Shown in pieces: positions 1 to 64,000 of a DNA stretch of 64,000 nt; position 1 is the stretch's first letter, and every line of letters starts with the position of its first letter. Origin of the DNA: a virus. The notes beneath the pieces were generated by a model that saw nothing but the letters and a program-made list of their open reading frames with translations, did not search any database and was not told the DNA's origin. The stretch lies in the IMG/VR virus record IMGVR_UViG_3300049172_000080, positions 31,701 through 95,700 of that record; one strand, written 5' to 3'. A program made the position numbers and the translations under genes.

Positions 1-74
1 TGACCGACACCACCACATCGCTCCCGGTCTACGAGCGCCGGGACATCCCCGAGCAGCACCGGCACCTGCGCACG

Positions 75-1250
75 ATGACGGAGCTGAAAGCCGACCGCCT
101 GAAGCCGGCCGAAGGGCAGCAGCCCGTGGCACTGGTCCGGGTGTACCGGCGCGGCCACGGCTGGGGCGAATTCCCCCTGTATGACCCCGCTGGTGCGGCG
201 AAGATGCGCCCGCTGTCCGCCAAGCAGCAGCGTGCCATCGAGGCCCGGCGGACCTGCCCGGAGTGCAATGAGGTGCGCGGATACGTCGTCTACATCAGGT
301 GTAACGACTGCCGGGCGAAGGCGCAGCAGGAGGCGCAGGACCGGCAGGCGCGCACCTGCGAGCGGTGCAGGCGCGAGGCCGGGGCCGCGCTGCCGAAGGA
401 CGTGCATGGCTGGCCGGCGTGCGATCCGTGCCGGATCCGCTACGCCATTTGCAAGCAACTCGCCGATGAGCGAGCGGCCGTGTGGCGCCGTACCTGCCCC
501 GGATATCCGGGCCACGACTGCACGGTGGAGACCGCGACGGATGACGAGATCACCGAAGCATGGAACGCCGGGGACTACACCGGGCCCTGGCGGTGTCCGC
601 CGTGCGGCGAGGCGTATGAGCGGTGGTACGAGGCTCAGCGCCACCAGGTCGGGGAGACGCGGGAGCGGCAGGTGGCCGGGCTGTCCGCATGGGCGCGGGA
701 CGCTCTCGCCGACCCGGCCGTGGTCGTCCTGGACACGGAGACGACCGGGCTGCACGACGGGGCACGCATCGTCGACCTGGCTGTGCTGACCGTCGGCGGG
801 GACGTCCTCGTGAACACGTTGCTCGACCCGGGCGAGCCGATCCCGGCCGAGGCGACGGACATCCACGGCATCACCGACGTGGACGTCCAGGGCCAGCCCC
901 GGTTCGGGGACGTCCTGGTGCAGCTCACCGGGGCGCTCGTCAACCGCCGGTGTCTGATCTACAACGACACGTTCGACGTCGGCCGGCTGCGCCACGAACT
1001 GACGATGCACTACCGCGAGGCCGGCCACGGCGACCCGGCTGCCTCGGCAGCCGCGTGGCTGGAGACGATGCGGTTCGAGGACGTGATGATGCCGTACTCG
1101 GACTGGTACGGGGAGTGGTCGGACTACCACGGGAACTACTGCTGGCAGCCGCTGTTCGGCGGGGACCACCGGGCCGCGTCGGACTGCCGCGCGGTGCTGG
1201 ACCGACTGCGCGAGATGGCGGCTGGGGTTGCTGACCCGGCTGAGGCATGA
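75..1250 (+). CDS. DnaQ-like (DEDDh) 3'-5' exonuclease with N-terminal multi-CxxC zinc-finger region
   Basis: C-terminal VVVLDTETTGL..DIHGITD exonuclease motifs. Several CxxC pairs upstream. The frame stays open to window position 3, so the true start may lie outside the window. Confidence 0.7.
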   Translation: MTELKADRLKPAEGQQPVALVRVYRRGHGWGEFPLYDPAGAAKMRPLSAKQQRAIEARRTCPECNEVRGYVVYIRCNDCRAKAQQEAQDRQARTCERCRREAGAALPKDVHGWPACDPCRIRYAICKQLADERAAVWRRTCPGYPGHDCTVETATDDEITEAWNAGDYTGPWRCPPCGEAYERWYEAQRHQVGETRERQVAGLSAWARDALADPAVVVLDTETTGLHDGARIVDLAVLTVGGDVLVNTLLDPGEPIPAEATDIHGITDVDVQGQPRFGDVLVQLTGALVNRRCLIYNDTFDVGRLRHELTMHYREAGHGDPAASAAAWLETMRFEDVMMPYSDWYGEWSDYHGNYCWQPLFGGDHRAASDCRAVLDRLREMAAGVADPAEA

Positions 1251-1263
1251 TTTAATCAAATCA
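1224..1263 (+). promoter_or_regulatory. Conserved phage promoter cassette (copy a)
   Basis: GGGGTTGCTG-N17-TTTAAT within palindrome TGATTTAATCAAATCA. Followed by the GACCAAGGAACGAGGA leader and the ATG at 1294. Confidence 0.6.
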
Positions 1264-1293
1264 AGAACACCGACCAAGGAACGAGGACTAGAC

Positions 1294-1581
1294 ATGGACG
1301 AAGCGCAGGCAGCGTTGGAAGGCGCGATCCGCAAAGCTGTGCCGGGGGACGGGGTGGACGCGATCGTCAACCTGATCGGCCCGCTGGTGGACGAGATTCG
1401 CCGCGACCAAGCCAAACGGGACGCTGACGTGCTGCGGCGGATGTCCGAGCGCAGCCCGAACACCACGCCGCCCCGGGGCGGCACGAACAGCCGCATGGTC
1501 TTCGGCACCGCTGCGCAGATGCTGGACCCCGACGGGGAGGGTTGGGGGCTGAACCTCCCGGACCACCTCAAGGACGCCTGA
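1294..1581 (+). CDS. hypothetical protein (95 aa)
   Basis: ATG preceded by the conserved leader GACCAAGGAACGAGGAC. Followed by a hairpin terminator. Confidence 0.6.
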   Translation: MDEAQAALEGAIRKAVPGDGVDAIVNLIGPLVDEIRRDQAKRDADVLRRMSERSPNTTPPRGGTNSRMVFGTAAQMLDPDGEGWGLNLPDHLKDA

Positions 1582-1597
1582 CCCAGACCGCAGACCG

Positions 1598-1623
1598 GCC
1601 CCGGAGTCTCGTGACTCCGGGGC
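1598..1623. terminator. Bidirectional stem-loop between convergent genes
   Basis: GCCCCGGAGTC / GACTCCGGGGC stem followed by TTCGTCG. Confidence 0.6.
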
Positions 1624-1632
1624 TTCGTCGTG

Positions 1633-2733
1633 TCACAGGAACCGGTCGACCAGGCCCTCGTATACCTTCACGGCCGCCGCCGCGTGCGTGCGCTTGAGCG
1701 CCTCGTCGTCCCGGCGACGGATGTAGCGCATCGTCGTGGAAATGTGGCTGTGGTCGGCGAACCGGCGGATATCGTCCGGCGTTGGCTTCCCGTCCTTCGA
1801 CGCCAGACCCTCGTCGTACATGTGGGTCAGCTTGCTGGCCCTCAGGACATGCGGGGTGAGGTCCCGGCCCGGCAGCACACCGGCCGCACGGCCGAGGCGG
1901 TTCAACAGCCGGTCCACGGCGTGCCGGTCCATCGGCCGGCCGCCGTCATCGAGCAGCAGGTGCCCGGAGGTGCGGCCCTCCCAGCACACCGCGCCCAGCT
2001 CGCACAGCTTCGGCGGAAGGGTGAACTTCCGGCCCTTGCCGCCCTTGCGGGTCAGGTCCAGCTTGCACTCCCCGCCGGACGGCTTCATGTGCTGCATCCC
2101 GGCCGCGCAGCACTCCGAGACGCGGCCGGCCAGCGTGTAGATGAGCACCGGCACGAGGGCCTGGCGCGGGGTCTGCGCCTGCTCCACCACAGCCTGGAAC
2201 TCAGGCACTTCGAGGATCGGCGTCATCGCCGCCTCGTCGTGCTGGTCGATCACCGGCCGGTCGTACCGGGTGATGGGGTTGATGATCTCCAGCCGGGTAC
2301 GGAACTTGGTGTACTCGATCAGCGAAGTCAGCGAGGACACCAGCCGGTTGACCCGGCGCGGCCCGAGCCCGATGTCCGTGGTCCAGGCCCTCCAGGCCGG
2401 GATGACGTCGGGGGTGATCGCCCCGAGGTACCAGGGCTCAGTACCGACCAGCTCCCGGGCGGCGCGTGCCCAGTGGCGGACGTCGTCGGCGTACTCGCGC
2501 CGGGTGCCGTCGCTCAGCCTCTCGGAGTTCAACCACCCCACCACGTGCTCGAACGTCTCGGGTGCGCACAGCTCGTGAAGCAGGTCGAGCCGGTGGACGC
2601 GCGGCCCGAGCCGGCGGTTCCTCGGGTCGCGCGGGGCGACCGTGCCCAGTTTCTCGCGCAGGCCCAGCACGGTACGCAGCGCCGCGTTCCCGTCGGCCGC
2701 GATGGTGGTGGGCTCGGTTGGAGCGAGTGTCAC
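1633..2733 (-). CDS. int: tyrosine recombinase / integrase
   Basis: AGRVSE (box I Arg), PHVLRAS (HxLR) and HSHISTTMRYI (His..Tyr) catalytic motifs. The GTG start overlaps the upstream stop (GTGA). Confidence 0.85.
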   Translation of the reverse strand: MTLAPTEPTTIAADGNAALRTVLGLREKLGTVAPRDPRNRRLGPRVHRLDLLHELCAPETFEHVVGWLNSERLSDGTRREYADDVRHWARAARELVGTEPWYLGAITPDVIPAWRAWTTDIGLGPRRVNRLVSSLTSLIEYTKFRTRLEIINPITRYDRPVIDQHDEAAMTPILEVPEFQAVVEQAQTPRQALVPVLIYTLAGRVSECCAAGMQHMKPSGGECKLDLTRKGGKGRKFTLPPKLCELGAVCWEGRTSGHLLLDDGGRPMDRHAVDRLLNRLGRAAGVLPGRDLTPHVLRASKLTHMYDEGLASKDGKPTPDDIRRFADHSHISTTMRYIRRRDDEALKRTHAAAAVKVYEGLVDRFL

Positions 2734-3203
2734 GGCGGATCCCAGATCGCCCCGCCCAAGCCAGCGGGGACAGCGCTGAATTCGCAATCGGTCCACCGAC
2801 AGACGTCCTCGGCTGCCGGGCCGTACTGGACGTACCAGGCGTGGTCGTGGAGTCTCTCGTCGCTCTCGGAAGCCTCAGCCGCCCACTCTTCGTCTGTTGT
2901 CGCCCACTCGTCCCGGTGTGCGAGCAGGATACCGAAGCCCCGGATCTGCCTATCAGGATCGCGGCGGTACGGCGTCCCGGCTTCCATGACGAGGTCACCC
3001 AACTCGGGGTCGCGCATACGTGCGTCCAGTTCGGCGACCTTCGGGGCCGGGTTGCCTACAGTCACCGCATCGCGAAGGGCGCCCGCAACGATGATCATGT
3101 GTCGACGGAGGGCGGTTGCCTTGTCGTCCAGGTCCAGCAGACCATCTCTGCGCGCGGTTCCGGAGACGCCCTCGTAGGGCTGCGGGTATCGGGTGTCGCT
3201 CAA
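2730..3203 (-). CDS. hypothetical protein (157 aa), co-transcribed with int
   Basis: TTG start preceded by the leader variant GACCACGGAATGAGGAACC. Acidic, coding-like composition. Confidence 0.55.
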   Translation of the reverse strand: MSDTRYPQPYEGVSGTARRDGLLDLDDKATALRRHMIIVAGALRDAVTVGNPAPKVAELDARMRDPELGDLVMEAGTPYRRDPDRQIRGFGILLAHRDEWATTDEEWAAEASESDERLHDHAWYVQYGPAAEDVCRWTDCEFSAVPAGLGGAIWDPP

Positions 3204-3245
3204 GGTTCCTCATTCCGTGGTCGTGAGTGTCACGGCTGATGAGCC

Positions 3246-3392
3246 CTAGTCCTGAGGCAGCGCACCGGGCGGGATCACCAGCAGCCCACCGTCCACATGA
3301 TCAGGAGCGTCGCCATAGAGCACGATCTCAATTCCGCCGTCCGTTCGTTCCAGCTCCACCGTATTCACGAGTTGTGGGTCGCGTTCGTCCAT
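3246..3392 (-). CDS. small hypothetical protein (48 aa)
   Basis: Hand-translated ATG..TAG ORF (MDERDPQLVNTVELERTDGG...). It is below the ORF-track size cutoff and has a weak RBS. Confidence 0.3.
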   Translation of the reverse strand: MDERDPQLVNTVELERTDGGIEIVLYGDAPDHVDGGLLVIPPGALPQD

Positions 3393-3493
3393 GCGCTGAG
3401 CCTACCCGGGACCATGATCACGTGGACGCAAAACACACGTTTTGCGCTTCGCCCAGAGCGATTCTGCGAGAACGACGTTCTGTGCCATCCTCC

Positions 3494-3532
3494 GGGTTGT
3501 CCTCTGCGAGATCCCATGGTTTAATTAATTCA
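3494..3532 (+). promoter_or_regulatory. Conserved phage promoter cassette (copy b)
   Basis: GGGTTGTCC-N17-TTTAAT within TGGTTTAATTAATTCA. Lies upstream of the GTG at 3580. Confidence 0.6.
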
Positions 3533-3579
3533 TCGGGCAGGATGAGCGGCCCGACTGACCAAGGAAAGAGGGACCGGCT

Positions 3580-4032
3580 GTGACTCGACGCGAGATGTCC
3601 AAGACGGAGCGCGCGGCCCGCGACGCAATGAAGCCCTACATCCGCGAGGGCCTCATCAGCCAGGGCGAGGCGAACAAGACGATCCGCGACAGCCTCGCCC
3701 TGGTGGAGAAGACCGTCCGGGACAACTACTCACCGGATCAGGCGTTCTACTACGCGGGCAAGATCGCAACGGCGCGCGAGGCGTTCGAGGCGCAGGAGAA
3801 CCCCGTGGTGCGTATCATCCTCCGGGGCAAACTGATGGGCTGGGAGATGTACGCGGCCGTCTACGTGGTGGTCCGCGAGGAGCACGGCGACACGGACGTC
3901 CCGATGGACCAGGCCGTGGAGACCATGGCCACCATCCGCGACACCGCGCGGGAGATGCGGACGGAGTCGCAGGCCTTCAAGGACATCGTCCGTGAGACCG
4001 AGCTGACGGCACCTGTGGAGGCCGCGCGATGA
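3580..4032 (+). CDS. hypothetical protein (150 aa)
   Basis: GTG start after the leader CTGACCAAGGAAAGAGGGACC. Its stop overlaps the next start (ATGA). Confidence 0.6.
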   Translation: MTRREMSKTERAARDAMKPYIREGLISQGEANKTIRDSLALVEKTVRDNYSPDQAFYYAGKIATAREAFEAQENPVVRIILRGKLMGWEMYAAVYVVVREEHGDTDVPMDQAVETMATIRDTAREMRTESQAFKDIVRETELTAPVEAAR

Positions 4033-4550
4033 CCACACCCGAACGCCGCAGGGCGGACCGTCTCCAGGAGCAGGCCGACCGGCTCACGGCCAGGGCTGAG
4101 GGGATGCGCGAGCGGGCAGACGGCATGTACGGCCGGTTCGCCGGCGGACAGCCGCTGCTCGTCGGCCACCACTCCTACCGCTCCGCCCGGCGGACGAAGA
4201 ACCGTGCGGACGCGGCGTCCGACCGGGCGCTGGCCGCGTACACCGAGGCGAAGCAGGCACAGGCCAACGCGAAGTACGCCAAGGCCAAGGCGGACGCGAA
4301 GGACTCAATAGTCGAGAAGGTGTCCGCCCGGACCCGGCCGTGGCAGCGCTCGGATTTCCGGGTGGGCGACATCGTCACCGTGCGCACCTTCGAGACCGGT
4401 CAGGACACCTACCGGGTGAAGAGGGTCAACGCCAAGACGCTGACGCTGGACGGCGGCGGAGGTGGCTGGGACGACCCCCGCCGCGAGTACGACCGAGTCC
4501 TGTCCCGCACCCGGGACGGCGTCACCATCACCGACCCGGCCGAAGTCTGA
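4029..4550 (+). CDS. DUF3560-like protein
   Basis: GQPLLVGHHSYRS motif and C-terminal DFRVGD..Y.V.RVNAKTLT motif, assigned from memory of the family. A paralogous C-terminus occurs at 35036..35482. Confidence 0.55.
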   Translation: MTTPERRRADRLQEQADRLTARAEGMRERADGMYGRFAGGQPLLVGHHSYRSARRTKNRADAASDRALAAYTEAKQAQANAKYAKAKADAKDSIVEKVSARTRPWQRSDFRVGDIVTVRTFETGQDTYRVKRVNAKTLTLDGGGGGWDDPRREYDRVLSRTRDGVTITDPAEV

Positions 4551-4551
4551 C

Positions 4552-4590
4552 GGGTTGTGCCCCTGCCCGGACCATGATTTAATTAAGTCA
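4552..4590 (+). promoter_or_regulatory. Conserved phage promoter cassette (copy c)
   Basis: GGGTTGTGC-N17-TTTAAT within TGATTTAATTAAGTCA. The -35 element overlaps the end of the preceding CDS. Confidence 0.6.
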
Positions 4591-4632
4591 TCGGGCAGGG
4601 GCCCGGCAGACCAAGGAAAGAAGGAACTGACC

Positions 4633-4995
4633 ATGAACGCCACCGCCACCCGCGCCGCCTCCTCCACCATGATCCGCATTGCCGCCGTCCTGCGTGAGCA
4701 CGAGGCGCTGCTGGCCAAGTACGGCGTGCACGGCATCGTCGGCGTCATCGCCTACATCACCGCCGACGGCTACGGCCGCCGCTACGACGCCGACAGCCCC
4801 CTGCCCGCCCTGGCCGTCCGCATCGGCCGCATCGGCTCCCACGTCGCCGGCGTCCGCCGCGTCAACCGCCGCATCGTCCAGACCCACGAGGTGAGCGAGG
4901 CCCGCATGCGCGACGGCATGCTGCTCCAGGACATCGCCAACACCCTCGACTCCCTGCGCATGGGCGGCGGGCCTGTCGGCCGCGTCAGCGCCTGA
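4633..4995 (+). CDS. hypothetical protein (120 aa)
   Basis: ATG after the leader AGACCAAGGAAAGAAGGAACTGACC. Confidence 0.6.
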   Translation: MNATATRAASSTMIRIAAVLREHEALLAKYGVHGIVGVIAYITADGYGRRYDADSPLPALAVRIGRIGSHVAGVRRVNRRIVQTHEVSEARMRDGMLLQDIANTLDSLRMGGGPVGRVSA

Positions 4996-5003
4996 CCCCA
5001 GAC

Positions 5004-5049
5004 ACGACGAAGCCCCGGGACTCCACCACAGGTCCCGGGGCTTCGTCGT
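5004..5049. terminator. Bidirectional hairpin terminator
   Basis: ACGACGAAGCCCCGGGA / TCCCGGGGCTTCGTCGT 17-bp stem. Confidence 0.7.
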
Positions 5050-5058
5050 CGTGACTCG

Positions 5059-5439
5059 TTACACGAGCCAGTGCCGGCCACCAGCCGCACCGAAGGCGCC
5101 GACGTACACCTGGTGCGTGTAGTCGCCGGACTGCCAGCGTGTGCCCGCAGTGCCCGCGATGAAGCGATGGCACGTACGTTCGATAATACGGCGTAGCTCG
5201 GGGAACTGAAGGTTCAAGAGCAGACCCGACAGCTCCACCCCTTCCGGAGCGGGCAGGGCCGCCGCGTCCTCGTCCCCGGTCGCCTCGTGCACGGCGGCCC
5301 GGATGGCCAGGACGCGGACCGCGTCGGCCATGCTCCCGGCGACGTCCGGCATCTCCGGGTCAGCCATCCACCGGCCGTGGATCTCTGCCGCGCGGCAAGC
5401 GGTCATCGTGACGTCGGACAGAGTGCTGGTGGCGGCCAT
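5059..5439 (-). CDS. hypothetical protein (126 aa)
   Basis: Coding-like composition. Divergent from the GntR gene. Confidence 0.5.
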   Translation of the reverse strand: MAATSTLSDVTMTACRAAEIHGRWMADPEMPDVAGSMADAVRVLAIRAAVHEATGDEDAAALPAPEGVELSGLLLNLQFPELRRIIERTCHRFIAGTAGTRWQSGDYTHQVYVGAFGAAGGRHWLV

Positions 5440-5488
5440 GCGGTCCTCCGTGTGTGATTTATCGAATTCATGGGCATGCCCCTGTGAG

Positions 5489-5521
5489 ACTTCCTACAGG
5501 AAGCACCCTCCTGTAGGAAGT
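5489..5521. promoter_or_regulatory. Inverted repeat, candidate GntR operator
   Basis: ACTTCCTACAGGAAG-N4-CTCCTGTAGGAAGT lies in the divergent intergenic region, 60 bp upstream of the GntR start. Confidence 0.4.
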
Positions 5522-5579
5522 TAGGGCACCGTTCCGGTACCGTCAACCACATCCGATAGGAAGACCCGAGGAGCTAAGC

Positions 5580-6257
5580 ATGGCTGGCACCGTGGCACGC
5601 ATGGTCAATTACCTGAAAGCGCGCGTTGACCTGGGAACACTGAAGCCTGGCGACCGACTGCCACCCACCACCGCACTGATGAAGCAGTTCATGATCAGCG
5701 ACAACGCGGTCTACCGGGGAATCGCGCTCTTGAAGGCCGAGGGCTACGTCACCTCCCAGCAGGGCAAGGGGGTGTTCGTCGCCGACCGCCGCCGGCTCAT
5801 CGTGGGTGAGAAGCGGATCCAGGGCATTACGCAAGCCGGTGAGACGATCAACCACAAGCGCAGCGAACGCGTGCAGGCGCCGGACTGGGTCGCCGAGTTC
5901 CTCGGGGAGGGCGAGTGCGTGAATCGCGTTCGTACCGTGAGCCGTGGGGACGCGGTCGTGCAGGCGTCGCAGTCGTGGGTGCACCTCGCGGTTGCCGACG
6001 TCGTTCCCGAGATCGATGAGCCCCAGGCCTGCGACCCGACCTGGCAAGCCGTTTACCAGGACCGCTCGGGCAACCCCGTGAAGGTGGCGTCCAAGACGGG
6101 CATCGTCCGCACCACCACGGACGAGGAGCGTGAGGAGTTCGGCCTGGACGCCGACCGGGAGGTGCTGGCCGTCCGTAGCATCTACGTCACCGGCAATACG
6201 GTGATCGGTGTCGGCGAGGCCGCGTACGCGCCGGATAACCCTTTGATCATGTCCTGA
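5580..6257 (+). CDS. GntR-family transcriptional regulator (HutC/UTRA-like)
   Basis: N-terminal winged HTH LPPTTALMKQFMISDNAVYRGIALLKAEGYVTSQQGKGVFV, plus a C-terminal effector-type domain of about 150 aa. Confidence 0.8.
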   Translation: MAGTVARMVNYLKARVDLGTLKPGDRLPPTTALMKQFMISDNAVYRGIALLKAEGYVTSQQGKGVFVADRRRLIVGEKRIQGITQAGETINHKRSERVQAPDWVAEFLGEGECVNRVRTVSRGDAVVQASQSWVHLAVADVVPEIDEPQACDPTWQAVYQDRSGNPVKVASKTGIVRTTTDEEREEFGLDADREVLAVRSIYVTGNTVIGVGEAAYAPDNPLIMS

Positions 6258-6281
6258 GAGCGCATGCGTGCCCCACCCGAG

Positions 6282-6305
6282 CCCCGGAGCCTTCACGCTC
6301 CGGGG
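6282..6305 (+). terminator. Hairpin terminator after GntR gene
   Basis: CCCCGGAGC / GCTCCGGGG stem followed by a TTTCGTTGTGT tail. Confidence 0.6.
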
Positions 6306-6320
6306 TTTCGTTGTGTCGGA

Positions 6321-6359
6321 GAGTTGCATGCATCACACAACTGTGGTTTAATTAATCCA
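6321..6359 (+). promoter_or_regulatory. Conserved phage promoter cassette (copy e)
   Basis: TTGCAT-N17-TTTAAT within TGGTTTAATTAATCCA, about 150 nt upstream of the precursor ORF. Confidence 0.55.
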
Positions 6360-6509
6360 TGATCGGCGACCCGTGGGAGCTGGTCTTCCACGGCGTGAAC
6401 ACCGGCCGGGACTGAGTTCACGTACAGCCGACCACCCGGCGGAGAGCAAGGAACCAGGAACACAGGAACGGGTCGTCAACGCGCGGCCCCACAACAGAAG
6501 GACTACGTC

Positions 6510-6779
6510 ATGAGTGCTACGGCCACTCCGTTCGCTCTTCTCGTCGAGATTCCGGCACCTCCCGTCAACCGGACTCCGGCGTACACGTACGACAAGTCCC
6601 GCCAGCTCAACGTGACGGCGGCCGGTGACGCTGTGATCGACGTCAGTTCCGTCGCGGCCCCCTCGCACACGCACAACCACAAGGGCTGGAAGAAGGACGA
6701 CGACTGGGCGTCCCCGGACGGGCTGTTCGGACCGACGTTCACGCACAACGCCTCGGGTCACAAGAAGGACGACGACTGA
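6510..6779 (+). CDS. graspetide (omega-ester/amide RiPP) precursor peptide, two core repeats
   Basis: 89 aa. The leader carries a PFALLVEI helix motif (compare microviridin PFFARFL). Two Thr/Ser...KKDDD repeats are present: SHTHNHKGWKKDDD and the C-terminal TFTHNASGHKKDDD. The ORF ends 3 nt before the ATP-grasp gene. Confidence 0.65.
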   Translation: MSATATPFALLVEIPAPPVNRTPAYTYDKSRQLNVTAAGDAVIDVSSVAAPSHTHNHKGWKKDDDWASPDGLFGPTFTHNASGHKKDDD

Positions 6780-6781
6780 TC

Positions 6782-7789
6782 ATGCCTCTCACTCCCACAG
6801 TGCTCGTCATCAGCGCACCCGATGACCTGAGTGCAGATCTCGTGATACGGCAGATCCAGGAACGTGGAGTCAGCATTCACCGCGTCAACCCCGCTGACCT
6901 CGCGCGCCCGGGTCTCCTGCGAATGACCGGCATCTCGGACGAGGAACCCCTGAGGTTCAAGATCGACGATGGTCACCGCGTCACACTCTCGCAGTCGGTC
7001 GCGTCCGTTTTCTGGTGGCACCCGGATCCACCCAGCCGCTGGGAGGAGGGAGAGTCCAGGGCCATCCTGGAGGACTTCCTTTACGGTCTCGATGACGTCC
7101 TGTGGGTCAACCACCCGCGCCGGGCCCAAGCGGCTCGGCCGGGCCCTCGGCAACTGAACATCGCGGCATCTCTGGGCTTCCGTACCCCGCCCGCGCTCTA
7201 CACCAACGACCCCGTCCAGGCTGCCGCCTTCGCCCGGGAGCAAGGCGGGCAGGTTGTGTGCAAGACACTCACTGCGCACCCTGACCGGTTCGTTCAGGCA
7301 CGGCTCACGACCGCCGAGGAGATCGAGGCCGCCGCAAACAGCGTGCGTCAGAACGTCGGCTACTTCCAGAAGCCGGTGGACAAGGTATGCGACGTCCGCT
7401 TAACCGTGGTCGGTGACCGGGCGTTCCCTTGCAGGATCACGTCCCCCGGCGCACTGGACTGGAGGGCGGTGCCTGAGACGGGCCTGGGTTTCGAGGTAGT
7501 GGGTATCAGCCTGCCCTTAAACCAGAAGGTTCAGAAACTCATGCAGGTTCTGGGTCTGGAGTACGCGGCGCTGGATTTCGCCGTCGACCAGAACGGCACC
7601 TGGTGGTTCCTGGAGGCGAACCCGGCCGGCCAGTTCGGGTTCGTGGAGGCCGCGACCGGCATGGTCATCTCACGAGCCATCTCTGATCACCTCGTGCAGA
7701 CCGCTCTGGCAACCCACGTCTACACCCCCGGCGGCGGCCACCACGCCTCTTCCGGGGCCCCGTGGCAGCGGGGTGGCGCCGACCGCTGA
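6782..7789 (+). CDS. ATP-grasp ribosomal peptide maturase (MvdC/MvdD-like)
   Basis: RimK/MvdD-type motifs: DVRLTVVGDRAF, DWR, YAALDFAVDQNGTWWFLEANPAGQFGF. Contains two in-frame TTA codons, at 7400 and 7517. Confidence 0.8.
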   Translation: MPLTPTVLVISAPDDLSADLVIRQIQERGVSIHRVNPADLARPGLLRMTGISDEEPLRFKIDDGHRVTLSQSVASVFWWHPDPPSRWEEGESRAILEDFLYGLDDVLWVNHPRRAQAARPGPRQLNIAASLGFRTPPALYTNDPVQAAAFAREQGGQVVCKTLTAHPDRFVQARLTTAEEIEAAANSVRQNVGYFQKPVDKVCDVRLTVVGDRAFPCRITSPGALDWRAVPETGLGFEVVGISLPLNQKVQKLMQVLGLEYAALDFAVDQNGTWWFLEANPAGQFGFVEAATGMVISRAISDHLVQTALATHVYTPGGGHHASSGAPWQRGGADR

Positions 7790-7807
7790 GCGCATGTGCG
7801 CCCCACC

Positions 7808-7834
7808 GGCCCCGGAGCGAAGATGCTCCGGGGC
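7808..7834 (+). terminator. Hairpin terminator after ATP-grasp gene
   Basis: GGCCCCGGAGC / GCTCCGGGGCC stem. The sequence context nearly repeats the terminator at 6282. Confidence 0.6.
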
Positions 7835-7920
7835 CTTCGTGTGTGAGTAGGCGAAATAGACCTTTCGACGTATGGTGCCCCGCGTCCCCCAGACTTCCTC
7901 GGGTCAGGGTGCACAGGGGT

Positions 7921-7958
7921 GCGTGAGCCCCGCTGGTGTGGTGGCCAGCGGGGCTCAC
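7921..7958. other. Perfect 15-bp stem-loop upstream of the 7988 gene
   Basis: CGTGAGCCCCGCTGG / CCAGCGGGGCTCACG. Could be a second terminator or a leader structure. Confidence 0.45.
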
Positions 7959-7987
7959 GTGCGAACCGCTGCCGACGGGAGAACGAG

Positions 7988-8719
7988 ATGCCCCGGGACT
8001 GGCTGCTCCGCCAGAACAGCGAACTGCGCCGTGAAGGCATATTCAACTGGAGTCTCCCGGCTTGGGCGGGCCGGCTCCCCGACGGCCGGACGTACAACAC
8101 GTGTCCCTCCGCTTCCGCCTGCGCACCGCTCTGTTACGCGCGGCAGGGGACCTACCGCTTCCCGGGCGTCCTCGCCGCGCATGAGCGCAACCTCATGATG
8201 ATTCTGGACGACCTGCCCGGCTGGGAGCGGCGGATGGAAGAGGAGCTAAACCATCCACGTTTCCGGGGCAACCACGTGCGCATCCACGACAGTGGGGATT
8301 TCCTCAGCTTGGAGTACCTGGACGCCTGGCTGCGCATCATGCGCTACGTCCCTGCGACCTCCTTCTACGCGTACACCAAGGAGATCACCCTGTTTCGCGA
8401 GAGGGTGGAACCCGATCCGCCGGCGAACTTCCACTGGTGCTACTCCCTGGGTGGTACGCAGGACCGCCTCATCGACCGCGAGCACGACCGTCACGCCGAC
8501 GTCTTCCCCGACGAAGGCGCCATCGCTGAGGCAGGGTATGCCTCACAAGAGAAGTCCGATCTTCTGGCCATCTACGGCCCGCCGAAGATGGGCATCCCCG
8601 CCAACAACATCCGCCACCTGCGCCGCCGTCAGGGCATGGCCAGCTTCGGCGACTTGCAGGAGCAGCGTGACAACCGCCGACGCGGTCCCGGCAAGCAGTA
8701 CCGCCCCGGGCGGCCGTAG
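7988..8719 (+). CDS. Cys-rich phage protein (possibly Gp88-like family)
   Basis: ATG after GGGAGAACGAG. Motifs CPSASACAPLCYARQG, IHDSGDF and YAYTKE. The family assignment is from memory only. Confidence 0.45.
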   Translation: MPRDWLLRQNSELRREGIFNWSLPAWAGRLPDGRTYNTCPSASACAPLCYARQGTYRFPGVLAAHERNLMMILDDLPGWERRMEEELNHPRFRGNHVRIHDSGDFLSLEYLDAWLRIMRYVPATSFYAYTKEITLFRERVEPDPPANFHWCYSLGGTQDRLIDREHDRHADVFPDEGAIAEAGYASQEKSDLLAIYGPPKMGIPANNIRHLRRRQGMASFGDLQEQRDNRRRGPGKQYRPGRP

Positions 8720-8794
8720 CCCGTTTGCCGTGAAAACGGCTATTCGGATGATCGCGGCTACCATGCCCTCCGATCCGAACCGGGGAGGTATGCC

Positions 8795-10651
8795 GTGCCG
8801 TGGTACGACGCATTCCGGGGGCGTGTGGCCCGGGAGCCTGCCCCGCTGCCCCAGTCGCCGCCGGAGGCGCTGACGGCCGCCGCTGCTCCGCCTCCCGGCC
8901 CCGAGACCAAGTTCCTGCGCCGCACAGAGCAGTGGCAGGAGGAGGTCTGGCGCTTCCACGACACGCTCGGCGAGTTCAATTACGGCGTCGGGTGGTTGGC
9001 CAACATGCTGTCCCGGGTGCGCCTGCGCGCCGGCCGCCTGAAGCCGGGCTCCGATGAACCGGACATCGTCACCTCCGGTACGGCCGCTGACCTGATGATG
9101 CTGTTCGGCGGAGGGGTCGCCAGTCAGTCACAGCTCATGAGGCGCCTGACCGTACAGCTCTCCCTCCCGGGCGAGGGGTACCTGGTCGGCGAGACAGTGG
9201 GCAAGACCGAACGCTGGCAGGTCCGTTCCGTCGACGAGATCCGCGTGCAGTCCGGCAAATACCAGGTGATGGACGAAGAAAGCGCCACCACCGGCCAGGA
9301 CTGGCGCGACCTCGCCGAGGATCACCACGTCGTCCGCGTCTGGCGCCCGCACGACCGGTACTACCACATGGCAGACTCCCCGGCGCGCAGCGCCCGCGAC
9401 ATCATGCGAGAGCTGGAGCTGGTCAACCGGAAGATCACGGCCGAGTACCTCTCCCGCCTGGCCTCCGCCGGACTCCTCCTGCTCCCCGATGAGCTGAGCT
9501 TCCCGGTCCGCGAGGAGTTCGCCAACGACCCGGACAATGCCAACCCGCTGATGTCCGAGTGGATCGAGATTGCCGCGACGGCGATCCAGAACCCGGGAAC
9601 CGCGTCCGCCGTGGTTCCCATTCCGCTGGTCGGTCCGGCCGAGGCGATCGACAAGGTCAAGCACGTCGACTTCACGTTGAAGATCGACGAAAAGATTATC
9701 GAGAAGCGGGACAGCGCGATCAAGCGCCTGGCAACCAAGTTGGACATGCCGGCCGACGTGCTACTGGGTCTGGGTGACGTCAACCACTGGTCTGCCTGGC
9801 AGTTGGAGGAGGGCGCTCTCAAGACGCATATCGCCCCCATCGCTGAGCTGATCTGCGACGCCCTCACGCGCGGCTATCTCCAGCCCCGGCTGGAGGCGTC
9901 CGGCGAGGATCCGGCCGCCTGGGTCGTCTGGTACGACATGAGCGAGCTGGCTCTGAGCCCGGACCGCAGCGGCAACGCGACTCTGGCCTACGACCGGATG
10001 GAGCTGGGTGGCGCCGCGTACCGGCGAGAGCTGGGGTTCGACGAGGACGACGCGCCTTCGCCCGAAGACTTGAAGGAACAGGCCCTGAAGGTCATCATCC
10101 GCACGCTGCCGTCCGGCGCCGCGTCCGCCCTCGCCCAGCTCATCAGCGAGGACGTCCCGCAGATCGTCCCCGTCTCCCCGCAGGACCCCGGGACCGCCGA
10201 GGCCGTGCAGCAAGGCGACACCCCGCCGCCGGCGAACCAGCAGCCGACCGAGGAGGGCGCGGGCCGCGCGGCGCCGCCGTCCGACGAGCCGTCGCCGACG
10301 CAGGACCGCACCGGGCCGCCCTCCCGGGACCAGCGCGCCACGGCCGAGCGGGCGCAGCTCCTCGTGCAGCAGGCCCGGACGCAGCACATGCTCCGAGTCG
10401 GTGCGGCCAACCGGTGGGACCTGCTGCATCCCGGCATCTGCGGCGAGCACGAGTACTCCTGCCCGTTCACACACGCAGTCGCCACGGCGGCCCCGTCCGT
10501 ACGGCCCGGGACGTCGGGGACGTACCTGTGCCACCTGGACGCCTTCGGCCGCCTAGTTCTCGACGGCCGTAGTCCCTACGCGGACACCGCCGCCATGATC
10601 TCCACGTCACTGGTACCGAGGGCGGTGAACGGCCATGCCCCCGCGCACTGA
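8795..10651 (+). CDS. portal protein
   Basis: 618 aa with a GTG start after GGGGAGG. Lies immediately upstream of the MuF/protease fusion and the capsid gene. Pro/Gln-rich C-terminal tail. Confidence 0.7.
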   Translation: MPWYDAFRGRVAREPAPLPQSPPEALTAAAAPPPGPETKFLRRTEQWQEEVWRFHDTLGEFNYGVGWLANMLSRVRLRAGRLKPGSDEPDIVTSGTAADLMMLFGGGVASQSQLMRRLTVQLSLPGEGYLVGETVGKTERWQVRSVDEIRVQSGKYQVMDEESATTGQDWRDLAEDHHVVRVWRPHDRYYHMADSPARSARDIMRELELVNRKITAEYLSRLASAGLLLLPDELSFPVREEFANDPDNANPLMSEWIEIAATAIQNPGTASAVVPIPLVGPAEAIDKVKHVDFTLKIDEKIIEKRDSAIKRLATKLDMPADVLLGLGDVNHWSAWQLEEGALKTHIAPIAELICDALTRGYLQPRLEASGEDPAAWVVWYDMSELALSPDRSGNATLAYDRMELGGAAYRRELGFDEDDAPSPEDLKEQALKVIIRTLPSGAASALAQLISEDVPQIVPVSPQDPGTAEAVQQGDTPPPANQQPTEEGAGRAAPPSDEPSPTQDRTGPPSRDQRATAERAQLLVQQARTQHMLRVGAANRWDLLHPGICGEHEYSCPFTHAVATAAPSVRPGTSGTYLCHLDAFGRLVLDGRSPYADTAAMISTSLVPRAVNGHAPAH

Positions 10652-13622
10652 CCACCAGCACCCGCCGCTCGTGACGGCAGCCGCCGACGGCTCGCACACG
10701 CAGGGCTGCATGATCGCCCTCATGCCGGCGGCAGAGAACGCAGAACGCTTGGCGATACCGGGCGGGGAACCGGCCGAGGAGCTGCACTGCACGCTGCGCT
10801 ATCTGGGCAAGGCAGACACGCACGGCGCTGACGCGCGCACGTCCCTCATAGAGGAGATGCGCAGGCTCAGCCGAGATCTTCCGCCGATCACGTCCAAGAT
10901 CTTCGGGGCCGCGCACTGGAACGGTAATGGCCCCGAGCCGTCATGGGTGTGGTCCGTAGGGGACCTGCCTGACGGGGTGTCTTTGAACGCCGCTCACGAG
11001 ATGGCCAACGAAGCCGTGTGGGCGACGGCCCTTGAAGTCCCCCGACCGCACAGCCCCTGGGTCGCCCACATCTGCGCCGCGTACAGCGATGACCCGGAAT
11101 TCCTCGCGGAGATGGAGCAGCGGCTCGGCGAGGTGACGTTCGACCGCATCCGGGTCAGCTTCGGTGACGAAGACCACGACATCCCGCTGACCGGCGACGC
11201 GGTGACGGCCGCCGCCGGGCCGTTGCGTCGGGAGCCGACCGAGCTGGAGATGGCTTCGCGCGTCGACTTCGCCTCCGTGCACCGCGAGTGGGAGGCGGCG
11301 ACGAACCGGGCGATGCAGTCACTGAGGTCTACGACGGCCGCCTGGCGCCTGGACCTGCGGCAGCAAATCGCCCGCGACCTCGCCGACGACGCCCTGGACT
11401 CCATCCCCGAGCTGACCCTGGACAGCCGGGCCGCCACGGCCACGCTGCTCAGCCTCATGGAGGAGTACGCGGTCAAGGCCGGTCGGGCGTGCCAGCGCGA
11501 GGCGGAGCAGCAAGGCATCGCCGTGCCGGACTGGTCACTGCCCGACGGCGGCGAAGACGCGGTCACCGCCGCGCTCACCGGGCGGCGACTGCTGACGTCC
11601 GTCGCGGAGCTGACCAGCGACCTCATGTCCGGCGCATTGCTGACGGCCGCGAAGCGGAAACTCTCCGGCCTGCTGCGCTCGAACCGGCCGACGAACCAGA
11701 TCGCTGCCGAGGTGGATCGGGAGCTGGCCACGGTCGACGACACCACCGTGCGCGCCGCCGTGGGCTCCGCGATGACGGCCGCTCAGAACGCCGGACGGTA
11801 CGCCGTGATGGAAGCCGCTCCGCTGGCGCAGTCGTACGTGGCCAGCGAGATCCTGGACCGCCGCACGTGCGAGCCGTGCAAGGACATCGACGGCCGTACC
11901 TTCACCTCCCTGGACGGCGCCGTGGCGGAGTACCCGGTCATGGGCTACCGCGACTGCACCGGCGCCCGCTACGGCAACGCCTGTCGTGGCTTCATCATCG
12001 CCGTCTGGCAGGAAGTGCGAAGCCCGGCGACTACGGCGAGCGCCGATACCCAACCGGCCGCACAGGACGCGGCGAAAGGAGATCAGTCCATGACGACCGA
12101 AGCAGCGACCGAAGCGACCGAGGCCCTGAGCAAGGGCGACCCGAACCCTGGCACGCCGAAGGACAAGCGGCTCAAGGAGAACCAGAAGGCGGCCGAGGAG
12201 AAGCAGTGCCCGCCCGGCATGGAGCTGGACGAGGAGTCTGGCGAGTGCGTGCCGGAGTCCGATGAGGAAGAGGCGGCCGGGGGCACGACGGCGCTGCGCG
12301 GCGAGCACGGCCCGGAGACCCTGGCCCACGGCGCGGCGGCTGACGCCGAGAAGGTGACCGGCCCGCCGGTCAGCGAGATGGGCGCCGGGGACACCGCGCC
12401 GTGGCGTGGCCCGCTGACCGTGGAGGGCATAGAGACCGGCGACGGCCGCGAGTTCAAGCCGGACGCACTCACCTGGGCTGATCTGCCTCTGCCGCTGCGC
12501 TGGAACAAAGAGGACTCCCACGGCGGGGAACCGCACACCGTGGCGGTCAATGTCGGCCGCATCGACAAGGTGTGGCGCGAGGACGGCGGCCTGGTCATGG
12601 GCGAGGGCGTGCTGGACCTGTCCACCGAGGACGGCCGCACCGTCCACGGCAAGATCAAGGGCCAATTCCTGCGCGGGGTGTCCGTGGACGTTGACTCCAT
12701 CAAGGACGCCGACATGGAGCTGGTGTGGCCGGCCGACCCGGACGCCGACGGCGAGGGCTCCCCGTTCGACATGCTGTTCGCGTCGCCGGAAAAGGTGGTT
12801 TTCAACCGAGGCCGCATCCGCGCGGCGACGCTGGTGGACATCCCGGCGTTCGCCGAGGCGTACATCGCGTTGCTGGACGAGGCGGGGGCCGTCGTCGCCG
12901 GCGGGGAGCCGATCGGCGCGGTGCGTGAGACGCGTGTCCGGTCGGTTCAGGCGCGCACGGTGGAGGCGCCGCTGCGTCCGCCGGCCGGCTGGTTCGCCAA
13001 CCCGGGTCTGTCCGTGCCGACGGGGATTACCGTCACGCCGGAGGGTCGGGTCTACGGGCACGCCGCGCTGTGGGGGACGTGTCACATCGGGCAGGAGGGT
13101 GTGTGCGTCACCCCGCCGCACGAGGAGTCCCACCCGTACTACATGACCGGCAACGTCTGGACGGAGGACGGCTCGTCGGTGTCCGTCGGCCAGATCACCG
13201 TCGGCACCGGGCACGCGCCACTGTCCTACGGCTACCGGGCGGCGGCTGACCATTACGACAACACCGGCGCGGCCGTGGCCGACGTCGCGGTGGGCAACGA
13301 CGCGCACGGTATCTGGGTCGCCGGGTCCATCCGCCCCAAGACCCCGGAGTCGCGCATCCACGAGCTGCGCGCGGCTGGTCAGGTGTCCGGCGACTGGCGC
13401 CGCATCGGCGGGAACCTGCGCCTGGTGGGTCTGCTCGCGGTGAACGTCCCCGGCTTCCCGGTCCCCAAGCTGAAGACGCACCTGACGTCCGGTCAGCAGC
13501 TCGCCCTCGTCGCGGCGGGTATCCCGCAGCTCAGTGAATCGCTGAGCGAGGAGGAGCTGGACCAGTGGGCTTACCGCCGCGTCCTCAAGACCCTGTCCCG
13601 ACAGGTACACGGAGAGGAGTGA
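10635..13622 (+). CDS. 2H-phosphoesterase (LigT-like) / MuF-like / capsid maturation protease fusion protein
   Basis: N-terminal LHCTLRYLG and VAHICAAY (HxT/HxC) motifs. Central MuF-type segment: RRTCEPCKDIDGRTF..GYRDCTG..CRGFII. C-terminal prohead-protease-like segment: PLRWNKEDSHGG..GHAALWGTCHIG. Confidence 0.7.
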   Translation: MPPRTDHQHPPLVTAAADGSHTQGCMIALMPAAENAERLAIPGGEPAEELHCTLRYLGKADTHGADARTSLIEEMRRLSRDLPPITSKIFGAAHWNGNGPEPSWVWSVGDLPDGVSLNAAHEMANEAVWATALEVPRPHSPWVAHICAAYSDDPEFLAEMEQRLGEVTFDRIRVSFGDEDHDIPLTGDAVTAAAGPLRREPTELEMASRVDFASVHREWEAATNRAMQSLRSTTAAWRLDLRQQIARDLADDALDSIPELTLDSRAATATLLSLMEEYAVKAGRACQREAEQQGIAVPDWSLPDGGEDAVTAALTGRRLLTSVAELTSDLMSGALLTAAKRKLSGLLRSNRPTNQIAAEVDRELATVDDTTVRAAVGSAMTAAQNAGRYAVMEAAPLAQSYVASEILDRRTCEPCKDIDGRTFTSLDGAVAEYPVMGYRDCTGARYGNACRGFIIAVWQEVRSPATTASADTQPAAQDAAKGDQSMTTEAATEATEALSKGDPNPGTPKDKRLKENQKAAEEKQCPPGMELDEESGECVPESDEEEAAGGTTALRGEHGPETLAHGAAADAEKVTGPPVSEMGAGDTAPWRGPLTVEGIETGDGREFKPDALTWADLPLPLRWNKEDSHGGEPHTVAVNVGRIDKVWREDGGLVMGEGVLDLSTEDGRTVHGKIKGQFLRGVSVDVDSIKDADMELVWPADPDADGEGSPFDMLFASPEKVVFNRGRIRAATLVDIPAFAEAYIALLDEAGAVVAGGEPIGAVRETRVRSVQARTVEAPLRPPAGWFANPGLSVPTGITVTPEGRVYGHAALWGTCHIGQEGVCVTPPHEESHPYYMTGNVWTEDGSSVSVGQITVGTGHAPLSYGYRAAADHYDNTGAAVADVAVGNDAHGIWVAGSIRPKTPESRIHELRAAGQVSGDWRRIGGNLRLVGLLAVNVPGFPVPKLKTHLTSGQQLALVAAGIPQLSESLSEEELDQWAYRRVLKTLSRQVHGEE

Positions 13623-13701
13623 TCACAATGTGTGGCTGCAACCGTCCCGCACCGCCCCCGCCGCCGCAGCCGGAACCGATCGGCGGCTGACCAGCGACAA
13701 C

Positions 13702-13743
13702 GGCCGAATCGTCAGAGTCCTTGTGACTTTTGGCGATTCGGCC
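13702..13743 (+). other. Stem-loop in the leader of the capsid gene
   Basis: GGCCGAATCG / CGATTCGGCC 10-bp stem with a loop of about 22 nt, within the 177-bp gap before the capsid gene. Confidence 0.35.
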
Positions 13744-13799
13744 GTTTGTATGTACGGTGCGCGCCGACTTGATCTCGGCAGCTTCCCACGGAGGTTTCA

Positions 13800-15590
13800 G
13801 TGCCGGAACCGGAGCTTTTCACCGCACCTGACGACCTCTCCCTGGTGGGCGAGGCCGATCTGCGCGAACTGGAGACCAACGCGGTCGGCGAGTTCGACCG
13901 CGTCAATGGCCTCCAGCACATCACGCCCGAACACATCAGCTACAGCGAACGCCTCACGCGCGACCTGGACCGCATCCGCGCCGAGCTGCGCGTGCGCGCG
14001 GTCCGCGCGGAGGAAGAGGCCGCCACCGCACAGCAGGAGGCGACGCGGCGCATGGCGCTGCTGCGTCAGTCCGTGCACGCCGGTGAGGGCGGCGGAGGCG
14101 GTGACGGAGGCGAGGGCGCCGCCCCCGTCACCGCCGGCGGCCGTGTCGACCTCGCGGCGCTGACCGAGGCCACGGCCAAGGGCGTGGCGTCGATCCTGTT
14201 CGGAGACCAGGCGCCGGAGTCCGTGCGCAAGCGCGTCGCCTCCCTGTCGCAGGTGCGTGAGCGCGCCCCGCAGGCCAAGGCACCGAACGCGCAGACCATG
14301 GCCGTGACGGCCAGCGTTGACATCCCCGGCGTGGCGGCCGGCCAGTCCATGCCGACGCTGGAGGCCCTGGGCGAGGCGTTCCGCGCCAAGGCCAAGGCAG
14401 TCCCCACCACGCAGTACGGCGATCGTGGCGCACCGCGCCACCTGGTGGCCTCGGTGCGCAACCAGTTCGACCACACCGTGGACGACCGCACCTCCGCCTC
14501 CACGGTGGAGGAGCTGTGGCACTCGATGACGCAGGCGGGCGGCAAGGCCGAGGCCCTGCTGGCCGGCGGTGGCTGGTGCGCCCCGTCGGAAGTCTCCTAC
14601 GACTTCTTCAACATCGCCGACACTCCGGTGGGTCTCGTCGACCTGCCGACCGTCGGCGTTTCCCGGGGCGGCATCCGCTTCCCCGTCTCCCCGTCCATCG
14701 GGGACGTGTTCTTCCAGAACGCGGGCAGCAACCCGGCCTCCGGGTTCGGCGGGTTCGGCGTCACCTTCTCCAACGCGAGCGACCCGTGGCTGTGGACCGA
14801 GGCCGATGACATCGCCACCGTCACCGGCTCGGTGAACAAGCCGACCCTGCGCGTGCCGTGCCCGACGTTCGATGAGGCTCGGCTGGAGGCGTACGGCATC
14901 AGCCTCACCGCCGGTAACCTCACCGACGACGCGTACCCCGAAGCCACGCAGAACTTCATCAGGTTGCTGCGGGCCGCCTACGCGCACGTCATCAACGCCC
15001 GGCTCATCTCCCTCATGGTGGCCCGGTCCACCTCGGCGATCGCTCTTGGCGGGTCGAACAAGCCGGCCGCGCAGACCCTGCTCAACGGCGTGGAGCTGGC
15101 GGCGATCGACTACCGCGCCAAGTTCGCCATGCGTGAGGACGCGGTGCTGGAGGTCGTCCTGCCGCGCTGGACGCTCGCGGTCATCCGGGCCGACCTCGCC
15201 TGGCGGACCAAGGTGGAGCGGGAGTCGGTGTCGGACGCGCAGATCACAGCCTGGTTCACGGACCGGTCGGTGCGCCCGCAGTTCGTCTCCGACTGGCAGG
15301 TGCGCGGCTCCGGCCAGTTCGGCCGCGTGGACACGAACATGACGGCGTGGCCGACGGCGGTGGACTTCATGATGTACGCCGCCGGCACCTTCCTTCACGG
15401 CAACGGCCTCCAGCTCGACCTCGGCGTCATCCGCGACAGCGTGCTGAACGCGGAAAACGATTACACGGCCCTGTGGGCGGAGGAAGCGCACCTGGTCGCC
15501 AAGGTCGGCCACGAGTCCCGCCTGTACCGGGCGACGCTCGCGGTCAACGGCTCGGGCAGCGCTGACCAGACCCTCGGTCACCAGCTCTGA
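13800..15590 (+). CDS. major capsid protein (HK97-fold) with N-terminal scaffold-like delta domain
   Basis: 596 aa with a GTG start after GGAGG. Coiled Ala/Glu/Arg-rich N-terminus. GGWCAPSE..YDF and NAENDYTALWAEE segments are typical of actinophage capsid proteins. Confidence 0.75.
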   Translation: MPEPELFTAPDDLSLVGEADLRELETNAVGEFDRVNGLQHITPEHISYSERLTRDLDRIRAELRVRAVRAEEEAATAQQEATRRMALLRQSVHAGEGGGGGDGGEGAAPVTAGGRVDLAALTEATAKGVASILFGDQAPESVRKRVASLSQVRERAPQAKAPNAQTMAVTASVDIPGVAAGQSMPTLEALGEAFRAKAKAVPTTQYGDRGAPRHLVASVRNQFDHTVDDRTSASTVEELWHSMTQAGGKAEALLAGGGWCAPSEVSYDFFNIADTPVGLVDLPTVGVSRGGIRFPVSPSIGDVFFQNAGSNPASGFGGFGVTFSNASDPWLWTEADDIATVTGSVNKPTLRVPCPTFDEARLEAYGISLTAGNLTDDAYPEATQNFIRLLRAAYAHVINARLISLMVARSTSAIALGGSNKPAAQTLLNGVELAAIDYRAKFAMREDAVLEVVLPRWTLAVIRADLAWRTKVERESVSDAQITAWFTDRSVRPQFVSDWQVRGSGQFGRVDTNMTAWPTAVDFMMYAAGTFLHGNGLQLDLGVIRDSVLNAENDYTALWAEEAHLVAKVGHESRLYRATLAVNGSGSADQTLGHQL

Positions 15591-15624
15591 GTCCTGACCG
15601 CAGCAGCAACGGGAGGAGCGTGAC

Positions 15625-16512
15625 GTGGCCGGTATCCGGGGCATAGTCGACGGGCCGGACTTCGTCGCGCTCCCGAACATCCTGTGGGACGCCGCTCAGC
15701 ACCCCGCTCCGGCGGGGCCGCACTGGCAGCAGGGCGTGACCTGGACGGACTGGTGCGGCGGCGCGCAGACGACCTACGCGGACGAGTGCATCGCCGTCAC
15801 CGGTACGGACGGTGCCGTTCCGGCCGCTCCGCCGTTGGAGCCGACGGCGAGCGGCGTGGACCGTGGGGCAACCGCCTTCACGGTGTACGCCGCGTTCGAT
15901 TGTTCGCTGATCGGCCTGCCCGACGTGGACCAGGCAGTGCAGGCGCTGGACCGCAGCGAGGCCTTCCAGGTGGGCCGCGCGTTCTGGACGGGGCAGGCTG
16001 GCGGACAGGCCACGGTGTGGCCGCACCTGGCCGCCGACGACGATCTGGACGACCCGCACGGCATTCGCCTTCAGACGGCTGCCGACACGGTGGTGGCGAC
16101 AGCCAGCGACGCGGCCACGGTAGTCGGCCGCCTGGACGGAGCACTCGCCGACCAGTACGGCGGGGAAGGCGTGGTCCACGTTCCCGTGGTCGCCCTGGCC
16201 ACTCTGACGTCCCGGGACCTTGTCCGTCAGGAAGCGAACGGGGTGCTGCGCACCCCCGGCGGGCACCGGGTCGTCGCGGCGGCCGGGTACACCGGGTCCG
16301 GCCCGGACGGCGCCGCCTCTCCGGACGGCTCGGCGTGGATCTACGCCACCGGCGCCCTGTTCGGCTACCGCTCGGACGTCGCGGTACGGGACTTCCCCGG
16401 CACGTTCGACCGGTCCAACAACACCGTCCGCAAACAGGCGTCCCGTACGTACCTCTTCGGCTGGGAGTGCGCACATCTCGCAGCCCTGATGACTCTCGGC
16501 GTACCCACGTAA
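15625..16512 (+). CDS. virion-associated hypothetical protein (295 aa)
   Basis: GTG start after GGGAGGAG. Assigned by position in the structural operon. Confidence 0.5.
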   Translation: MAGIRGIVDGPDFVALPNILWDAAQHPAPAGPHWQQGVTWTDWCGGAQTTYADECIAVTGTDGAVPAAPPLEPTASGVDRGATAFTVYAAFDCSLIGLPDVDQAVQALDRSEAFQVGRAFWTGQAGGQATVWPHLAADDDLDDPHGIRLQTAADTVVATASDAATVVGRLDGALADQYGGEGVVHVPVVALATLTSRDLVRQEANGVLRTPGGHRVVAAAGYTGSGPDGAASPDGSAWIYATGALFGYRSDVAVRDFPGTFDRSNNTVRKQASRTYLFGWECAHLAALMTLGVPT

Positions 16513-16522
16513 GGGGTGAACA

Positions 16523-17218
16523 GTGGTAGCAACCGTGGCTTCGGCCGCCACCGCGATCAAGGGCACGCACGCCCGAATCGTCCGCGTGGACGCCTGCGGC
16601 AACCCGGTCACCGGGACGGGATCCATGGTCGTCGTGACCAAGGGTTTTGTTCAGGTGCAAATGGAACCTCAGTACGAGGACGGCGAAGAGTTCTTTGAAA
16701 GGACTGCTGACGGCACTCCTTGCGTGAACCAGAAGGACGATCCTGTGCTGAAGCGAATGCAGCTCACGATCGACTTCTGTGAAATCAACACCACCGGGGT
16801 CGCGTACCTCGCGAGCGCGAGGGAGCTGACCGTCAACGGCGCCGGGGTGACCGGGACCGGCTTCGCCTTCGCGGAGGGCTCGCCGTCAAACCGGTATTCC
16901 CTGGAGGTGTGGCAGCGCGTAGCGGGGTCGGGCTCGTGCGACCCGTCCGGAGCGCAGCGCTACATCTACAACGCGTGGCCCAACGTGGGCGCCTCGCGCA
17001 TCGGCTCGTACACGGTGGAGAACGGCCGCTCCACCATGCAGGTCCTGTCCGAGACGCAGGCGGTGTCCACGACACCGGTCATCGGGTGGGGTAACGGGCC
17101 CGGGGCCACGTCGTGGCTGCCGACCGGCGAGACAGCACAGGCCGGCGAGCACTGGCTGTGGAACATCACCACTACGGCTCCGCCCGACCCGCAGGTCAAC
17201 CCGCTGACCCTGACGTGA
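16523..17218 (+). CDS. virion structural protein (possible tail tube / major tail protein)
   Basis: 231 aa, beta-rich composition. No other tail-tube candidate sits before the chaperone genes. Assignment is tentative. Confidence 0.35.
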   Translation: MVATVASAATAIKGTHARIVRVDACGNPVTGTGSMVVVTKGFVQVQMEPQYEDGEEFFERTADGTPCVNQKDDPVLKRMQLTIDFCEINTTGVAYLASARELTVNGAGVTGTGFAFAEGSPSNRYSLEVWQRVAGSGSCDPSGAQRYIYNAWPNVGASRIGSYTVENGRSTMQVLSETQAVSTTPVIGWGNGPGATSWLPTGETAQAGEHWLWNITTTAPPDPQVNPLTLT

Positions 17219-17508
17219 TCCTGACCCGCGAGCAGCACTGGGTCTGCCCCAACTGTGACCGTGCGGAGGTTACGGAGGGGGCAGACAACCGTTTCCACAC
17301 CTGTGCCGGCCTCGCCGGGCTGCTCGCCCCGATGGTCCTGGAGGGGACGCGGGTCAGCGTGAGGGCTGTGGTCCGGGAGGACTACGTAGGTAGCGAGGAC
17401 GTGCGGTACGACGGCGAGGGCCGGCCGGTGATGGCCGTGGTCACGGAGCGGGACGACGGCATGGACCGTGCAGTCTTCGCCCCCACGGCCCGAGTGACGA
17501 GGGGCTGA
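17215..17508 (+). CDS. small Cys-containing protein (97 aa)
   Basis: The GTG start overlaps the upstream stop (GTGA). CPNC...HTC putative zinc site. Confidence 0.5.
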   Translation: MILTREQHWVCPNCDRAEVTEGADNRFHTCAGLAGLLAPMVLEGTRVSVRAVVREDYVGSEDVRYDGEGRPVMAVVTERDDGMDRAVFAPTARVTRG

Positions 17509-17512
17509 ACCG

Positions 17513-17995
17513 ATGGCGTGGACGGACAGCAGGGCTTTCAGGGCGTGGATCTCGGGCCCGATGATGCAGGCCTCCGGGACCGGCTACACCGGCCTGGACA
17601 GCGACACGCTCAAGGCCGCGCTGTTCGACAACACTGTCACCCCGGACCGTGACGCGGCCGTCGCCGATACCGGATACGGAGTGGGCACCTGGACGACCGC
17701 GCGGGAAATCACCGGCGGTGCCAACTGGGCTGCGGGCGGCCGTACACTCACCGGCAAGACGGTCTCCACCCCGAGTCCCGGCGTGGTGATGTTCGACGCG
17801 GCCGACCTTGCCGCCGGTGGCACCCTCACCTTGTCCGATGCCTACGGCTGTCTCGTCTACGACGACTCCATCACCGGCGGCACGGTCGCCGACCAAGGTG
17901 TGGCCTACTTCTACTTCGGCGGCCCGCAACCGGTCGTCTCCGGCTCGTTCACTGTGGTCTGGTCCAGCAGCGGCCTGCTCCAGTTCGAGGCGTAA
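17513..17995 (+). CDS. virion-associated hypothetical protein (160 aa)
   Basis: Tightly packed within the structural operon. Confidence 0.5.
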   Translation: MAWTDSRAFRAWISGPMMQASGTGYTGLDSDTLKAALFDNTVTPDRDAAVADTGYGVGTWTTAREITGGANWAAGGRTLTGKTVSTPSPGVVMFDAADLAAGGTLTLSDAYGCLVYDDSITGGTVADQGVAYFYFGGPQPVVSGSFTVVWSSSGLLQFEA

Positions 17996-18005
17996 GGGGT
18001 CTGCC

Positions 18006-19814
18006 GTGCCTATCCCCGCAGGAGTCGAGACGGTCACCGTCACCGACGGCGGCGTGCCTCTCACCGGGCCCGACGGCACCCCGCTGGAGGGGTCCTTCAC
18101 CGTGGCCGGACCGGACCTCGCCACGGTCGCCGAGGACGACTATCTGTTCGGCGGGTCCGCGCGCCGGTGGGTGAGGGCCGGACGGTTCGACCCCCTGCCG
18201 CTCGTGGCCACGGACGCCACTGGCATAGATCCGACCGGATTCTCCTACACGATCGTTTTCACCCCGCAGTACGGCACGGCTTGGACCCGGTACTTCCAGT
18301 TGCCGAAGGCCTCACCGTCCGTCGTCCTGGCGGACATCCTCATCCCTGATCCGGTGGCCGGCTCGCACGCTGTGCTCGTGAATCCGTCCCAGGTCGTCAT
18401 CGGCCAGGACCAGGTGACTGGACTGCCGGAGGCGCTGGACGCACTGCTGCCCAGGGCCGGCGGCTCGATCACCGGGGACCTGAGCATCTCGGGACGGCTG
18501 AGCACGGCCGGGGTGCCCTTGCCGTTGATGGTGCCTGCCAGTCCTCGCCCGGCCTACCGAGAGGCTTCCTGGTCGCAGCAGTTCCAGTCGGGGCACGGTT
18601 GGACGGCCTCGGGCTCCGGCGTCGGGTCTAGCGAACCCAACGACACCACGACTTTCTGCAAGGGAACGCAGAGCTTCCGCGTGACGACGACCGGCACCGG
18701 CGCCGTGGCGAACATCCGCCGTCTGGGATCCGCGCTGCCGGACCTGACCGGAAAGGCCCTCCGGCTGACCTTCCGCGTCTCGAACACCACATACCTGAAC
18801 CAGATCAACGTTCAGGTCGGCAGCGGCACGTTGACGAACACGTTCTCGTGGCGGCTGCACACGCACTCCGCCACGGCGGAGAACCAGGTGCTCAGTGGTG
18901 AGTGGACGGTCATGACGCTGTCGTGGGCGGACGTCCGCTCGACGACCGGCACCTACTCCATCAGCGCGAACGGCGTCCCCTCCGTGACCTCCGGCTTCAC
19001 GGACCTCCTCTTCCAGGTGGTCGACAACAACACCGGCAACCCGGTCACGGCCCACCTCCAGGCCGTGGAGGTCATCCCGGACACCAAGGAGAAGTTCCCG
19101 AACGGCGTTGTCTCCGTCACCTTCGACGACTCCTACGCCAGCCAGTACACCCTCGCCCGGCCGAAGATGGACGCCCTGGGCTTCCGGGGCACCCTGTACA
19201 CGATCTGCGACGTCATCGGAACGTCGTCGTACCTGACGCTGCCCCAGCTCCAGTCCGTGCAGGGCGCCTCGGGGTGGGAAGTGGCGGGCCACGCCTATTC
19301 GGTGGCGAACCACAACGCGAAGTTCAACACCTTGACCTCGGCAGTGGTGGAGGACGACATCCGGCGCACCCGGGCGTGGATGCTCGCCAACGGCTTCCCG
19401 AGCGACAGCTTCGCCTACCCAGGTGGGTTCTTCGGCCGGACCAGCGATGGCGCGTCCATCGAGTCCCTCACCTGCCGCTACTTCTCCAGCGGGCGGGGCA
19501 TCAGCAGCGCCGACAACCTGGAGAGCTTCCCGCCCCCGACCCCGCTGCGCATGCGGTCCATCACGGGGATTGGCGCCCTTGCCGGGGCCTCGGCCCGAGG
19601 TCTCCCGGCGAACCTCACCGGCCCTGGAGGATCGCTCGACCGCTGCCAGCTCGACGGCAACTGGACCACCCTGACCTTCCACGAGATCGTCACCGGCTCG
19701 GTCACGACGACGAATCAGTGCAGCCAGACCGACTTCAACTCGATCATGGACGCCATCGCAGCGCGCGGCATCCGCGTCCTGCCGGTGGGCGACGTCCTCC
19801 GGCTCAACGCCTGA
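18006..19814 (+). CDS. structural protein with C-terminal polysaccharide deacetylase (NodB/CE4-like) domain
   Basis: GTG start after AAGGGG. C-terminal VSVTFDDSYASQ..RGTLY..GHAYS motifs. Confidence 0.6.
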   Translation: MPIPAGVETVTVTDGGVPLTGPDGTPLEGSFTVAGPDLATVAEDDYLFGGSARRWVRAGRFDPLPLVATDATGIDPTGFSYTIVFTPQYGTAWTRYFQLPKASPSVVLADILIPDPVAGSHAVLVNPSQVVIGQDQVTGLPEALDALLPRAGGSITGDLSISGRLSTAGVPLPLMVPASPRPAYREASWSQQFQSGHGWTASGSGVGSSEPNDTTTFCKGTQSFRVTTTGTGAVANIRRLGSALPDLTGKALRLTFRVSNTTYLNQINVQVGSGTLTNTFSWRLHTHSATAENQVLSGEWTVMTLSWADVRSTTGTYSISANGVPSVTSGFTDLLFQVVDNNTGNPVTAHLQAVEVIPDTKEKFPNGVVSVTFDDSYASQYTLARPKMDALGFRGTLYTICDVIGTSSYLTLPQLQSVQGASGWEVAGHAYSVANHNAKFNTLTSAVVEDDIRRTRAWMLANGFPSDSFAYPGGFFGRTSDGASIESLTCRYFSSGRGISSADNLESFPPPTPLRMRSITGIGALAGASARGLPANLTGPGGSLDRCQLDGNWTTLTFHEIVTGSVTTTNQCSQTDFNSIMDAIAARGIRVLPVGDVLRLNA

Positions 19815-19826
19815 CAGGGAGGCGCC

Positions 19827-20606
19827 GTGGCTGAGATGGGTCCGTGTGAGGACTGGCCGGTCTACTGGACGTGCGACGTATCCACCTACTCACCCGAGCT
19901 GACCGAGTACGCGGTGGCGGCCGCCACGAGGGTGCTGTGGGCGCTGTCGGGGCGCCGGTTCGGACAGTGCGAAGTGACCTGGAGGCCGTGCGCGGAGGAC
20001 TGTGGGGACTGGGCATCCATCCCGCTGTGGGGCAGGGACTGGCGCGTCGGCTACTCGATGCCGCCGTGGGACTTCTACCGCCTCCCGTACTGCTCCGGGG
20101 GCTGCTCGTCCGGCGGATGCTCCTGCACGCACATCCCGACCATTCGCCTGTCCGACACGGTGAGCCGCGTCGTGGAGGTGAAGCTGGACGGCACGCCGAT
20201 GGTCACTGGCGCCTACCGGCTGGACGGCCGTGCCCTGATGCGCACCGACGGGCACACCTGGCCGCGCTGCAACAACCTCGCCCGGGACGACGACCAGCCG
20301 GGCACCTGGTCCGTGCGGGCAGTCGTCGGTGAACCGGTGCCGGACTCCGGGCGCCTGGCGATGGGCGAGCTGGCCTGCGAGATCGCCAAGGCCGGGACCG
20401 GGGCGGACTGTCGTCTCCCGCCGGGCGTGACGCAGCTCGTCCGCCAGGGCGTCACGATCCAGTACCCGGACATGGGCCAGTTGCTCAAGGACGGCAGGAC
20501 CGGCCTGTACCTGGTGGACATGTTCCTGGCGGCTGAGAACCCCGACGGCCTGAAGCAACGCGGCCGGGTGTACGACGTCGACCGGATGCTGAGGGGGCGA
20601 CCGTGA
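19827..20606 (+). CDS. head-to-tail adaptor-like protein
   Basis: N-terminal PCEDWPVYWTCD..A.RVLWALSGRRFGQCEV..RPC pattern, recalled from actinophage adaptors. Confidence 0.5.
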   Translation: MAEMGPCEDWPVYWTCDVSTYSPELTEYAVAAATRVLWALSGRRFGQCEVTWRPCAEDCGDWASIPLWGRDWRVGYSMPPWDFYRLPYCSGGCSSGGCSCTHIPTIRLSDTVSRVVEVKLDGTPMVTGAYRLDGRALMRTDGHTWPRCNNLARDDDQPGTWSVRAVVGEPVPDSGRLAMGELACEIAKAGTGADCRLPPGVTQLVRQGVTIQYPDMGQLLKDGRTGLYLVDMFLAAENPDGLKQRGRVYDVDRMLRGRP

Positions 20607-21103
20607 TCGAAGGGAAGGCGCGCTGGTACGTCGTCGGGCAGAACCTCGTAGCCGCCGTGCGGGCCGGGCTCACGTCCAAGCCGAAGCGGGCCGGGCAGGT
20701 CCCCGGGGACATCGCCTGGGACTCGTGCGACTGCGGCGGGATGCTCGCCGTGTCGCTGTCCCGGCTGTACCTCTCGGATAACTTCCCCGAGGAGTCCGAG
20801 ACGGTCACCGGAGCCTGCCAGCCTCCGTACGAGGTCGGACAGTTCACCGTGGCCGTGGTGCGCTGCGCCCCGAACCCCGACGGCACTGAGCAGGCCCCGC
20901 CCGCCGACGAGCTGGACACGGCCGCAGGACTACTGCTCCAGGACGCCACCGAGATGCTGGACGCGGTGGCCGCTGTGCTGTGCCGCCTGAAGAACGACGA
21001 CCAGGTGCTGGACTACCTGGTGACTCCGGTGGAACCGGTCGGACCTGAGGGCGGCTGCGTGGGCGTCAATCTGACCGTGCGCGTCTGCCTGGTGAGGAGC
21101 TGA
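20603..21103 (+). CDS. head-tail connector-region protein
   Basis: Overlapping GTG start. Assigned by position. Confidence 0.45.
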   Translation: MIEGKARWYVVGQNLVAAVRAGLTSKPKRAGQVPGDIAWDSCDCGGMLAVSLSRLYLSDNFPEESETVTGACQPPYEVGQFTVAVVRCAPNPDGTEQAPPADELDTAAGLLLQDATEMLDAVAAVLCRLKNDDQVLDYLVTPVEPVGPEGGCVGVNLTVRVCLVRS

Positions 21104-21104
21104 C

Positions 21105-21470
21105 GTGCCGGCCGCACGTATCGAGATCCGGGCCGGCGGGGTCAACGAACTCCTCCTCGCCCCCGACTCGCCTGTGATGAAGGAACTCCTTCGTAAGGCC
21201 CGCCGGGTGCAGCGCAACGCCCGGCGCATGGCCCCGGGGAAGATGGGCCGCAAGGTGCGCGCCGTGGTCGTCGGGCGGCACGTGCGGGTGGAGTCCACCC
21301 ACGAGGCGACGATGTACGTCATCAAGGGCACCCGGCCGCACCAGATCCGCCCGCGCACCCGTCAGGTTCTCAAGTTCACCACCAAGCGTGGCGTCGTGTT
21401 CGCCCGCGTGGTCAACCACCCTGGCACGAAGAAGAACGACTTCCTGACCAAGGCCTTGAGGATGGGCTGA
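21105..21470 (+). CDS. HK97 gp10-like head-tail joining / tail completion protein
   Basis: 121 aa with a C-terminal NHPGTKKNDFLTKAL motif. Confidence 0.6.
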   Translation: MPAARIEIRAGGVNELLLAPDSPVMKELLRKARRVQRNARRMAPGKMGRKVRAVVVGRHVRVESTHEATMYVIKGTRPHQIRPRTRQVLKFTTKRGVVFARVVNHPGTKKNDFLTKALRMG

Positions 21471-21473
21471 GCT

Positions 21474-21809
21474 ATGGATCCATGTGTCTTCTGCGAGATA
21501 GTCGCCGGTCAGGCCCCGGCCACTGTCATTCAGGAGTGGGACGATGCGCTCGCTATCGTGCCGCTCGGCCCGGTGGCCGACGGGCACACGCTCGTCATCC
21601 CCAAGCAGCACGTCGCCGACTTCGGTGAGAACCCGGACGTGTCTGGTGCCACGATGCGCCGGGCTGCCGAACTGGCTGCGGGCGGGCAACCGATGAACGT
21701 GATCACCTCCCGGGGACGCGAGGCCACACAGTCCGTGTTTCATCTCCACCTGCACCTGATACCACGCGCCAAGAACGACGGCTTGGCTCTGCCCTGGTAT
21801 AGCGGGTAA
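21474..21809 (+). CDS. HIT-family (histidine triad) nucleotide hydrolase/transferase
   Basis: CVFCEI N-terminus and the HLHLHLIPR histidine triad. Confidence 0.85.
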   Translation: MDPCVFCEIVAGQAPATVIQEWDDALAIVPLGPVADGHTLVIPKQHVADFGENPDVSGATMRRAAELAAGGQPMNVITSRGREATQSVFHLHLHLIPRAKNDGLALPWYSG

Positions 21810-21826
21810 CACGCTCCGGAACGATC

Positions 21827-22288
21827 ATGGTGCGCTCTGGGCTTACCGTGCGCGCCATGACCGAGATCAGGGACTTCACGAAGGCGCGGAGGGACATCTC
21901 CTTCCGCGTGGACGACGACATGTTCCACGCCGCGCGCGGTGTCCCGGCTGACGTGCTGCTGGACTTCGCCACGGAGTTCTCCAGCATGGAGACGAGCGCG
22001 ACCATCGACCAGCAGCTCAAGGCCTTCCGCTCGATGCTGGAGGTCGTGCTGCTGCCGGAGTCGCTGAAGCGGTTCAACGAGCGGATGCGCGACCGCGAGA
22101 ACCCCATCGAGATCGACCAGGTAGAGGACATCGTCACCTGGCTTATGGAGCAGTACGGGCTCCGCCCTACCGAACCGTCCTCGGCCTCGCCCTCTGGGCC
22201 CTCCAGCCCGGGACCTGGCACTACCTCGACGGTCAGTACACCGGCCGAGGTGTCGATATCCGCCAGCTCCCCGTCGATCGCTTCCTGA
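21827..22288 (+). CDS. tail assembly chaperone (upstream frame)
   Basis: Lies directly before the tape measure gene. Acidic, with a Ser/Thr/Pro-rich C-terminus. An alternative start is the ATG at 21857. Confidence 0.6.
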   Translation: MVRSGLTVRAMTEIRDFTKARRDISFRVDDDMFHAARGVPADVLLDFATEFSSMETSATIDQQLKAFRSMLEVVLLPESLKRFNERMRDRENPIEIDQVEDIVTWLMEQYGLRPTEPSSASPSGPSSPGPGTTSTVSTPAEVSISASSPSIAS

Positions 22289-22512
22289 ACCTCGTCTACT
22301 ACGAGATGAGCCAGCGAGCGGAGCCGCGCGAAGGCGAACCGGAGAACGCCGCACAGCAGCGGCTGGACTCCGAGCTGGAGGTGCGCCTGTGGCGTACCCC
22401 AGGCCAGGCCGAGCCCAAGCCGGTGGAGCTGGAAGAGGGCGCGCCCTGGTGGTGGCACGGCGACGAGGACGCAAGTCAGCAGTTCCTCGCCGCACGAGGG
22501 GTGGTGCTGTAG
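22201..22512 (+). CDS. tail assembly chaperone, -1 frameshift extension
   Basis: The -1 frame is open from before 22141 to 22512 (..VDRFLNLVYYEM..). A candidate slippery heptamer C_CCG_GGA sits at 22207-22213. The frame ends 1 nt before the tape measure ATG. Confidence 0.45.
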   Translation, partial: LQPGTWHYLDGQYTGRGVDIRQLPVDRFLNLVYYEMSQRAEPREGEPENAAQQRLDSELEVRLWRTPGQAEPKPVELEEGAPWWWHGDEDASQQFLAARGVVL

Positions 22513-25500
22513 ATGGCCGTCGGCACGCTGATCGGAGTCGGGTTCGTCCGTATCGACGCCGACACATCTCCGGCCATGAAGGCGGTACAGGGGCTGGGGC
22601 GGATCGGCTCGCACGCCCTCGCCAGTGCCTTCACGCCGGTGACGGCAGCCGTGGCGGCCGGGGTCGGCGCCCTGACGGCCACCCTGGCCTCTGCCGGCGC
22701 GGCGGGCGGCGCGTTCGCGGCGGCCGTCGTCCCGCAGTTCCAGAAGATCACCGAGGCCAGTCAGAAGCTGAAGACTGCGGAGGACGCCGAGGAGAAGGCG
22801 ACCGTCGCCAAGGCGCATGCCCAGAAGCTGGCCCGGGAAATGGGTGTCAAGTACGGCCAGCAGATCCAGATTTCCTCCGGCATGTCGGAGGAGGCCAAGA
22901 CCAAGGCGCAGGAGTACAACAAGGCGTTGAGCGAGGTCACCACCTCCACCAACGCCGCGCGCAAGTCGCAGGCCATCTACGACGAGAAGATGAAGGCGAT
23001 GTCCCCGGCCACCCGGGACACAGCCAACGCGTACCAGAACCTCAAGGACGCCGTAGAGGACTGGTCCGACTCTTTGTCGTCGACCACGATGCCGATCTTC
23101 ACGACGGGTCTGAACAAGATCCGGGAAATGCTGCCGAAGCTGACCCCGTTCGTGAAGACCGGTGCCCAGGAAATCCGTGGGTTCCTGTCGTCGTTCGGGG
23201 AGGGCCAGGCCGGCCGGGTCTTCTCCGAGTTCGGTAAGAACCTCCAGGCGAACGCCGGTTCCGCGCTGGGCGGTCTGCTGACCTCCATCAAGAACATCAC
23301 CGTCGGCGTCGTCGGCATGATCAACGCTTTCATGCCGGTGCAGAAGGACATGTCCGGCGGCATGGTGGAGCTGACGCAGCGTTTCGCCGACTTCGGCGCG
23401 AACCTCGGCAAGAGCGAGGGGTTCGCGACGTTCATGGAGCAGGCGCGCGGGGCTATCCCGCCGATCAAGGAGTTTGTCTCAGCTCTCGGCGACGTCGCCT
23501 CCGCAGCAGGCCCCCTGGGCGGCATCGGACTGCTGGTGCTCCAGGTCTTTTCGCAGATCGTGGCTGCGACGCCCACACCGGTGCTGCGGTTGCTCATTCC
23601 GGCGATCCTCGCCGTCAACGCCGGGATGAAGCTGTACGCCATCTACCAGTCGGCCTCGGCTGCGGCTACGTGGGCCTTCAGCACGTCGGTCGTGGCGAGC
23701 AACGGGGCCGTGGCCAGCAGCCGTGCGGCTCTGCTCCTTTTCCGGATCCAGCAGGCCGCATACGCCGTGAGTACGGCCGCGTCCACCGCAGCCACGTGGC
23801 TGTTCACCACATCGGTCACCACGTCCAGCGGCGCGGTGTACGCCAGCCGGGCCGCGCTGATCGCACACCGGATCGTCACGCTGGCATCTGCCGCAGCCAC
23901 CGGGATAGCCACAGCGGCCACCTGGGCGTTCAGTGCCGCGATGGCCGTCGCCACCTCTCCCATTACGCTGGTGATCGCCGCGTTGGTCGCCCTCGGCGTG
24001 GGGCTCTTCCTGTTGTGGAAGAAGTCGGAGACTTTCCGCAACATCGTCAAGGGCGCCCTGAGCGGCGTGGCCAGCGCGGCAAAGGCCGTCGGAGCCTGGT
24101 TCGCCGGACCCTTCGTCAACTTCTTCACCGGGGCCTGGAACGGGCTGAACAACCGAGTGTTCCAGCCGATCGGCCGGTTCTTCACGCAGACCCTGCCCGG
24201 AGCCGCCGCGATCGTGCGGGACCGTGTCACCGGGGCGTGGAACAGCCTGCGCGACCGGGTGACCGTAGCCTACGCGGCGGTCCGTGACCGGGTGCTGGCG
24301 CCCATCGGCCGGTTCTTCACCCAGACCATCCCCGGCTGGGCGCTGACCGTGGCCAGCCGGGTGACCGGATCCTGGAACGGCCTGCGGGATCGGCTCGTCG
24401 GGGTCTACGGGTCCGTGCGCAACCGGGTGTTCTCGCCCATCGGCAACTTCTTCACCCGGACCATCCCCGGCTGGGCGAGTACCGTGCGCTCGCGTGTGAG
24501 CGGCGCCTGGTCCGGGCTGTTGGACCGGCTCGTCGGGGTCTACAACTCGATACGCAACCGGGTGTTCTCACCCATCGGGAACTTCTTCACCAAGACCATC
24601 CCGAACTGGGCGAAGACCTTGCGCGACCGCGTGAAGAGCTACTTCTCCGCAATGCGTGACGGCATCGGCACCATCTGGAACGGCATCAAGTCCAAGACCA
24701 AGGCGCCCATCAACTGGGTGCTGGACAAGGTGTGGAACAAGGGGATCTACAAAATCTGGGGGAAGATCGCCGGCTGGGTCGGGCTGGAGAACAGCCTGAA
24801 AGAGATCAAACTGCTGGCGGCCGGCGGCACGGTCGGTCGGGCCACCCCGGGTGTCTTCAACAAGCCAACCGCGATCGTCGGCGAGGGCAACCCGAGGTAT
24901 CCGGAATTCGTGATCCCCACCGACCCCAAGTACGCCACGCGGGCACGGGGCCTGTGGGAGGCGGCCGGGGCGCACTTCTACGCGGACGGCGGCATCCTCG
25001 GCTCCATCAAGGGCGCCGTCGGCTCCGTGCTCGATACAGGCAAGAACCTGAGCAAGACGGCCCTGAGCTTCCTGTCCGACCCGGTCGACAAGGCCAAGGA
25101 CATGCTGATGGGCCCGCTGAAGAACATGACGCGGGCCATCGGCTCCAGCTCATGGGCGAAGATGGCCGCCCGGCTGCCGCGCATGGCCGTGGACGGCCTG
25201 CTCAAGGCCGTGACGTCCGTGGGCTCCGACCTGCTCGGCATCGGCGGATCCGGCGGCCCGGTGGACATCGGCGGCTCAGGTGTGAAGCGCTGGACCGGCG
25301 TCGTGCGCCAGGCCCTCGGCCTCGTCGGCCAGCCGCTGTCCCTGACGAACACGACGCTGCGCCGCATGAACCAGGAGTCCGGCGGCAACCCCAGGGCCGT
25401 CAACCTCTGGGACATCAACGCCAAGCGCGGCTATCCGTCGGTCGGTCTCATGCAGGTCATCCGGCCTACCTTCCAGTCCCACGCCGGCCGGTTCCGCAAG

Positions 25501-25890
25501 ACGGGGCCGTTCATGTACGGCACGTCCATCAACCCGCTGGCCAACGTCTACGCGAGCATGCGTTACGCGTTGTCGGCGTACGGCAGCCTGTCCCGCGCCT
25601 ACAACCGGCCCGGCGGGTACGCGGGCGGCACCGATGGTGCGACCAATGGATGGCATTGGGTCGGGGAGATGGGGCCGGAGCTGCTGAAGCTGCCCGCCGG
25701 TGCCCGGGTGCGCAGCCACCGCGCGTCGGTACGCCAGGCCGTCACCGCGTCCCCGTCCGTGATCCACCTGACCGTGGAGAACCACGGCGTGATCGGCAGC
25801 CGGCAGGAGACGCTGGACTGGCTGACCCACGCACTGGACCAACTCGACCGCCTCAACCGGCTGCCCCGTGCGGCGAGGAGGGCCGGATAG
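22513..25890 (+). CDS. tape measure protein with lytic transglycosylase (SLT) domain
   Basis: 1125 aa with Ala-rich helical and TM segments and internal tandem repeats. SLT motif ESGGNPRAVN..GLMQVI. Confidence 0.85.
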   Translation: MAVGTLIGVGFVRIDADTSPAMKAVQGLGRIGSHALASAFTPVTAAVAAGVGALTATLASAGAAGGAFAAAVVPQFQKITEASQKLKTAEDAEEKATVAKAHAQKLAREMGVKYGQQIQISSGMSEEAKTKAQEYNKALSEVTTSTNAARKSQAIYDEKMKAMSPATRDTANAYQNLKDAVEDWSDSLSSTTMPIFTTGLNKIREMLPKLTPFVKTGAQEIRGFLSSFGEGQAGRVFSEFGKNLQANAGSALGGLLTSIKNITVGVVGMINAFMPVQKDMSGGMVELTQRFADFGANLGKSEGFATFMEQARGAIPPIKEFVSALGDVASAAGPLGGIGLLVLQVFSQIVAATPTPVLRLLIPAILAVNAGMKLYAIYQSASAAATWAFSTSVVASNGAVASSRAALLLFRIQQAAYAVSTAASTAATWLFTTSVTTSSGAVYASRAALIAHRIVTLASAAATGIATAATWAFSAAMAVATSPITLVIAALVALGVGLFLLWKKSETFRNIVKGALSGVASAAKAVGAWFAGPFVNFFTGAWNGLNNRVFQPIGRFFTQTLPGAAAIVRDRVTGAWNSLRDRVTVAYAAVRDRVLAPIGRFFTQTIPGWALTVASRVTGSWNGLRDRLVGVYGSVRNRVFSPIGNFFTRTIPGWASTVRSRVSGAWSGLLDRLVGVYNSIRNRVFSPIGNFFTKTIPNWAKTLRDRVKSYFSAMRDGIGTIWNGIKSKTKAPINWVLDKVWNKGIYKIWGKIAGWVGLENSLKEIKLLAAGGTVGRATPGVFNKPTAIVGEGNPRYPEFVIPTDPKYATRARGLWEAAGAHFYADGGILGSIKGAVGSVLDTGKNLSKTALSFLSDPVDKAKDMLMGPLKNMTRAIGSSSWAKMAARLPRMAVDGLLKAVTSVGSDLLGIGGSGGPVDIGGSGVKRWTGVVRQALGLVGQPLSLTNTTLRRMNQESGGNPRAVNLWDINAKRGYPSVGLMQVIRPTFQSHAGRFRKTGPFMYGTSINPLANVYASMRYALSAYGSLSRAYNRPGGYAGGTDGATNGWHWVGEMGPELLKLPAGARVRSHRASVRQAVTASPSVIHLTVENHGVIGSRQETLDWLTHALDQLDRLNRLPRAARRAG
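24154..24693 (+). repeat. Four tandem 135-bp (45-aa) repeats inside the tape measure gene
   Basis: Units R(V)(F/L)xPIG(R/N)FFT(Q/R/K)TIPGWA..RV(T/S)G(A/S)W.GL.DR start at 24154, 24289, 24424 and 24559. Confidence 0.8.
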
Positions 25891-28800
25891 ATGGCAGTCG
25901 CCTTCCGCTCCATCGGCACCCGGCTCAAGGTCGACATGACCTCCGCGCCGAACCCGCAGACCGTCACCATGCCGCCGGGCCACGCCTCCGGGGACCTGCT
26001 GCTGCTGTTCCTCGTCTACGACAACAACGTGGCCCCGACGACCGAGCCCGGAGGCTGGACGCTGCTCGGTACGGCCAGTGCGGGGCAGTCGCTCCCGGGC
26101 GCGACCGCGTCCCAGGTACAGACGCGCGTGTACTACCGCGTGGCCACCGGGGCCACTCCCGGCGCCTCATTCTCGTTCTCGAAAGCAGCGTGGCCCACGG
26201 GGAGCCCGTTCGTCCTCGCTTTCGCGGCCGCCTACAGCGGGGTAGACCCGGCGGGCCCGATAGAGAAGTGGGGTGCGACCGGGACGGCGAACACAGCCGC
26301 GACGCAGGCGCACCCGCAGCTCACCACCGTGGCCAGCGGGGACTGGCTGCTCACCTTCCGCTCGGGCTCCGCCTGGCAGGCCCGCACGGTGACCGCCTCG
26401 GGTGGCACGAACACCGAGCGGGTGGACGACGTCGACGGCTTCGGCGAGCTGTTCGCCGCGCTGTACGACTCCGGGGCCGATCTCACCCCGGGGACGCAGA
26501 CGCAGCGCTCCACCACCTCTGCCGGCGGGGACGCCATCTGCCAGGGCGGCTCCACCATGTGGTCGCTGGCGCTGAAGCCGGTCACGGCCGCCGCCGTCAC
26601 CGTTGCGCTGCCCGGCACCGCCACCGTGTCCGCCACGGCCTACAACCCCACCGTGGTCACCGCTCCAGGCGGGTGGGATCTGTGCGGCGCCGAGGGGTTG
26701 CCGTCGTACTCCTTCCGCGTGGACTGGAACGCGGACGGCTCGTTCACCGACTCGGACTCTGCCGGGGACGCGTACGCGGCCGACACCTTCGGCCGGACGG
26801 TGGCCAGCGGCTGGGGTACGGCAGACACCGGGCAGTCCTGGACCGTCAACGGCGGCTCGGCGTCCGACTACTCCGTGGGCTCCGGGGCCGGCCGGCACTC
26901 GTGCTCTTCGCGGTCCGTGTCGCGGTTCAGCTTCCTGCCGGGCGCCGCGCCAGGTGCGGACATGGACGTCTCCGTCACCGTGTCCACCGACCAAACGGCT
27001 GTCGGCGGCTCGTTCCTGGCGTTCCTGCTGGCCCGGTTCACCGACACGTCCAACGCGTACATGGCCCGCCTGGACTTCAAGGCGACTCAGGGCATGGCGC
27101 TCATCATCCGTAAGCGGGTCGCCGGGGTGGAGACGGAGCTGGCCACCTTCACGCTGCCGTTCCCGCACACGGCGTCCGCGCTGTACCGGCTCCGGCTGCG
27201 CACGCTGGGCCCGTACATCCATGCCAAGTGCTGGCCGGACGGGGAGACGGAGCCGGCCTGGCAGGTGGCGGCGGAGGACTCCGCGCTGACCTCCGGATCC
27301 GGCGCCGGGGTGCGCACGTTCGTCGAAGGGACCACCACCAACACGCTGCCCGTCGGCTACGCGTTCGACGACTTCCAGGTGCGCGAGACCCTGGACCTGG
27401 AGGACGTCACCGACGACATCATCAGCGACATCTCGGTGAGCTACGGCCGGGACCAGGACCGCCAGCTCAGCCCGGCCGCTGTCGGCTCGGCGTCGTTCAC
27501 CCTGAACAACATCAGCGAGCGGCACAGCCCGGAGAACGCGGCGGGCCCGCTGTACGGGGACCTGGACCCGGCGAGGGCGATGCGAGGGGAGGTGACGTTC
27601 AACGGGCAGACGCACGCGCTGTTCAACGGCCGCATCGACGACTACACGGTGCACGCCGACTTTGCCGACCGCACAGCGGAGTTCACGTTCCTGGACGGGC
27701 TGAACGACCTCTCCGGCATCAAGCTCTCCACCGGCGTGTACAGCGCGCTGCGCACCGGGGAGCTGATCAACACGATCCTGGACCTGGTCGGGTGGACGGC
27801 CGCACGGGACATCGACCCCGGCGCCACGGTGGTGCGCTACTGGTGGGCGGAGGGCGCGGACGCCTTCAGTGCCATCACCGACCTGGTGAAATCAGAGGGC
27901 CCGCCTGCGGTCGCCTACGTCGCCCCGGACGGCCGGTTCGTCTTCCGCGACAGGCATCACCGGCTACTGCGCACGCAGTCGCGCGAGATCCGGGCGACGT
28001 TCACCGGTGGCCGGCTCGGGGACTGTGCGGCGGGCGCACCGCCGTCGGGCTACGACTTCACCAAGCCGTTCGTCTACTCGCACGGCTGGCGCGACATCGT
28101 CAACGCCGTCACGTTCGATGTGGAGGAGCGGACACCGTCGGCGACGCTGGAGGCGGTGTGGACGGATGAGTCCACCTACACGTTGAGCGCGGGGCAGTCT
28201 CTGGAGCTGGAGGTAACGACCTCCGACCCGTTCGTCGACGCGGCTCCGATGGTGGGCGGCCAGGACATCATTTACAGCGCCCCGGGCGCGGCGTGGGTGG
28301 ACAGGGTGCTGAGCCGGACCTCAGGCGCCTCGGCCACGCTGACGCTGCGGGCCGTGGGCGGCCCGGCGACCATCACCTACATACAGCTTCGCGCCCGGCC
28401 GCTAGCGGTGAACCGCACGGTGAAAATATCGCTGACAGACCCGGGCTCGATCACGCGGCACGGTGAGCGGTCCTACCCCGACGGTGCGCCGTGGGCGGGC
28501 CCGGCAGACGCGGAGGCCATCGCGAATATGGTCCTGCTGCACTACGGCAGGCGCCGGCCCACCGTGCAGATCCGGGTGGCCAGTTCGGACCCGGCGCACC
28601 TCATGCAGGTACTCCAGCGCACCGTCAGCGACCGCATCCGCATCGTCAACGAGGAGATGGGGCTGGATGGGGACTTCTTCGTGGAGCGGGTGACGCACAC
28701 GATCCAGCGTCTCGGCCGGCCGGGCCGCGCCCCGGTGCACTCGGTGGTGCTCGGGTGCGAGCGGGACCTGGTGGCGCCTTCGAACGCGTTCACGTTCGAC

Positions 28801-28923
28801 GTGCGCGGCGCCGGGTTCGACCAAGGCGTATTCGACCTGACGGTGGCGGACAGCCCGGACGAGGTGTTCGTGTTCGACGACCCGGTGCAGGGTCGGCTCG
28901 ACTACGGCCGACTCGGGACCTGA
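25891..28923 (+). CDS. minor tail protein (1010 aa)
   Basis: Large ORF immediately after the tape measure gene. Confidence 0.65.
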   Translation: MAVAFRSIGTRLKVDMTSAPNPQTVTMPPGHASGDLLLLFLVYDNNVAPTTEPGGWTLLGTASAGQSLPGATASQVQTRVYYRVATGATPGASFSFSKAAWPTGSPFVLAFAAAYSGVDPAGPIEKWGATGTANTAATQAHPQLTTVASGDWLLTFRSGSAWQARTVTASGGTNTERVDDVDGFGELFAALYDSGADLTPGTQTQRSTTSAGGDAICQGGSTMWSLALKPVTAAAVTVALPGTATVSATAYNPTVVTAPGGWDLCGAEGLPSYSFRVDWNADGSFTDSDSAGDAYAADTFGRTVASGWGTADTGQSWTVNGGSASDYSVGSGAGRHSCSSRSVSRFSFLPGAAPGADMDVSVTVSTDQTAVGGSFLAFLLARFTDTSNAYMARLDFKATQGMALIIRKRVAGVETELATFTLPFPHTASALYRLRLRTLGPYIHAKCWPDGETEPAWQVAAEDSALTSGSGAGVRTFVEGTTTNTLPVGYAFDDFQVRETLDLEDVTDDIISDISVSYGRDQDRQLSPAAVGSASFTLNNISERHSPENAAGPLYGDLDPARAMRGEVTFNGQTHALFNGRIDDYTVHADFADRTAEFTFLDGLNDLSGIKLSTGVYSALRTGELINTILDLVGWTAARDIDPGATVVRYWWAEGADAFSAITDLVKSEGPPAVAYVAPDGRFVFRDRHHRLLRTQSREIRATFTGGRLGDCAAGAPPSGYDFTKPFVYSHGWRDIVNAVTFDVEERTPSATLEAVWTDESTYTLSAGQSLELEVTTSDPFVDAAPMVGGQDIIYSAPGAAWVDRVLSRTSGASATLTLRAVGGPATITYIQLRARPLAVNRTVKISLTDPGSITRHGERSYPDGAPWAGPADAEAIANMVLLHYGRRRPTVQIRVASSDPAHLMQVLQRTVSDRIRIVNEEMGLDGDFFVERVTHTIQRLGRPGRAPVHSVVLGCERDLVAPSNAFTFDVRGAGFDQGVFDLTVADSPDEVFVFDDPVQGRLDYGRLGT

Positions 28924-28934
28924 GGGAGGCAGCG

Positions 28935-29321
28935 ATGGGGATGGAAGTACCGCGTGAGCGGGCGCAGGTGGCCCGTGCGTACGTCTACAGCGGAGAGTGG
29001 GTGGCCGACTGCCCCCGGCCCGGCGCACAGCCGGGACAGGCGGGCTGCGGCAACGTCGAGTTCCTGTACCGGCCTGCTCGTATCGGCGGGCCCCGGGACG
29101 TGCCGGTCGACTTCTACCTGTGCTCGCACTGCGGCATGCAGGCGCCCATCGTCTGGCCCGACGACCGGCACGCACTCCTCGCCGTGCTGATGCGCCGCCC
29201 GGTGTCCGAGACGCGCAACTGGTACCCGGCCGATCACCCCGTGGCGATCCGGTTCCGCATCCCGCACGGGCAGAGCGTGCGCGATCTTGAGGACGAGAAC
29301 GAGGTCCACGGTGTGCGCTGA
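28935..29321 (+). CDS. hypothetical Cys-rich protein (128 aa)
   Basis: ATG after GGGAGG. Cys residues at CPRPG..CGN and CSHC. Confidence 0.5.
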   Translation: MGMEVPRERAQVARAYVYSGEWVADCPRPGAQPGQAGCGNVEFLYRPARIGGPRDVPVDFYLCSHCGMQAPIVWPDDRHALLAVLMRRPVSETRNWYPADHPVAIRFRIPHGQSVRDLEDENEVHGVR

Positions 29322-29395
29322 CAGACCCCCAGAAACGTTAGGCCCGATAACGGTTAAGACCGAAAATCCGCAGGTGAGAGGTAAGAACAAGATCC

Positions 29396-29410
29396 GGTAC
29401 CGTCGGTACC
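29396..29410. promoter_or_regulatory. Palindrome GGTACCGTCGGTACC (site 1 of 2)
   Basis: Lies in the 204-bp lower-GC gap between tail genes. Confidence 0.45.
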
Positions 29411-29465
29411 CTCTTAGTCGGTTAACCGTGAAATTGACTCCCCCTATACGTAAACAGGAGCACAC

Positions 29466-29480
29466 GGTACCGCCGGTACC
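29466..29480. promoter_or_regulatory. Palindrome GGTACCGCCGGTACC (site 2 of 2)
   Basis: Same 15-bp palindrome, 70 bp downstream of site 1 and 46 bp before the ATG at 29526. Confidence 0.45.
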
Positions 29481-29525
29481 GAAACTGATTCGTTTCGTTA
29501 ACGTGGCTCGGGAGGTGGCCTGACG

Positions 29526-30068
29526 ATGGCCTGGAGCGCACCTATGACCGCTGTCGCCGGAGCGACCTTCACGGCGGCGGCCTTCAATCAGTTCGTCCGC
29601 GACAACCTGCTGGAGACCGCACCCGCCAAGGCGACCGCCGCGTCCCAGCTCTTCGTGTCCACGGGCCCGAACGCGATCACCACCCGCGTGCCGACGCAGG
29701 CCTCGGTCACCACCAACCAGTCGACGTCCTCGTCCACGTTCACGGACCTGGCTACCGTCGGCCCCCGGGTGACCGTGGAGACCGGCACCATCGCGTTCTG
29801 CTGGTTCGGGGCCAGCCAGGCCCACAGCGCCACCGACAACGAGACCGCGTGCAGTGTGGCCGTCTCCGGGGCGTCCACCGTGGCCGCGTCCAATGCCTGG
29901 CAGCACTCCACCGACGGCGTCACCGCCGGCAACTACGTGCGCGGCACCAGCTTCCACATCTTCACCGGCCTGACCCCCGGGGTGAACGTCTTCACCATGA
30001 AGTACCGGCTCGGGGTGTCGGGCACCGCCTCGTTCAAGGACCGCGAACTCGGCGTACTGCCGCTGTAA
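29526..30068 (+). CDS. minor tail protein, paralog A
   Basis: MAWSAPMTAVAGATFTAAAFNQFVRDNLLETAPAKA N-terminus. Paralog of 30084..30620. Confidence 0.6.
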   Translation: MAWSAPMTAVAGATFTAAAFNQFVRDNLLETAPAKATAASQLFVSTGPNAITTRVPTQASVTTNQSTSSSTFTDLATVGPRVTVETGTIAFCWFGASQAHSATDNETACSVAVSGASTVAASNAWQHSTDGVTAGNYVRGTSFHIFTGLTPGVNVFTMKYRLGVSGTASFKDRELGVLPL

Positions 30069-30083
30069 GGAGGGAGACGAACC

Positions 30084-30620
30084 ATGGCCTGGAACGCCCC
30101 CATGACCGCCATCGCCGGCAGCGTCTTCACCGCCGCGCAGTTCAACCAGTTCATCCGCGACAACCTCGCCGAGACCGCGCCTGCCAAGGCCGTCACGCCC
30201 GGCGGGTACTTCGTCACCACGGCTACCAACCAGATCGCCGAGCGCATCGGCCAGGCAGCAACCCAGTTGGCCAACGACACCACGACCTCCACGTCCTACG
30301 GGGACCTGGACACCACGTCGGGACCATCCCTGACCGTGACCACCGGCAACTGCGCCCTCGTCATCATCTCCGCCTCGTTGAGCAACTCGGCGAACGTATC
30401 CGCGCGCATGGCGTACGAGGTGAGCGGGGCGTCGTCCCTCGCTGCTGCGGACAACCGGGGTATCGCCACCTTCGGAGTGGCCGGCGTGGGCATCGTCGCC
30501 TCGAACATGATTTTCCACAGCGATCTGACGGCGGGCTCCAACACGTTCGCCGCGAAGTACCGCGTGGCCGGCGGAACGGGTTCCTTCACGTCCCGCCGTA
30601 TCACCGTCCTGCCCTTCTAG
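30084..30620 (+). CDS. minor tail protein, paralog B
   Basis: MAWNAPMTAIAGSVFTAAQFNQFIRDNLAETAPAKA N-terminus. Same length class and a similar C-terminus (KYR..G.G..SF..R...VLP). Confidence 0.6.
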   Translation: MAWNAPMTAIAGSVFTAAQFNQFIRDNLAETAPAKAVTPGGYFVTTATNQIAERIGQAATQLANDTTTSTSYGDLDTTSGPSLTVTTGNCALVIISASLSNSANVSARMAYEVSGASSLAAADNRGIATFGVAGVGIVASNMIFHSDLTAGSNTFAAKYRVAGGTGSFTSRRITVLPF

Positions 30621-30628
30621 GAGGCCCC

Positions 30629-31108
30629 GTGCCCGCCGGATACGTCACCGTTAAGGTGTACTACGAGTACGACGCCGGTACCTGGTACGCCTCCGGCGAC
30701 CAGCCCGAGGCGCGTGCCCGGCCGCTGGCGGCCACCAACCGCGCAGCCGCCGAGACCGAGGCGACGACGGAACTCACTGCGCGCGGCCTGAGCCTCGTGG
30801 GCGCCTGGACCTATCAGGGCAACGACGAGGCGGGGTCCCGCGCCGTGTTCGCTCGCGCAGGCTCCAGCGACGCGGTGAAGTCCCTCCTCGCGCTGTTCTG
30901 GACCACCCACAAGGAGCTGCTGGCCAAGCTGGGCGTCAACGTCCCTGCACTGCCCGCCGCCCAGCGCGCCCTGCTCTTCAGCCAGGACGTCATGCTGGTC
31001 GGGCTGGTGCGGACCCTGGTGGACAGGGGCGACCTCACGGAGGACGACATCGCCGCCGCGTGCAGCTCTGTCCAGGCCGCAGACTTCTCCTGGCTGACGG
31101 GTCTGTGA
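30629..31108 (+). CDS. hypothetical protein (159 aa)
   Basis: GTG start after GGAGG. The stop overlaps the next ATG (TGATG). Confidence 0.5.
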   Translation: MPAGYVTVKVYYEYDAGTWYASGDQPEARARPLAATNRAAAETEATTELTARGLSLVGAWTYQGNDEAGSRAVFARAGSSDAVKSLLALFWTTHKELLAKLGVNVPALPAAQRALLFSQDVMLVGLVRTLVDRGDLTEDDIAAACSSVQAADFSWLTGL

Positions 31109-31428
31109 TGGACGGCTTCAGTGCGTTCCTCACCCCGACGCTGGGCGCCGGCGGAATCGTCCTACTCGTCGTGCTCATGGTCCTGCGGGGGACGCTGGTA
31201 CCCCGCTCCACCGTGGACATGATGCGCGAGGACAGCAACCGTCAGGTGGAGCTGTGGAAGGCCCTTGCCGAGGGCAGGCAAGGGCTCATCGAGATTCAGC
31301 AGGCGCAGCTCGACATGCTGATGGGCACCGCCGAGACCACTGAACGCGTGCTGAACGCCGTCTCCGAAGCGGCACGCGACAACCGGGGAGGTGGTGGCCG
31401 TGCCCTGGCTCAGTCGCCGCAGGAGTGA
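31108..31428 (+). CDS. single-pass membrane protein (lysis-cassette candidate)
   Basis: N-terminal TM segment LGAGGIVLLVVLMVL followed by a coiled region. Confidence 0.5.
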   Translation: MDGFSAFLTPTLGAGGIVLLVVLMVLRGTLVPRSTVDMMREDSNRQVELWKALAEGRQGLIEIQQAQLDMLMGTAETTERVLNAVSEAARDNRGGGGRALAQSPQE

Positions 31429-31621
31429 GGCGGGCCGCGAACAGGCGGCCGAGGAGGTGCAGACCGTCCAGGAGGCGCTCCAGTCCCTCGAACAGGACAT
31501 CGCTCGGGCGCACGCTCGTACGGCGGTGATTTCGGAGATTTCGCGTACTCTGCGGCGGCTGGGCGAACGAAATCACTTTGCCCCGATGATCAAAGATGCG
31601 CTTGGGGGCAAGTTCAGATGA
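31391..31621 (+). CDS. hypothetical protein (about 76 aa)
   Basis: Several GTG start candidates after GGGGAGG. Start is uncertain. Confidence 0.4.
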   Translation: MVAVPWLSRRRSEAGREQAAEEVQTVQEALQSLEQDIARAHARTAVISEISRTLRRLGERNHFAPMIKDALGGKFR

Positions 31622-31938
31622 CGTCAGGGGAGATGGTGAACGTCTGGGGCAGCGCGATCGCTCTTGTCGGGTGCCTGTCCTTCGTCGCCGTCTACACCCT
31701 GCTCGCCCGATGGTGGCGGACGCTCGTCGGCCGGCTGCTCGTCATCAAGGCTCTGGCCATTGCGGCGTTCATGGCCATCTCCATCTGCGTCACCGCGTTC
31801 GGGGTCGACGCGGAGGCCCTGCGCACGCTGCGGGGCATCCTCGCCGCGCTGTTCGGAGTGCTGATGCTGTATCAGGCGTGGCTCGTAGGCCACACGCAGA
31901 TCAAGGGGGCCCGCCGTGGCGGCACCGATGAACCCTGA
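31618..31938 (+). CDS. multi-pass membrane protein, holin-like
   Basis: Three or four hydrophobic segments. Overlaps the endolysin start. Confidence 0.55.
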   Translation: MTSGEMVNVWGSAIALVGCLSFVAVYTLLARWWRTLVGRLLVIKALAIAAFMAISICVTAFGVDAEALRTLRGILAALFGVLMLYQAWLVGHTQIKGARRGGTDEP

Positions 31939-32887
31939 CACCTTCATACGCATCTTCCGCGAGGAGGGCGTGCGGATCTCCGAGTACCCGGGCTGGCGCA
32001 CCCGGGAGCGCGACGACGAGACCGGCCTGGTCTTCGGCCCGGTGCGGATGATCCTCAACCACCACACCGCTGGGAGGAACTCCCGCGACATCGTCGCCCG
32101 GGACGGCGTACCCGGCCTGCCCCCGCCGCTCGCGCACATCCACCTCGCCAAGGACGGCGTCGCCACGATGTGCAGCGACGGCCGCGCGAACCACGCCGGG
32201 CCGATGGCCGTCAACGCCTACCAGAGTTTCCGCGACGAGCAGGCCGTCCACCCGGCTCCGTCCAAGGCCTCGGGCACCATCGACGGCAACGACGTCAGCT
32301 ACGGCATCGAGACCGAGAACCTCGGCGACGGCCGGGACGTCTACCCGCGCGCCCAGTACGACGCCTGGGTGCGCGTCAACGCCGCCATCTGCCGTCACTA
32401 CGGCTGGTCCGCCGAGTCGGTCGGCTGCCACAAGGAGACGTCGGTGGAGGGCAAGCCGGACCCGCGCGGCCCCGTGGAGGGCTACGGCAGCCGGGGCCGG
32501 TTCGAGTTCACCCCCAAGCAATTCCGCGCGGACGTGGCCGAGCGGCTGCGCCACGAGCGCACCTGGACTCCCGGAGAGGACGACGACATGGCACTGACGA
32601 GCGCGGACATCGAGAAGGTCGCGGACGCGGTGGTGAAGAAGCTGCTCGCCGGAGGCGGGGTGCTGGAGGGTGGCGACGTCCGGAAGATCTTCACCACGGA
32701 CGACGTCCTCACCGCCCCGGCAGATGCCTCTGACTACGCGACCAACAAGCACTGGACGTTTGCCACGCACGTGCAGTCCACCACGGCGGCGGTGCGTGAG
32801 ATCCGGGCTCAGTCCCGGTCCAACGGGTCCCAGCTCACCGAGCTGAAGCGGGCCGTGGACGCCATCAAGACCAAGCTGGGGGCGTGA
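31916..32887 (+). CDS. endolysin, N-acetylmuramoyl-L-alanine amidase (PGRP/amidase_2-like)
   Basis: NHHTAG, YGIETEN and GCHKE zinc-amidase motifs. An alternative start is the ATG at 31928. Confidence 0.8.
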   Translation: MAAPMNPDTFIRIFREEGVRISEYPGWRTRERDDETGLVFGPVRMILNHHTAGRNSRDIVARDGVPGLPPPLAHIHLAKDGVATMCSDGRANHAGPMAVNAYQSFRDEQAVHPAPSKASGTIDGNDVSYGIETENLGDGRDVYPRAQYDAWVRVNAAICRHYGWSAESVGCHKETSVEGKPDPRGPVEGYGSRGRFEFTPKQFRADVAERLRHERTWTPGEDDDMALTSADIEKVADAVVKKLLAGGGVLEGGDVRKIFTTDDVLTAPADASDYATNKHWTFATHVQSTTAAVREIRAQSRSNGSQLTELKRAVDAIKTKLGA

Positions 32888-32891
32888 CCGC

Positions 32892-33119
32892 ATGTCGCAG
32901 GACGCAAGGATGCGCGCGGTCATCGACGAGGCTGTGGCCCGCGCCACCGAGCCGCTGAAGAAGCGCGTGGAGGAGCTGAGCGCCCGTCTCGCGGCCGTGG
33001 AGGACTCCAGCGGCCCGAGCCCTACCCCTGAGCAGAAGCGGGCGCCTGCGGGCCGTACAGCCAGGGCCAGGGGGTCGGCGGACGGCAAGGCCGAGGACAC
33101 CCCCAAGACCGGGCAGTAG
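32892..33119 (+). CDS. hypothetical protein (75 aa)
   Basis: Coiled N-terminus and a basic tail. Confidence 0.45.
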   Translation: MSQDARMRAVIDEAVARATEPLKKRVEELSARLAAVEDSSGPSPTPEQKRAPAGRTARARGSADGKAEDTPKTGQ

Positions 33120-33160
33120 TCCGGCAGTAGGCCCAAGGACCAGGGAACGGAGACCGAGGA

Positions 33161-34219
33161 ATGCGCGTCGTCACCTACCCGGCCGACACCGGCGGCTGCG
33201 GCTACTTCCGGATCATCTGGGCGGCGGAGCTGCTCGCGGCCGCCGGGCGCGATGTGGAGATCCGGCCGCCTGCCGACCGGGGACTGAAGTTGAAGATCGG
33301 GGCGGACAACCACGTGGAGGACGTCCTGGACGTGGACGACGTGGACGTCCTCGTCTTCCAGCGGCTCACGCACCGGTGGATGGCGGAGGCGGTGCCGCTG
33401 CTGCGCGCCCGGGGCATAGCCGTCGTCGTGGACGTGGACGACGACCTGTCCACCGTGCACCCTCGCAACCCGGCCTACGCCTCGATGCACCCGAGGAACC
33501 CCGGTCACCACTCCTGGCAGCACCTGGCAGCGGCGTGCCGGGACGCCACGCTGGTGACCGTGTCCACCCCGGCGCTGCTGGAGCGCTACGCCCGGCACGG
33601 CCGAGGTCACGTCGTTTACAACCATCTGCCCGACTCCTACTACGACGTGCCGCGCGTGGATCGCGACACCATCGGCTGGCCGGCGGCCCTGGCGAGCCAC
33701 CCTGATGACCCGGCTGTGGTCGGCGGCGCCGTCGCGCGGCTGGTGTCAGAGGGCGCAGACTTCCGCGTGGTCGGCGACCCGACCGGCGCCGGCGCCGCGT
33801 TCGGTCTGACCCTGGATCCCCAAGGACACACGGGCGTTGACGTGGCGGGCTGGCCGGCGGCCGTATCGGGAGACCTCGGCATAGGGATTGCGCCACTGGC
33901 AGATACCCGGTTCAACATGGCCAAGTCCTGGCTGAAACCGCTGGAGCTGAGTGCGCTCGGGGTGCCTTGGGTGGCCTCGCCCCGGGCGGAGTACATCAGG
34001 CTGCACAAGCGGGGCGCAGGCGTCCTCGCCGACACACCACGACGCTGGTACCGGGAACTGAAACGCCTGGTCGACTCGCCGGCCCTGCGCGAGGAGCGAG
34101 CGGAGGCCGGCCGGGCGGTGGCCGAGGGTCTGCGGCTGTCGAGCAACGCGTGGCGGTGGTGGGAGGCGTGGGAGAGGGCGCGCGATACGCAGAGTGCGTC
34201 CAAGGCGTACGCGGCGTGA
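33161..34219 (+). CDS. GT-B-fold glycosyltransferase-like protein
   Basis: C-terminal FNMAKSWLKPLELSALGVPWVASPRAEY segment resembles the GT1/GT4 nucleotide-sugar binding region. Confidence 0.55.
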   Translation: MRVVTYPADTGGCGYFRIIWAAELLAAAGRDVEIRPPADRGLKLKIGADNHVEDVLDVDDVDVLVFQRLTHRWMAEAVPLLRARGIAVVVDVDDDLSTVHPRNPAYASMHPRNPGHHSWQHLAAACRDATLVTVSTPALLERYARHGRGHVVYNHLPDSYYDVPRVDRDTIGWPAALASHPDDPAVVGGAVARLVSEGADFRVVGDPTGAGAAFGLTLDPQGHTGVDVAGWPAAVSGDLGIGIAPLADTRFNMAKSWLKPLELSALGVPWVASPRAEYIRLHKRGAGVLADTPRRWYRELKRLVDSPALREERAEAGRAVAEGLRLSSNAWRWWEAWERARDTQSASKAYAA

Positions 34220-34256
34220 TCTGAACGCCCCGGGAAGCAAAGATATGAACCAATAA

Positions 34257-34292
34257 GGCCGGGCGGCCACTCACTGAGTGGGCCGCCCGGCC
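34257..34292. terminator. Convergent-junction hairpin 1
   Basis: GGCCGGGCGGCCACTCA / TGAGTGGGCCGCCCGGCC. Confidence 0.7.
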
Positions 34293-34308
34293 ATTACGTT
34301 GTCCATCA

Positions 34309-34347
34309 CTGACGGCCCTCCCCGTCGACAGCGGGGAGGGCCGTCAG
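34309..34347. terminator. Convergent-junction hairpin 2
   Basis: CTGACGGCCCTCCCCG / CGGGGAGGGCCGTCAG, a perfect 16-bp stem. Confidence 0.7.
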
Positions 34348-34757
34348 GCTATGGCACGCACATTGGTGCGCGTGCGGGGCTGCGCGGCCGACTCCCGCAG
34401 CCACGACAGACCGCAAGCCAGGCACAGCGCGTCGTGGCTGTCCGCCATGTTGACGACCCGGGTGGAGCCGCACGACGGGGACGGGCACTTGGCCCTGTCC
34501 TTCTTGGCCTTGAGCCGCCGACGCTCTGCCGTGTCGGTCCCGCCCCAATACCCGCGCAGGTTGTATGTAAGCGCGTACCGGAGGCACGTCCCCCAAACGG
34601 GGCACAGGTTGCAGTACTTGCGCGAGGCCTCCAGGCCTTCGGCGTCTTCCTTGTCGGGAACGAACGTCTCCATCGGGAGACCGTTGCACAGTGCGTCGTC
34701 CTGCCAGCGCACCTCGGAAGCGGCGTAGCCGCTACCGCTGTTCGATCGCTGTATCAC
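34344..34757 (-). CDS. WhiB-like (Wbl) Fe-S transcription factor with C-terminal zinc-ribbon extension
   Basis: C-X23-CNLC-X5-C plus a GYWGGT turn. Additional CPSPSC...CLAC motif. GTG start after GAGGAG. Confidence 0.8.
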   Translation of the reverse strand: MIQRSNSGSGYAASEVRWQDDALCNGLPMETFVPDKEDAEGLEASRKYCNLCPVWGTCLRYALTYNLRGYWGGTDTAERRRLKAKKDRAKCPSPSCGSTRVVNMADSHDALCLACGLSWLRESAAQPRTRTNVRAIA

Positions 34758-35035
34758 CTATCGACTCCTCGGACGCAGGGACACCTCTAGGGTTGAATCA
34801 TTGCTGTGTGCACCCGTGTTCGGAACAGCACACACGTGAATAATCGCGACCCTCGCTCAAAGTAATAGACACGTTTCCGATTGTGAGTTGTCGCAGCTCA
34901 GAGGGGGCCACCTCCACCAATCGTCCACAGCCTGAGGGTGGATCCACCAACTGGGCATATTCCCAACGGAGTTACCGCCGGTATAACGAGAGCCTCCCAC
35001 GACCGACGGGGGAGAGAGGCTCTCGTCTAAACCGG

Positions 35036-35482
35036 TCAGTCACCCGGTCCGTGCCTGAGGCAAGCGTTTTCATTCGCGCCTTCCCGGGCCATCTCGTCGA
35101 CGCTCCGCCGCCCCGTCAGGTCGTCGGTGTAGGCCAGCGTCCACGTCCGGCCGGTTCCGGAGACAGCCGGGACCGTCAGACTCTTGGCGTTGACCCTCAA
35201 CACCTCGTACCAAACACCCCGGTACTGGACGAAGTCCCCTTTACGGAAATCCGCGCGGGTCCAGATTTTGAAGCCCTGAGCCTCGGCCCTGGTGACGATC
35301 GCCCCCAGGTGCTCGATCTGGCCCTCCAGCTCTGCAAGCTGCCGGTCCAGCTCCTGCGCGTAGTCGGACCCCGGAGTGCACCGACTGCGGGAGCGCTGCA
35401 CGCGCCGCCGATCGGCTTCCAGCTTCACTATGCGCCGCAGGGCCTCAACGGCTCTAACTGTCGTGTCTCTGCCCGTGCCCAT
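35036..35482 (-). CDS. hypothetical protein, C-terminus paralogous to 4029..4550
   Basis: DFRKGDFV..YEVLRVNAKSLTV motif. Preceded by the conserved leader. Confidence 0.55.
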   Translation of the reverse strand: MGTGRDTTVRAVEALRRIVKLEADRRRVQRSRSRCTPGSDYAQELDRQLAELEGQIEHLGAIVTRAEAQGFKIWTRADFRKGDFVQYRGVWYEVLRVNAKSLTVPAVSGTGRTWTLAYTDDLTGRRSVDEMAREGANENACLRHGPGD

Positions 35483-35632
35483 GAAGGGCCCCCTTGTTCC
35501 TTGGTCTGGAGTTGCGAGTGCCCCGCCCAGGGGGGAGTGGGCGGGGCACAGTCGACGTGACCCGGCAGGGGGTGGGCCACGTCGTACGGCACGGAGTGTG
35601 CCAGTGGGTACGTCAATCGCCGAACGGCCTCG

Positions 35633-36076
35633 TCAGGCCGTCAGCTCGCGCCGCGTCCAGCCCTCGGCGTCAGTCCGGCGCAGCCACTCCGCCGCAGCGG
35701 CCCGGCCTTCGGGGGTGAGCATCACGACGGAGCCGTACGCCTTGCCGCGCGGGCCTGCCTGCACCCGGGCCGTCCCGAAGGGCAGCAGGCAGTCCAGCCT
35801 GGCCCAGGTGCGCGTGAACCAGACGATGGCGTACTCGTCGCCGGAGATGTCCATGCGCTTGCCGTACAGAGTGCCCGGGAGGTCCCCGAGTGCGGCCGGC
35901 TGCGCCTCACCGGCGAACCAAGCGGCGAGCGGGAGGATCCACGACGGGTCCAGGACGACACCGTTGTGCCCGCCGGGGGTGATGAACTGAACCGTCATCA
36001 CCAGCGTGCCGTCGTGGCCCGGGTCGAACCGCAGAGCCGTTCCCCGCACGGTGCCGGGGATCTCGAATGCGTCCAT
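35633..36076 (-). CDS. hypothetical protein (147 aa)
   Basis: ATG after CTGACCAAGGAAGG. Confidence 0.55.
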   Translation of the reverse strand: MDAFEIPGTVRGTALRFDPGHDGTLVMTVQFITPGGHNGVVLDPSWILPLAAWFAGEAQPAALGDLPGTLYGKRMDISGDEYAIVWFTRTWARLDCLLPFGTARVQAGPRGKAYGSVVMLTPEGRAAAAEWLRRTDAEGWTRRELTA

Positions 36077-36220
36077 GTGGTGCCTTCCTTGGTCAGCGGT
36101 GCGGTGCAGGGGGTGGGTGCTCCCGGCCGGTCACGATCCGGCACTTCCGCCTTGAGAGGGCGATGGACATCCGTTATCCCACGGGAGCGGGTTGGGACCG
36201 AACGGTCCCGAACAGCGTGG

Positions 36221-36511
36221 TCAGTCGACGATCTCGACGCCGGGCCAGTAGGCGACGATGCCGAGCCCCATCGAGTCGGTGCGGGTGAGCCGGGCCAGGC
36301 GCATCGCGTCGTCTGCCCGGTCGTCCTCGGTCATCGACACGGCGAGCGCCACGAGGAACTCCGTCAGCTTGCCGGTGCTGGGCAGCGTCACGGCTGCGCA
36401 CGTACCGGACCCCATGCCCTGGCCGTTGTACGTCGGGCGGATGCTGTACTCGTCCTCCCAGATTTCGGCCGTCTCGGCGGCGCCCTGGACCTCACGGCGG
36501 GTGATCTTCAT
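36221..36511 (-). CDS. hypothetical protein (96 aa)
   Basis: ATG after GGGACGAGGAACCGACC. Promoter copy f lies upstream. Confidence 0.55.
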   Translation of the reverse strand: MKITRREVQGAAETAEIWEDEYSIRPTYNGQGMGSGTCAAVTLPSTGKLTEFLVALAVSMTEDDRADDAMRLARLTRTDSMGLGIVAYWPGVEIVD

Positions 36512-36558
36512 GGTCGGTTCCTCGTCCCTTGGGTGGTTCAGCCGGCGTCCCCGGCTGA

Positions 36559-36598
36559 TGACTTAATTAAATCACAGCGCCCCAGGGCGGACAACCCC
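36559..36598 (-). promoter_or_regulatory. Conserved phage promoter cassette (copy f)
   Basis: Minus-sense GGGGTTGTCC-N17-TTTAAT. Palindrome TGACTTAATTAAATCA. Confidence 0.6.
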
Positions 36599-36623
36599 GG
36601 GGCGCGGATTTGTTGAACCTTCG

Positions 36624-36896
36624 TCAGTTGAGTGCGGCCATGCGGTGCTGCTCTTCCACGCCGATCCGGGCGACGGTCCGCAGGGTCTCTCCCTCGGCAC
36701 AGTCCGGCCGGTCGTCGCGGCGGCAGTCGGCACAGGCGGCGATGTGCGTCGGGTAGTCGGAGAACGCGCCGTAATACGGCAGCGTCTCCACCAGCTTTAT
36801 TTCGGAGGTGCCGAGGCTGTCCAGGCTCGTCTGCCCCTCCGCCTCGGCGGCGTCCCGTATGTCGTCCAGGGTCCAGCCCACCCACATTGTGCGCAT
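36624..36896 (-). CDS. hypothetical protein (90 aa)
   Basis: ATG after CTGACCAAGGAAACGAGGAATCGACC. Confidence 0.55.
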   Translation of the reverse strand: MRTMWVGWTLDDIRDAAEAEGQTSLDSLGTSEIKLVETLPYYGAFSDYPTHIAACADCRRDDRPDCAEGETLRTVARIGVEEQHRMAALN

Positions 36897-36939
36897 GGTC
36901 GATTCCTCGTTTCCTTGGTCAGCCCCGGTCCAACCGGGG

Positions 36940-36978
36940 TGATTTGATTAAATCATAGGGTGTTGGGCGAGACAATAC
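36940..36978 (-). promoter_or_regulatory. Conserved phage promoter cassette (copy g), in the divergent region with parA
   Basis: Minus-sense TTGTCT-N17-TTTAAT. Palindrome TGATTTGATTAAATCA. Confidence 0.6.
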
Positions 36979-37015
36979 GTAGGTACACACCGGGCGCCCG
37001 ATAAGCTCCGGCGTC

Positions 37016-37810
37016 ATGGATGCATCCACCACCACGCGCATCATCGCAATCACGAACCAGAAGGGCGGCGTGGGCAAGACCGCCACGACCGTCGGCACCG
37101 CCGGAGCCCTCGCCGAGATGGGCCACCACGTCCTCATCGTCGACCTGGACCCACAGGGCCACCTCACCAACGCGGTCAAGCTGCCGAAGGCGCCCTCCGG
37201 CCCCGGCGCCGCGAACCTCTACCGCGCGCTCATCGGCGAGTACACAGACGGCGTCGCCGGTCTGGTCGTCACCCACTCCGAGCCCGCAGGCCGCATCGAC
37301 GTCATCCCGAACGCGCTCGAAATGTTCATGGCCGTCCGGGATATCGACAAGACCAAAGCTCGCGAGCACCGCCTGGCGCGGCTGCTGGCACCTGCGCGGG
37401 GCGTCTACGACTTCGTCCTCATCGACGCCCCTCCGTCCCTGGACATCCTCACGGACAACGCATTGACGGCCGCCGACGGCGTGCTGGTCCCGGTCCAGGC
37501 CGAGGACTCCAGCCTGGACGCGCTCAGCCTGCTGCTCCCGCAGATCGAAGCTGTCGACGTAGACCTGCGAGACAAGCCGCTGGAGCTATACGGCATGGTC
37601 GTCAACCTGCTGCGCCGGCCGGTGACCAAGCTCGCCGAGTCTGTCCTGGACGAGCTGAAGAAGCTGGAGGGTCTGCCCATCATCGCCACCGTGCCGCAGT
37701 CCGTCACCATCACCGAGGCGTGGCGGTACGGACGGACGACGGTGGCATATGCGCCCGACTCCGAGCACGCCGAGGCGTACCGCACCATCGCCAGGGCGGT
37801 GAGCCGGTGA
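37016..37810 (+). CDS. parA: ParA-family partition ATPase
   Basis: Deviant Walker A NQKGGVGKTATT. DLDPQ and IDAPPSL motifs. Confidence 0.85.
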   Translation: MDASTTTRIIAITNQKGGVGKTATTVGTAGALAEMGHHVLIVDLDPQGHLTNAVKLPKAPSGPGAANLYRALIGEYTDGVAGLVVTHSEPAGRIDVIPNALEMFMAVRDIDKTKAREHRLARLLAPARGVYDFVLIDAPPSLDILTDNALTAADGVLVPVQAEDSSLDALSLLLPQIEAVDVDLRDKPLELYGMVVNLLRRPVTKLAESVLDELKKLEGLPIIATVPQSVTITEAWRYGRTTVAYAPDSEHAEAYRTIARAVSR

Positions 37811-38646
37811 GCCCCAAGGAACTTCCCTCGCCGGTGCAGGGTGACGCACTGAGGGCCGTTCTCAGGACTCGGCACGTCGGCGCGGAGAAACCCAGCGACA
37901 GCACTGCGGAGCCCGCGAAGGCCGTAGCCGTGGTGGATCCGTTCGCCCCGAAGCCGCTGGACCCCGCCACCGTCACAGGCACTGCCGAGCAGCGCCTGGC
38001 CGTGTACGAGGCTGCCATCGACGGGGCGAAGGAGACCGCAGGCAACTCCATCAAAGCCGCTCGCGCCCGGTTCGTCGTGGAGGCCGGGACGGCCCTGCGC
38101 GCGATCCGCGACGAGGACGGCGGACTCTACAAGGGCTCCTACGAGACGTTCGAGGACTACGTCACCAAGCGCTGGGACATGGACCGCTCCCGCGCCTATC
38201 AGCTCATCGACGCGGTTCCGGCCATGCTCACGATGTCTAAAATTTTCGACACGGCGCCGGTCGAGTCTCAGGCCCGTGCCGTGATCCCAGTCCTGGAGAG
38301 TCACGGCGAGGCGGCCGTGCAGGAGATCGTCGCGTCCATCCGGACGGCCGGGGAGAAGGTCACGGCGAAGACCATCACGGACGCCGGGCGGCGCCTCGGC
38401 TACATCCCCGAGCAGCCGTCGGCCGACGAGGACGCGAAACCGGCAGCCCCCGCGACGGAGCACACGCCCGAACAGGCCCTGGCTATCATCCGGCTGGAGA
38501 AGGGACTGTCCGCGCTGCGCGTCGCGCACAAGGCCCTGCGCGGCACGGTGGTTCCCGATGCCCTCGCCGCCGATCACGAACGCGGCCTGGAGCTGGCCAA
38601 GCAGGTGGCGTCCCTCGCCGCGAAGATCGGCCGGCTCACGCCGTGA
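37807..38646 (+). CDS. ParB-analogue, HTH centromere-binding protein candidate
   Basis: GTGA overlap with parA. Contains the ..FEDYVTKRWDMDRSRAYQLIDA HTH. No clear ParB N-terminal nuclease-like box was seen. Confidence 0.55.
   Translation: MSPKELPSPVQGDALRAVLRTRHVGAEKPSDSTAEPAKAVAVVDPFAPKPLDPATVTGTAEQRLAVYEAAIDGAKETAGNSIKAARARFVVEAGTALRAIRDEDGGLYKGSYETFEDYVTKRWDMDRSRAYQLIDAVPAMLTMSKIFDTAPVESQARAVIPVLESHGEAAVQEIVASIRTAGEKVTAKTITDAGRRLGYIPEQPSADEDAKPAAPATEHTPEQALAIIRLEKGLSALRVAHKALRGTVVPDALAADHERGLELAKQVASLAAKIGRLTP
38234..38255. promoter_or_regulatory. parS-like AT-centred palindrome (copy 1, inside the parB-like gene)
   Basis: TGTCTAAAATTTTCGACACGGC. The core GTGTCTAAAA/TTTTCGACAC is an imperfect 20-bp palindrome. 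Confidence 0.5.
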
Positions 38647-38654
38647 CGGACACG

Positions 38655-38690
38655 ACGAAGCCCCGGGGCCAGGACGGCTCCGGGGCTTCG
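38655..38690. terminator. Bidirectional hairpin terminator
   Basis: CGAAGCCCCGG / CCGGGGCTTCG. Confidence 0.65.
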
Positions 38691-38708
38691 GGCTGTACGG
38701 GGTCAGAG

Positions 38709-38942
38709 TCACGCGGTTGGGTCGGTGGTCCCAGTCCAGTCGCTGTGCCTGAAGTTCCGGCTTCCAGGGTGCTTGCGCTTCAAGTATTCGACGGCTCCGT
38801 CGATGAGACTCTGCCTCTTGTCATCGGGGTCGTCTGCTGCGCACACGAGGTCGTGCGTCACAGTCCATGAGTAGTGATCACCAGTGACGGTGCAACTCAG
38901 CCTCCTGGGTGGCTGCACTGCTGTCTCGTATGTGTTGCGCAT
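38709..38942 (-). CDS. hypothetical protein (77 aa)
   Basis: ATG after CTGACCAGAACGAGGAACA. Confidence 0.5.
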   Translation of the reverse strand: MRNTYETAVQPPRRLSCTVTGDHYSWTVTHDLVCAADDPDDKRQSLIDGAVEYLKRKHPGSRNFRHSDWTGTTDPTA

Positions 38943-38957
38943 TGTTCCTCGTTCTGG

Positions 38958-39179
38958 TCAGAGTCCTGCGATGATGCGGGCCGCGTTGTGGTCGGTGCAG
39001 TGTCCGTGCTCACCGGCCCAGTCGGCAACGTCCAGCGGCCAGCGCTTGTCGAAGTAGCCGATGACGACGACCGCGCCCTCCTGGCGGACGGTGTGGACCT
39101 CGTCGCCGGGCCGGGTGGCCTCCTCGATGACGGCCTTCGCGTGCTCCTCGTCCAGGCAGACGAGTCGGGTCTCGGGCAT
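38958..39179 (-). CDS. hypothetical protein (73 aa)
   Basis: ATG after CTGACCAAGGAAGAGAGGAACCGTC. Confidence 0.5.
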   Translation of the reverse strand: MPETRLVCLDEEHAKAVIEEATRPGDEVHTVRQEGAVVVIGYFDKRWPLDVADWAGEHGHCTDHNAARIIAGL

Positions 39180-39200
39180 GACGGTTCCTCTCTTCCTTGG

Positions 39201-39488
39201 TCAGCGGCGCGGTGGGTGGCAGGTAGGACAGGCGTCCGCGTTGGGCATGTTGAGGACCCCGTGGGCTGCGCGAGTGGCAGCGGCCCACGGGTGGTAGCCG
39301 CCCTCGTGCTCGCGGAACGGTGCGAGCCACGCCATGTCATCGGCCACCCGGTCGAGCCAGTCCCCGAGGGGTGCCGTGTAGAACTTGCGCCCCGGGTCCA
39401 GGTTCGGATCCGGCTCGCGCATCCGATCAGCGGCCTGCTGGAGGTGTCGGGCTGCGGGCCACCTGGTCCGGGTAGCTGCCACGGTCAC
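39201..39488 (-). CDS. hypothetical protein (95 aa)
   Basis: The GTG start overlaps the upstream stop (GTGA). Only this part of the 238-aa track ORF looks coding. Confidence 0.5.
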   Translation of the reverse strand: MTVAATRTRWPAARHLQQAADRMREPDPNLDPGRKFYTAPLGDWLDRVADDMAWLAPFREHEGGYHPWAAATRAAHGVLNMPNADACPTCHPPRR

Positions 39489-40303
39489 TCCTCCCCGGCG
39501 AGCAGCTTGAGCGACTCGACGGCCGCGTAATCCACAGCCGCGAACTCGTCGCCCTCGAACGCCATCTTGTCCCCGACCAGCTCCAGGGCGTAGCGCAGCA
39601 TCGCGCGCTCGGCGGAGTTCAGCCCCGGCCGGACCCCTGTCGACGTCACGTGGACCAGCGACTTGGTGTGGCTGGGTGTACCGAGCTGCTCCCGGCCGGC
39701 GCACCACGAACACCCCTCCACGATCAGCCCGTCGTGCTCCGTGTCGTGCAGCGCCTTCACGTGCGTGCACGGGGTGAGGGAGACGGGCGGGCCAGTCTTC
39801 TCCGGGGCCTGGTCCGCCCGGATCTGCTGAGCCAGCTCGTCGAGACCGGTGGGCCGCCACGCGGGGTCCTCGACAGTCACCTCGTCGGCAATCCGCCGTA
39901 CCTCGGCCGTGGCCCACCGGGCTCCTTCGCAGAAGTCGGCGGTGCTCCCCGCCGTCTGCGGGAGGTCTTCCGAGTCGACCAACTCAGCCGTGCGGTGCAG
40001 GATGCGCGACACCAGGCCGACGGAGTCCGCGTCGTCCTCGGGGGCCGGGACGTAGCGGTACCAGCCGAGCCGGTCCATGTCCGCGCTGTCGACGAACCGG
40101 CCGCGCATCGCGGGCTCGGGCACGAACCACGGCCCGTTGCCGGGGTCGTAGAACGCGAACAGGCGCCGGTCCGGAGATAGGCGGAACTCCCATCCCTCCG
40201 GCACGGGTGGGCGGTTGGACGGAGAGCTGTCGATGTTGTGACCAAGGGCTTCACGGATCTCCCTCATGGTCATTGCGCGGCCGGTGGGCCGAGAGTCGGT
40301 CAT
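39485..40303 (-). CDS. hypothetical protein (272 aa)
   Basis: ATG (MTDSRPTG) after GACCATGGAAACGAGGAGCG. Confidence 0.55.
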   Translation of the reverse strand: MTDSRPTGRAMTMREIREALGHNIDSSPSNRPPVPEGWEFRLSPDRRLFAFYDPGNGPWFVPEPAMRGRFVDSADMDRLGWYRYVPAPEDDADSVGLVSRILHRTAELVDSEDLPQTAGSTADFCEGARWATAEVRRIADEVTVEDPAWRPTGLDELAQQIRADQAPEKTGPPVSLTPCTHVKALHDTEHDGLIVEGCSWCAGREQLGTPSHTKSLVHVTSTGVRPGLNSAERAMLRYALELVGDKMAFEGDEFAAVDYAAVESLKLLAGEE

Positions 40304-40338
40304 CGCTCCTCGTTTCCATGGTCGTCGTCTGCCTGCTG

Positions 40339-40436
40339 TGGTGGGCCCGCCCGGAGTCGAACCGGGGGCCTCGCAGAGCGCGTGGGAACCGACCAAGGTT
40401 CGCGCTCGGATGCGAGGCTGCCGCGCTACGGGGCCC
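40339..40436 (-). ncRNA. tRNA-like element (98 nt, non-canonical)
   Basis: Minus-sense GGGCCC(C)G...CCCGG-TTCGACT-CCGGG-CGGGCCC-A-CCA. It has a canonical T-arm, a 6/7-bp acceptor stem, a discriminator and an encoded CCA. The middle is aberrant: G at position 33 in the best anticodon-loop reading and a variable region of about 26 nt. Confidence 0.45.
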
Positions 40437-40500
40437 TCGTGCCGCAGGCCGGTGAGCCTGCGAGCGGTGCCGGGATCACGGCTCCCGGCCGGCCGTCGTG

Positions 40501-41388
40501 CTACAGGTTCCAATCAGCGGCAGGGTCCGGGTCAGAAACGGTCTCCCGACCGGACAGGTTCGCCGATGGCGCGGCGCTCTGCCCCGCCACCCGCGCCGCG
40601 TTGGCCATGTCGGCGTCGGTCTGCTGCGTGCCACCGCCGTTGACCAACAAGTAGAACCGGGCTTCGTCGGCTACGGTGGCGCAGTCCTTGGCCTCGGCGA
40701 CCATGAGGCCGAAGCGGCTGCGGGTGAACCGCTGGCCGACGTCGGTGAGGCCGTTGTGGCGGACGTACGGGCCGTCCTCAGTGTCCTCAGTCGTCTCCAC
40801 GAACTTGGCCGGGACCCAGGAGGCCGGGATGGCGAACTCGCTGCGGAACCACATGAGCGCCGTGGTCAACCGCTGCTTGCCGTCGATGACGGCCCACATG
40901 CCCTTGCCCGTCTCGTACGGGTCGGGGTTGCCGGCCCGGCGCCACGCCTCATTGCCCCGGTCTGCCAGGGTGACGACGTGGGTGGGCAGGCCGCGCAGCC
41001 AGGACTCCACGAGCGCGATGCGTTGGTCCAGCGTCCACACGCTGCCGCGCTGGTAAGGCGGGTCCAGCAGCAGGGCGCCGTCGTTGATGAGGTCCACCAG
41101 GCCCTTGGCCTCGCGGTAGGACGGGTTCAGGCTGGTGTGTTCCAGCGGGGCGGCGGTCTGCCGGGTCATGGCCGGTTCCTCGTTTCCGTGATCGTCGTTC
41201 CAGGGTGTGCCGTCTGGGTTTTCGGGGCGGCAGGACCGGGCCGCGTAGCGGACGTCCACGATGTCCTCCCACGGCTCCGGGTCACGCGGCCGGCGGGGGT
41301 CCCAGCGGACCGAGTCTCCCCACACTGTCCGGATCACTGCCCCGCGCTTCTGCGCGCGGAGCAGGTCCCGGGTCGTCCAGGCGGCCAT
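40501..41388 (-). CDS. DUF262 (ParB-like/GmrSD N-terminal type) domain protein
   Basis: DPPYQRGSVW and VIDGKQRLTT motifs. The ATG at 41388 overlaps the upstream stop. An internal in-frame leader plus ATG occurs at 41169. Confidence 0.6.
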   Translation of the reverse strand: MAAWTTRDLLRAQKRGAVIRTVWGDSVRWDPRRPRDPEPWEDIVDVRYAARSCRPENPDGTPWNDDHGNEEPAMTRQTAAPLEHTSLNPSYREAKGLVDLINDGALLLDPPYQRGSVWTLDQRIALVESWLRGLPTHVVTLADRGNEAWRRAGNPDPYETGKGMWAVIDGKQRLTTALMWFRSEFAIPASWVPAKFVETTEDTEDGPYVRHNGLTDVGQRFTRSRFGLMVAEAKDCATVADEARFYLLVNGGGTQQTDADMANAARVAGQSAAPSANLSGRETVSDPDPAADWNL

Positions 41389-41615
41389 CAGAGGGCGGTG
41401 ACGGTGAACTTGCCGCAGTCCACTTCGTTGTCGTCGATGAGTCGGCCGCCCAGCATGTCGTCGTTCAGGTCACCACCGATGGTTCCCCGGCTGACGTGGT
41501 TGACGTACCAGGCGAGTTCCTGGATCAGCTCGTCACGGTCGTCCGCCGTGATGATGGCGGGCTTCGCGTTGAAGTCCTGGCCGACGGGGGCGAAGTCGAC
41601 GCGGTACGTGGTCAT
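41388..41615 (-). CDS. hypothetical protein (75 aa)
   Basis: ATG after GGAAACGAGGAACCGACC. Promoter copy h lies upstream. Confidence 0.55.
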   Translation of the reverse strand: MTTYRVDFAPVGQDFNAKPAIITADDRDELIQELAWYVNHVSRGTIGGDLNDDMLGGRLIDDNEVDCGKFTVTAL

Positions 41616-41653
41616 GGTCGGTTCCTCGTTTCCGGCCGGTCTGTCCGGCTCAC

Positions 41654-41693
41654 TGATTTAATTAAATCAGAAAGTCCCGGGGCACACAACCCC
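41654..41693 (-). promoter_or_regulatory. Conserved phage promoter cassette (copy h)
   Basis: Minus-sense GGGGTTGTGT-N17-TTTAAT. Perfect palindrome TGATTTAATTAAATCA. The -35 element lies inside the hairpin GTCCCGGGG..CCCCGGGAC. Confidence 0.65.
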
Positions 41694-41726
41694 GGGACTC
41701 GATTCGATTCCTTGGTCAGCGGTAGG

Positions 41727-41927
41727 TCAGGACGTGGCGGCCGAGACGTCCAGTTTCCGCAGCCCGAGGTACAGGCCCCGGTCCAGGCCGTTGGAGTAGG
41801 TCCGCTGCACGATGACGAGGGCCCGGTCATACGGCACGCCGAGGCGGGTCAGCTCGGATATCGCCGCGTCGTTCTGGTCCTGCGCGGCAGTGAACCCGGG
41901 GTCGGCGATGCGGTCCTGCTTCGTCAC
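41727..41927 (-). CDS. hypothetical protein (66 aa)
   Basis: GTG start after GAGAGGACGACCGACC. Confidence 0.5.
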   Translation of the reverse strand: MTKQDRIADPGFTAAQDQNDAAISELTRLGVPYDRALVIVQRTYSNGLDRGLYLGLRKLDVSAATS

Positions 41928-42052
41928 GGTCGGTCGTCCTCTCTGGGGCCCCGTCGGCCGGCACGGATCATACGGCCGGAGCGGGGAATCGCTTCCTTGA
42001 TTCCTTGGTCAGATGGTGCAGGACCCCGGCCGCCGCGCCGGGGTCCGGTGAG

Positions 42053-42187
42053 TCAGGCGTCCTTGTCGGGCCGGTACTCATGGGGGCCCGGCCGGGCGAA
42101 CAGGTACCCGCACAGGTCACAGTCGCCGCTGTGGTGTTCCTTCTCCGGGTGCCCGCACTCGGCACACGGCAGCTTTCGGGTCTTCAT
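42053..42187 (-). CDS. small zinc-ribbon protein (44 aa)
   Basis: MKTRKLPCAECGH..GDCDLCG. ATG after GACCAGGAAACGAGGAACCGACT. Confidence 0.45.
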   Translation of the reverse strand: MKTRKLPCAECGHPEKEHHSGDCDLCGYLFARPGPHEYRPDKDA

Positions 42188-42239
42188 AGTCGGTTCCTCG
42201 TTTCCTGGTCTACGGTCCGTCCTGGTGACCAGTTCTGCG

Positions 42240-42431
42240 TCAGACGTTACGGGTGGAGGCCCGGCGCTCGGCGCGGTCGGCGACCCAGCGGGAGAACTCA
42301 CTTCCCGACTCGACACCGACGATCCCGGTGGTCCGGCCGGTGTCGGGGTCACTGGTGATCTCCACGCCATTGCCCTCGCGGAGCTGCTGAACGATGTACT
42401 CGGCGTTGCTGTCGGTCACTGTGTTCTGCAC
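42240..42431 (-). CDS. hypothetical protein (63 aa)
   Basis: GTG start after GACCAAGGAATGAGGAACCGGCC. Confidence 0.5.
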   Translation of the reverse strand: MQNTVTDSNAEYIVQQLREGNGVEITSDPDTGRTTGIVGVESGSEFSRWVADRAERRASTRNV

Positions 42432-42492
42432 GGCCGGTTCCTCATTCCTTGGTCTGCGGTCCGTCTGTCCGGGACGCCGGCTGGTGTCCCGA

Positions 42493-42532
42493 TGAATTAA
42501 TTAAACCATGGGTTGGGGCGAGACACAACCCC
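42493..42532 (-). promoter_or_regulatory. Conserved phage promoter cassette (copy i)
   Basis: Minus-sense GGGGTTGTGT-N17-TTTAAT. Palindrome TGAATTAATTAAACCA. Confidence 0.6.
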
Positions 42533-42540
42533 GGACACGA

Positions 42541-42575
42541 CGAAGCCCCGGGCCGTAGGAGGCTCCGGGGCTTCG
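42541..42575. terminator. Hairpin terminator (CACGACGAAGCCCCGG family)
   Basis: CGAAGCCCCGG / CCGGGGCTTCG. Confidence 0.65.
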
Positions 42576-42595
42576 CTGCTGTGCGTCTCAGGTCG

Positions 42596-43111
42596 TCAGC
42601 GCGGGCTGTGCTTCCGCGCGAACTCGGCGGCGGCGTCCAGCAGGCCGCGCACCTCGTCCCAGGTGCGTCCCCGCTTCTTCACCCACGGCGTGCTTTGCGC
42701 GGACGGGAAACCGGTGTAGGCACACACCATGGCGTTCAGGACCCGGTCAGCCACTGTCTGGGTGTCGGTGTCGCCGGACGTGTGAGTCACTTCGTACATC
42801 GCCTCCGTCAGGGTCATCGGGCCCGGGGCCGCGACGGCGGACCGCAGGAAGCGCAGCCCGGCCAGCAGCAGCGCCTTGACCGACATCGATTCGTCGACCT
42901 CGGAGAGCTGCGGGTCCTCGGGGCAGTTGCGCGCCCAGCCGCGCACCGCAAGCATCGTGGAGACGTCCTCGATGTACTCGGACACGCCATGGCCGGTCAC
43001 GGGCTCCCCGGACCGTCCGGTCCAGAAGCCTTCGGAGGCGGTGTACTCGGAGGCCCTGTCCGTGACGTCGGCGGAGCTGAAGCTACGGGCAGGGGTGGTG
43101 GTGTCGGTCAT
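42596..43111 (-). CDS. hypothetical protein (171 aa)
   Basis: ATG after GACCAAGGAATGAGGAACCGCC. Confidence 0.55.
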   Translation of the reverse strand: MTDTTTPARSFSSADVTDRASEYTASEGFWTGRSGEPVTGHGVSEYIEDVSTMLAVRGWARNCPEDPQLSEVDESMSVKALLLAGLRFLRSAVAAPGPMTLTEAMYEVTHTSGDTDTQTVADRVLNAMVCAYTGFPSAQSTPWVKKRGRTWDEVRGLLDAAAEFARKHSPR

Positions 43112-43146
43112 GGCGGTTCCTCATTCCTTGGTCTGATCGAGCACAA

Positions 43147-43185
43147 TGGATTAACTAAACCAAGATCCAGGGGTGTGCGCAAGAC
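43147..43185 (-). promoter_or_regulatory. Conserved phage promoter cassette (copy j)
   Basis: Minus-sense TTGCGC-N17-TTTAGT. Palindrome TGGATTAACTAAACCA. Confidence 0.55.
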
Positions 43186-43192
43186 CGCACGA

Positions 43193-43227
43193 CGAAGCCC
43201 CGGGCCGCGTACGGCTCCAGGGCTTCG
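43193..43227. terminator. Hairpin terminator (same family, imperfect)
   Basis: CGAAGCCCCGG / CCAGGGCTTCG. Confidence 0.55.
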
Positions 43228-43246
43228 CTGCTGTGCTGTCGGATCG

Positions 43247-44230
43247 TCAGGCCGCCAGCACCTCCTCGCGCTCCCCGATGCCCGACGCGGCCCGGACGGC
43301 CGCGAGGGCCAGGGCCTTAGGAACGGCGTTGCCAACCTGGAGGTACTGCTGCCCGGACTTCCCCTGGAAAACGAGGCCCGGCCGGAACCCCTGAAGCGCG
43401 GCGCACTCAGCCACGGTCGGCCGCAGGTGTTTGCACGGCTCGTCCGGGTCGTCGTGGTCCCGGCCGCACAGAGGCATGCGGTCCTGCCAGGCGCTGGTGC
43501 CCATGGCCCGTCGCATCGCCTGCCGGGAACCGTTGCCGAACGGCTCCGCCCCGCCGGTGTAGACCCCGCCGCCGGTGACCGCCGGGGACGGGCGCCGGGT
43601 GTACCCCCAGCCGATGACATCCGCCATGGCGACGAGCGGCGGCTGCCCGGGCCCGCCGTGCGTCGGCGCGGGCAGGGCCACCTCCCGCACCCGGGAGGCG
43701 AGCAGGATGGCACGGGGCCGATTCTGCCCGGCACCGTGCCGCTCAGCGTGCAGGACGCCGGCCGCCGTGCTGTAGCCCCAGCCGTCCAGGATCTCCGCCA
43801 CGTGCGCCCACACGGGGAGCACGGCGTCGACCTGCTCCAGGACCACCCACTGGGGGCGCAGAGCGTACAGCCATCGCACGGGCTCGGCGGTCAGGATGGA
43901 CCTGGGGTCCAGGCACCCGGCCCCGTGCACCGTGCGGGTGTCCCGGCCCTGGGCCAAGTCGTCGATTGCCTCGTGGACCAGTGGCAGATCAGTAAGCCCC
44001 AGTTTCCGGCCGGACTTCCCGAACGGCGGGCAGGGCGGCCCACCCACCAGTGCCTCGGTACCGGCGGACGAGTCCACGGGGTACTCGGTGACGTCGCACT
44101 GAGTGGTCCAGTGCTTCGCCATCTTGCGCGTTGCGCACGTAGCCGGGTCCATCTCGAACCCCCGGCTCTGCATCCCGAGACTGCGCAGGACTTCGCTGAA
44201 GCCGATGCCGGCGAATATCTCCGTGATCAT
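43247..44230 (-). CDS. DNA (cytosine-5) methyltransferase
   Basis: Motif I IFAGIGF, motif IV GGPPCPPFG, and QVGNAVP. ATGA overlap with the upstream gene. Confidence 0.85.
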   Translation of the reverse strand: MITEIFAGIGFSEVLRSLGMQSRGFEMDPATCATRKMAKHWTTQCDVTEYPVDSSAGTEALVGGPPCPPFGKSGRKLGLTDLPLVHEAIDDLAQGRDTRTVHGAGCLDPRSILTAEPVRWLYALRPQWVVLEQVDAVLPVWAHVAEILDGWGYSTAAGVLHAERHGAGQNRPRAILLASRVREVALPAPTHGGPGQPPLVAMADVIGWGYTRRPSPAVTGGGVYTGGAEPFGNGSRQAMRRAMGTSAWQDRMPLCGRDHDDPDEPCKHLRPTVAECAALQGFRPGLVFQGKSGQQYLQVGNAVPKALALAAVRAASGIGEREEVLAA

Positions 44231-44724
44231 TCCTCGTCCTCCAGCTCGTCGTCGGCGGTGCCGCCGTTCCAGCACCGCGCGCAGTACCAGCCGGACGTCA
44301 CCGGCCCGCGCTGGGACTTCAGCCCGGGGTGGGTCTCCTGCGTCACCTCGAACAGCCGCTCCGTGCCGTGGCTGCACGCCTCGCACCGCAGGACGGCGAT
44401 GGACTGGTGGACCAAGCCGCGCCGGCGCAGCTCGTCGCGCAGGGCCCGTGTGTAGGCGTAGACCTCTCGCTCGGCCGCTTGGTCGGGCAGCCTGCCGATC
44501 ACCTCGGCGAGCTGGTACCGACGCAGCAACTGGTCGGCGGTCACGCGCTTCCAGTGGGCGCCGCCGAGACCGGAGTACCGCCGGGCTGCCTGCCTCAGCG
44601 CGTCGAACTCCTCAGCCGTCGGGGCGACGTAGCCCTCCGGCGGCCAGACCTTCACGCGGGGCGCGTAGCCACCGGACTGCTTCGCCTTCAGCCGGGCCCG
44701 GGGCGACAGAGTGTCGACTGCCAT
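44227..44724 (-). CDS. hypothetical zinc-ribbon protein (165 aa)
   Basis: CEAC...CARC pairs and an acidic tail. Confidence 0.55.
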   Translation of the reverse strand: MAVDTLSPRARLKAKQSGGYAPRVKVWPPEGYVAPTAEEFDALRQAARRYSGLGGAHWKRVTADQLLRRYQLAEVIGRLPDQAAEREVYAYTRALRDELRRRGLVHQSIAVLRCEACSHGTERLFEVTQETHPGLKSQRGPVTSGWYCARCWNGGTADDELEDEE

Positions 44725-44727
44725 GGG

Positions 44728-45183
44728 TCACCGGTCCCGCTTGACGGAGTGGAGGGTGAACTGCCAGTTGGCGCGCGGGCCGTGCTCCGTCCGGACCTTC
44801 TGGAGCGCCAGGTACCGGGCCTCCAGCTCCGTACGTGCGTTGACGAACACCGGCACCAGCTCGTCGCCGCTGCCGTCGGCCGCCACGGCCTTGTGCTTAA
44901 GCGTGACGGTCCACCGGCGGTAGACGACGTGGCGCGGGAAGACCTGCGACGGCCGGTACCGCCGGGTCTGGTTCTCGCCTTCCGGGGCGCAGCGCATGTG
45001 CAGGCCGTCGGTGCGGACGTAGACGGCCGGGAACTCGATCTCGTTGCCGCCCTCGTCGAACGTGCGGATGGTCACCGGCTGTCCGGGGGTCGCCTGGCCG
45101 GGGCGCAGGTGGACCAGTCCGGGACGGACGCTGGACTGCCGGGCGGGCCGGCGTACCGGCCTCTCCACCGAGTAGCTGGTCAT
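44728..45183 (-). CDS. hypothetical protein (151 aa)
   Basis: ATG after GACCAAGGAACCAGGAAAGTAGGACCC. Confidence 0.55.
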   Translation of the reverse strand: MTSYSVERPVRRPARQSSVRPGLVHLRPGQATPGQPVTIRTFDEGGNEIEFPAVYVRTDGLHMRCAPEGENQTRRYRPSQVFPRHVVYRRWTVTLKHKAVAADGSGDELVPVFVNARTELEARYLALQKVRTEHGPRANWQFTLHSVKRDR

Positions 45184-45226
45184 GGGGTCCTACTTTCCTG
45201 GTTCCTTGGTCTACGACCTAACCGAT

Positions 45227-45270
45227 CGATTTAGCTAAATCATACCTGTGCCCCGGGGTGAGGACAACCC
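45227..45270 (-). promoter_or_regulatory. Conserved phage promoter cassette (copy k, 22-nt spacer variant)
   Basis: Minus-sense GGGGTTGTCC-N22-TTTAGC. Palindrome CGATTTAGCTAAATCA. Confidence 0.5.
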
Positions 45271-45299
45271 CGGGGCACAGATTCAGCGGTGACGCCTGG

Positions 45300-45515
45300 T
45301 CAGCGTCGGGCGGTCCGACGCCGTTGGGCGAGCAGACTGACCGGCAATCCGATGACGACCGGGCCCAACAGCAGTGCGGTGCAGGCGACGACCAGACGGG
45401 AAGTGCTGAGCCCGGACGAGGGGTGTGAGAGAACGACGGCGGTGAACACGGCGAACCCCGCGACGAAGCCGAGGATAGGTCCGCCGTAGGCGAGGAGCGT
45501 GAAGCTGCGGGACAT
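45300..45515 (-). CDS. small membrane protein (71 aa)
   Basis: Two hydrophobic segments. ATG after GGAGGAACCGACC. Confidence 0.5.
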   Translation of the reverse strand: MSRSFTLLAYGGPILGFVAGFAVFTAVVLSHPSSGLSTSRLVVACTALLLGPVVIGLPVSLLAQRRRTARR

Positions 45516-45575
45516 GGTCGGTTCCTCCAGGGTCAACAGGCGAAGGCCCCGCCGGGTGGCGGGGCCGGGGGTCGG

Positions 45576-45731
45576 TCAGTCCTCGTCCGGGACGTGCACG
45601 CGGAAGCTGTCGGAGGCCATGTCCATCTTCACCTCGGCCTGGCCGCCGGCGTCCCGGATCTCCTGAGCTTTCTCGTCGGCTGGCCGGGAGCCGTAGCGGT
45701 GGCTGACGGGAGACGTGAACGCAATACCCAT
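45576..45731 (-). CDS. small hypothetical protein (51 aa)
   Basis: Hand-translated (MGIAFTSPVSHRYG..). ATG after GACCAAGGAATGAGGAATCGATC. Confidence 0.35.
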   Translation of the reverse strand: MGIAFTSPVSHRYGSRPADEKAQEIRDAGGQAEVKMDMASDSFRVHVPDED

Positions 45732-45815
45732 GATCGATTCCTCATTCCTTGGTCGGTGAGGCTGAGCCGCCTCGGGGACGCCACCGGCGCGGTGCCGATG
45801 ACGTTCACGTGAGGC

Positions 45816-46103
45816 TCAGACGGCCGACGTGCCGGGGCCGGTAGGCGGCTTCGCGCTGGAGGTGCGCATCCACTCGCGGTAGTCGTCCCTGACCATGCCG
45901 TCTCCGTCCGGCCGGTTCAGCGCCGTGGCTGCCGCATTGGCGAGCTGCGCGTGCACCAGGGCCTCGGTCAGGTCCGCCATGCGGCGGGCCAGGCGCTCAT
46001 CGGTGGAGAGGTGAGCCTTCCATCCGGTGTCCGCGTCCATCCACGTACCGGCTTGCTGCGTGAGCTGCTCGGCCTCGCGGTAGTGCTCGGGTCCGGTAGC
46101 CAT
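45816..46103 (-). CDS. hypothetical protein (95 aa)
   Basis: ATG after AAGGAGAACCGACACG. Confidence 0.5.
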   Translation of the reverse strand: MATGPEHYREAEQLTQQAGTWMDADTGWKAHLSTDERLARRMADLTEALVHAQLANAAATALNRPDGDGMVRDDYREWMRTSSAKPPTGPGTSAV

Positions 46104-46193
46104 CGTGTCGGTTCTCCTTGTGTCTCGGGTCAGAGGCTGAGCTGCCTCACAGGGGCCACGGTCGGACGTCCCGTCCGCGACCCCGAGCGGTGC

Positions 46194-46511
46194 TCAGACG
46201 CTGGTGGGATAGGTGAACCAGTGGCCGGTGGCCTTGGTGTGCTCGCCCACGGCGAGGCCGCATCCAATCGCGCAGGCCGGCTCGACGGGCTCGGGCGTGG
46301 GCGCCTTCTGGTCGTCCGGGAGGGCGGTCCACTCCAGGTCCACGATGCCGTCGATGATCTCGTCTTTGCGCCACGACTCCAGCGGGTTGGCGCTCCAGAC
46401 GTGGCCCATCCGGCGGTACAGCGCGCACAGTTCGGCCTTGCGCATCTTGCCGAGTTCTTGCCCCCGGCGGAGCCAGTGCTGGTGCTTCGTTTCCGGGCCC
46501 GGGTTGCTCAT
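46194..46511 (-). CDS. hypothetical protein (105 aa)
   Basis: ATG after AGAGAGGAACCGACACG. Confidence 0.5.
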   Translation of the reverse strand: MSNPGPETKHQHWLRRGQELGKMRKAELCALYRRMGHVWSANPLESWRKDEIIDGIVDLEWTALPDDQKAPTPEPVEPACAIGCGLAVGEHTKATGHWFTYPTSV

Positions 46512-46572
46512 CGTGTCGGTTCCTCTCTGCTCGGGCCGGGGCCGTCGACCGGCGGCCCCGGGTTGGACTGTG

Positions 46573-46995
46573 TCAGGCGTTGACCAGCTCGCGCGCCGGG
46601 ACGGCGACGGCCGGGCGGACCGTCTGGCGGACGGTCACCGGGGCGCCGTGCGCGAGGACCATGAGCACGACGGCTGCGCGAAATTCCGCCTTGCGCGGCT
46701 TGTAGTTGCGCAGGAGCACCTGGACCTGGGCGGAGGTGAAGTGGTTCACCTTGCGCAGCCGGGCCGCGCGGCCGTCGGTGGTGCAGTGCGTGCGGGCGAC
46801 CTTGACGGGCTCCATCCCGATCCGCTTGGCCACGGAGCGCAGGCCGTTCGCCACACCGGCCGCCGTTCCGGCATCCACACCGGCGGCGATGGCGTGCGTC
46901 GCGAGGCTGCGGCCCTTGCGCAGGGACCGGGCGAAGCGGGTGGCGGCGGCGCGCTGGGCGACGATCTGGCGGCGGAGGCGGGAGGTCTTCGTCAT
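46573..46995 (-). CDS. hypothetical basic protein (140 aa)
   Basis: ATG after GACCAAGGAAAGCAGGGACCGACC. Confidence 0.5.
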   Translation of the reverse strand: MTKTSRLRRQIVAQRAAATRFARSLRKGRSLATHAIAAGVDAGTAAGVANGLRSVAKRIGMEPVKVARTHCTTDGRAARLRKVNHFTSAQVQVLLRNYKPRKAEFRAAVVLMVLAHGAPVTVRQTVRPAVAVPARELVNA

Positions 46996-47047
46996 GGTCG
47001 GTCCCTGCTTTCCTTGGTCCGTCGTTCCGGCCGGTCGGCCGTTCCGA

Positions 47048-47087
47048 TGGATTAACTAAATCATAGCTGTCGGGCGGGCACAACCCC
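47048..47087 (-). promoter_or_regulatory. Conserved phage promoter cassette (copy l)
   Basis: Minus-sense GGGGTTGTGC-N17-TTTAGT. Palindrome TGGATTAACTAAATCA. Confidence 0.6.
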
Positions 47088-47097
47088 GGACGCGAAA

Positions 47098-47127
47098 GAG
47101 CCCCGACCCAGTTGTGGGTCGGGGCTC
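47098..47127. terminator. Hairpin terminator
   Basis: GAGCCCCGACCCA / TGGGTCGGGGCTC. Confidence 0.6.
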
Positions 47128-47142
47128 ATACGGCGAGGCCAG

Positions 47143-47751
47143 TCAGTGGTCGACGCGCGCCCAGGCGGGCGCCGCCGGCTCGTGCTCGCGGTAGCCGATC
47201 ACCCGGTCCAGCAGGGGCCACAGCCGGGTGTCCCGGCCCCACACGGGGTCGATGACTGCCAGGGCGACACCGTGGCGCGTCAGCTCCCGGCGGACCTCAC
47301 GCCCGATGCAGGGCAGCTCCGCGTGGCGCTGGAGGCGCCGTGGACGGCCGCCGAAACCCGTGTGCGCCTCGTCGCCCCAGCGGGTCACCGTGAGGCCGTG
47401 ACGCGGGCCTATGGACCGCCCCGGGCCGTACGCGGTGACGATGAGTCCGGCGCCCCGGGCCCGGCGGATGAGCGGGCCGAGGAGCGGGTTCCGGCAGGAG
47501 ATCCAGCCTTCCACGGCGGCTCGCTGCTCCCAGGGTCGGCCGTCGTACGCCGTGCCGGTCTCGCCGGGCTGCGAGCAGGTAGTCACCCAGCCGCGTCGGT
47601 TCAGCCGGGCGAGGACCGGCACCAGGTGCGCGGTCTCCTCGTCGGGGCCAGCCGAGCAGCCGGGCTGCGTGGCGATGCGCCCCTCCAGCCAGCCAGCCAT
47701 CGCCGCGCCGAGTTCGTCGACGCTGCGGACGTCACGCCAGATGCGGTCCAC
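47143..47751 (-). CDS. hypothetical protein (202 aa)
   Basis: GTG start 2 nt after the upstream stop. Trp/Arg-rich conserved-looking core. Confidence 0.5.
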   Translation of the reverse strand: MDRIWRDVRSVDELGAAMAGWLEGRIATQPGCSAGPDEETAHLVPVLARLNRRGWVTTCSQPGETGTAYDGRPWEQRAAVEGWISCRNPLLGPLIRRARGAGLIVTAYGPGRSIGPRHGLTVTRWGDEAHTGFGGRPRRLQRHAELPCIGREVRRELTRHGVALAVIDPVWGRDTRLWPLLDRVIGYREHEPAAPAWARVDH

Positions 47752-47753
47752 GG

Positions 47754-48047
47754 TCAGCCTGCCTCGATGGCGTCGGAGAAGTCCAGGAACCGGCGCCCCG
47801 TGAGGTACCGCACGATGGCCTTGTTGTAGCGGCGGGTGACGGCCGGGGTGAGTTCGGTCTGACCCCCGTCGGCGGTCTTTCCGTTGGGTGCGAGGACGAT
47901 CCGGCTGCCTTCGGTCTCGGAGGCGTCGACCCAGACCGGCACCGTGCGCTGCCACCAGGCCAGCGGACGCGGGAAAGGCGCTGCGCCCTGGCGGACAAGG
48001 TCCACGTCGATACGGATCTTCGTTTGGTCGATGACGATGCGGTCCAT
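47754..48047 (-). CDS. hypothetical protein (97 aa)
   Basis: ATG (MDRIVIDQ) after CTGACCAAGGAACTGAGGAAGCGAGGGGTC. Confidence 0.5.
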   Translation of the reverse strand: MDRIVIDQTKIRIDVDLVRQGAAPFPRPLAWWQRTVPVWVDASETEGSRIVLAPNGKTADGGQTELTPAVTRRYNKAIVRYLTGRRFLDFSDAIEAG

Positions 48048-48062
48048 GACCCCTCGCTTCCT

Positions 48063-48113
48063 CAGTTCCTTGGTCAGGGTGGTGCAGGGCCCCGGAATCG
48101 CCAACCGGCTCCG
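48063..48113 (-). repeat. 51-bp direct repeat, copy A (class-2 upstream element)
   Basis: 49 of 51 nt identical to 48389-48439. Minus-sense CGGAGCCGGTTGGCGATTCCGGGGCCCTGCACCACCCTGACCAAGGAACTG. Confidence 0.7.
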
Positions 48114-48126
48114 GGGCCCGGGATGG

Positions 48127-48372
48127 TCAGCGCAGGTACGGGAGCGGGTCCATCGCGTCGCCGTCAGTCCACACCCACGTGTCGAACTTCTCCTCGCCCA
48201 TGCGCTCCCCCAGCTCGTCCATCAGCCAGCCCCGCGTCATGGCGAGTTCCTCGCTCATCGGCACCGTCTCGGTAAGCAGCCACGTCACGCTCAGGGCCTC
48301 GTTCGTGAGACGGCTCAGCTTTTCCCGTGCGGCGGCTTCCAGTCGCTGGCCCTCGGGCGTCTTGGCTCGCAT
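48127..48372 (-). CDS. hypothetical protein (81 aa)
   Basis: ATG after CTGACCACGGAACTGAGGAATCGAGGAAGCC. Confidence 0.5.
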   Translation of the reverse strand: MRAKTPEGQRLEAAAREKLSRLTNEALSVTWLLTETVPMSEELAMTRGWLMDELGERMGEEKFDTWVWTDGDAMDPLPYLR

Positions 48373-48388
48373 GGCTTCCTCGATTCCT

Positions 48389-48439
48389 CAGTTCCGTGGT
48401 CAGGGTGGTGCAGGGCCCCGGAATCGCCAACCGACTCCG
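48389..48439 (-). repeat. 51-bp direct repeat, copy B
   Basis: See copy A. Same position relative to the downstream gene start. Confidence 0.7.
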
Positions 48440-48452
48440 AGGCCTGGGGTGG

Positions 48453-48689
48453 TCAAGCCCGGCTCGGGCACTTGTGCGGCAGTCGGGCGAGCACGTAGTA
48501 CCGGGGCTGCGGGTTCTCGCGCGTGGCGTATCGACCGCACTTCAGCACGTCGGCCAGATACCACTTGCCGGTCTTGGCGGACTGCTTCCACGCGAGTTTG
48601 TCGTCCGCACACCGCTTGCAGGTGACCAACCGGCCGGTGACCTCCGCTGCGTTGTTCGGTGGCTGTCCGTCAGCGGTGAAGTGCTCCAT
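48453..48689 (-). CDS. hypothetical protein (78 aa)
   Basis: ATG after GAGGAGACGCAGCC. Contains CKRC..C Cys residues. Confidence 0.5.
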   Translation of the reverse strand: MEHFTADGQPPNNAAEVTGRLVTCKRCADDKLAWKQSAKTGKWYLADVLKCGRYATRENPQPRYYVLARLPHKCPSRA

Positions 48690-48715
48690 GGCTGCGTCTC
48701 CTCGGTCGGCGTCTA

Positions 48716-48756
48716 TGACTTAATTAAATCATAGGTCTGCCGACGGGACAACCCCC
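48716..48756 (-). promoter_or_regulatory. Conserved phage promoter cassette (copy m)
   Basis: Minus-sense GGGGGTTGTCC-N17-TTTAAT. Palindrome TGACTTAATTAAATCA. Confidence 0.6.
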
Positions 48757-48795
48757 AGACGCGCCGGAGCCCGGGACCGCAGGGCCCCGGGCTCC

Positions 48796-48818
48796 GTGTC
48801 TAAAATTTTCGACACGGC
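48796..48818. promoter_or_regulatory. parS-like AT-centred palindrome (copy 2, intergenic)
   Basis: GTGTCTAAAATTTTCGACACGGC, 22 nt identical to 38234-38255. Preceded by the hairpin GGAGCCCGGG..CCCGGGCTCC. Confidence 0.5.
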
Positions 48819-48820
48819 CG

Positions 48821-49051
48821 TCAGGCACGGTCCACGCGGAATGCGTAGCCGGACGACTCGTGCTTCAGCGTTTCGCCCAGCGCCTGCCGGACCAGGCCTG
48901 CCGCGAAGGTCCGGGCCTCGCCGCGCGGCACGCGGGAGTTGTCCATCAGGCAGTACGCGATGGCGACCTCCACCTCGCGCAGCGTGCGCAGGGCCGTCGG
49001 GTTGGTCCGCTCGGTGCCGTCGGGGAGTGTGCGGGTCAGGGAGTACTGCAT
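48821..49051 (-). CDS. hypothetical protein (76 aa)
   Basis: ATG after GACCAAGGAATCGAGGAACCCCTG. Confidence 0.5.
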   Translation of the reverse strand: MQYSLTRTLPDGTERTNPTALRTLREVEVAIAYCLMDNSRVPRGEARTFAAGLVRQALGETLKHESSGYAFRVDRA

Positions 49052-49096
49052 CAGGGGTTCCTCGATTCCTTGGTCTCCGGTGGAAGGCTGGCCCGG

Positions 49097-49384
49097 TTAC
49101 CGGAACCAGCCGCGCTTCTTCTTCGGGGCAGCTTCGGCCTCGGCTTTGTTCGCGGTCTCTCGCAGCCCCCGGCCCCGACCACGGAGCCGATCGGCCTCCC
49201 GCTGCGCACGGGCCGCCTTCGCCGGGTCGCTGTAGTCACGGCCCTGGCGTCCGTAGACGTCGGCCGTCATCTGCTGCCGCTCCGCTTCCTGCTCGGCGCT
49301 ATATGCCATCTGCCGCAGGGCGGGGGCTTGCCGGGCGGCGTACTGCTGCTCCGGCGTCTGCATGTCCTTGAACTTCCGGCCCAT
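49097..49384 (-). CDS. hypothetical basic protein (95 aa)
   Basis: ATG after GACCAAGGAATCGAGGAAGCG. Confidence 0.5.
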   Translation of the reverse strand: MGRKFKDMQTPEQQYAARQAPALRQMAYSAEQEAERQQMTADVYGRQGRDYSDPAKAARAQREADRLRGRGRGLRETANKAEAEAAPKKKRGWFR

Positions 49385-49417
49385 CGCTTCCTCGATTCCT
49401 TGGTCGGTCGTACGGGT

Positions 49418-49843
49418 CTAGTCCTCGCGCTCCCAGGTGGTTCCGCAATCGTCGTCGTGGTCCTCATCGTGACCCGGTTCGAGCTGGCAGAACACCTCGG
49501 AGCCAACGGAGTTGTGGTTCATCTCGTCGCACACCGGGCCGGTACGGCGCGGGCTGTCGGCGATCGAGTCGATGAGGCGTTCCCGAGCCTCTCGGGCCCG
49601 GCGCGTCTCCCAGCCCTTGCGGGCGCCTGCGGCGCGGTTGGCGCGCGTCACGGGGTCGTTGCGGCGAGCCTCTCGCAGGAGCGCACGGGCGGCGCGCCGC
49701 TGGTCTGCCATCTGCTGAGCGGCGGCCCCGAGAGCGGAGAACAGATCACCCACGGCGTCGCTCCGTCGCGCCGGGTCGTGCATGGCGCGGTCGAGATTCC
49801 GCGCGGCCTGCTCGACGTCCATCGGTTCCGATTGGGCGCTCAC
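49418..49843 (-). CDS. hypothetical protein (141 aa)
   Basis: The GTG start overlaps the upstream stop (GTGA). C-terminal Cys/His/Asp-rich segment. Confidence 0.5.
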   Translation of the reverse strand: MSAQSEPMDVEQAARNLDRAMHDPARRSDAVGDLFSALGAAAQQMADQRRAARALLREARRNDPVTRANRAAGARKGWETRRAREARERLIDSIADSPRRTGPVCDEMNHNSVGSEVFCQLEPGHDEDHDDDCGTTWERED

Positions 49844-50427
49844 CGCGATGCCGTCCCCTCCACGGCCAGCAGGCCCCGGATCTTGTTGGCCACGCGGTAC
49901 AGCTCTTCGTTCTCGCGCTCGGGCTTTTCGTGCGGCCAGGCCTCGTCGTCGATGGCCTCGCCCGCGCGGTCGAGCACGTCCTGCTGGTGGGCCGTGGCCC
50001 ACGCGTTCGCTTCCTCCGGGTTCAGGCCGATGGCTCGCAGGCCCCGGATGACGGCCGCGTGCATCGCAGCTGGGTCGTGCTTGGCGTATGCATCGAGGTG
50101 CGCGGGCAGGGCCGGCGCCGGGACAGGCCAGCCACCCATGCCGGTGCGGCGGTCCGCGTCGGGGCTGTCGACGTCGGCCGGGCGGTTGGCCTCCACGATC
50201 CGGCGCATCCACTCGGGCATCTCCATGGCGGGCGGGAAGTGCTCCGCCGCGTTGTGGAACTCCACGGTGATGTCCACGCGGGCCGCGCCCCGGCTGAGGC
50301 CGTAGTGGATGCGCAGGCCCACCGGCTTACGGCGCCCGCCCGTGGCGGTCTTCATCGGCTCCGCGTCGGTGAGGTCCACGCGGACCTCGTGACTGATCTC
50401 CCGGACACTCGCCTTCGGCTCGTTCAT
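49840..50427 (-). CDS. hypothetical protein (195 aa)
   Basis: ATG after CTGACCACGGAAACGAGGAACCT. Confidence 0.55.
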   Translation of the reverse strand: MNEPKASVREISHEVRVDLTDAEPMKTATGGRRKPVGLRIHYGLSRGAARVDITVEFHNAAEHFPPAMEMPEWMRRIVEANRPADVDSPDADRRTGMGGWPVPAPALPAHLDAYAKHDPAAMHAAVIRGLRAIGLNPEEANAWATAHQQDVLDRAGEAIDDEAWPHEKPERENEELYRVANKIRGLLAVEGTASR

Positions 50428-50446
50428 AGGTTCCTCGTTTCCGTGG

Positions 50447-50776
50447 TCAGCCTGCGTTGCTCAGGTACTCGGCGAGGTCGCGCTGCATGCCGTCCCAGAC
50501 GGCTAGGGCGAACTCCGCCGCGATGACGCTGCGGCCGTCGTGGTTGGCGTGCGCCCGGTCGAGCCGCCGCTGGAAGGCGTCCGTGATGGCCTGCGCGCTG
50601 AGCCCGTCCCGCGTGCGCAGGTAGGACAGCGTGCGGGTGGTGACCAGGAAGCCGTCCGTGGCCATGCCCTTGGCGACCTCGGGCTCCATGTCGCCGCTCA
50701 TCACCTTGCGCATCAGGTACGCGTCGGCTTCCTCGTGCGCGTGCGCCAGCAGCGGCCGGGGGTTCGTGTCCGTCAT
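50447..50776 (-). CDS. hypothetical protein (109 aa)
   Basis: ATG after GACCAAGGAACGAGGGACCC. Confidence 0.55.
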   Translation of the reverse strand: MTDTNPRPLLAHAHEEADAYLMRKVMSGDMEPEVAKGMATDGFLVTTRTLSYLRTRDGLSAQAITDAFQRRLDRAHANHDGRSVIAAEFALAVWDGMQRDLAEYLSNAG

Positions 50777-50831
50777 GGGTCCCTCGTTCCTTGGTCGGGC
50801 CCGGGAGCCGCTCGGCTCCCGGGCCAGCGGA

Positions 50832-51281
50832 TCACTGGTTCGCTGCGTCCCAGATGGCGCGGCCTACGGTGCCCGGCCTCCGGCTCGCGAGAGCGTGCTG
50901 CGTGGGGCCGAAGGTCTCGCCGTTGCGCTCGGACCAGTAGCAGATGTACGCCTCGGGGACCCAGGACACGGCGCCCGGAGTCCGGGGCTGGGCTGGGGTG
51001 ACGGCGCCGACGATGTACCGCTTGCCCTTGACGGTAGCGATCCGGCGTCCCTTGGCGTCCGTCTCGGCGGGCTGCGCGGCCGGGGCGTCGACCAGGGTCA
51101 TGCGGACGTGCCGGCCGTCGCGGTAGGCGATCCAGTGCGCCGTACGGCCCGAGGACATCTCGCGGACGTCGCGCTTGCCGTCCATCATCGCGTGGTTGAC
51201 CTCGGCCATGGCTTCGCGGACGGAGACGTGGGTGACGGTGCCGTTCTCGGTCCGCTCGTAGACCTTGGCCTGTGCGCTCAT
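50832..51281 (-). CDS. hypothetical protein (149 aa)
   Basis: ATG (MSAQAKV) after GACCAAGGAAAGCAGGACATC. Confidence 0.55.
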   Translation of the reverse strand: MSAQAKVYERTENGTVTHVSVREAMAEVNHAMMDGKRDVREMSSGRTAHWIAYRDGRHVRMTLVDAPAAQPAETDAKGRRIATVKGKRYIVGAVTPAQPRTPGAVSWVPEAYICYWSERNGETFGPTQHALASRRPGTVGRAIWDAANQ

Positions 51282-51314
51282 GATGTCCTGCTTTCCTTGG
51301 TCGGTCCTTCTCGA

Positions 51315-51354
51315 TGACTTAATTAAATCATAGCTCCGGGGGAGGCACAACCCC
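51315..51354 (-). promoter_or_regulatory. Conserved phage promoter cassette (copy n)
   Basis: Minus-sense GGGGTTGTGC-N17-TTTAAT. Palindrome TGACTTAATTAAATCA. Confidence 0.6.
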
Positions 51355-51359
51355 TGACG

Positions 51360-52256
51360 TCAGATCACGTTCAGTGCCCGCAGGACCCCGTCCATGAGGT
51401 CCACGCGCGGCTCGTAGAACCGCCGCATCCGCGTTGGGTCGCCGACGCGGTACGCCACGCCGGCCGGCTTGTCGGCCAGCGGCTTGATCTCCGGGCTGTA
51501 CTCGGCGACGTCGGCCATCATCCGCGCCAGCTCCAGGAACGACGTCGCCCGGCCGGTGCAGAGGTTCACCGGGTCCTCGGTGCCCGACTCGGCGACGGCG
51601 AGCGCCCCGGCCACGAGGTCGTCCACGTGGATCCAGTCGCGTACCTGCTCGCCGGTGCCCCATACCTCCAGCGGATCCTCCCGTCGGCGCACCCGCTCCA
51701 GGATCGCCCGGAACGGGTACGTGTCGTCCTGGTCCTTGCCGTAGCCGGAGAACGGCCGGACCACGGTGACCGGGACGCCAGTCTCGCGGAGGCGGGCGGC
51801 GAGGAGTTCGCCGGTCACCTTGGACCAGCCGTACACCTGGTCCGGCATGCCTACGGTGACCGCCAAATAGACGTCGTCCTCCCGCAGAGTCTCCTTGCTC
51901 CACACCCCGGTCTGGTACGCCGCTGGGTACGCCGCGCTGCTGCTGAAGTACAGCACCCGGCCCGGCCGCGCGACGGCCGCCCACCGGAACATCTCCGCGT
52001 CGATGCTCAGCGACTCCGCCGTGGCGAGCGGGTCGCCGTCGATCGTCGCCCGGCCACCGACCACGGCCGCGCAGTGTACGACCAGGTCCCAGTGCGGCAT
52101 GGTCCGCAGCCGGACGTCCTCGTCGAACAGGCGCCTGCAATCCTGGCTCCGGGCGGTCTTCGTGTCGCAACCCACGACCTGGTACCCCCGGCGCCGCAGC
52201 TCGTCGGCGAAGTGCCGCCCGAGGAACCCCCGGTCACCTGTGATCAGCGCACGCAT
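51360..52256 (-). CDS. NAD-dependent sugar epimerase/dehydratase (SDR family)
   Basis: ITGDRGFLG Rossmann motif and YGWSK catalytic YxxxK. ATG after AGGAGG. Confidence 0.8.
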   Translation of the reverse strand: MRALITGDRGFLGRHFADELRRRGYQVVGCDTKTARSQDCRRLFDEDVRLRTMPHWDLVVHCAAVVGGRATIDGDPLATAESLSIDAEMFRWAAVARPGRVLYFSSSAAYPAAYQTGVWSKETLREDDVYLAVTVGMPDQVYGWSKVTGELLAARLRETGVPVTVVRPFSGYGKDQDDTYPFRAILERVRRREDPLEVWGTGEQVRDWIHVDDLVAGALAVAESGTEDPVNLCTGRATSFLELARMMADVAEYSPEIKPLADKPAGVAYRVGDPTRMRRFYEPRVDLMDGVLRALNVI

Positions 52257-52393
52257 GCCGGACCTCCTACCAGGCTCATGACTGCGAAGACGACGGCGAA
52301 GGCGGACAGCCACACCGGCGCGGTTTCCTTGAGGATCAGCCAGGCGGTGACGAGGACGTCCCACAGACCCCGGATCGGGAACAGGATCACCAC
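52244..52393 (-). CDS. possible small membrane protein (49 aa)
   Basis: The GTG start overlaps the stop of the GT2 gene. One or two hydrophobic segments. Weak support. Confidence 0.3.
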   Translation of the reverse strand: MVILFPIRGLWDVLVTAWLILKETAPVWLSAFAVVFAVMSLVGGPACVR

Positions 52394-52986
52394 AGGTCCC
52401 GCCTCCCGCTGGTGTTCGCCCCGTGCCAGTGCCAGGTCCAAGTCCGGCAGTTGAGGTGCTCGAACCTCGCGCCTCGCTCCAGCAGCGCGCCCCAGGTCCC
52501 CCAGTCGTCGCACGGGTTGTCCGGCGGCCCCTTGGGCCGGAAGCCACCGACGTCCCGCAGCAACTCCGTACGGACCAGGACCGTGATCGGGATGTAGTTC
52601 TCCCCGCGCAGCGCCTCGCGGTTGAATGGCTGGCCCTCACGGTGCGGCCACGGGTCGAACCCGCCCGGGACCGTGAACCACGGGTAGACGAGGTCGGCCC
52701 CGGTGACCCGTGCATGCGCCATCAAGTTTCCGACGTGGGTGGGACCCCACTCGTCATCGTCGTCCAGCAGCGCGGTCCACTCTGTCCCGACTCCTGCCAG
52801 GGCCTGGTTGCGGTTGACGGACGAGCCGAGCCGTTCGGTGTCTATGCTCACGCTGATCGCGTCGACCGGCAGGGTCTGGCTCATCACGCTCGCCAGCGCG
52901 CGGTGCAGCTTGCCGTCGGCCACCCAGGGCGGTATCGCCGGGATGACGGCCGTGACGCCGGGCCTCACCGGGCCACCGCCAGCCAC
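52387..52986 (-). CDS. glycosyltransferase family 2 (paralog of 62952..63605)
   Basis: VTAVIPAIP, LLDDDDEW (DxD) and FEHLNCRTWTWHWHGANTSGR. An alternative GTG start at 52968 overlaps the upstream stop. Confidence 0.75.
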   Translation of the reverse strand: MAGGGPVRPGVTAVIPAIPPWVADGKLHRALASVMSQTLPVDAISVSIDTERLGSSVNRNQALAGVGTEWTALLDDDDEWGPTHVGNLMAHARVTGADLVYPWFTVPGGFDPWPHREGQPFNREALRGENYIPITVLVRTELLRDVGGFRPKGPPDNPCDDWGTWGALLERGARFEHLNCRTWTWHWHGANTSGRRDLW

Positions 52987-53597
52987 ATCTGGTAGCGGTA
53001 CGCACCCGGCATGTCCCGGGTCGACTCCGGCCGCAGCGTGCGCTGGTCGAGCGGCTCCCAGCCGGTCGCGTGCAGCATGTCGTAGACGTCCGTCACGTCC
53101 CAGCTCCAGTAGTGCTCCAGGTTCCCGGAGTCGGCCGACTCCGCCACCGGCGTGCTGAGGAACAGATACCGGCTGACCGAGGTAAGCCGGGCCAGCAGGT
53201 CGTCCGGGTCGTCCACGTGCTCCAGCGTCTCGGACAGGATGAACAGGTCCACCGGCTCCAGGTGCGCCAGGCTGTCCGGCAGCGCGGCGGCCCCGATCGT
53301 CTCCAGCACCCGTGCCTTACAGCTCACGGCGGCCGACGTCGGTACCCCGTTGAGGTCGCCGAGCACAGCCCGGGTCAGGTGACGGCTGATCATGTTGAGC
53401 AGCGCCCCGTCACCGCAGGACAGATCGGCCGCCGAGCGTATCTGGCTGGCGTACCGCTCAATCATGTCGGCGGAGGCCTTGACCCGCTCCACGTGGTCCG
53501 CCCAGCAGTCATGCCGGTACCCGTCGGGATACACCTGGGCGTAGTAGGCCGCCTCGTCGGCGGCCGACCGGGACTCACGAAGCCGTATGCGTGTCAT
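52965..53597 (-). CDS. class I SAM-dependent methyltransferase
   Basis: Motif I ADLSCGDGALLN. Acidic post-I residue. Confidence 0.75.
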   Translation of the reverse strand: MTRIRLRESRSAADEAAYYAQVYPDGYRHDCWADHVERVKASADMIERYASQIRSAADLSCGDGALLNMISRHLTRAVLGDLNGVPTSAAVSCKARVLETIGAAALPDSLAHLEPVDLFILSETLEHVDDPDDLLARLTSVSRYLFLSTPVAESADSGNLEHYWSWDVTDVYDMLHATGWEPLDQRTLRPESTRDMPGAYRYQMWLAVAR

Positions 53598-54339
53598 GGC
53601 TGTACTCCTCTCGCACGCGACGAAGAGCAGCCGCGAAGCCCTCGCCGTCCCGGAACCCCATCCACGCCAGGCGGTCGGCCACGTCGGCCTCGGGGGCGTT
53701 GACCGCCGCGTACCGCTCGTCCATGGGCGTCTTGCCGGCCGCCGGGTGGATGTGCTCGATGACGACGTCCGGCAGGTAGGTCAGCCCGCCGAGCTGCGTG
53801 CCGAGGTCCAGCCAGAAGTTATCGACGTACAGGTGCCGCAGCACCGGCGGCGCCATGTACCCCAGCGTCCGCACCACCCGGGACGGGAGGAAGGCGGCCG
53901 TCGGCAGCCGCTCGCCCTGGAACAGGTCGTTGCCGTAGACCATGCGGGGCCAGGGGGAGTTCAGCGCGCCGAGGACGTGCGCGTCCCAGCCTGCCGTGCG
54001 CGGCAGGTGGTCGTCGCCCATGAACCCCAGCGCGTCGTACTCACCAGCGAGCCGGCCCGCGATCGTGTTGAGGGAGGCGACCATGCCGCGCCCGCCCTCG
54101 CCCTCGTACACCGTGAGGTGGTCGATTTCGCCGACGCCCGCGCGTTCCCAGTAGCCCTGTAGTTCTGGGTCGTCGTGGTCGACGACGAAGACGAGAACCG
54201 CGTTCAGAGATTCGGTGTCGCGGAATGCCTGCTGAAGCCGGGCTGCGTTCTGGGGTCGTCCTCGCGTGGGGACGATGACCGCGAGGGGTTCCGTGGTCTG
54301 CGTCATGCGGCGGACCGTACCGAGGATTCGCCGAATCAC
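53575..54339 (-). CDS. glycosyltransferase (GT2-like)
   Basis: LAVIVPTRGRP and VVDHDDPE. An alternative start is the ATG at 54306. Confidence 0.6.
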   Translation of the reverse strand: MIRRILGTVRRMTQTTEPLAVIVPTRGRPQNAARLQQAFRDTESLNAVLVFVVDHDDPELQGYWERAGVGEIDHLTVYEGEGGRGMVASLNTIAGRLAGEYDALGFMGDDHLPRTAGWDAHVLGALNSPWPRMVYGNDLFQGERLPTAAFLPSRVVRTLGYMAPPVLRHLYVDNFWLDLGTQLGGLTYLPDVVIEHIHPAAGKTPMDERYAAVNAPEADVADRLAWMGFRDGEGFAAALRRVREEYSHDTHTAS

Positions 54340-54374
54340 CGCACGCTCACTTCGTTCGCGGGCTCCCGGGCACG

Positions 54375-54409
54375 ACGAAGCCCCGGGCCGTGAGGGCTCC
54401 GGGGCTTCG
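54375..54409. terminator. Hairpin terminator (CACGACGAAGCCCCGG family)
   Basis: CGAAGCCCCGG / CCGGGGCTTCG. Confidence 0.65.
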
Positions 54410-54420
54410 GTAAGCAGACG

Positions 54421-54897
54421 TCAGACGGCCGCGATGATGAGCGCGACGACGAACAGCCAAAAGTGATGGAACGACTGATCAAGCGCATAGGCCCCAGTTC
54501 CGAGAGTCGGGGCGTACGCGCCATCGGCCGTCACGGGGTGGAACTCGTGAGCCGGGGTGCCAAGGGTGTGGAACTCCGCCTTCCCGCAGACCCGGGCGAG
54601 GCCGGCCAGCGTGTGCCGGCGGTCCGCCCAGTAGTGTGTCCCTGCGTCCAGGCCAAGGCCGACGACCACGCCGAGGGCGTTCACCTCCAGGCCGAGCACG
54701 GCCACGGCGACGAGCAGAAGAAGAGCTTTGGTCACGGTGAGGCCGAGGACGTGCCGGCCGCAGGCGATGTACCCGGTGCGGCTGCGCTCACCCTTGCGGT
54801 CCGCCTGCCACGATGTCTGCACCCAGTGGTCCCCGACGGAATGCGCGACGAACAGGGCCGCGAAGACGGCGGCGAAGGTACCTGCTGTGTCGGTCAT
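54421..54897 (-). CDS. DUF3307-like integral membrane protein
   Basis: AHSVGDHWVQT motif and multiple TM segments. Confidence 0.55.
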   Translation of the reverse strand: MTDTAGTFAAVFAALFVAHSVGDHWVQTSWQADRKGERSRTGYIACGRHVLGLTVTKALLLLVAVAVLGLEVNALGVVVGLGLDAGTHYWADRRHTLAGLARVCGKAEFHTLGTPAHEFHPVTADGAYAPTLGTGAYALDQSFHHFWLFVVALIIAAV

Positions 54898-54983
54898 GAT
54901 CTTGTGATTCCTCGTCCCTTGGTCGACGAAGCCCCAGAGCGGGGCTGGAGAGCTGACGGTCAGCGGGCGGCGCAGGTCCAGGG

Positions 54984-55658
54984 TCAGGTGAAGTCACAGG
55001 TGGGGGAGTGCGTGCCGTTCGGCAGCCCGGCAAGGGCGGCCACTTCGTCGCCGTCCAGGCGGAGCCGAGATGCCAGTGCACTGGCAACGGAGAGGATGCG
55101 GGTCCAGTGCTCGCTGAGGAAGTGGTCGGCGAGGTCGTGGACGACGACGTAGTCCTGTCCGGTGCCGAAGCCGATGTGCGGGTTGTCCCGCAGCAGGGCC
55201 GTGCGATCCCCGTATGCGCCCATCTCGACGCCGGCCGCGAGCGTGGATGTCCATAACCCGCTCTCGCGCAGCCACCGATCCTCAGCGCGTTCGCCGGCTC
55301 CGATGAAGACCGCGTGAGCTGTGCCACTGGGGAGGTTGCACCCCCGGACCTGTCCGCTCACGGTTCCCTGGTCGGACGGCTCATGGGTGCGGAGTTCAGC
55401 GGTGGTCATAATGCGAGCGTCGTGGATGTACCCGCCGCCGGCCAGGACGGCGACCGCATGGGCGGCTTCGTGGATGGCGCGTAGAACGTCCCGCTGTCCG
55501 TACGTGAGGGAGCCTAAGTACGCGTCGCTGTTCGGGCCGTAGTCGGGCGCGTAGTTCCGCGTGGGGTAGGGCTCACGGTTGATCAGGATGTCGTCGTGCC
55601 AGATGACCTCGGCCGGGGGCGTCCAGGTGACGGCGCTCGGGTCGACGGTGCTGGTCAT
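54984..55658 (-). CDS. putative zinc metalloprotease (HExxH)
   Basis: A single IHEAAHAV motif. Otherwise unassigned. Confidence 0.45.
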   Translation of the reverse strand: MTSTVDPSAVTWTPPAEVIWHDDILINREPYPTRNYAPDYGPNSDAYLGSLTYGQRDVLRAIHEAAHAVAVLAGGGYIHDARIMTTAELRTHEPSDQGTVSGQVRGCNLPSGTAHAVFIGAGERAEDRWLRESGLWTSTLAAGVEMGAYGDRTALLRDNPHIGFGTGQDYVVVHDLADHFLSEHWTRILSVASALASRLRLDGDEVAALAGLPNGTHSPTCDFT

Positions 55659-55689
55659 CGCTTCCTCGTTCCGTGGTCGGCGGGGTGGG

Positions 55690-55917
55690 TCAGCGTCGGA
55701 CGTAGGAACCCGTGGCGTCGTCGTACCGGATGTACGCCTTACGGGCCTCCAGCGCGTTAGCGATCTCGGGCACGTTGGCCGGGTTGACGGTGCCCACGAA
55801 GCCGCGCCACGAGAACACAGCGGCCTGCTGTCCGTCCAGGGTCACCTTGCTGATGCGCTGGCCCCAGAGCTGGAACCGCTCGTTGGTTCCGAGGTGAACC
55901 ACGATCTTCTTAGCCAT
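55690..55917 (-). CDS. hypothetical protein (75 aa)
   Basis: ATG (MAKKIVVHL) after GGGAGAAGAG. Confidence 0.5.
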   Translation of the reverse strand: MAKKIVVHLGTNERFQLWGQRISKVTLDGQQAAVFSWRGFVGTVNPANVPEIANALEARKAYIRYDDATGSYVRR

Positions 55918-55955
55918 CTCTTCTCCCACGGTCCACCGCCAGGGCTGTTCCCGAC

Positions 55956-55995
55956 TGATTTAATTAAACCATCAGTCCGGCGACCGCGCAACCCC
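55956..55995 (-). promoter_or_regulatory. Conserved phage promoter cassette (copy o)
   Basis: Minus-sense GGGGTTGCGC-N17-TTTAAT. Palindrome TGATTTAATTAAACCA. Confidence 0.6.
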
Positions 55996-56059
55996 TCAAC
56001 GCAAAGAACCCCGGCCCTCGTCGGGTCCGGGGTTCTCCGGGTCGGCGGTGCCATGAGCC

Positions 56060-56473
56060 TCACCGCCTCTTGTGCTTGCCCTTGTTCAGCGCCTCCGCTG
56101 CCTTGGCCCGCGCTTCCACGGCCCCGGTCTGCGAGTTGATGATGTGCGCGACCACCAGGCCGAGCACGATCACTGCCGCCAGGACGGCCACGACGACGAC
56201 GGCCACCATGGCGAACACCAGCGCGCACAGCGTCAGGACGACGCAGGACAGCAGCGCGGCGTACAGCCACGGGATCACCTTCTCCGCCACCGTCTTCTCC
56301 GGGCCCTGGTGCACGATCGCCCCGGCAGGGACGGCCGGCTCCGGGGCCGCGTAGTGGTGGTGCACGTGGACGTGGACTCCGCCGTCGGCTGCCTGCTGCG
56401 CAGCCGTCGGGTTGGCCTTCAGGTACTCCAGCAGCTCGCCGGGGACGGGGGCACGCCTCCGCTCTATCTCCAT
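56060..56473 (-). CDS. membrane protein (137 aa)
   Basis: Two long hydrophobic segments. Leader GACCTAGGAATCAAGGAATCTGACC. Confidence 0.5.
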   Translation of the reverse strand: MEIERRRAPVPGELLEYLKANPTAAQQAADGGVHVHVHHHYAAPEPAVPAGAIVHQGPEKTVAEKVIPWLYAALLSCVVLTLCALVFAMVAVVVVAVLAAVIVLGLVVAHIINSQTGAVEARAKAAEALNKGKHKRR

Positions 56474-56568
56474 GGTCAGATTCCTTGATTCCTAGGTCAT
56501 GGGCCCCGGAGGAGGCCCCGAATTAGTTGTACCACGGCGGGGCCTGGGCGAATCTGCCCGTGCACGAC

Positions 56569-56600
56569 GAAGCCCCGGCGCCCTCGCGGCCCGGGGCTTC
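56569..56600. terminator. Hairpin terminator (same family)
   Basis: GAAGCCCCGG / CCGGGGCTTC. Confidence 0.6.
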
Positions 56601-56617
56601 AGGGTCGGGCGGTACGA

Positions 56618-56803
56618 TCAGCGGTGGTCCTTCCACTCGAAGAACAGGATGCAGACACCGATCGCAAGGAGGGCCCCACCAACCTCGCCGAGTGCCACGT
56701 GCATCGGAGTGGGCGCGAAACCCAGGGCCCCGAGGGCCACGGCGAGCACAACAACTCCAGCCGCCGCCAGAGTCAGGCCCGATACGGTCCAGCTTGTACG
56801 CAT
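56618..56803 (-). CDS. small membrane protein (61 aa)
   Basis: Two TM segments. ATG after GACCAAGGAACGAGGAAGTC. Confidence 0.45.
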   Translation of the reverse strand: MRTSWTVSGLTLAAAGVVVLAVALGALGFAPTPMHVALGEVGGALLAIGVCILFFEWKDHR

Positions 56804-56834
56804 GACTTCCTCGTTCCTTGGTCGGTGGTTCAGT

Positions 56835-56874
56835 TGGATTAACTAAACCATCTCCCCGGCGACCGCACAACCCC
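56835..56874 (-). promoter_or_regulatory. Conserved phage promoter cassette (copy p)
   Basis: Minus-sense GGGGTTGTGC-N17-TTTAGT. Palindrome TGGATTAACTAAACCA. Confidence 0.6.
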
Positions 56875-56879
56875 GCCGG

Positions 56880-57275
56880 TCAGTACGTGAAGGCGTAGCC
56901 CACCCCGTCCGGGGTCTTCTCCTTGACCAGGTCACCGCCTTTCACCCGGTCGTCCAACCACTGGTACACCCACGGGCGGGACCGCCCGGTGATCTCCATC
57001 AGTTCCTTGAAGTCCTGGAAGGTCACCCGCTTCACCCCCTTTCGCCGCAGGACGACCAGCCGCTGGTGCGCCACGTCGTCTGCCTCCTTCGGGCTCATCC
57101 CGGGCGACGGGGGAGCCGGGAGTTCGATCACTCCGGAGTCTCCACGCAGCCCGTCGAAGACGAAGCCCATTGCCTCCTCGGCGACGGCCAGGCCGCACCG
57201 CGCGCACAGGGCGACGGTCTTGGTGAAGGCGGCGGGAACACCGCAGCCGATGCAGGTCTTCTGTTCCTTGGTCAT
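56880..57275 (-). CDS. zinc-ribbon + winged-helix DNA-binding protein
   Basis: CIGC..CARC N-terminus. The C-terminal RSRPWVYQWLDDRVKGGDLVKE..GYAF segment resembles the wHTH tail of the FtsK-like protein. Confidence 0.5.
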   Translation of the reverse strand: MTKEQKTCIGCGVPAAFTKTVALCARCGLAVAEEAMGFVFDGLRGDSGVIELPAPPSPGMSPKEADDVAHQRLVVLRRKGVKRVTFQDFKELMEITGRSRPWVYQWLDDRVKGGDLVKEKTPDGVGYAFTY

Positions 57276-57361
57276 CCGTCAGTCTTCCTCGTGTCATCGG
57301 TCGTTGTCCGCGCCGGCCGGGCCGAGCGGGAGAGAACCTGAGGCTGGATCGCTCGGGGCCT

Positions 57362-57470
57362 CGTCAGAGCCTCTGTCAGACCCGTGTAAGCACCCGAGCC
57401 ACCGAACAGTCAGAGCTTGTCTGCTGACGTGTCAGAGGCGTCACCGGGGCCCGTCAGCAATGCGTCAGGG
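57362..57470. repeat. GTCAG(AG) short-repeat cluster in the promoter region
   Basis: About nine GTCAG/CTGAC units in about 110 bp, including GTCAGAG three times. Confidence 0.5.
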
Positions 57471-57501
57471 CGGGCACCCCTGACATAGGGTGCCCGCCCT
57501 G
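57466..57501 (-). terminator. Perfect 14-bp hairpin downstream of the FtsK-like gene
   Basis: CAGGGCGGGCACCC / GGGTGCCCGCCCTG. Confidence 0.7.
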
Positions 57502-57519
57502 AGAGAGCGCCAATCGGCC

Positions 57520-59514
57520 TTACCCGACGGCCGCGAGACTCCCGAAATCGATCTCGTACAGGGCTGCCATGTTGGGCGGAGTGACCCTCTTCAGCAGACC
57601 CTCGTCCGCCAGGCTTTCGACCTCCGCGTAGACCCAGCCACGGGGCCAGCCGGTCAGCTCGGGGAGGTCCATCAGATCCTCCACGCTGACGTTCTGCTGG
57701 CCGGACTGGCGCAGGATCTCCAGCCGGTTCAGCAGCTCCGCCCGCGCGTCCGCCTCGGACATCCGCGATGTCGCCGGAGCTGCGAACGTCACCTCGGCGC
57801 CGCGCGGCGCGGCCAGCGGTTCGCTCGTGTCGATGCCGTCGTCGCTGACTGTGTTCAGATCGCTGACCTGCGCAAAGTCAGTGTCCACGTCGTCCTCCAG
57901 GGTTGCCTCCACGGCCGCCGAGGCTGCCTCGTCCTGCTGCTCGTCCACGACGCCCTCGGCGAGGATGCGGTAGCTGCCCGCGTCCAGCTCCGCCCAGTAC
58001 GGCCGGGTGACCTGGATCATCTCCGCGCGGTCGGCCGCCTTCACGCGCGGCGCCCGGCCGTCAGCCGACCAATGGATCCTGTCCGTGCCCGTGACCTCGG
58101 CATACAGCGAACCGGGGGAGTTGTTGGCCCACTTGGTCGGGTCGGCCCCGGCCTCCAGGGTCTCCGCCTCCAGGGAGTACTTCGCGTCCTGGAACTCCTT
58201 CTGCCCGTGGGCCAGGGACTGAGCGAAATGACCCCTGGTCTCCCGACTGATCTTGTTGTGCGGCATGGTCTGCATCGACGCGCAGAAGTGCACGCCGACT
58301 GACCTCAGCTTGCGCAGCGCCTCGTCGGCCTCATCGTCCACCACCATCATCACGTCGGCAGCCTCCTCGATGTCCACGAAGATCGCCGGGATGCCGTGCA
58401 GCGTGTACATCTCCGGCACCCACTGCTTGTAGCCGACCTTGCCGTCTGCCCTGGTCAGCGTGCCGAACAGGCCCGCGCGGTACTCGATGAGCGGGATGAG
58501 GTTCCGCACGAGCTGCTCGGTGGTCTCGCGGGTCTTCGCGGCCAGGCCCAACACCTCCTCGATGTCGCCGAACGACTGCCGGAACTTGGCCGGGTCGCCG
58601 ACCACGGGGACCACGTCAGTGCGCTCGCGCATCTGGAGAATCGCCGTGCAGATGGTCTCCGTCTTGCCCGCGCCGGTCATGCCGGTGCACTTCGTGTGGG
58701 CCAGTGGCCTGGGGTTTTCGTCGTCGTCGGAGCCGACGATCCACCAGTCGATGTCCGTGCCGTCGGTGCGCGGACCGAGCCAGATCGGGTAGTCAGCGAT
58801 GGACTTGCCGAGGTGGCGCGGGCCCGTCCAGATGACCGGCTTGGCCGCGTCCTGAGCGCGGGTGAACGTCACGTCCACCTGACCCTCGTGACCTGCGACT
58901 TTGAGCACCTTGACCTGGTCGGCACCGACCCCGGCGACGGCCGCGATCTGCTCCCGGGCGTCCTGCGCCTCCTTCGCCGTGGTCGGGGCGTCCAGGTGTA
59001 CACGGGCGCGCAGCTCCTGCTCGGACTCCGTGACCTTGCCGACCCGGGCGTCCTTGAACGCACGCACCTTGGCCAGCAGACCGTCGTTTCCGCTGGTCTC
59101 CGGCGACTTGTCGGAGTCCCTCACGCCCGACAGAGCGGCATGCCGGACGCACCAGGCGACCGACAGGACCAGACCGCCGATCGACCAGGCCTTGAAGACG
59201 TCGGCCTGCCAAGGCCGGATGGTGATGGCGAAGAGTTCCCAGGTCAGGACGGCGATGACGAACACCGTGACCATGGTCCGGGTCTCCTGGCGGCGCACCG
59301 CCCAGGTCGACCAGGTCACGTACGCGAGGTACGCGAACCCGAGGGCGAGAAAGGACATCCACAGCGGGCTGTCCCCGATGACGAAGTGGAGTACCAGGGC
59401 GAGCGGCCAGGCCGCCCCCGTGATGGCCCACGGCAGGACGTACGAGGTGATGCGCTCGGGCACCCTGAACAGGGCGTATCCACGCACGCGGTGATTGTTC
59501 GACACGTCGTCCAC
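57520..59514 (-). CDS. FtsK/SpoIIIE/TraB-like dsDNA translocase (membrane-anchored, C-terminal wHTH)
   Basis: Four N-terminal TM segments. Walker A GMTGAGKTE and Walker B IFVDIEEA. C-terminal GWPRGWVYAEVESLADEGLLKRV. GTG start at 59514, just after the upstream stop. Confidence 0.85.
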   Translation of the reverse strand: MDDVSNNHRVRGYALFRVPERITSYVLPWAITGAAWPLALVLHFVIGDSPLWMSFLALGFAYLAYVTWSTWAVRRQETRTMVTVFVIAVLTWELFAITIRPWQADVFKAWSIGGLVLSVAWCVRHAALSGVRDSDKSPETSGNDGLLAKVRAFKDARVGKVTESEQELRARVHLDAPTTAKEAQDAREQIAAVAGVGADQVKVLKVAGHEGQVDVTFTRAQDAAKPVIWTGPRHLGKSIADYPIWLGPRTDGTDIDWWIVGSDDDENPRPLAHTKCTGMTGAGKTETICTAILQMRERTDVVPVVGDPAKFRQSFGDIEEVLGLAAKTRETTEQLVRNLIPLIEYRAGLFGTLTRADGKVGYKQWVPEMYTLHGIPAIFVDIEEAADVMMVVDDEADEALRKLRSVGVHFCASMQTMPHNKISRETRGHFAQSLAHGQKEFQDAKYSLEAETLEAGADPTKWANNSPGSLYAEVTGTDRIHWSADGRAPRVKAADRAEMIQVTRPYWAELDAGSYRILAEGVVDEQQDEAASAAVEATLEDDVDTDFAQVSDLNTVSDDGIDTSEPLAAPRGAEVTFAAPATSRMSEADARAELLNRLEILRQSGQQNVSVEDLMDLPELTGWPRGWVYAEVESLADEGLLKRVTPPNMAALYEIDFGSLAAVG

Positions 59515-59519
59515 CGCCC

Positions 59520-60089
59520 CTACACCACGTTGAAGCCGCCACGGCGGCCCCCAGGACGGTGAACACTGCGGTCTGACTCCAGCTCGCCCATGAAACCGTC
59601 GAACCGGCGCCACGCCTTGACCGCACTCTGAGCCCCACCAGCACACGCGTTGGCCATGTGGTCGAGATCCTTGCCGATCAGACGCAGCGTGTTGGCCAGG
59701 CTGGCACGCTGCATGGGGTTCATCCACCCTTCGTGGGCCTGCTTCACCTGCGCCCGCGCAGCGGCCTTGAGCTGGCCTTCTGCCAGCTTCGCGCTGACGG
59801 CGAGGTAGTTGAGAATGGCCCGGTACGCCTCGCAGAAGGCGTGCAGGTCGTCCTGGTTGCTCAGCTCCATCGACCCGATGGACTGGGCGAGTTGAGCGAT
59901 GCCCTGCCCGCGCGGGCCGCCCGGCCGGGACGGCTTGTGACCTGCGGCTTTGGAGCTGCCGCCGTTCGACGGGAGCGGGTTGCCCTGACCGTCCAGGCCT
60001 CGCTTGTGGAGCTGGTCGTTGGTCTGTCCGTTGGCCCGGCCCGAAGCGCTGAACGGGTTGTCGACGTGGTTCTGTCCGATACGACTCAT
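59520..60089 (-). CDS. hypothetical protein (189 aa)
   Basis: Gly/Asn-rich N-terminus and a helical C-terminus. Leader AGGAATCAGGAAGAGGAATCAGGA. Confidence 0.55.
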   Translation of the reverse strand: MSRIGQNHVDNPFSASGRANGQTNDQLHKRGLDGQGNPLPSNGGSSKAAGHKPSRPGGPRGQGIAQLAQSIGSMELSNQDDLHAFCEAYRAILNYLAVSAKLAEGQLKAAARAQVKQAHEGWMNPMQRASLANTLRLIGKDLDHMANACAGGAQSAVKAWRRFDGFMGELESDRSVHRPGGRRGGFNVV

Positions 60090-60127
60090 TCCTGATTCCT
60101 CTTCCTGATTCCTGGTTCCGAAGGCGA

Positions 60128-60160
60128 AAGCCCTACCGAGGTTGTCCCCGGTAGGGCTTT
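60128..60160 (-). terminator. Hairpin downstream of the 60207 gene
   Basis: AAAGCCCTACCG / CGGTAGGGCTTT 12-bp stem. Confidence 0.6.
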
Positions 60161-60206
60161 ACCTAAATCAAGAGTCTCGCGACCGGTCGCCGACCGCAAG
60201 GCCGTT

Positions 60207-61430
60207 CTACGCCTCCTTGGGGAAGGTCCGTTGAATCGCCTTGCGCAGGCTCTCCGACTTCGGGCCGCCCGACTTCGTGTCCCCGTGTCCCGGCAGGGTC
60301 GGGACAATCGCGCGGATCTCGTTCTTGCTGTGTCCCGTCTCGTACAGAAAGCGGACGATGCCGGTCAGGTTGTCCCGGACGTCATCCGGGACATCGACGA
60401 GGGTCTGTCCCTCGCCCTGGGACACGGCCGGCTCGGCCGGGACAATCTCCGGCAGCTTGTCCAGGGACACCCGGACGGTGGGACGCGGCCGGGACATCGT
60501 CGCCGGGACAGCGGAGCGGGAGCGGGACATCGTCGCCGGGACAGCCGGCTCGGGCGCCGGGACAACGTCCTGCGGGACACGGGACATGTCCCGCTGCGGG
60601 ACAACGAGGGCCGGGACATCGGCCGTGTCCCGGGGGACAGCCGTCTCTCGGGACACGATCGCCGGGACATCGCTCTGTCCCGTGTCCCCGTCGAGCGGGA
60701 CAGCCGGGGCCGGGACAAGGGACAACGACCAGTCGTGCCGCGCGCCGATGTTGGCGAGCGCCTTGACCGACTTGCGCCGGACGACGCGGGCGACGATGGT
60801 GGCCTCCGCCTGCGCGGCCTCCTCCTCGTTCAGTCCGTGACGGGCCGCGTCGATCTGCTTCGCGAGACGGCCCACCAGGCGGGTGTGCTTGCGCTTGCCG
60901 GGCTTGGCGGCTGCCAGACGGTCCGCCAGGTCCACAGCCTTGTCGGCAGCGCGGCTGCGGGCGATGGCGGCAGAGTTGGCGCCCCGCCGGCCGATGCCCA
61001 GGAAGGCCGTCAGACGCTCCTTCAGCTCACGCAGGGCGGAGGCGAGCAGGCCGTCCGACTTGGCGCCTGACATGCGGAGTTCCAAGCCCAGCAGCAGGTG
61101 CAGAAGCACAGCCAGCAGCACCGGGCCGAGGACGACTCGCACCGGGCCGCCGACGCTGCCCGAGACCGTGAAGGCGGGGATGCCCTGCACCAACACGGCC
61201 GCATAGGCGAGGTACGCGGGGCCCTTGGTCCGGGTGGCCCAGGCGTAGACCGTGAGGGCGACGATGGCCGCCTCGGCCACGCCGCACAGGACCATGCGCT
61301 CCTCGTCGTTGGTGATCTGGAGCGCAGTCTCCATGAAGCGGTAGCTGGTGTCGGCGGACATGGCCAGAGCCAGTGCGGCCGGGACAAGCAGGCCGTAGGT
61401 GGCTGCCTGTGCGCGGGACATGCGGGACAT
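60207..61430 (-). CDS. DUF2637-like membrane protein with Val-Pro-rich repeat region
   Basis: Four N-terminal TM segments. Central basic helix. VP(A) dipeptides recur about 12 times and AVPATMSR occurs twice. Two tandem leader copies lie upstream. Confidence 0.6.
   Translation of the reverse strand: MSRMSRAQAATYGLLVPAALALAMSADTSYRFMETALQITNDEERMVLCGVAEAAIVALTVYAWATRTKGPAYLAYAAVLVQGIPAFTVSGSVGGPVRVVLGPVLLAVLLHLLLGLELRMSGAKSDGLLASALRELKERLTAFLGIGRRGANSAAIARSRAADKAVDLADRLAAAKPGKRKHTRLVGRLAKQIDAARHGLNEEEAAQAEATIVARVVRRKSVKALANIGARHDWSLSLVPAPAVPLDGDTGQSDVPAIVSRETAVPRDTADVPALVVPQRDMSRVPQDVVPAPEPAVPATMSRSRSAVPATMSRPRPTVRVSLDKLPEIVPAEPAVSQGEGQTLVDVPDDVRDNLTGIVRFLYETGHSKNEIRAIVPTLPGHGDTKSGGPKSESLRKAIQRTFPKEA
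60279..60730. repeat. CGGGACA/TGTCCCG heptamer array embedded in coding sequence
   Basis: About 20 GGGACA and about 9 TGTCCC in 450 bp. Includes the palindrome GGGACATGTCCC and a 23-bp tandem CGGGACATCGTCGCCGGGACAGC present twice. Confidence 0.85.
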
Positions 61431-61472
61431 GGTCTGTCCTCTCTTCCTTGGTCACGATTCCTTGGTCGGTGC

Positions 61473-61508
61473 TGATTTCCTTAAATCATCGTACACGCTA
61501 CCTGTCCC
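61473..61508 (-). promoter_or_regulatory. Conserved promoter cassette variant (copy q)
   Basis: Palindrome variant TGATTTCCTTAAATCA. The -35 position is occupied by a GGGACA repeat unit. Confidence 0.5.
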
Positions 61509-61768
61509 GTTGTCCCGTGTCCCGGCAGACCTTTGTCCCGGGACATGTCCCGGAGGGGACATGGACTGTTGTCCCGCCGTCATGTCCCAGCCTTGGTGTC
61601 CCGTTGTCCCGTCCGATAGGGACACCCCCTGCGTCCCGATGTCCCTCTGTCCCAGCGTCCGATGTCCCGGGACACGACGAAGCCCCCACGGTCTGTCCCG
61701 TGGGGGCCGTTGTCCCTCTGTCCAGTTGTCCCTCTGTCCCGTTGTCCCGTCAGATGCTGTCCCTGTCC
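61501..61768. repeat. Intergenic TGTCCC(G) array
   Basis: 18 TGTCCC plus 4 GGGACA in 268 bp. Two perfect TGTCCCGGGACA palindromes, at 61534 and about 61662. Confidence 0.9.
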
Positions 61769-62211
61769 GGAGCCCGGAGGATCACGTACTGGCCCGGACG
61801 ATCGGAAACCGGCTTCAGCACACCCTCGTCGGTGAGGCTCTTCAGCTCGCCTACGATCCAGGACCGGCTCTGACGGATCTCCGCGAAGCTGGCCGCGTCC
61901 ACCGTTCGCGCCTCCGCGTCCGGCTCCTCGTGCATCCAGCAGATGAGATTGCGCAGAGCCTTCCGGCTCGTCTCGACGCGCTCCTCAGCTTCCCGGCGTT
62001 CCCGGGCCGCCCGGCGCTCCAGCACCTCGTAGTGCGCCTGCTCGTCGCGAGTGAGCCGGGTCAGCTCCTCGGCCCACGCTGAGGCGAGTGCCCGTCCCCG
62101 GAAGTCCATCGCACCGATGTGCTCCCGCGCAGCCTCGGGGTCGTCGCGGGTGATCGCGTTCAGGGCGCTGAGGGCGCGGTCCTCTGGACCGACGACAGTC
62201 TGCTTGGTCAT
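61750..62211 (-). CDS. winged-helix protein (153 aa)
   Basis: ATG (MTKQTVVG) after GACCAAGGAACGAGGAACC. C-terminal SRSWIVGELKSLTDEGVLKPV resembles the FtsK-like tail. Confidence 0.5.
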   Translation of the reverse strand: MTKQTVVGPEDRALSALNAITRDDPEAAREHIGAMDFRGRALASAWAEELTRLTRDEQAHYEVLERRAARERREAEERVETSRKALRNLICWMHEEPDAEARTVDAASFAEIRQSRSWIVGELKSLTDEGVLKPVSDRPGQYVILRAPDRDSI

Positions 62212-62235
62212 GGTTCCTCGTTCCTTGGTCACCGA

Positions 62236-62280
62236 TGATTTCCTTAAATCATCCTACCCGGGTCGGCTCGGCACAACCCC
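62236..62280 (-). promoter_or_regulatory. Conserved promoter cassette variant (copy r, 22-nt spacer)
   Basis: Palindrome TGATTTCCTTAAATCA. Minus-sense GGGGTTGTGC lies 22 nt upstream of TTTAAG. Confidence 0.5.
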
Positions 62281-62445
62281 GGGACACGACAAAGCCCCTG
62301 CGGTGTGTCCCGCAGGGGCTCGCTGTCTTCTGTCCCTTCGTCAGGTGTCCCACCCGTCGGGGACATCGCAGGGACGGAACGGGTCAGGGCCCCTGTCCGC
62401 GTGGGGACGGAAAGGGTCTGCGCTCTCCGTACCGGCTGCGGTGTC
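62281..62445. repeat. Third, looser TGTCCC/GGGACA cluster
   Basis: About eight units spanning a hairpin terminator and the 3' end of the 62341 gene. Confidence 0.6.
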
Positions 62446-62673
62446 CCGGATGTCGTTCTCCGTGACGATCTCGCTGAACCAGAAGTTGGTGATCTCGATA
62501 CCTGCGAGCGGGACACCTTGCGACTGGGACAGTTCTTGTACGGCTGCCGCGCGAAGCCGCACCTCATCACACCGGCCCACCGAATAGGCCGTCCCGTCCA
62601 GCAGGTGTTTCTGGCCCTTGATTGTGGCCTCGCCGCCATAGACATAGCCGAATTTCGTCACCCGCCGGGTCAC
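62341..62673 (-). CDS. hypothetical protein (110 aa)
   Basis: The GTG start overlaps the upstream stop (GTGA). Confidence 0.45.
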   Translation of the reverse strand: MTRRVTKFGYVYGGEATIKGQKHLLDGTAYSVGRCDEVRLRAAAVQELSQSQGVPLAGIEITNFWFSEIVTENDIRDTAAGTESADPFRPHADRGPDPFRPCDVPDGWDT

Positions 62674-62930
62674 CGCAGGTACTCCGAGCGGGGGCTTACA
62701 GACCATGCACGAGGGCCCGGCTGGTGTACGGGGTGCAGTACCCCAATGCCCTCAAGGACGATTAGATGGTCCTCCAGCCATGCGCCCGGCCGGCCCGCGT
62801 GCCGGGCAACGCCGGGAAAGTCCTGGGTGGTGAACGTCCTCACGCCCCGTGCGGTCAAGTAGCTGATGCGGGCCCGTACTGCGTCGGCAAGTGTGGGGGG
62901 TGGTCCGGTCGTGACTGTGGTGGTCGGCAC
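62670..62930 (-). CDS. hypothetical protein with wHTH-like C-terminus (86 aa)
   Basis: GTG start. The RPGAWLEDHLIVLEGIGVLHPV segment parallels the other wHTH tails. Confidence 0.45.
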   Translation of the reverse strand: MPTTTVTTGPPPTLADAVRARISYLTARGVRTFTTQDFPGVARHAGRPGAWLEDHLIVLEGIGVLHPVHQPGPRAWSVSPRSEYLR

Positions 62931-62951
62931 GACACCTCTCCTCTTCCGTGT

Positions 62952-63605
62952 TCAGATGTCCGCTCGGGCGAGCCCTCGCCCGGCGGTATTTCCACGGTGC
63001 ACGTGCCAGACCCAAGTCCGAGCGTTCAGGTGCTCGAATGTGGCCCCGTCGTCCAGCAGGCGTACCAAATAGTCCTCGTCTTCGCCACGGTAGCGGCGCC
63101 CCAGGCCATCTGTCGTCACGTTCTGGCCAGGACGGAACCCACCGATTTTGCGGACTGACTCCGTCCGCACAAGGTGCGTCATCGGGATGAATGACCCAAG
63201 TCGGCGCAAATGGGCTTCCTGCTCAGGACCGAAGCGCACGCCCCAGGGGAGCCTCCACTGGCCCTGTACCGACACGGCTGTGGGGTCCTCGCCCCCACGC
63301 ACCACAGGCGCCGGGTACACCAGGTCCGGCCGCTCCGGGGACTGCTCCATCACGCGCATGCAGGCCATGAGGTGATTCGGCCGCATTTCGTCGTCGTCGT
63401 CCAGCCAGGCCACCACGTCAGCCGTGACCCGCTCCAGAGCGCGGTTGCGGGCCTGGTCCGCCCCGGTGCGCAGTGAGTCGCGTTCGACGACGACCTGATC
63501 CGGTCGCCGTCGCTGCGCCCGGACCGACGCCAGAGCGCGCTCCAGCATCGCCTCACGGCCGGGGATGGTCGGTATGACGACGGCAACGCTCATGCGGTTA
63601 CGCAT
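62952..63605 (-). CDS. glycosyltransferase family 2 (paralog of 52387..52986)
   Basis: VAVVIPTIPGRE, LDDDDEM and FEHLNARTWVWHVHRGNTAGR. An alternative start is the ATG at 63593. Confidence 0.7.
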   Translation of the reverse strand: MRNRMSVAVVIPTIPGREAMLERALASVRAQRRRPDQVVVERDSLRTGADQARNRALERVTADVVAWLDDDDEMRPNHLMACMRVMEQSPERPDLVYPAPVVRGGEDPTAVSVQGQWRLPWGVRFGPEQEAHLRRLGSFIPMTHLVRTESVRKIGGFRPGQNVTTDGLGRRYRGEDEDYLVRLLDDGATFEHLNARTWVWHVHRGNTAGRGLARADI

Positions 63606-63819
63606 CAGTCCACTTCTTCCAGGTCCACGGCCACGTAGCTGTCGCCTTGGTTGCGGTGCGGAACGCGTCCCAGAACCCGGTCACGTTCCGCAGGACGTTG
63701 GGGAGCCCTTGTGACCGAGCCAGGCTGGCGACGGTGGTCAGCAGCAGGCCGAAGGCGCCAGCGAAGAGGTAGACCGACGGGACGATGACGACTGCGTACG
63801 CGATTGTCAGGCCGGGCAT
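63598..63819 (-). CDS. small membrane protein (73 aa)
   Basis: Two hydrophobic segments. Confidence 0.45.
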   Translation of the reverse strand: MPGLTIAYAVVIVPSVYLFAGAFGLLLTTVASLARSQGLPNVLRNVTGFWDAFRTATKATATWPWTWKKWTDA

Positions 63820-63989
63820 CGGGGTGTCTCCTCTCCGTCGGCCGGCGGACTCCAGCGCATCGCGTCCCCGCTGCCGGTGATCACACGTGGCGTCACGCTG
63901 CCGAACTCATAAGGGGCGCGACGCGCACGTTCCCAGCTCCGGCCGAATTCACGAAACGCCGCTCCGGCTTCCGCCAGCCTCATTTGCAC
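63807..63989 (-). CDS. hypothetical protein (60 aa)
   Basis: ORF near the window edge. Weak support. Confidence 0.3.
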   Translation of the reverse strand: MQMRLAEAGAAFREFGRSWERARRAPYEFGSVTPRVITGSGDAMRWSPPADGEETPRCPA

Positions 63990-64000
63990 GGCCGGGGCCG

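Follow-up and report, generated by a model that had tools for sequence, protein, structure and literature searches.

Distribution of the repeated sites

What does a short AT-rich palindrome do when it recurs ahead of gene after gene in GC-rich DNA: does it start transcription, bind a regulator, or both? The window, by which we mean the whole 64,000-nucleotide stretch analyzed, is about two-thirds of a ~95-kb temperate phage-plasmid of Streptomyces. It is syntenic with the plasmid pS1D4-14.2, and pZL12 is only a distant relative of its element. The bipartite motif GGGTTG-N17-TGRTTTAATTAA was recovered from 59 IMG/VR stretches, as well as from many Streptomyces contigs of ~92 to 99 kb that stand alone, and no published description of it was found in the literature searched. 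pS1D4-14.2 has 22 dyads, with TTG in the -35 register at 15 of them. In chromosomal Streptomyces islands the promoter core is present, but the dyad is absent.

The sequence-only reading had listed 17 copies in the window, and all of them are present (Table 1). Its first four coordinates are the starts of + strand cassettes, whose dyads begin at 1248, 3517, 4575, and 6344, and the remaining thirteen are dyad starts of - strand cassettes; sites are named here by dyad start. A 13-mer search with at most 1 mismatch gave 18 strand-hits where 100 shuffles gave 0.00, and a 16-mer search with at most 3 mismatches gave 15 sites, again against 0.00 in shuffles. The exact 13-mer occurs only at 41654 and 55956, the other copies differing at 1 to 4 positions; 43147 and 56835 need 4 mismatches in the 16-mer, yet their upstream box is full. 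Each of the 17 points at a downstream start codon, as had been proposed, 18 to 62 nt from the dyad (151 nt for 6344). The description of all copies as intergenic fails only at 1248: there, the upstream ORF reaches with its 3' end across the -35 and spacer. A scan with a position weight matrix (PWM), also proposed earlier, added one degenerate dyad, at 5455, and found zero copies in the structural operon (~6.5 to 36.5 kb). The cassettes would be the standard start signals of most non-structural gene blocks of the element.

Table 1. Cassettes, dyads, and separate terminator-like hairpins in the window
Feature	Positions	Strand	Sequence elements	Context
Cassette 1, standard spacing	1224..1296	+	GGGGTTGCTG, 14 nt, dyad TGATTTAATCAAATCA 1248-1263, GACCAAGGAA at 1272, ATG 1294	Dyad positions 1-3 are the TGA stop of the upstream ORF
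Cassette 2, standard	3493..3582	+	CGGGTTGTCC, dyad TGGTTTAATTAATTCA 3517-3532, GACCAAGGAA at 3557, GTG 3580	5' leader hairpin; leader folding energy -11.9 kcal/mol
Cassette 3, standard	4551..4635	+	CGGGTTGTGC, dyad TGATTTAATTAAGTCA 4575-4590, leader hairpin, GACCAAGGAA at 4609, ATG 4633	
Eighteenth dyad, degenerate	5455..5470	.	TGATTTATCGAATTCA, no -35 box, PWM score 22.8	Divergent region between gene 5059-5439 (-) and GntR gene 5580-6257 (+)
Terminator-like hairpin	6282..6305	+	CCCCGGAGC...GCTCCGGGG then TTTCGTTGTG	Just 5' of cassette 4
Cassette 4	6320..6512	+	TTGCAT, 17 nt, TTTAAT; dyad TGGTTTAATTAATCCA 6344-6359; 151-nt leader; ATG 6510	First in block continuing into portal and capsid genes
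Cassette 5, standard	36509..36598	-	GGGGTTGTCC, dyad 36559-36574, 5' leader hairpin, ATG 36511	-35 within loop of terminator-like hairpin 36577-36605; first in operon whose last gene is WhiB-like (34344-34757)
Cassette 6	36894..36979	-	TATTGTCT box, dyad TGATTTAATCAAATCA (- strand read) 36940-36955, leader hairpin, GACCAAGGAA, ATG 36896	~60 nt 5' of divergent ParA gene (37016, +); arrangement kept in 3 other elements
Cassette 7, standard	41613..41693	-	GGGGTTGTGT, perfect dyad TGATTTAATTAAATCA 41654-41669, ATG 41615	-35 within loop of hairpin 41672-41700
Cassette 8, standard	42429..42532	-	GGGGTTGTGT, dyad 42493-42508, strong leader hairpin, GACCAAGGAA, GTG 42431	
Terminator-like hairpin	42542..42574	-	GAAGCCCCGG...CCGGGGCTTC	5' of cassette 8
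Cassette 9, standard spacing	43109..43186	-	Weaker box GGTCTTGCGC, dyad TGGTTTAGTTAATCCA 43147-43162, GACCAAGGAA, ATG 43111	
Terminator-like hairpin	43194..43226	-	GAAGCCCCGG family	5' of cassette 9
Cassette 10, +5 spacing	45181..45271	-	GGGGTTGTCC, 22 nt, dyad TGATTTAGCTAAATCG 45227-45242, ATG 45183	-35 enclosed by hairpin 45248-45278; left arm overlapped by canonical TTGTCC-N17-TATGAT promoter, the sole sigma-70 consensus match within 36-56 kb; orthologue in pS1D4-14.2 has standard spacing
Cassette 11, standard	46993..47087	-	GGGGTTGTGC, dyad 47048-47063, leader hairpin, GACCAAGGAA, ATG 46995	
Terminator-like hairpin	47098..47127	-	-28 kcal/mol	5' of cassette 11
Cassette 12, standard	48687..48755	-	GGGGTTGTCC, dyad 48716-48731, short leader, ATG 48689	
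Terminator-like hairpin	48766..48795	-	-30 kcal/mol	5' of cassette 12
Cassette 13, standard	51279..51354	-	GGGGTTGTGC, dyad 51315-51330, GACCAAGGAA, ATG 51281	
Cassette 14, standard	55915..55995	-	GGGGTTGCGC, dyad 55956-55971, ATG 55917	
Terminator-like hairpin	56006..56035	-	GAACCCCGG...CCGGGGTTC	5' of cassette 14
Cassette 15, standard	56801..56874	-	GGGGTTGTGC, dyad TGGTTTAGTTAATCCA 56835-56850, GACCAAGGAA, ATG 56803	
Site 16, no -35 box	61428..61488	-	Dyad TGATTTAAGGAAATCA 61473-61488, two GACCAAGGAA copies, ATG 61430	Outer arms perfect, centre non-AT; downstream gene encodes 407-aa membrane protein; identical dyad at orthologous position in pS1D4-14.2
Cassette 17, +5 spacing	62209..62280	-	GGGGTTGTGC, 22 nt, dyad TGATTTAAGGAAATCA 62236-62251, GACCAAGGAA, ATG 62211	GATGAT 17 nt from TTGTGC
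Terminator-like hairpin	62292..62321	-		5' of cassette 17

Promoter geometry and the T at -11

At 13 copies, the TTG box is G-rich and stands exactly 14 nt ahead of the dyad, 17 nt ahead of TTTAAT (GGGGTTG in 10, GGGTTG or GGTCTTG in 3); elsewhere, the box is altered, shifted, or missing. Sites 36940 (TATTGTCT) and 6344 (GAGTTGCAT) retain TTG alone, so that an oriented TTG at the fixed distance is found at 15 of the 17 copies. The two copies described as having a 22-nt spacing, 45227 and 62236, do have the box 5 nt further off, and 61473 has none. The parts follow one another in a set order: often a terminator hairpin, GGGGTTGYSC at -35, a 17-bp spacer to the hexamer, an extended -10 TGRTTTAAT, CA at the predicted start within the right arm, sometimes a 5' stem-loop, the ribosome-site motif GACCAAGGAAnGAGGAA, and the start codon. 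We read this arrangement as a probable reusable module of sigma-70 architecture, in which the AT-rich core would serve as both the -10 and the melting region. Placement of the -35 inside the terminator hairpin had been suggested for several copies and is seen at only three (36559, 41654, and 45227); at seven others, the hairpin is separate and upstream. Leader hairpins are enriched, with 58% of class A leaders folding at -8 kcal/mol or below versus 27% of shuffles, and seven leaders are short and unstructured.

A wider sample of 243 unique copies from related elements, selected on the 8-bp core plus TTG only with one mismatch allowed, has A-TG(G/A)TTTAATTAA and TTG almost invariant. Positions 0 to 12 (A-TG-R-TTTAATTAA) hold 1.0 to 2.0 bits, and the GGGG ahead of TTG holds 0.5 to 1.5 bits (1.1 to 1.5 at its last three G); the spacer varies. 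The box lies exactly 17 nt downstream at 183 of the 695 unique GGGTTG sites in related loci. In the family at large, invariance is limited to the left 12 to 13 bases, and the right arm is lineage specific.

The proposed sigma70-type geometry is supported by the TTG box, the 17-bp spacer, and the TG-n-hexamer, but TTTAAT does not fit a normal HrdB -10. The base at -11, a critical position for group-1 sigma factors, is T in every copy, with 0 A among the 243, and this counts against the promoter reading; a consensus scan requiring A at -11 flags no standard cassette for that reason. Canonical TANNNT promoters are present in the same elements, and their side-by-side occurrence with the cassettes hints at two recognition modes. 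Host polymerase carrying HrdB may recognize the cassette -10 unaided, at somewhat under an even chance, and a need for a dedicated sigma or activator is only slightly less likely. Searches of the window, of the 10 kb beyond it, and of the annotated genes of the closest complete relative yielded no phage sigma factor.

The dyad as a candidate operator

The earlier proposal that the dyad does more than supply a -10 is borne out by its right arm, which is retained at sites without promoter geometry. The right arm completes an 18-bp dyad and is conserved in phage-plasmids only: palindromic dyad pairs number 7.2 of 9 in that class versus 4.0 of 9 for chromosomal copies, the promoter core being common to both. 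A right arm A(A/T)(T/C)CA without standard geometry is found in the window (5455, 61473, 62236, and 45227), in pS1D4-14.2 (11768, 12414, 17432, 21600, and 39539), and in locus L171 (2839 and 6420), and some of these non-standard dyads share bases with the -10 or -35 of a canonical TANNNT promoter. This persistence at sites lacking the cassette promoter suggests that the dyad is probably the operator of a regulator. Against this, the two arms are unequally conserved: dyad position 13 is free to vary, changes at R3 and Y14 are not correlated, and the CA at positions 15 and 16 could be a simple start-site preference. Site 36940 does lie between divergent genes (ParA, +; a 90-aa gene, -), but firing in both directions is unsupported, because a TTG box exists for the - direction only.

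No dyad-binding protein was identified. In relatives with the same motif, an unrelated XRE-like protein takes the place of the GntR regulator encoded beside the sites. For the family-restricted partner of ParA, the model (mean pLDDT 80) has no recognizable ParB or other DNA-binding fold (best Foldseek E value, 1.7), and a profile search of solved-structure sequences gave no match.

Alternative explanations

The cassettes might be promoters whose recognition depends wholly on a dedicated factor, one specific for TGGTTTAATTAA and its T at -11, be it an element-encoded or unusual host sigma or a protein re-targeting host polymerase, a view that we consider rather unlikely. On this view, an AT-rich palindromic -10 would produce the dyad incidentally, with no operator role, and the cassettes would form a delayed (middle) class turned on by the factor. 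The invariant T favors this, as does the fact that TGnTAnnnT occurs at that register in none of the 695 GGGTTG sites, and the 12 contiguous conserved bases exceed the normal -10 requirement. The coexisting canonical TANNNT promoters sit before regulator genes (e.g., GTGACA-N17-TAAGAT ahead of a conserved 89- to 93-aa winged-helix gene), and the core occurs without the dyad in unrelated chromosomal islands. In relatives, moreover, a conserved protein has three LuxR/sigma-region-4-like helix-turn-helix domains; it matches a PHROG "sigma factor" family (1e-15), and a perfect-arm dyad precedes its gene. However, no sigma region 2 protein turned up in the window, in L171, or among the genes that NCBI annotates on pS1D4-14.2, a homologue of phiC31 gp12 is likewise missing, and islands and phage-plasmids have only DUF3560-type proteins in common in the stretches compared. 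The principal sigma reads just this combination, TTG at -35, a 17-bp spacer, and TG at -15/-14, and the right arm persists where there is no such promoter.

The dyads lacking any -35 box would also suit dispersed partition or maintenance sites, or sites of a global plasmid repressor, with promoter likeness secondary. ParA and its partner are both encoded on the element, the dyad lies ~60 nt upstream of ParA in four elements, and the full dyad occurs in extrachromosomal phage-plasmids but not in integrated islands. We nevertheless find this improbable: a symmetric site explains neither the fixed-distance oriented TTG (15/17) nor the stronger conservation of the left arm, and the partner shows no recognizable DNA-binding fold. 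It is still less probable that the sites act in RNA, as intercistronic processing or termination signals in long polycistronic transcripts, with the AU-rich single strand AUUUAAUUAAAU between GC-rich hairpins forming an RNase E-type site or terminator U-tract. Hairpins do flank many copies on both sides, those directly after the core would stabilize a processed 5' end, and hairpin plus core score as an intrinsic terminator at 36559 and 41654. Yet TTG is fixed at 17 nt across a spacer of varying sequence, usually without a hairpin, the seven short leaders are unstructured, copies heading divergent units (36940; 31333 in pS1D4-14.2) receive no upstream transcript, and no Rfam match was found. 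Lsr2, a host xenogeneic silencer, prefers AT-rich DNA, and 10 to 12 consecutive A/T base pairs are exceptional at 65 to 72% G+C; even so, we give very little credence to the cores being nucleation sites for Lsr2 or another nucleoid protein that keeps the element quiet in its 70% G+C host. The base-specific invariance (TG-R-TTTAATTAA; A7 and T9 never vary) goes far beyond the specificity that composition-driven binding needs, as does the fixed partner box.

Proposed function and comparison with known systems

We lean, at slightly better than even confidence, toward the cassettes being the common promoter of the ~95-kb phage-plasmid, with a candidate operator built in. We infer that transcription starts at these sites, which would stand at the head of almost every non-structural transcription unit, with the structural block probably included. 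In the phage-plasmid lineage, the core appears to have been lengthened to the 18-bp dyad ATGRTTTAATTAANYCAT, most likely an operator for a single element-encoded dimeric regulator. One regulator acting on the dyad would therefore shut or open some 20 to 25 units together, and such joint switching could separate the plasmid-prophage state from a lytic or transfer state. Among known systems, phage phiC31, with its own repeated early promoter and sigma-like gp12, is the precedent for a dedicated factor, and the KorA/KorB operators of RK2 and the dispersed centromere repeats of the phage-plasmid N15 are the models for partition or global repressor sites.

Reality and anatomy of the cassettes

The cassette is a real, strongly non-random, family-wide regulatory unit. 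All 17 repeats proposed in the sequence-only reading were present, the bipartite motif being seen in each when printed in the direction of the neighboring gene, and the proposal that every copy points at a gene held at 17 of 17 sites. The coordinates in that reading are cassette starts for the first four copies, which lie on the + strand (dyads at 1248, 3517, 4575, and 6344), and dyad starts for the other thirteen, whose cassettes read leftward; sites are named here by dyad start. In DNA of 65 to 72% G+C, the 13-mer TTTAATTAAATCA gave 18 strand hits in the window at ≤1 mismatch and the 16-bp dyad gave 15 sites at ≤3 mismatches, against 0.00 for each in 100 dinucleotide-preserving shuffles. The exact 13-mer is found at only two sites. 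Three repeat families lead the k-mer spectrum of the window, namely, the dyad, a terminator, and a ribosome-site motif. A weight-matrix scan of the window added one further, degenerate dyad (5455-5470) and found none in the structural operon (about 6.5 to 36.5 kb).

Each promoter is ordered as GGGGTTGYSC, 14 variable bases, and the dyad. The G-rich TTG box stands 14 nt ahead of the dyad, or 17 nt ahead of TTTAAT, in thirteen copies; 36940 and 6344 keep only the TTG of the box, 45227 and 62236 have the box displaced 5 nt further from the dyad, and 61473 lacks it. Seven copies have a separate strong GC-rich hairpin upstream, and several of the upstream hairpins belong to one sequence family (GAAGCCCCGG...CCGGGGCTTC, then GTCGTGTCC). 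At 36559, 41654, and 45227, the hairpin encloses the −35, and two of these three hairpins score as intrinsic terminators when taken with the AT-rich core. The suggestion that termination and initiation are coupled is structurally plausible at those three copies, with the −35 in the hairpin and the AT-rich core as T-tract; elsewhere the terminator is a separate element.

The distance from dyad to start codon is 18 to 62 nt, except at 6344, where it is 151 nt. Seven leaders form a stable hairpin beginning 1 to 3 nt past the dyad, and most leaders end in the ribosome-site motif GACCAAGGAAnGAGGAA. This 10-mer occurs in the window 24 times exactly and 36 times at ≤1 mismatch, always on the coding strand, over a span from 1272 to 62230 (e.g., 3557, 4609, 36920, 42454, 43133, 49075, 49405, 50796, and 56823). 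Thirty of the 36 copies are located 8 to 19 nt ahead of a start codon, many of them within operons, and no copy was found in the structural genes. Pairing with the 16S rRNA tail is possible for its GGA/GAGGA parts only. Rfam covariance models at gathering thresholds gave no match in the window or in L171, the 10 kb past its right end. The proposal that the copy at 36940 fires both ways is not supported, as its TTG box serves the leftward direction only, with none for the + direction. In four elements, the dyad is kept at a distance of about 60 nt ahead of the ParA gene, which it could influence.

The element and its relatives

The features of the element are collected in the table. The portal shares about 33% identity with its counterparts in phages of Gordonia, Mycobacterium, and Arthrobacter, and a megablast of 20 kb of the window against the phage collection gave no near match among deposited phages. 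In the plasmid collection, the closest annotated relative was pS1D4-14.2 from Streptomyces sp. S1D4-14, a plasmid of 98,815 bp that is syntenic across the whole window, with protein identities of 35 to 87%. The motif search recovered 59 IMG/VR stretches and also stand-alone contigs of 92 to 96 kb from S. sp. NRRL S-455, S. africanus, S. lonarensis, and others. The protein encoded next to ParA is confined to contigs of that size class, and a 100%-identical copy lies on a contig of 95.7 kb. The occurrence of both the motif and the ParA partner on stand-alone contigs of about 92 to 96 kb, together with the synteny to pS1D4-14.2, indicates that the window is about two-thirds of a temperate phage-plasmid of about 95 kb. 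The classic Streptomyces plasmid-phage pZL12 was considered as a reference and set aside, as it gave only six weak protein matches and lacks the motif and any comparable repeat; its relation to the element is distant only.

Features of the window
Feature	Position	Strand or direction	Remarks
First ORF	1-1250		Cysteine-rich repeats and an RNase T-type exonuclease domain
Tyrosine integrase gene	1633-2796	−	Left arm
Gene beside the probable switch region	5059-5439	−	
Probable genetic-switch region	5440-5580		Degenerate dyad 5455; palindromes CTTCCTACAGGAAG and CCTCCTGTAGGAAG
GntR/HutC regulator gene	5580-6257	+	Left arm
Portal gene	8795		Left arm, which also has Mu-F-like protein, capsid, and tape-measure genes
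Right-arm genes	From 36.5 kb	Leftward	WhiB-like gene, many small genes, methylase and sugar-modifying genes
ParA gene	37016	Rightward	Right arm
ParA partner gene	37720-38646		Right arm, after the ParA gene; true product of 279 aa (P0001)
FtsK/TraB-like ATPase gene	57520-59727		Right arm; product with N-terminal membrane segments
GGGACA/TGTCCC hexamers, about 18	60400-60800		Within a 407-aa gene
GGGACA/TGTCCC hexamers, 12	61503-61625		Span of about 120 bp ahead of site 61473; some form GGGACATGTCCC palindromes

The FtsK/TraB-like ATPase gene sits in a tailed-phage genome, which suggests that the element is also able to spread by Streptomyces-type conjugation, as has been reported for pZL12. Adjoining this gene is the dense cluster of GGGACA/TGTCCC hexamers, which may represent an array of repeats for transfer (clt-like) or replication. 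At the other end, position 1 of the window is one base into an ATG (TGACCGAC...). The first ORF has no counterpart in pS1D4-14.2, and its stop codon is formed by the first three bases of dyad 1248.

Conservation of the cassette

We compared 243 unique copies, comprising every TTAATTAA (≤1 mismatch) in the high-G+C loci with a TTG at the −35 register of one strand but not of the other. Positions 0 to 12, A-TG-(G/A)-TTTAATTAA, are nearly invariant, and A7 and T9 never vary. The GGGG ahead of the TTG carries 0.5 to 1.5 bits, with 1.1 to 1.5 bits in the three G residues nearest the TTG; the spacer is variable in sequence, and right-arm positions 13 to 16 carry 0.5 to 0.7 bits.

The right arm falls into two classes. 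Class A, defined by the requirement for CA at positions 15 and 16, comprises 131 unique copies from phage-plasmids, reads N-(T/C)-C-A-T as the mirror of A-T-G-(A/G) on the left, and makes 7.2 of 9 palindromic pairs. In class B, with 53 unique copies, the arm reads TGGTG or TGATG, lacks the outer symmetry, and makes 4.0 of 9 pairs. Class B copies come from large chromosomal contigs across many Streptomyces species and are followed by a conserved leader of about 85 nt and then by genes typical of mobile islands (DUF6409, DUF3560, and DUF2786-like). This split implies that the promoter core is common to two kinds of mobile element and that the dyad-completing arm belongs to the phage-plasmids. 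When one genome per species was scanned with a strict pattern, the box turned up on no DNA other than these elements and islands, which makes a conserved host regulon using the box unlikely.

Without the dyad arm, the core occurs as GGGTTG-N17-ATGGTTTAATTAA on chromosomal contigs of Streptomyces and Streptacidiphilus (related loci L065, L066, L080, L082, L085-L087, L095-L097, L101, L102, L106, L110, L113, L118, L121, L123, L128, L132, L133, L135, and L137). The leader of the chromosomal islands (GTCGGAAGGGGAGGGCAACCCCCCGACCGAC...CTCTCACCAGGAGG) has another GGGTTG box, which is on the opposite strand and similarly far from the AT core, and tRNA genes sometimes adjoin the islands' genes.

Probable promoter activity and its possible reader

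The core is very probably a promoter, because all sites are oriented toward genes and head transcription units after terminators, with a TTG at 17 bp, a TG, and CA at the predicted −1/+1. Of the 17 window copies, 14 have a TTG, as in the start of TTGACA, at the fixed register, and another 2 have it 5 nt further upstream. Hexamers in the window are TTGTGC, TTGTCC, TTGCGC, TTGCAT, and TTGTCT; TTGACC is frequent in the chromosomal class. Fourteen of the 17 copies have a spacer to TTTAAT of exactly 17 bp, within the usual 16 to 18 bp, and in related loci the box follows at just this 17-nt distance after 183 of 695 unique GGGTTG sites. The TG of an extended −10 (−15/−14) is present almost throughout, T1 in 236 and G2 in 241 of the 243 copies. 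CA falls at the predicted −1/+1, with the 5' hairpins starting 1 to 3 nt after it, an indirect sign that transcripts may start 5 to 9 nt past the −10.

The −10 hexamer departs from the TANNNT pattern. TTTAAT supplies T-12 and T-7, but −11 is a T; an A is found there in 0 of 243 copies, although the selection of copies would have admitted one. A at −11 is near-universal in extended −10 promoters of sigma-70/HrdB. A consensus scan requiring A at −11 missed the standard cassettes and flagged only 45227, in which the box is 5 nt further from the dyad. The alternative registers, TAATTA at 19 bp and YATGRT at 12 bp, departed from the consensus in more respects than TTTAAT at 17 bp, and inspection found A at −11 together with T at −7 (A-N4-T) in no other register. 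The three bases next to the hexamer on its downstream side (TAA) are invariant.

Canonical promoters are present in the same elements. GTGACA-N17-TAAGAT precedes a conserved gene for a winged-helix protein of 89 to 93 aa, a canonical TATCAT follows the dyad at L171:6420 and at pS1D4-14.2 17432, and TTGTCC-N17-TATGAT is present at 45227. Across elements, there are five unique TATGAT variants of this last kind. The 45227 copy (45227-45271) has an orthologous promoter at pS1D4-14.2 93583 (L170 43583), where the relative has the standard 17-bp cassette with an intact core. The window copy has a hairpin 5 bp longer, a decayed AT core (TTTAGCTAAATCG), and the canonical promoter, as though the special promoter type had given way there to the ordinary one.

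The cassettes share with extended −10 (TGn) sigma-70/HrdB promoters the TTG −35, the 17-bp spacer, the TG, T-12/T-7, and CA at the predicted −1/+1, but differ in having T at −11 and the invariant TAA after the hexamer. That the host HrdB polymerase reads the sites unaided is a serious possibility, although we lean somewhat against it; were it so, this would be an ordinary though neat phage promoter family. A need for a dedicated factor is only slightly less probable. No sigma region 2 protein was found among the window proteins scanned, in L171, or in the NCBI annotation of pS1D4-14.2. A single-subunit RNA polymerase of the element's own was also sought and rejected, as the 735-aa protein is the FtsK/TraB-like ATPase and a 1,032-aa protein past the window is an exonuclease. 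The broadest reading, which we consider unlikely, is that phage-plasmids and unrelated islands share a private promoter class whose −10 TGGTTTAATTAA, always with T at −11, would not be readable in the canonical way and would call for a sigma factor, a protein that retargets polymerase, or a melting mechanism yet to be discovered, and that the phage-plasmid copies are fused to an 18-bp operator through which one regulator would flip about 25 units between plasmid and virus life.

The dyad as a possible operator

In the phage-plasmid class, picked by CA at positions 15 and 16, A0 T1 G2 R3 is mirrored by Y14 C15 A16 T17. Position 13 is free, R3 and Y14 show no covariation, and the left arm is far better conserved than the right. 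The dyad occurs independently of one fixed promoter context. It is found without a TTG box or in other registers at 5455, 61473, 45227, and 62236 in the window, and outside the standard geometry at 11768, 12414, 17432, 21600, and 39539 of pS1D4-14.2 and at L171:2839 and L171:6420 past the window. The right arm, A(A/T)(T/C)CA, is kept at sites lacking the standard geometry, and since transcription would start elsewhere at such sites, a start-site preference does not explain it. The sequence TGATTTAAGGAAATCA, with perfect arms and a non-AT center, recurs unchanged at the orthologous positions of the window and pS1D4-14.2. From these comparisons, we judge it an even question whether the dyad would, in the phage-plasmid lineage, be an operator too.

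The region between the minus-strand gene and the GntR gene (5440-5580 in the table) is a probable genetic switch. The GntR gene is adjoined by the separate palindromes CTTCCTACAGGAAG. In pS1D4-14.2 and Streptomyces sp. NPDC017936, an unrelated XRE-like gene takes its place, which suggests that immunity modules are exchangeable. GntR was rejected as the common binder of the dyad, since relatives with the same motif have the XRE-like gene there.

Candidate readers and binders

Three proteins are candidates. One is the conserved winged-helix protein of 89 to 93 aa, encoded at L171 9135-9404 (region 9090-9404) and at pS1D4-14.2 14438-14790. Its canonical GTGACA-N17-TAAGAT promoter overlaps a dyad-like GATTAAGATAAATC, and to judge by its layout, the arrangement would be that expected of an autoregulated repressor gene. 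Another, found in relatives, is a conserved protein of 272 aa in which three LuxR/sigma-region-4-like HTH domains stand in tandem and which matches the PHROG family "sigma factor" at 1e-15. Its gene stands at the head of the terminase block of pS1D4-14.2 (L167 39539-40505) and also occurs in the related stretches L019 and L045. In front of this gene are a perfect-arm dyad, ATGGTTTAACAAAACCAT (ATGGTTT-N4-AAACCAT), and another dyad-like site, but no −35 box. The window does not reach the homologous region of its own element. The third is a WhiB-like protein.

The ParA partner was tried as a ParB-like binder and rejected, as its AlphaFold model was confident (mean pLDDT 80) but gave no fold or sequence match. 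The protein has no Pfam domain, and no PDB fold matched it (best Foldseek E value, 1.7). It is conserved, with an all-helical model, and is present only on Streptomyces contigs of about 92 to 102 kb. It might represent a novel type of partition partner.

Significance

The cassette would be the regulatory backbone of a widespread and essentially unstudied group of Streptomyces phage-plasmids, carried by dozens of contigs of about 92 to 102 kb, one of them deposited as a plasmid. A compact unit of terminator, promoter, operator, leader, and ribosome site, reused 20 to 25 times, suits the dissection of lytic-gene silencing in a virus-plasmid, and it could serve Streptomyces engineering as an insulated, switchable expression part. 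Most worth experiment are the T at −11 and the core common to chromosomal islands. An invariant T at −11 in an otherwise textbook sigma-70 geometry, with the same core in islands, makes the reader of the promoter directly testable.

Comparison with known systems

No description of the motif was found in the literature searched, where the motif strings matched only PacI cloning primers. Cluster A stoperators, the sites of L5 gp71, are likewise dozens of copies of one repressor site across the genome of a temperate actinophage, silencing the prophage. They are 13-bp asymmetric sites that block within operons in an orientation-dependent manner, mostly outside promoters (as summarized in PMC3203893 and PMC4351075), whereas the window sites are dyads fused to a −35/−10 pair at unit heads. 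Some Cluster A phages are extrachromosomal prophages (PMC7157519). Cluster O phages have >30 copies of a 17-bp dyad, TGTTCGGNNNCCGAACA, predicted to bind a dimeric protein (PMC4351075); the sequence differs from ours, and the repeats lie mostly away from promoters. In Cluster K, a 13-bp motif (SAS/ESAS) lies just ahead of start codons, in many cases with inverted repeats in front of it (PMC3203893), an arrangement that parallels GACCAAGGAAnGAGGAA and the leader hairpins of the window. The SAS, GGGATAGGAGCCC, lies 3 to 8 bp ahead of starts and GACCAAGGAAnGAGGAA 8 to 19 nt, so that the position is analogous but the sequence is not (PMC3203893), and the Cluster K motifs are assigned to translation, with no linked promoter box. 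The Cluster A, O, and K elements are functional parallels, none of which matches in sequence or arrangement.

RK2 KorA/KorB and the dispersed SopB sites of N15 reuse a palindromic operator at many promoters, often over the −10, and are tied to partition genes. The window element, likewise self-replicating, resembles them in that a single dyad recurs across the −10 of many promoters, and variants such as TTTAGCTAAA (45227 and L171:2839) resemble the core of the RK2 KorA operator. However, hosts and proteins are unrelated, and no KorA, KorB, or ParB homologue was found.

Streptomyces temperate phage phiC31 has about a dozen near-identical promoters heading short operons and a palindrome repeated 16 times. 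In its sequence, we found about 11 copies of GGTTGCCGACTCCCTTAC ahead of early genes and 16 copies of the palindrome CCTACTCACGTGAGTAGG (CIR). The phiC31 repressor binds the CIRs, and the early promoters are preceded by terminators lacking poly-U. The G-rich GGTTGC start of the phiC31 promoter box resembles GGGGTTGYSC, but beyond GGTTG the sequences are unrelated, and the GGTTGCCGACTCCCTTAC and CCTACTCACGTGAGTAGG families and a homologue of the sigma-like gp12 (Sigma70_r2) of phiC31 are absent from the window and related loci. Promoter and palindrome are separate in phiC31, a 41-kb integrating phage, whereas in the 95-kb phage-plasmid the palindrome is fused to the −10. By architecture, phiC31 is the nearest case.

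Follow-up and report, generated by a model that had tools for sequence, protein, structure and literature searches.

A predicted two-gene graspetide cassette carried as exchangeable cargo by a temperate Streptomyces phage

The 64,000 nucleotides of viral DNA analysed here (the window) carry a small gene pair that we read as a self-contained graspetide operon, held as exchangeable cargo on a temperate Streptomyces phage of ca. 95 kb whose lineage would also be able to persist as a linear plasmid; we give this reading a probability of roughly four in five. Graspetides are a large class of RiPPs, for which the latest survey (PMC13097080) predicts 17,967 clusters. A tandem-core precursor next to a RiPP-type ATP-grasp ligase had been proposed from the sequence, and matches to maturase models, PDB entries and Foldseek structures now support this assignment. 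Both open reading frames (6510-6779, 89 aa; 6782-7789, 335 aa) were found as proposed, as was their location between a tyrosine recombinase gene (1633-2796, minus strand) and the portal gene (8795-10651). The phage context is borne out by portal, MuF/protease and major head protein genes, a phage-type promoter and relatives in IMG/VR. What places the pair among the graspetides at class level is a ligase of the graspetide clade with intact catalytic residues, adjoined by a gene for a precursor with a leader and donor/acceptor cores. The features of the locus are as follows.

5580-6257, plus strand: GntR/UTRA (HutC-type) regulator gene, adjacent context (PF00392, E 1.9e-12; UTRA, E 5e-4)
6258-6320, plus strand: terminator-like GC hairpin adjoining the GntR stop codon, left copy of a direct repeat of ca. 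60 nt (repeat alignment, fold)
6324-6359, plus strand: putative phage-type promoter, with -35-like TTGCAT (6324-6329), a 17-nt spacer with TGn and -10-like TTTAAT in a palindrome (motif recurrence)
6496-6502, plus strand: Shine-Dalgarno-like AGAAGGA, 7 nt ahead of the precursor ATG (sequence)
6510-6779, plus strand: graspetide precursor gene, 89 aa, with leader (aa 1 to ca. 51) and two cores (profile matches, conservation)
6528-6548, plus strand: leader recognition motif PFALLVE (aa 7-13), predicted short helix (conservation, AF2)
6582-6617, plus strand: second conserved leader element YTYDKSRQLNVT (aa 25-36), predicted beta-hairpin (conservation, AF2)
6663-6704, plus strand: core repeat 1, SHTHNHKGWKKDDD (aa 52-65; motif search of 31 precursors)
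6735-6776, plus strand: core repeat 2, TFTHNASGHKKDDD (aa 76-89), protein end (conservation in 31 sequences)
6782-7789, plus strand: graspetide synthetase (ATP-grasp macrocyclase), 335 aa (TIGR04187, PDB, AF2/Foldseek, conserved residues)
7788-7850, plus strand: terminator-like GC hairpin (stem 7808-7835) from the ligase stop codon, right repeat copy (repeat alignment, fold)

The ligase and its precursor peptide

Profile searches of the ligase agree with the original prediction in that RiPP maturases are the best models and RimK scores far lower (46 versus 243 bits). The best-scoring family is TIGR04187 (GRASP_SAV_5884; E 5e-72, 242.7 bits, model positions 1-311 of 312), yet this score lies under the curated cut-off of 350 bits. 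Below it follow the MvdC model (E 1e-34, 120 bits, cut-off 425), the MvdD model (E 5e-25, 88 bits, cut-off 475) and RimK (E 4e-12), the latter with 46 bits for TIGR00768 (cut-off 143.4) and 11.3 bits for PF08443 (cut-off 21). The six PDB sequence matches are all graspetide synthetases rather than generic RimK or glutathione-synthetase-type ligases, namely PruB (9bou, 1e-36), MdnB, AMdnB, MdnC, CdnC and PsnB (5e-8). Likewise, Foldseek with an AF2 model of the ligase (pLDDT 90.9) lists only graspetide macrocyclases at ranks 1 to 32, headed by PruB (E 2e-28, TMt 0.86), and the first RimK structure at rank 33. The motifs DVRLTVVGDRAF, DWR and LDFAVDQNGTWWFLEANPAGQFGF that had been pointed out are all in the translation, and across 61 homologues there is no variation at K161, Q196, R206, D226, R228, D265 or N280, with E278 conserved to at least 90%. 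These comparisons place the enzyme in the graspetide-synthetase clade with the ATP/Mg2+ catalytic residues retained, its activity being a prediction. The "MvdD-like" label given to it did not hold, as it is Streptomyces PruB (prunipeptin-type) and the graspimiditide ligases, rather than microviridin MvdD, that are its nearest relatives. In NCBI, close homologues go by the name "hypothetical protein", and the Pfam pre-ATP-grasp model PF21068 gives only 13 bits on the ligase, though it matches chromosomal relatives, so that leader docking could differ.

The ligase ATG at 6782 lies 2 nt past the precursor TGA, in line with the close spacing described before; AAGAAGGA sits inside the KKDDD codons, 12-13 nt ahead of this ATG, and the ligase is probably translationally coupled to the precursor. 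The proposed leader motif, found at aa 7-13, fits the graspetide leader pattern Phhx(1,2)h of Makarova et al. (PMC8939145) and is modelled by AF2 as a helix at aa 8-11, with A9, L10 and L11 at least 90% conserved in 31 precursors. The second leader element has invariant D28, Q32 and N34 in the same set, and its strands (25-28 and 33-36) belong to the best-modelled part of the precursor (block pLDDT ca. 86-87 over aa 21-40). It is also the region aligned to two family profiles. PF14404 Strep_pep (group 11 precursors; E 1.2e-4, 22.6 bits, gathering threshold 25) aligns over positions 3-41 of 63 only, which is the leader, and leaves the core part (41-63) unmatched, whereas TIGR04186 GRASP_targ (group 13 precursors; E 3e-4, 20.8 bits, cut-off 25) likewise covers the leader only; four other members of the precursor family reach 19-23 bits with PF14404. 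Since all three family scores (TIGR04187, PF14404 and TIGR04186) fall under their curated cut-offs, the cassette is, by its profile matches, a member of a divergent graspetide subgroup.

The two core repeats lie exactly where they had been placed, the second forming the C-terminus, and have 9 of 14 residues in common as well as 79% identity over 39 nt at the DNA level (6668-6706 versus 6740-6778). Every family member closes with a C-terminal core of the [ST]xTHNxxGxKKDDD type, with D87 and D88 invariant and T78, N80, K85, K86 and D89 at least 90% conserved in the 31 sequences; one homologue ends in ...KQDDA and so is without D14. At the core 1 position, 26 of the 31 precursors have [ST]-x-T-[H]-N-x-x-G-x-K-K-D-D-D, with K/R swaps (KR, RK) tolerated and a degenerate copy in two homologues (L005 and P0112). 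Throughout the cores recovered by motif search [ST]1, T3 and N5 are kept, an aberrant core in P0118 having D at position 5, and the inter-core linker D70-G71 of the window's precursor is not conserved. AF2 models each core as a beta-hairpin with its turn at core positions 6-7, at low confidence (pLDDT ca. 50-58). By alignment, the family thus combines a graspetide-type leader with one or two C-terminal [ST]xTHNxxGxKKDDD cores.

Predicted ring chemistry

In the mechanism that we envisage, the leader would use its PFALL helix and its YDxxRQLNVT hairpin to dock on the N-terminal pre-ATP-grasp domain of the ligase, the enzyme would phosphorylate Asp side-chain carboxylates with ATP, and Ser/Thr hydroxyls would attack the acyl phosphates, so that each core would gain two omega-ester rings and become a small stem-loop. 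Two Thr/Ser-Asp esters per core would give four predicted ester rings in the 89-aa peptide and hence four dehydrations (-72 Da). The most likely pairing would be T3-D12 as the inner and S/T1-D14 as the outer ring. In characterised graspimiditides, Thr-Asp esters in a sequence-wise parallel TxT...DxD arrangement make a stem-loop (bioRxiv 10.1101/2023.06.21.545981). The hairpin register in the AF2 cores counts against the predicted pairing in that it does not set T3 opposite D12.

The best-surviving alternative keeps the same enzyme and substrate and makes the cross-links, at least in part, omega-amides, that is, Lys-Asp isopeptides of KKDDD, perhaps across cores, in the manner of the microviridin lactam. 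It draws on the conservation of K85 and K86 in the C-terminal core and on PruB being the best structural relative: prunipeptin contains one ester and one isopeptide (Lys) bond, so a lactam remains a candidate. Some graspetide synthetases are moreover described as forming both esters and amides (PMC13097080). We still consider it unlikely, as Lys is replaceable by Arg in core 1 and single C-terminal cores have Thr for K10 in one homologue and Gln for K11 in another, while no core recovered lacks [ST]1 or T3 and the closest characterised relatives use Thr-Asp esters. In addition, Lys10 and Lys11 directly abut D12-14, so that the amide rings would be implausibly small.

Control signals, cargo slot and distribution

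The "phage promoter cassette" proposed in front of the gene pair is a recurrent motif. The -10-like TTTAAT lies inside the palindrome TGGTTTAATTAATCCA (6344-6359), an instance of a motif with 12 sites in the window (19 strand-matches versus 0.04 expected); at most of these, a GGGTTGTG-type -35-like box precedes TTTAAT at a distance of 17 nt. Two related loci (L007 and L008) have a near-identical copy of this promoter amid diverged intergenic DNA, and CGAAGGA is conserved at the matching Shine-Dalgarno place in five homologous loci. From such evidence we infer promoter function for the palindrome site; a sigma-70 consensus scan did not pick out the cassette promoter, and in PHROG scans the ten other genes that follow a promoter of this type matched "unknown function" families only. 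In view of the similarity of its TGGT...ACCA half-sites to DasR-type boxes, we had considered the palindrome TGGTTTAATTAAnCCA as an operator for the neighbouring GntR/HutC regulator, and rejected this since the motif is found genome-wide (12 sites) and also in siblings without this GntR.

Both ends of the cassette are marked by hairpins. The left one folds with -31.5 kcal/mol (z = -3.1). As for the terminator claimed downstream, a strong GC hairpin is indeed present (68-nt region, -37.8 kcal/mol, z = -4.55), but its tail CCTTCGTGTGTG has no T-run, which is why a consensus terminator scan missed it. The hairpins lie in the ca. 60-nt direct repeat (families D1 and D4) that brackets the cassette, and the 20-mer GAGCGCATGYGYGCCCCACC is confined to 6258 and 7788, at both stop codons, which may point to a duplication during cassette capture. 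A sibling phage (L028) has the same layout of terminator-promoter, cargo and terminator with different cargo, and we therefore prefer to see the flanking repeat as the usual terminator border of a modular cargo slot rather than as an insertion scar. An Rfam scan of 5400-8000 returned no match.

The slot can be followed across related genomes. The cassette lies between the GntR regulator gene upstream and a GP88-family gene (PF17338) downstream; the GntR gene is syntenic in L001, L007 and L008 and also in L028, which has the same terminator-promoter junction after it. The siblings L026, L028 and L029 (pS1D4-14.2) are without the cassette, with other cargo in the sibling slot, and have GP88 and portal in common with the window at 68-86% identity, and the cassette also appears in unrelated phage architectures (L002 and L005). 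A phage-type promoter, flanking hairpins and presence or absence among syntenic phages are the marks of a moron or accessory cargo; judged by this layout, the cassette is swappable cargo in a slot that opens with a terminator and promoter and closes with a second terminator. By sequence comparison, sequenced actinophages are no more than distant relatives of the backbone: its portal shares 34% identity with the Gordonia phage Clawz protein, and neither the cassette nor the portal region had a megablast match among 50,697 phage records. No methyltransferase was detected in the island (2.8-8.8 kb), no protease, transporter, exporter or immunity gene around the cassette, and no match in a PADLOC scan; the neighbourhood offers no hint of a target.

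The gene pair is conserved in ca. 30 protein clusters, mostly in Streptomyces phage, prophage or mobile-element contexts, with both ORFs intact over at least three phage architectures. The precursor family comprises 31 clusters, three of them auto-named "putative ATP-grasp-modified" or "ATP-grasp target" RiPP, and of 11 independent close loci, 10 have the precursor directly ahead of the ligase, the exception being L022. A metagenome scan added one further close relative only, and Pfam matches did not confirm as phage a viral contig (L009) with a 35%-identity ligase and an Actino_peptide-like precursor. XRE-DUF5753/DUF397 pairs adjoin several phage-clade relatives, as reported for graspetide groups 11 and 13, and the next-tier relatives are graspimiditide clusters such as L132, with a THN-containing precursor, an ATP-grasp enzyme and a PCMT methyltransferase. 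Estimates of dN/dS are 0.15-0.20 for the ligase and 0.37-0.57 for the precursor, next to 0.06-0.23 for portal and GntR; by this measure both cassette genes are under purifying selection.

Such selection bears on the idea that the pair is a decaying passenger from a host graspimiditide or Strep_pep cluster that has lost its product, methyltransferase, exporter and cognate regulator. Family scores under the cut-offs, the lack of a PIMT, exporter or protease nearby, the ligase of L022 without an adjacent precursor and the degenerate core 1 copies of L005 and P0112 would all fit decay. A ligase dN/dS comparable with that of the portal speaks against it, as do catalytic residues that are invariant or nearly so, intact ORFs across the clusters and architectures just described, and a dedicated phage-type promoter and Shine-Dalgarno sequence conserved in siblings, and we therefore regard decay as very unlikely.

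The arrangement recurs in unrelated public phage records, where an ORF rich in Thr and Asp stands directly upstream of a graspetide-type ligase, with three cores in Leptospira phage LE1 and five in the gut contig MT835913, and where these ligases are annotated as "RimK-like" only or not at all. That the window's enzyme is instead a RimK/LysX-like ligase acting on another phage or host protein (e.g., by S6-type tail addition) next to an unrelated small ORF, as a match to phrog_2599 ("ribosomal protein S6 glutaminyl transferase", E 2.4e-14) and the "RimK-like" label of the LE1 homologue might suggest, is hardly credible given the RimK scores and Foldseek ranks above, the covariation of the small ORF with the ligase, its graspetide leader motifs, and the multi-core Thr/Asp-rich ORFs upstream of the "RimK-like" phage homologues too.

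Possible roles and relation to known systems

To our knowledge, those graspetides with a characterised activity have been reported as protease inhibitors, and the large actinobacterial groups 11 and 13 have not been assigned an established natural role. By analogy, a rigid hairpin with a variable loop and Lys-Lys may inhibit a host or competitor protease, which we see as possible at well below even odds; a role of the product in the Streptomyces developmental cascade would be pure analogy. With no exporter or leader protease nearby, the product would act inside the infected or lysogenic cell, or be released by lysis and trimmed by host proteases. A broader and slightly more tentative view is that phage graspetides form a recurrent, unrecognised accessory class in which phages use rigid cross-linked hairpins as protease inhibitors. 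Such peptides might then blunt protease-dependent host defence or phage-protein turnover within the cell; since no exporter is encoded, they might alternatively be released at lysis, protecting virions or disarming extracellular proteases of the host colony and of competitors. If this were true, the fast-evolving loops and elevated precursor dN/dS would reflect target tracking.

Full-text literature searches, limited to the accessible parts of the sources, gave no description of a phage-encoded graspetide; the dataset of the latest survey (PMC13097080) may list these clusters. The cassette would add a RiPP class to the short list of phage biosynthetic cargo, the chemistry itself being of a known type. 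With Streptomyces phages, prophages and phage-plasmids as its main vehicles, a need for two genes only and a putative promoter of the phage's own type, the subgroup offers an ecological setting for asking what graspetides are for, and phage annotations such as "RimK-like" and "hypothetical" conceal such cassettes. The very compact 14-residue tandem scaffold with one ligase could be of use in peptide engineering. Should the product be inactive or just another protease inhibitor, the cassette would be a modest extension of a known family.

Mobile RiPP clusters as such have precedents. Most biosynthetic clusters on prophages are small ones for ribosomal peptides or bacteriocins (bioRxiv 10.1101/2020.10.01.322628), Streptomyces prophages carry class I lanthipeptide clusters (PMC10023795), and the graspetide clusters of P. 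gingivalis ICEs are also mobile but have grasp-with-SPASM and a type I secretion apparatus, neither of which is part of the cassette; none of these reports describes a phage graspetide. Among graspetides proper, the plesiocin type (group 2, TTxxxxEE), for which protease inhibition is reported (PMC11626197), is similar in its tandem short cores, each a predicted two-ester hairpin here, and its single ligase. It differs in that PsnB is distant (E 5e-8), the acceptors here are Asp instead of Glu, and the donors are spaced TxT instead of TT with an 8-residue loop. With microviridins (group 1; MdnA/MdnB/MdnC, MvdC/MvdD) the cassette has in common the enzyme clade, MdnB and MdnC being significant PDB matches, a hydrophobic P-F-x-x-x-L leader helix and multi-core precursors. 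However, scores stay far below the MvdC/MvdD equivalog cut-offs, the TxKYPSDxx[DE] core is absent, and there is one ligase rather than two and neither a GNAT nor an ABC transporter.

The graspimiditides (group 13: fuscimiditide, amycolimiditide and albusimiditide) have the next-closest ligases (30-38% identity), encoded in PIMT-containing clusters such as L132, and share TIGR04186-type leaders, the THN element and a stem-loop Thr-Asp ester topology, which is predicted here. In contrast to them, the cassette has no PIMT-type O-methyltransferase in it or nearby (island 2.8-8.8 kb) and no Asp-Gly or Asp-Xaa aspartimide site, the loops being HNxxGxKK without Asp; its cores, at 14 aa, are far shorter and stand as a duplicate at the C-terminal end, and its neighbour is a GntR in place of the XRE-DUF5753/DUF397 regulator pair. 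Closest of all is the prunipeptin system (PruA/PruB), with PruB of S. coelicolor (9bou) as the best match in both sequence and fold among solved structures. Both are minimal Streptomyces clusters of a precursor and a single ATP-grasp ligase, and the leader of our precursor resembles Strep_pep (PF14404), whereas the ligases are only ca. 32% identical, the tandem [ST]xTHNxxGxKKDDD core is not alignable to the PF14404 core, and the cassette described here resides on a phage, behind a phage promoter.

The graspetide precursor and its ligase

Translation of the window recovered the ORFs, the repeats and the ligase of the originally predicted graspetide cassette, all as first described:

6510–6779, plus strand: graspetide precursor, 89 aa (ORF translation), MSATATPFALLVEIPAPPVNRTPAYTYDKSRQLNVTAAGDAVIDVSSVAAPSHTHNHKGWKKDDDWASPDGLFGPTFTHNASGHKKDDD
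6782–7789, plus strand: ATP-grasp ligase, 335 aa (ORF translation, TIGR04187)

Among NCBIfam models, RiPP maturases score best on the ligase, with TIGR04187 (GRASP_SAV_5884) matched at E 5e-72 over nearly the whole model and MvdC and MvdD at 1e-34 and 5e-25 versus 4e-12 for RimK and 9e-7 for LysX. The TIGR04187 score of 242.7 bits lies below the curated cut-off of 350, and Pfam gives weak ATP-grasp matches only. A search of PDB sequences returned six matches that are all graspetide synthetases (PruB 9bou at 1e-36, MdnB, AMdnB, MdnC, CdnC and PsnB), and Foldseek searches with an AlphaFold model of the ligase (mean pLDDT 90.9; alignment of 61 homologues) placed PruB on top and graspetide macrocyclases exclusively at ranks 1–32, followed by RimK, LysX and ArgX at around 12 orders of magnitude weaker. 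RiPP maturase models, PDB and Foldseek thus all favor graspetide synthetases over a generic ligase of the RimK or glutathione-synthetase type. Residues K161, Q196, R206 (DVRLTVVG), D226 and R228 (DWR), D265 (ALDF) and N280 (LEANP) are invariant among the homologues, and E278 is nearly so.

The precursor carries two 14-residue repeats (aa 52–65 and aa 76–89) that have 9 of 14 residues in common and are 79% identical across 39 nt at the DNA level. A Shine-Dalgarno-like AGAAGGA lies 7 nt upstream of its ATG, and the ligase ATG (6782) follows two nt past the precursor TGA. The position of AAGAAGGA within the second KK-D codons, 12–13 nt upstream of the ligase ATG, suggests that the ligase is translationally coupled to the precursor. 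In profile searches, the leader (aa 6–44) reaches 22.6 bits against PF14404 (Strep_pep) and 20.8 bits against TIGR04186 (GRASP_targ), both with a threshold of 25, and the cores do not align to either model. AlphaFold folds the precursor alone with low confidence (pLDDT 65), rendering FALL as a short helix, YD...LNVT as a hairpin (block pLDDT about 86–87 over aa 21–40) and either core as a hairpin at a pLDDT of only about 50–58.

A profile of 11 homologous peptides, searched against 5.8 billion proteins, recovered 31 precursor clusters, three of which had been auto-named beforehand as “putative ATP-grasp-modified” or “ATP-grasp target” RiPP. Conserved in the leader are PFALL (aa 7–11) and YDxxRQLNVT (aa 27–36), the latter followed by GDAVVDV, and the core consensus reads [ST]1-x-T3-[H]-N5-x-x-G8-x-K10-K11-D12-D13-D14. 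Two cores are present in 26 of the 31 precursors and one in the other five, and the C-terminal core forms the protein end in every member of the family. Positions 6, 7 and 9, in the loop, are free to vary, and Arg replaces either Lys in core 1 of some precursors.

Close ligase homologues (n = 29) share 59–100% identity, with the next tiers at 45% and then 30–38%. The precursor lies directly 5′ of the ligase at 10 of 11 independent close loci, the lone exception being L022, which has a ligase without precursor. RiPP systems usually keep recognition and cross-link residues fixed and leave other positions free. Compared with five siblings, dN/dS is 0.15–0.20 for the ligase, comparable to the portal (0.11–0.23) and the GntR regulator gene (0.06–0.17), versus 0.37–0.57 for the precursor, and by these measures selection on the cassette fits the usual pattern. 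Relative to L007, a sibling locus with the cassette, the flanking genes are 94–96% identical, but identity falls to 80% in the ligase and 67% in the precursor, and dS is higher in the cassette; the cassette therefore has a history separate from its flanking genes, probably through recombination.

The phage vehicle and its cargo slot

Judged by its gene content, the window is phage DNA, with the cassette in an accessory island that has the recombinase on one side and the portal on the other:

75–1250: RNase_T exonuclease
1633–2796, minus strand: tyrosine recombinase
8795–10651: portal
10635–13622: MuF/protease fusion, a 995-aa ORF beside the portal
13800–15590: major head protein (phrog_777, E 6e-123)

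The two core claims of the original prediction, graspetide biosynthetic identity and carriage by a phage, are hence supported by the family matches of ligase and leader and by these structural genes, respectively. The 995-aa ORF is an unusual fusion: its N-terminus is 2′-5′ RNA-ligase-like (phrog_2659, aa 12–186), another part resembles MuF, and the C-terminal part hits PHROGs of the head-maturation-protease and portal-associated kinds.

Relatives of the window comprise IMG/VR genomes of 92–99 kb and whole contigs from Streptomyces isolates, among them S. africanus NRRL B-24243 and Streptomyces sp. NRRL S-455. Since the sibling pS1D4-14.2 (L133, NZ_CP041606.1) is a complete linear plasmid of 98,815 bp with portal, capsid and tape-measure genes, the 92–99 kb elements of this lineage are probably phage-plasmids.

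Siblings without the cassette have portals of 68–86% identity and GP88 (PF17338) genes of 80–84% identity. Cargo between the regulator gene and GP88/portal differs from sibling to sibling and includes small ORFans, an XRE regulator with a PH-domain protein, and another GntR of 261 aa. L028 has retained GntR along with the terminator and promoter seen in the window, and its slot (3937–4950) carries two unrelated small ORFs; that of pS1D4-14.2 (L133 4872–5988) holds the XRE regulator and PH-domain protein, and that of L026 (2500–4900) holds other genes again. The cassette-bearing siblings L007, L008 and L052 have no GP88 between ligase and portal. From this comparison, the slot region is a recombination hot spot.

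In a different phage (a Streptomyces sp. GDS52 “plasmid”), the precursor–ligase pair also lies beside tail genes and a lysis cassette; in another it adjoins tape-measure and CHAP genes, and elsewhere it occurs in prophage-like or island settings with XRE-DUF5753/DUF397 pairs, integrases or IS605. Absent from siblings and present in such unrelated settings, the cassette is, on the evidence of its distribution, mobile cargo. In the GDS52 record (L002/L003, 126,646 bp), two copies of the cassette lie 87.8 kb from each other, which suggests a concatemeric or over-circularised assembly.

In the window lineage, the cassette is wired into the phage’s own transcription program, as read from the promoter-like element upstream of it (6324–6359). 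In this high-GC phage, the AT-rich palindrome of the element occurs at 12 window sites versus 0.04 expected:

AT-rich palindrome TGRTTTAATTAAnYCA, 16-nt sites: 3517, 4575, 6344, 36559, 41654, 42493, 43147, 47048, 48716, 51315, 55956, 56835

At most of these sites, a GGGTTGTG-type box stands 17 nt 5′ of TTTAAT; a GACCAAGGAAAGAGGAAC-type leader and then a small ORF of unknown function come after most of them, and a GC hairpin precedes many. The palindrome resembles a promoter or operator class specific to the lineage and organised in terminator-promoter-gene modules. Two similar GC hairpins flank the cassette, one starting at the stop codon of GntR and the other at that of the ligase. Its promoter being general to the phage’s small genes and not unique, the cassette is probably expressed as that gene class is.

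Predicted chemistry and relation to known graspetides

Ligases of the 30–38% tier contain PF21068 and are annotated as “ATP-grasp ribosomal peptide maturase” or “MvdC/MvdD family”. One of this tier, L132, is by its composition a textbook graspimiditide cluster: its precursor ends in ...QTHNPTVPDGNVNNPPPLDEGAKD, and it further encodes an ATP-grasp, XRE/DUF397 and a PCMT methyltransferase. A 2026 RODEO survey described graspetide group 11 (3,324 clusters, PF14404 precursors) and group 13 (TIGR04186 precursors with PIMT) and found DUF397/DUF5753 to co-occur with both (PMC13097080). The phage clade is, from its sequence matches, an offshoot near these groups; it has neither the methyltransferase nor the loop Asp-Gly site, and its cores are short and duplicated with KKDDD at the end. 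At six loci (L004, L020, L021, L022, L132, L134), XRE(HTH_31-DUF5753)/DUF397 pairs lie no more than a few kb from the cassette or its graspimiditide relative, echoing the co-occurrence seen for groups 11 and 13; the window lineage has a GntR/UTRA regulator in the equivalent place.

Groups 11 and 13 are not known to have an established natural role, and a protease-inhibitor product, proposed by analogy, is therefore given about one chance in three. Functionally characterised graspetides are all protease inhibitors according to a recent preprint, and group 2 examples inhibit chymotrypsin and elastase (PMC11626197). Family and defense scans of the cassette neighborhood detected no exporter, leader protease, immunity or known defense protein. 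In characterised graspimiditides, which are stem-loops, Thr-Asp esters join TxT...DxD in a “sequence-wise parallel” order (10.1101/2023.06.21.545981), and this rule, applied to the cores, would predict T3–D12 and S/T1–D14 esters in each core with four dehydrations in total. Numbered along the precursor, the predicted pairs are T54–D63 and S52–D65 in core 1 and T78–D87 and T76–D89 in core 2, for a mass change of up to −72 Da in −18 Da steps. The AF2 core hairpin register differs from this pairing, and D14 is missing in one homologue.

Full-text literature searches turned up no description of a graspetide encoded by a phage. Published surveys of biosynthetic clusters in phages and prophages list bacteriocins, lanthipeptides, a T3PKS and ectoine (PMC10023795; bioRxiv 10.1101/2020.10.01.322628), and ICE-borne graspetides were not noted until 2026. 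Across 50,697 phage records, tblastn gave two matches, Leptospira phage LE1 and gut contig MT835913, whose graspetide-type ligases are 25–28% identical to that of the window:

LE1 (KF114876, L023), 2179–2499: precursor-like ORF, 106 aa, three TKTxTxxExDDE-like repeats; ligase at 2492–3460
MT835913 (L024), 1928–2482: precursor-like ORF, 184 aa, five TxTxxxQEGxDDD-like repeats; ligase at 2498–3457

In both, a multi-core, Thr/Asp-rich ORF abuts the ligase upstream and is not annotated as RiPP precursor: LE1 has an annotated 37-aa fragment of it and a ligase labelled “RimK-like”, and MT835913 has no annotation whatever. Given these pairs, graspetide cassettes are, as far as gene arrangement tells, not confined to the window phage. 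A candidate viral region on another IMG/VR contig (L009, IMGVR_UViG_3300005614_000038, 139,799 bp) encodes at 5699–6960, among ORFan neighbors, a ligase of 35% identity and an Actino_peptide-like precursor (PF14408, sub-threshold) ending in ...GTGTATGQVRPDHDTD. The chemistry of the cassette is familiar; what is new is its core, its below-cut-off status in every tested family model, and its phage vehicle.
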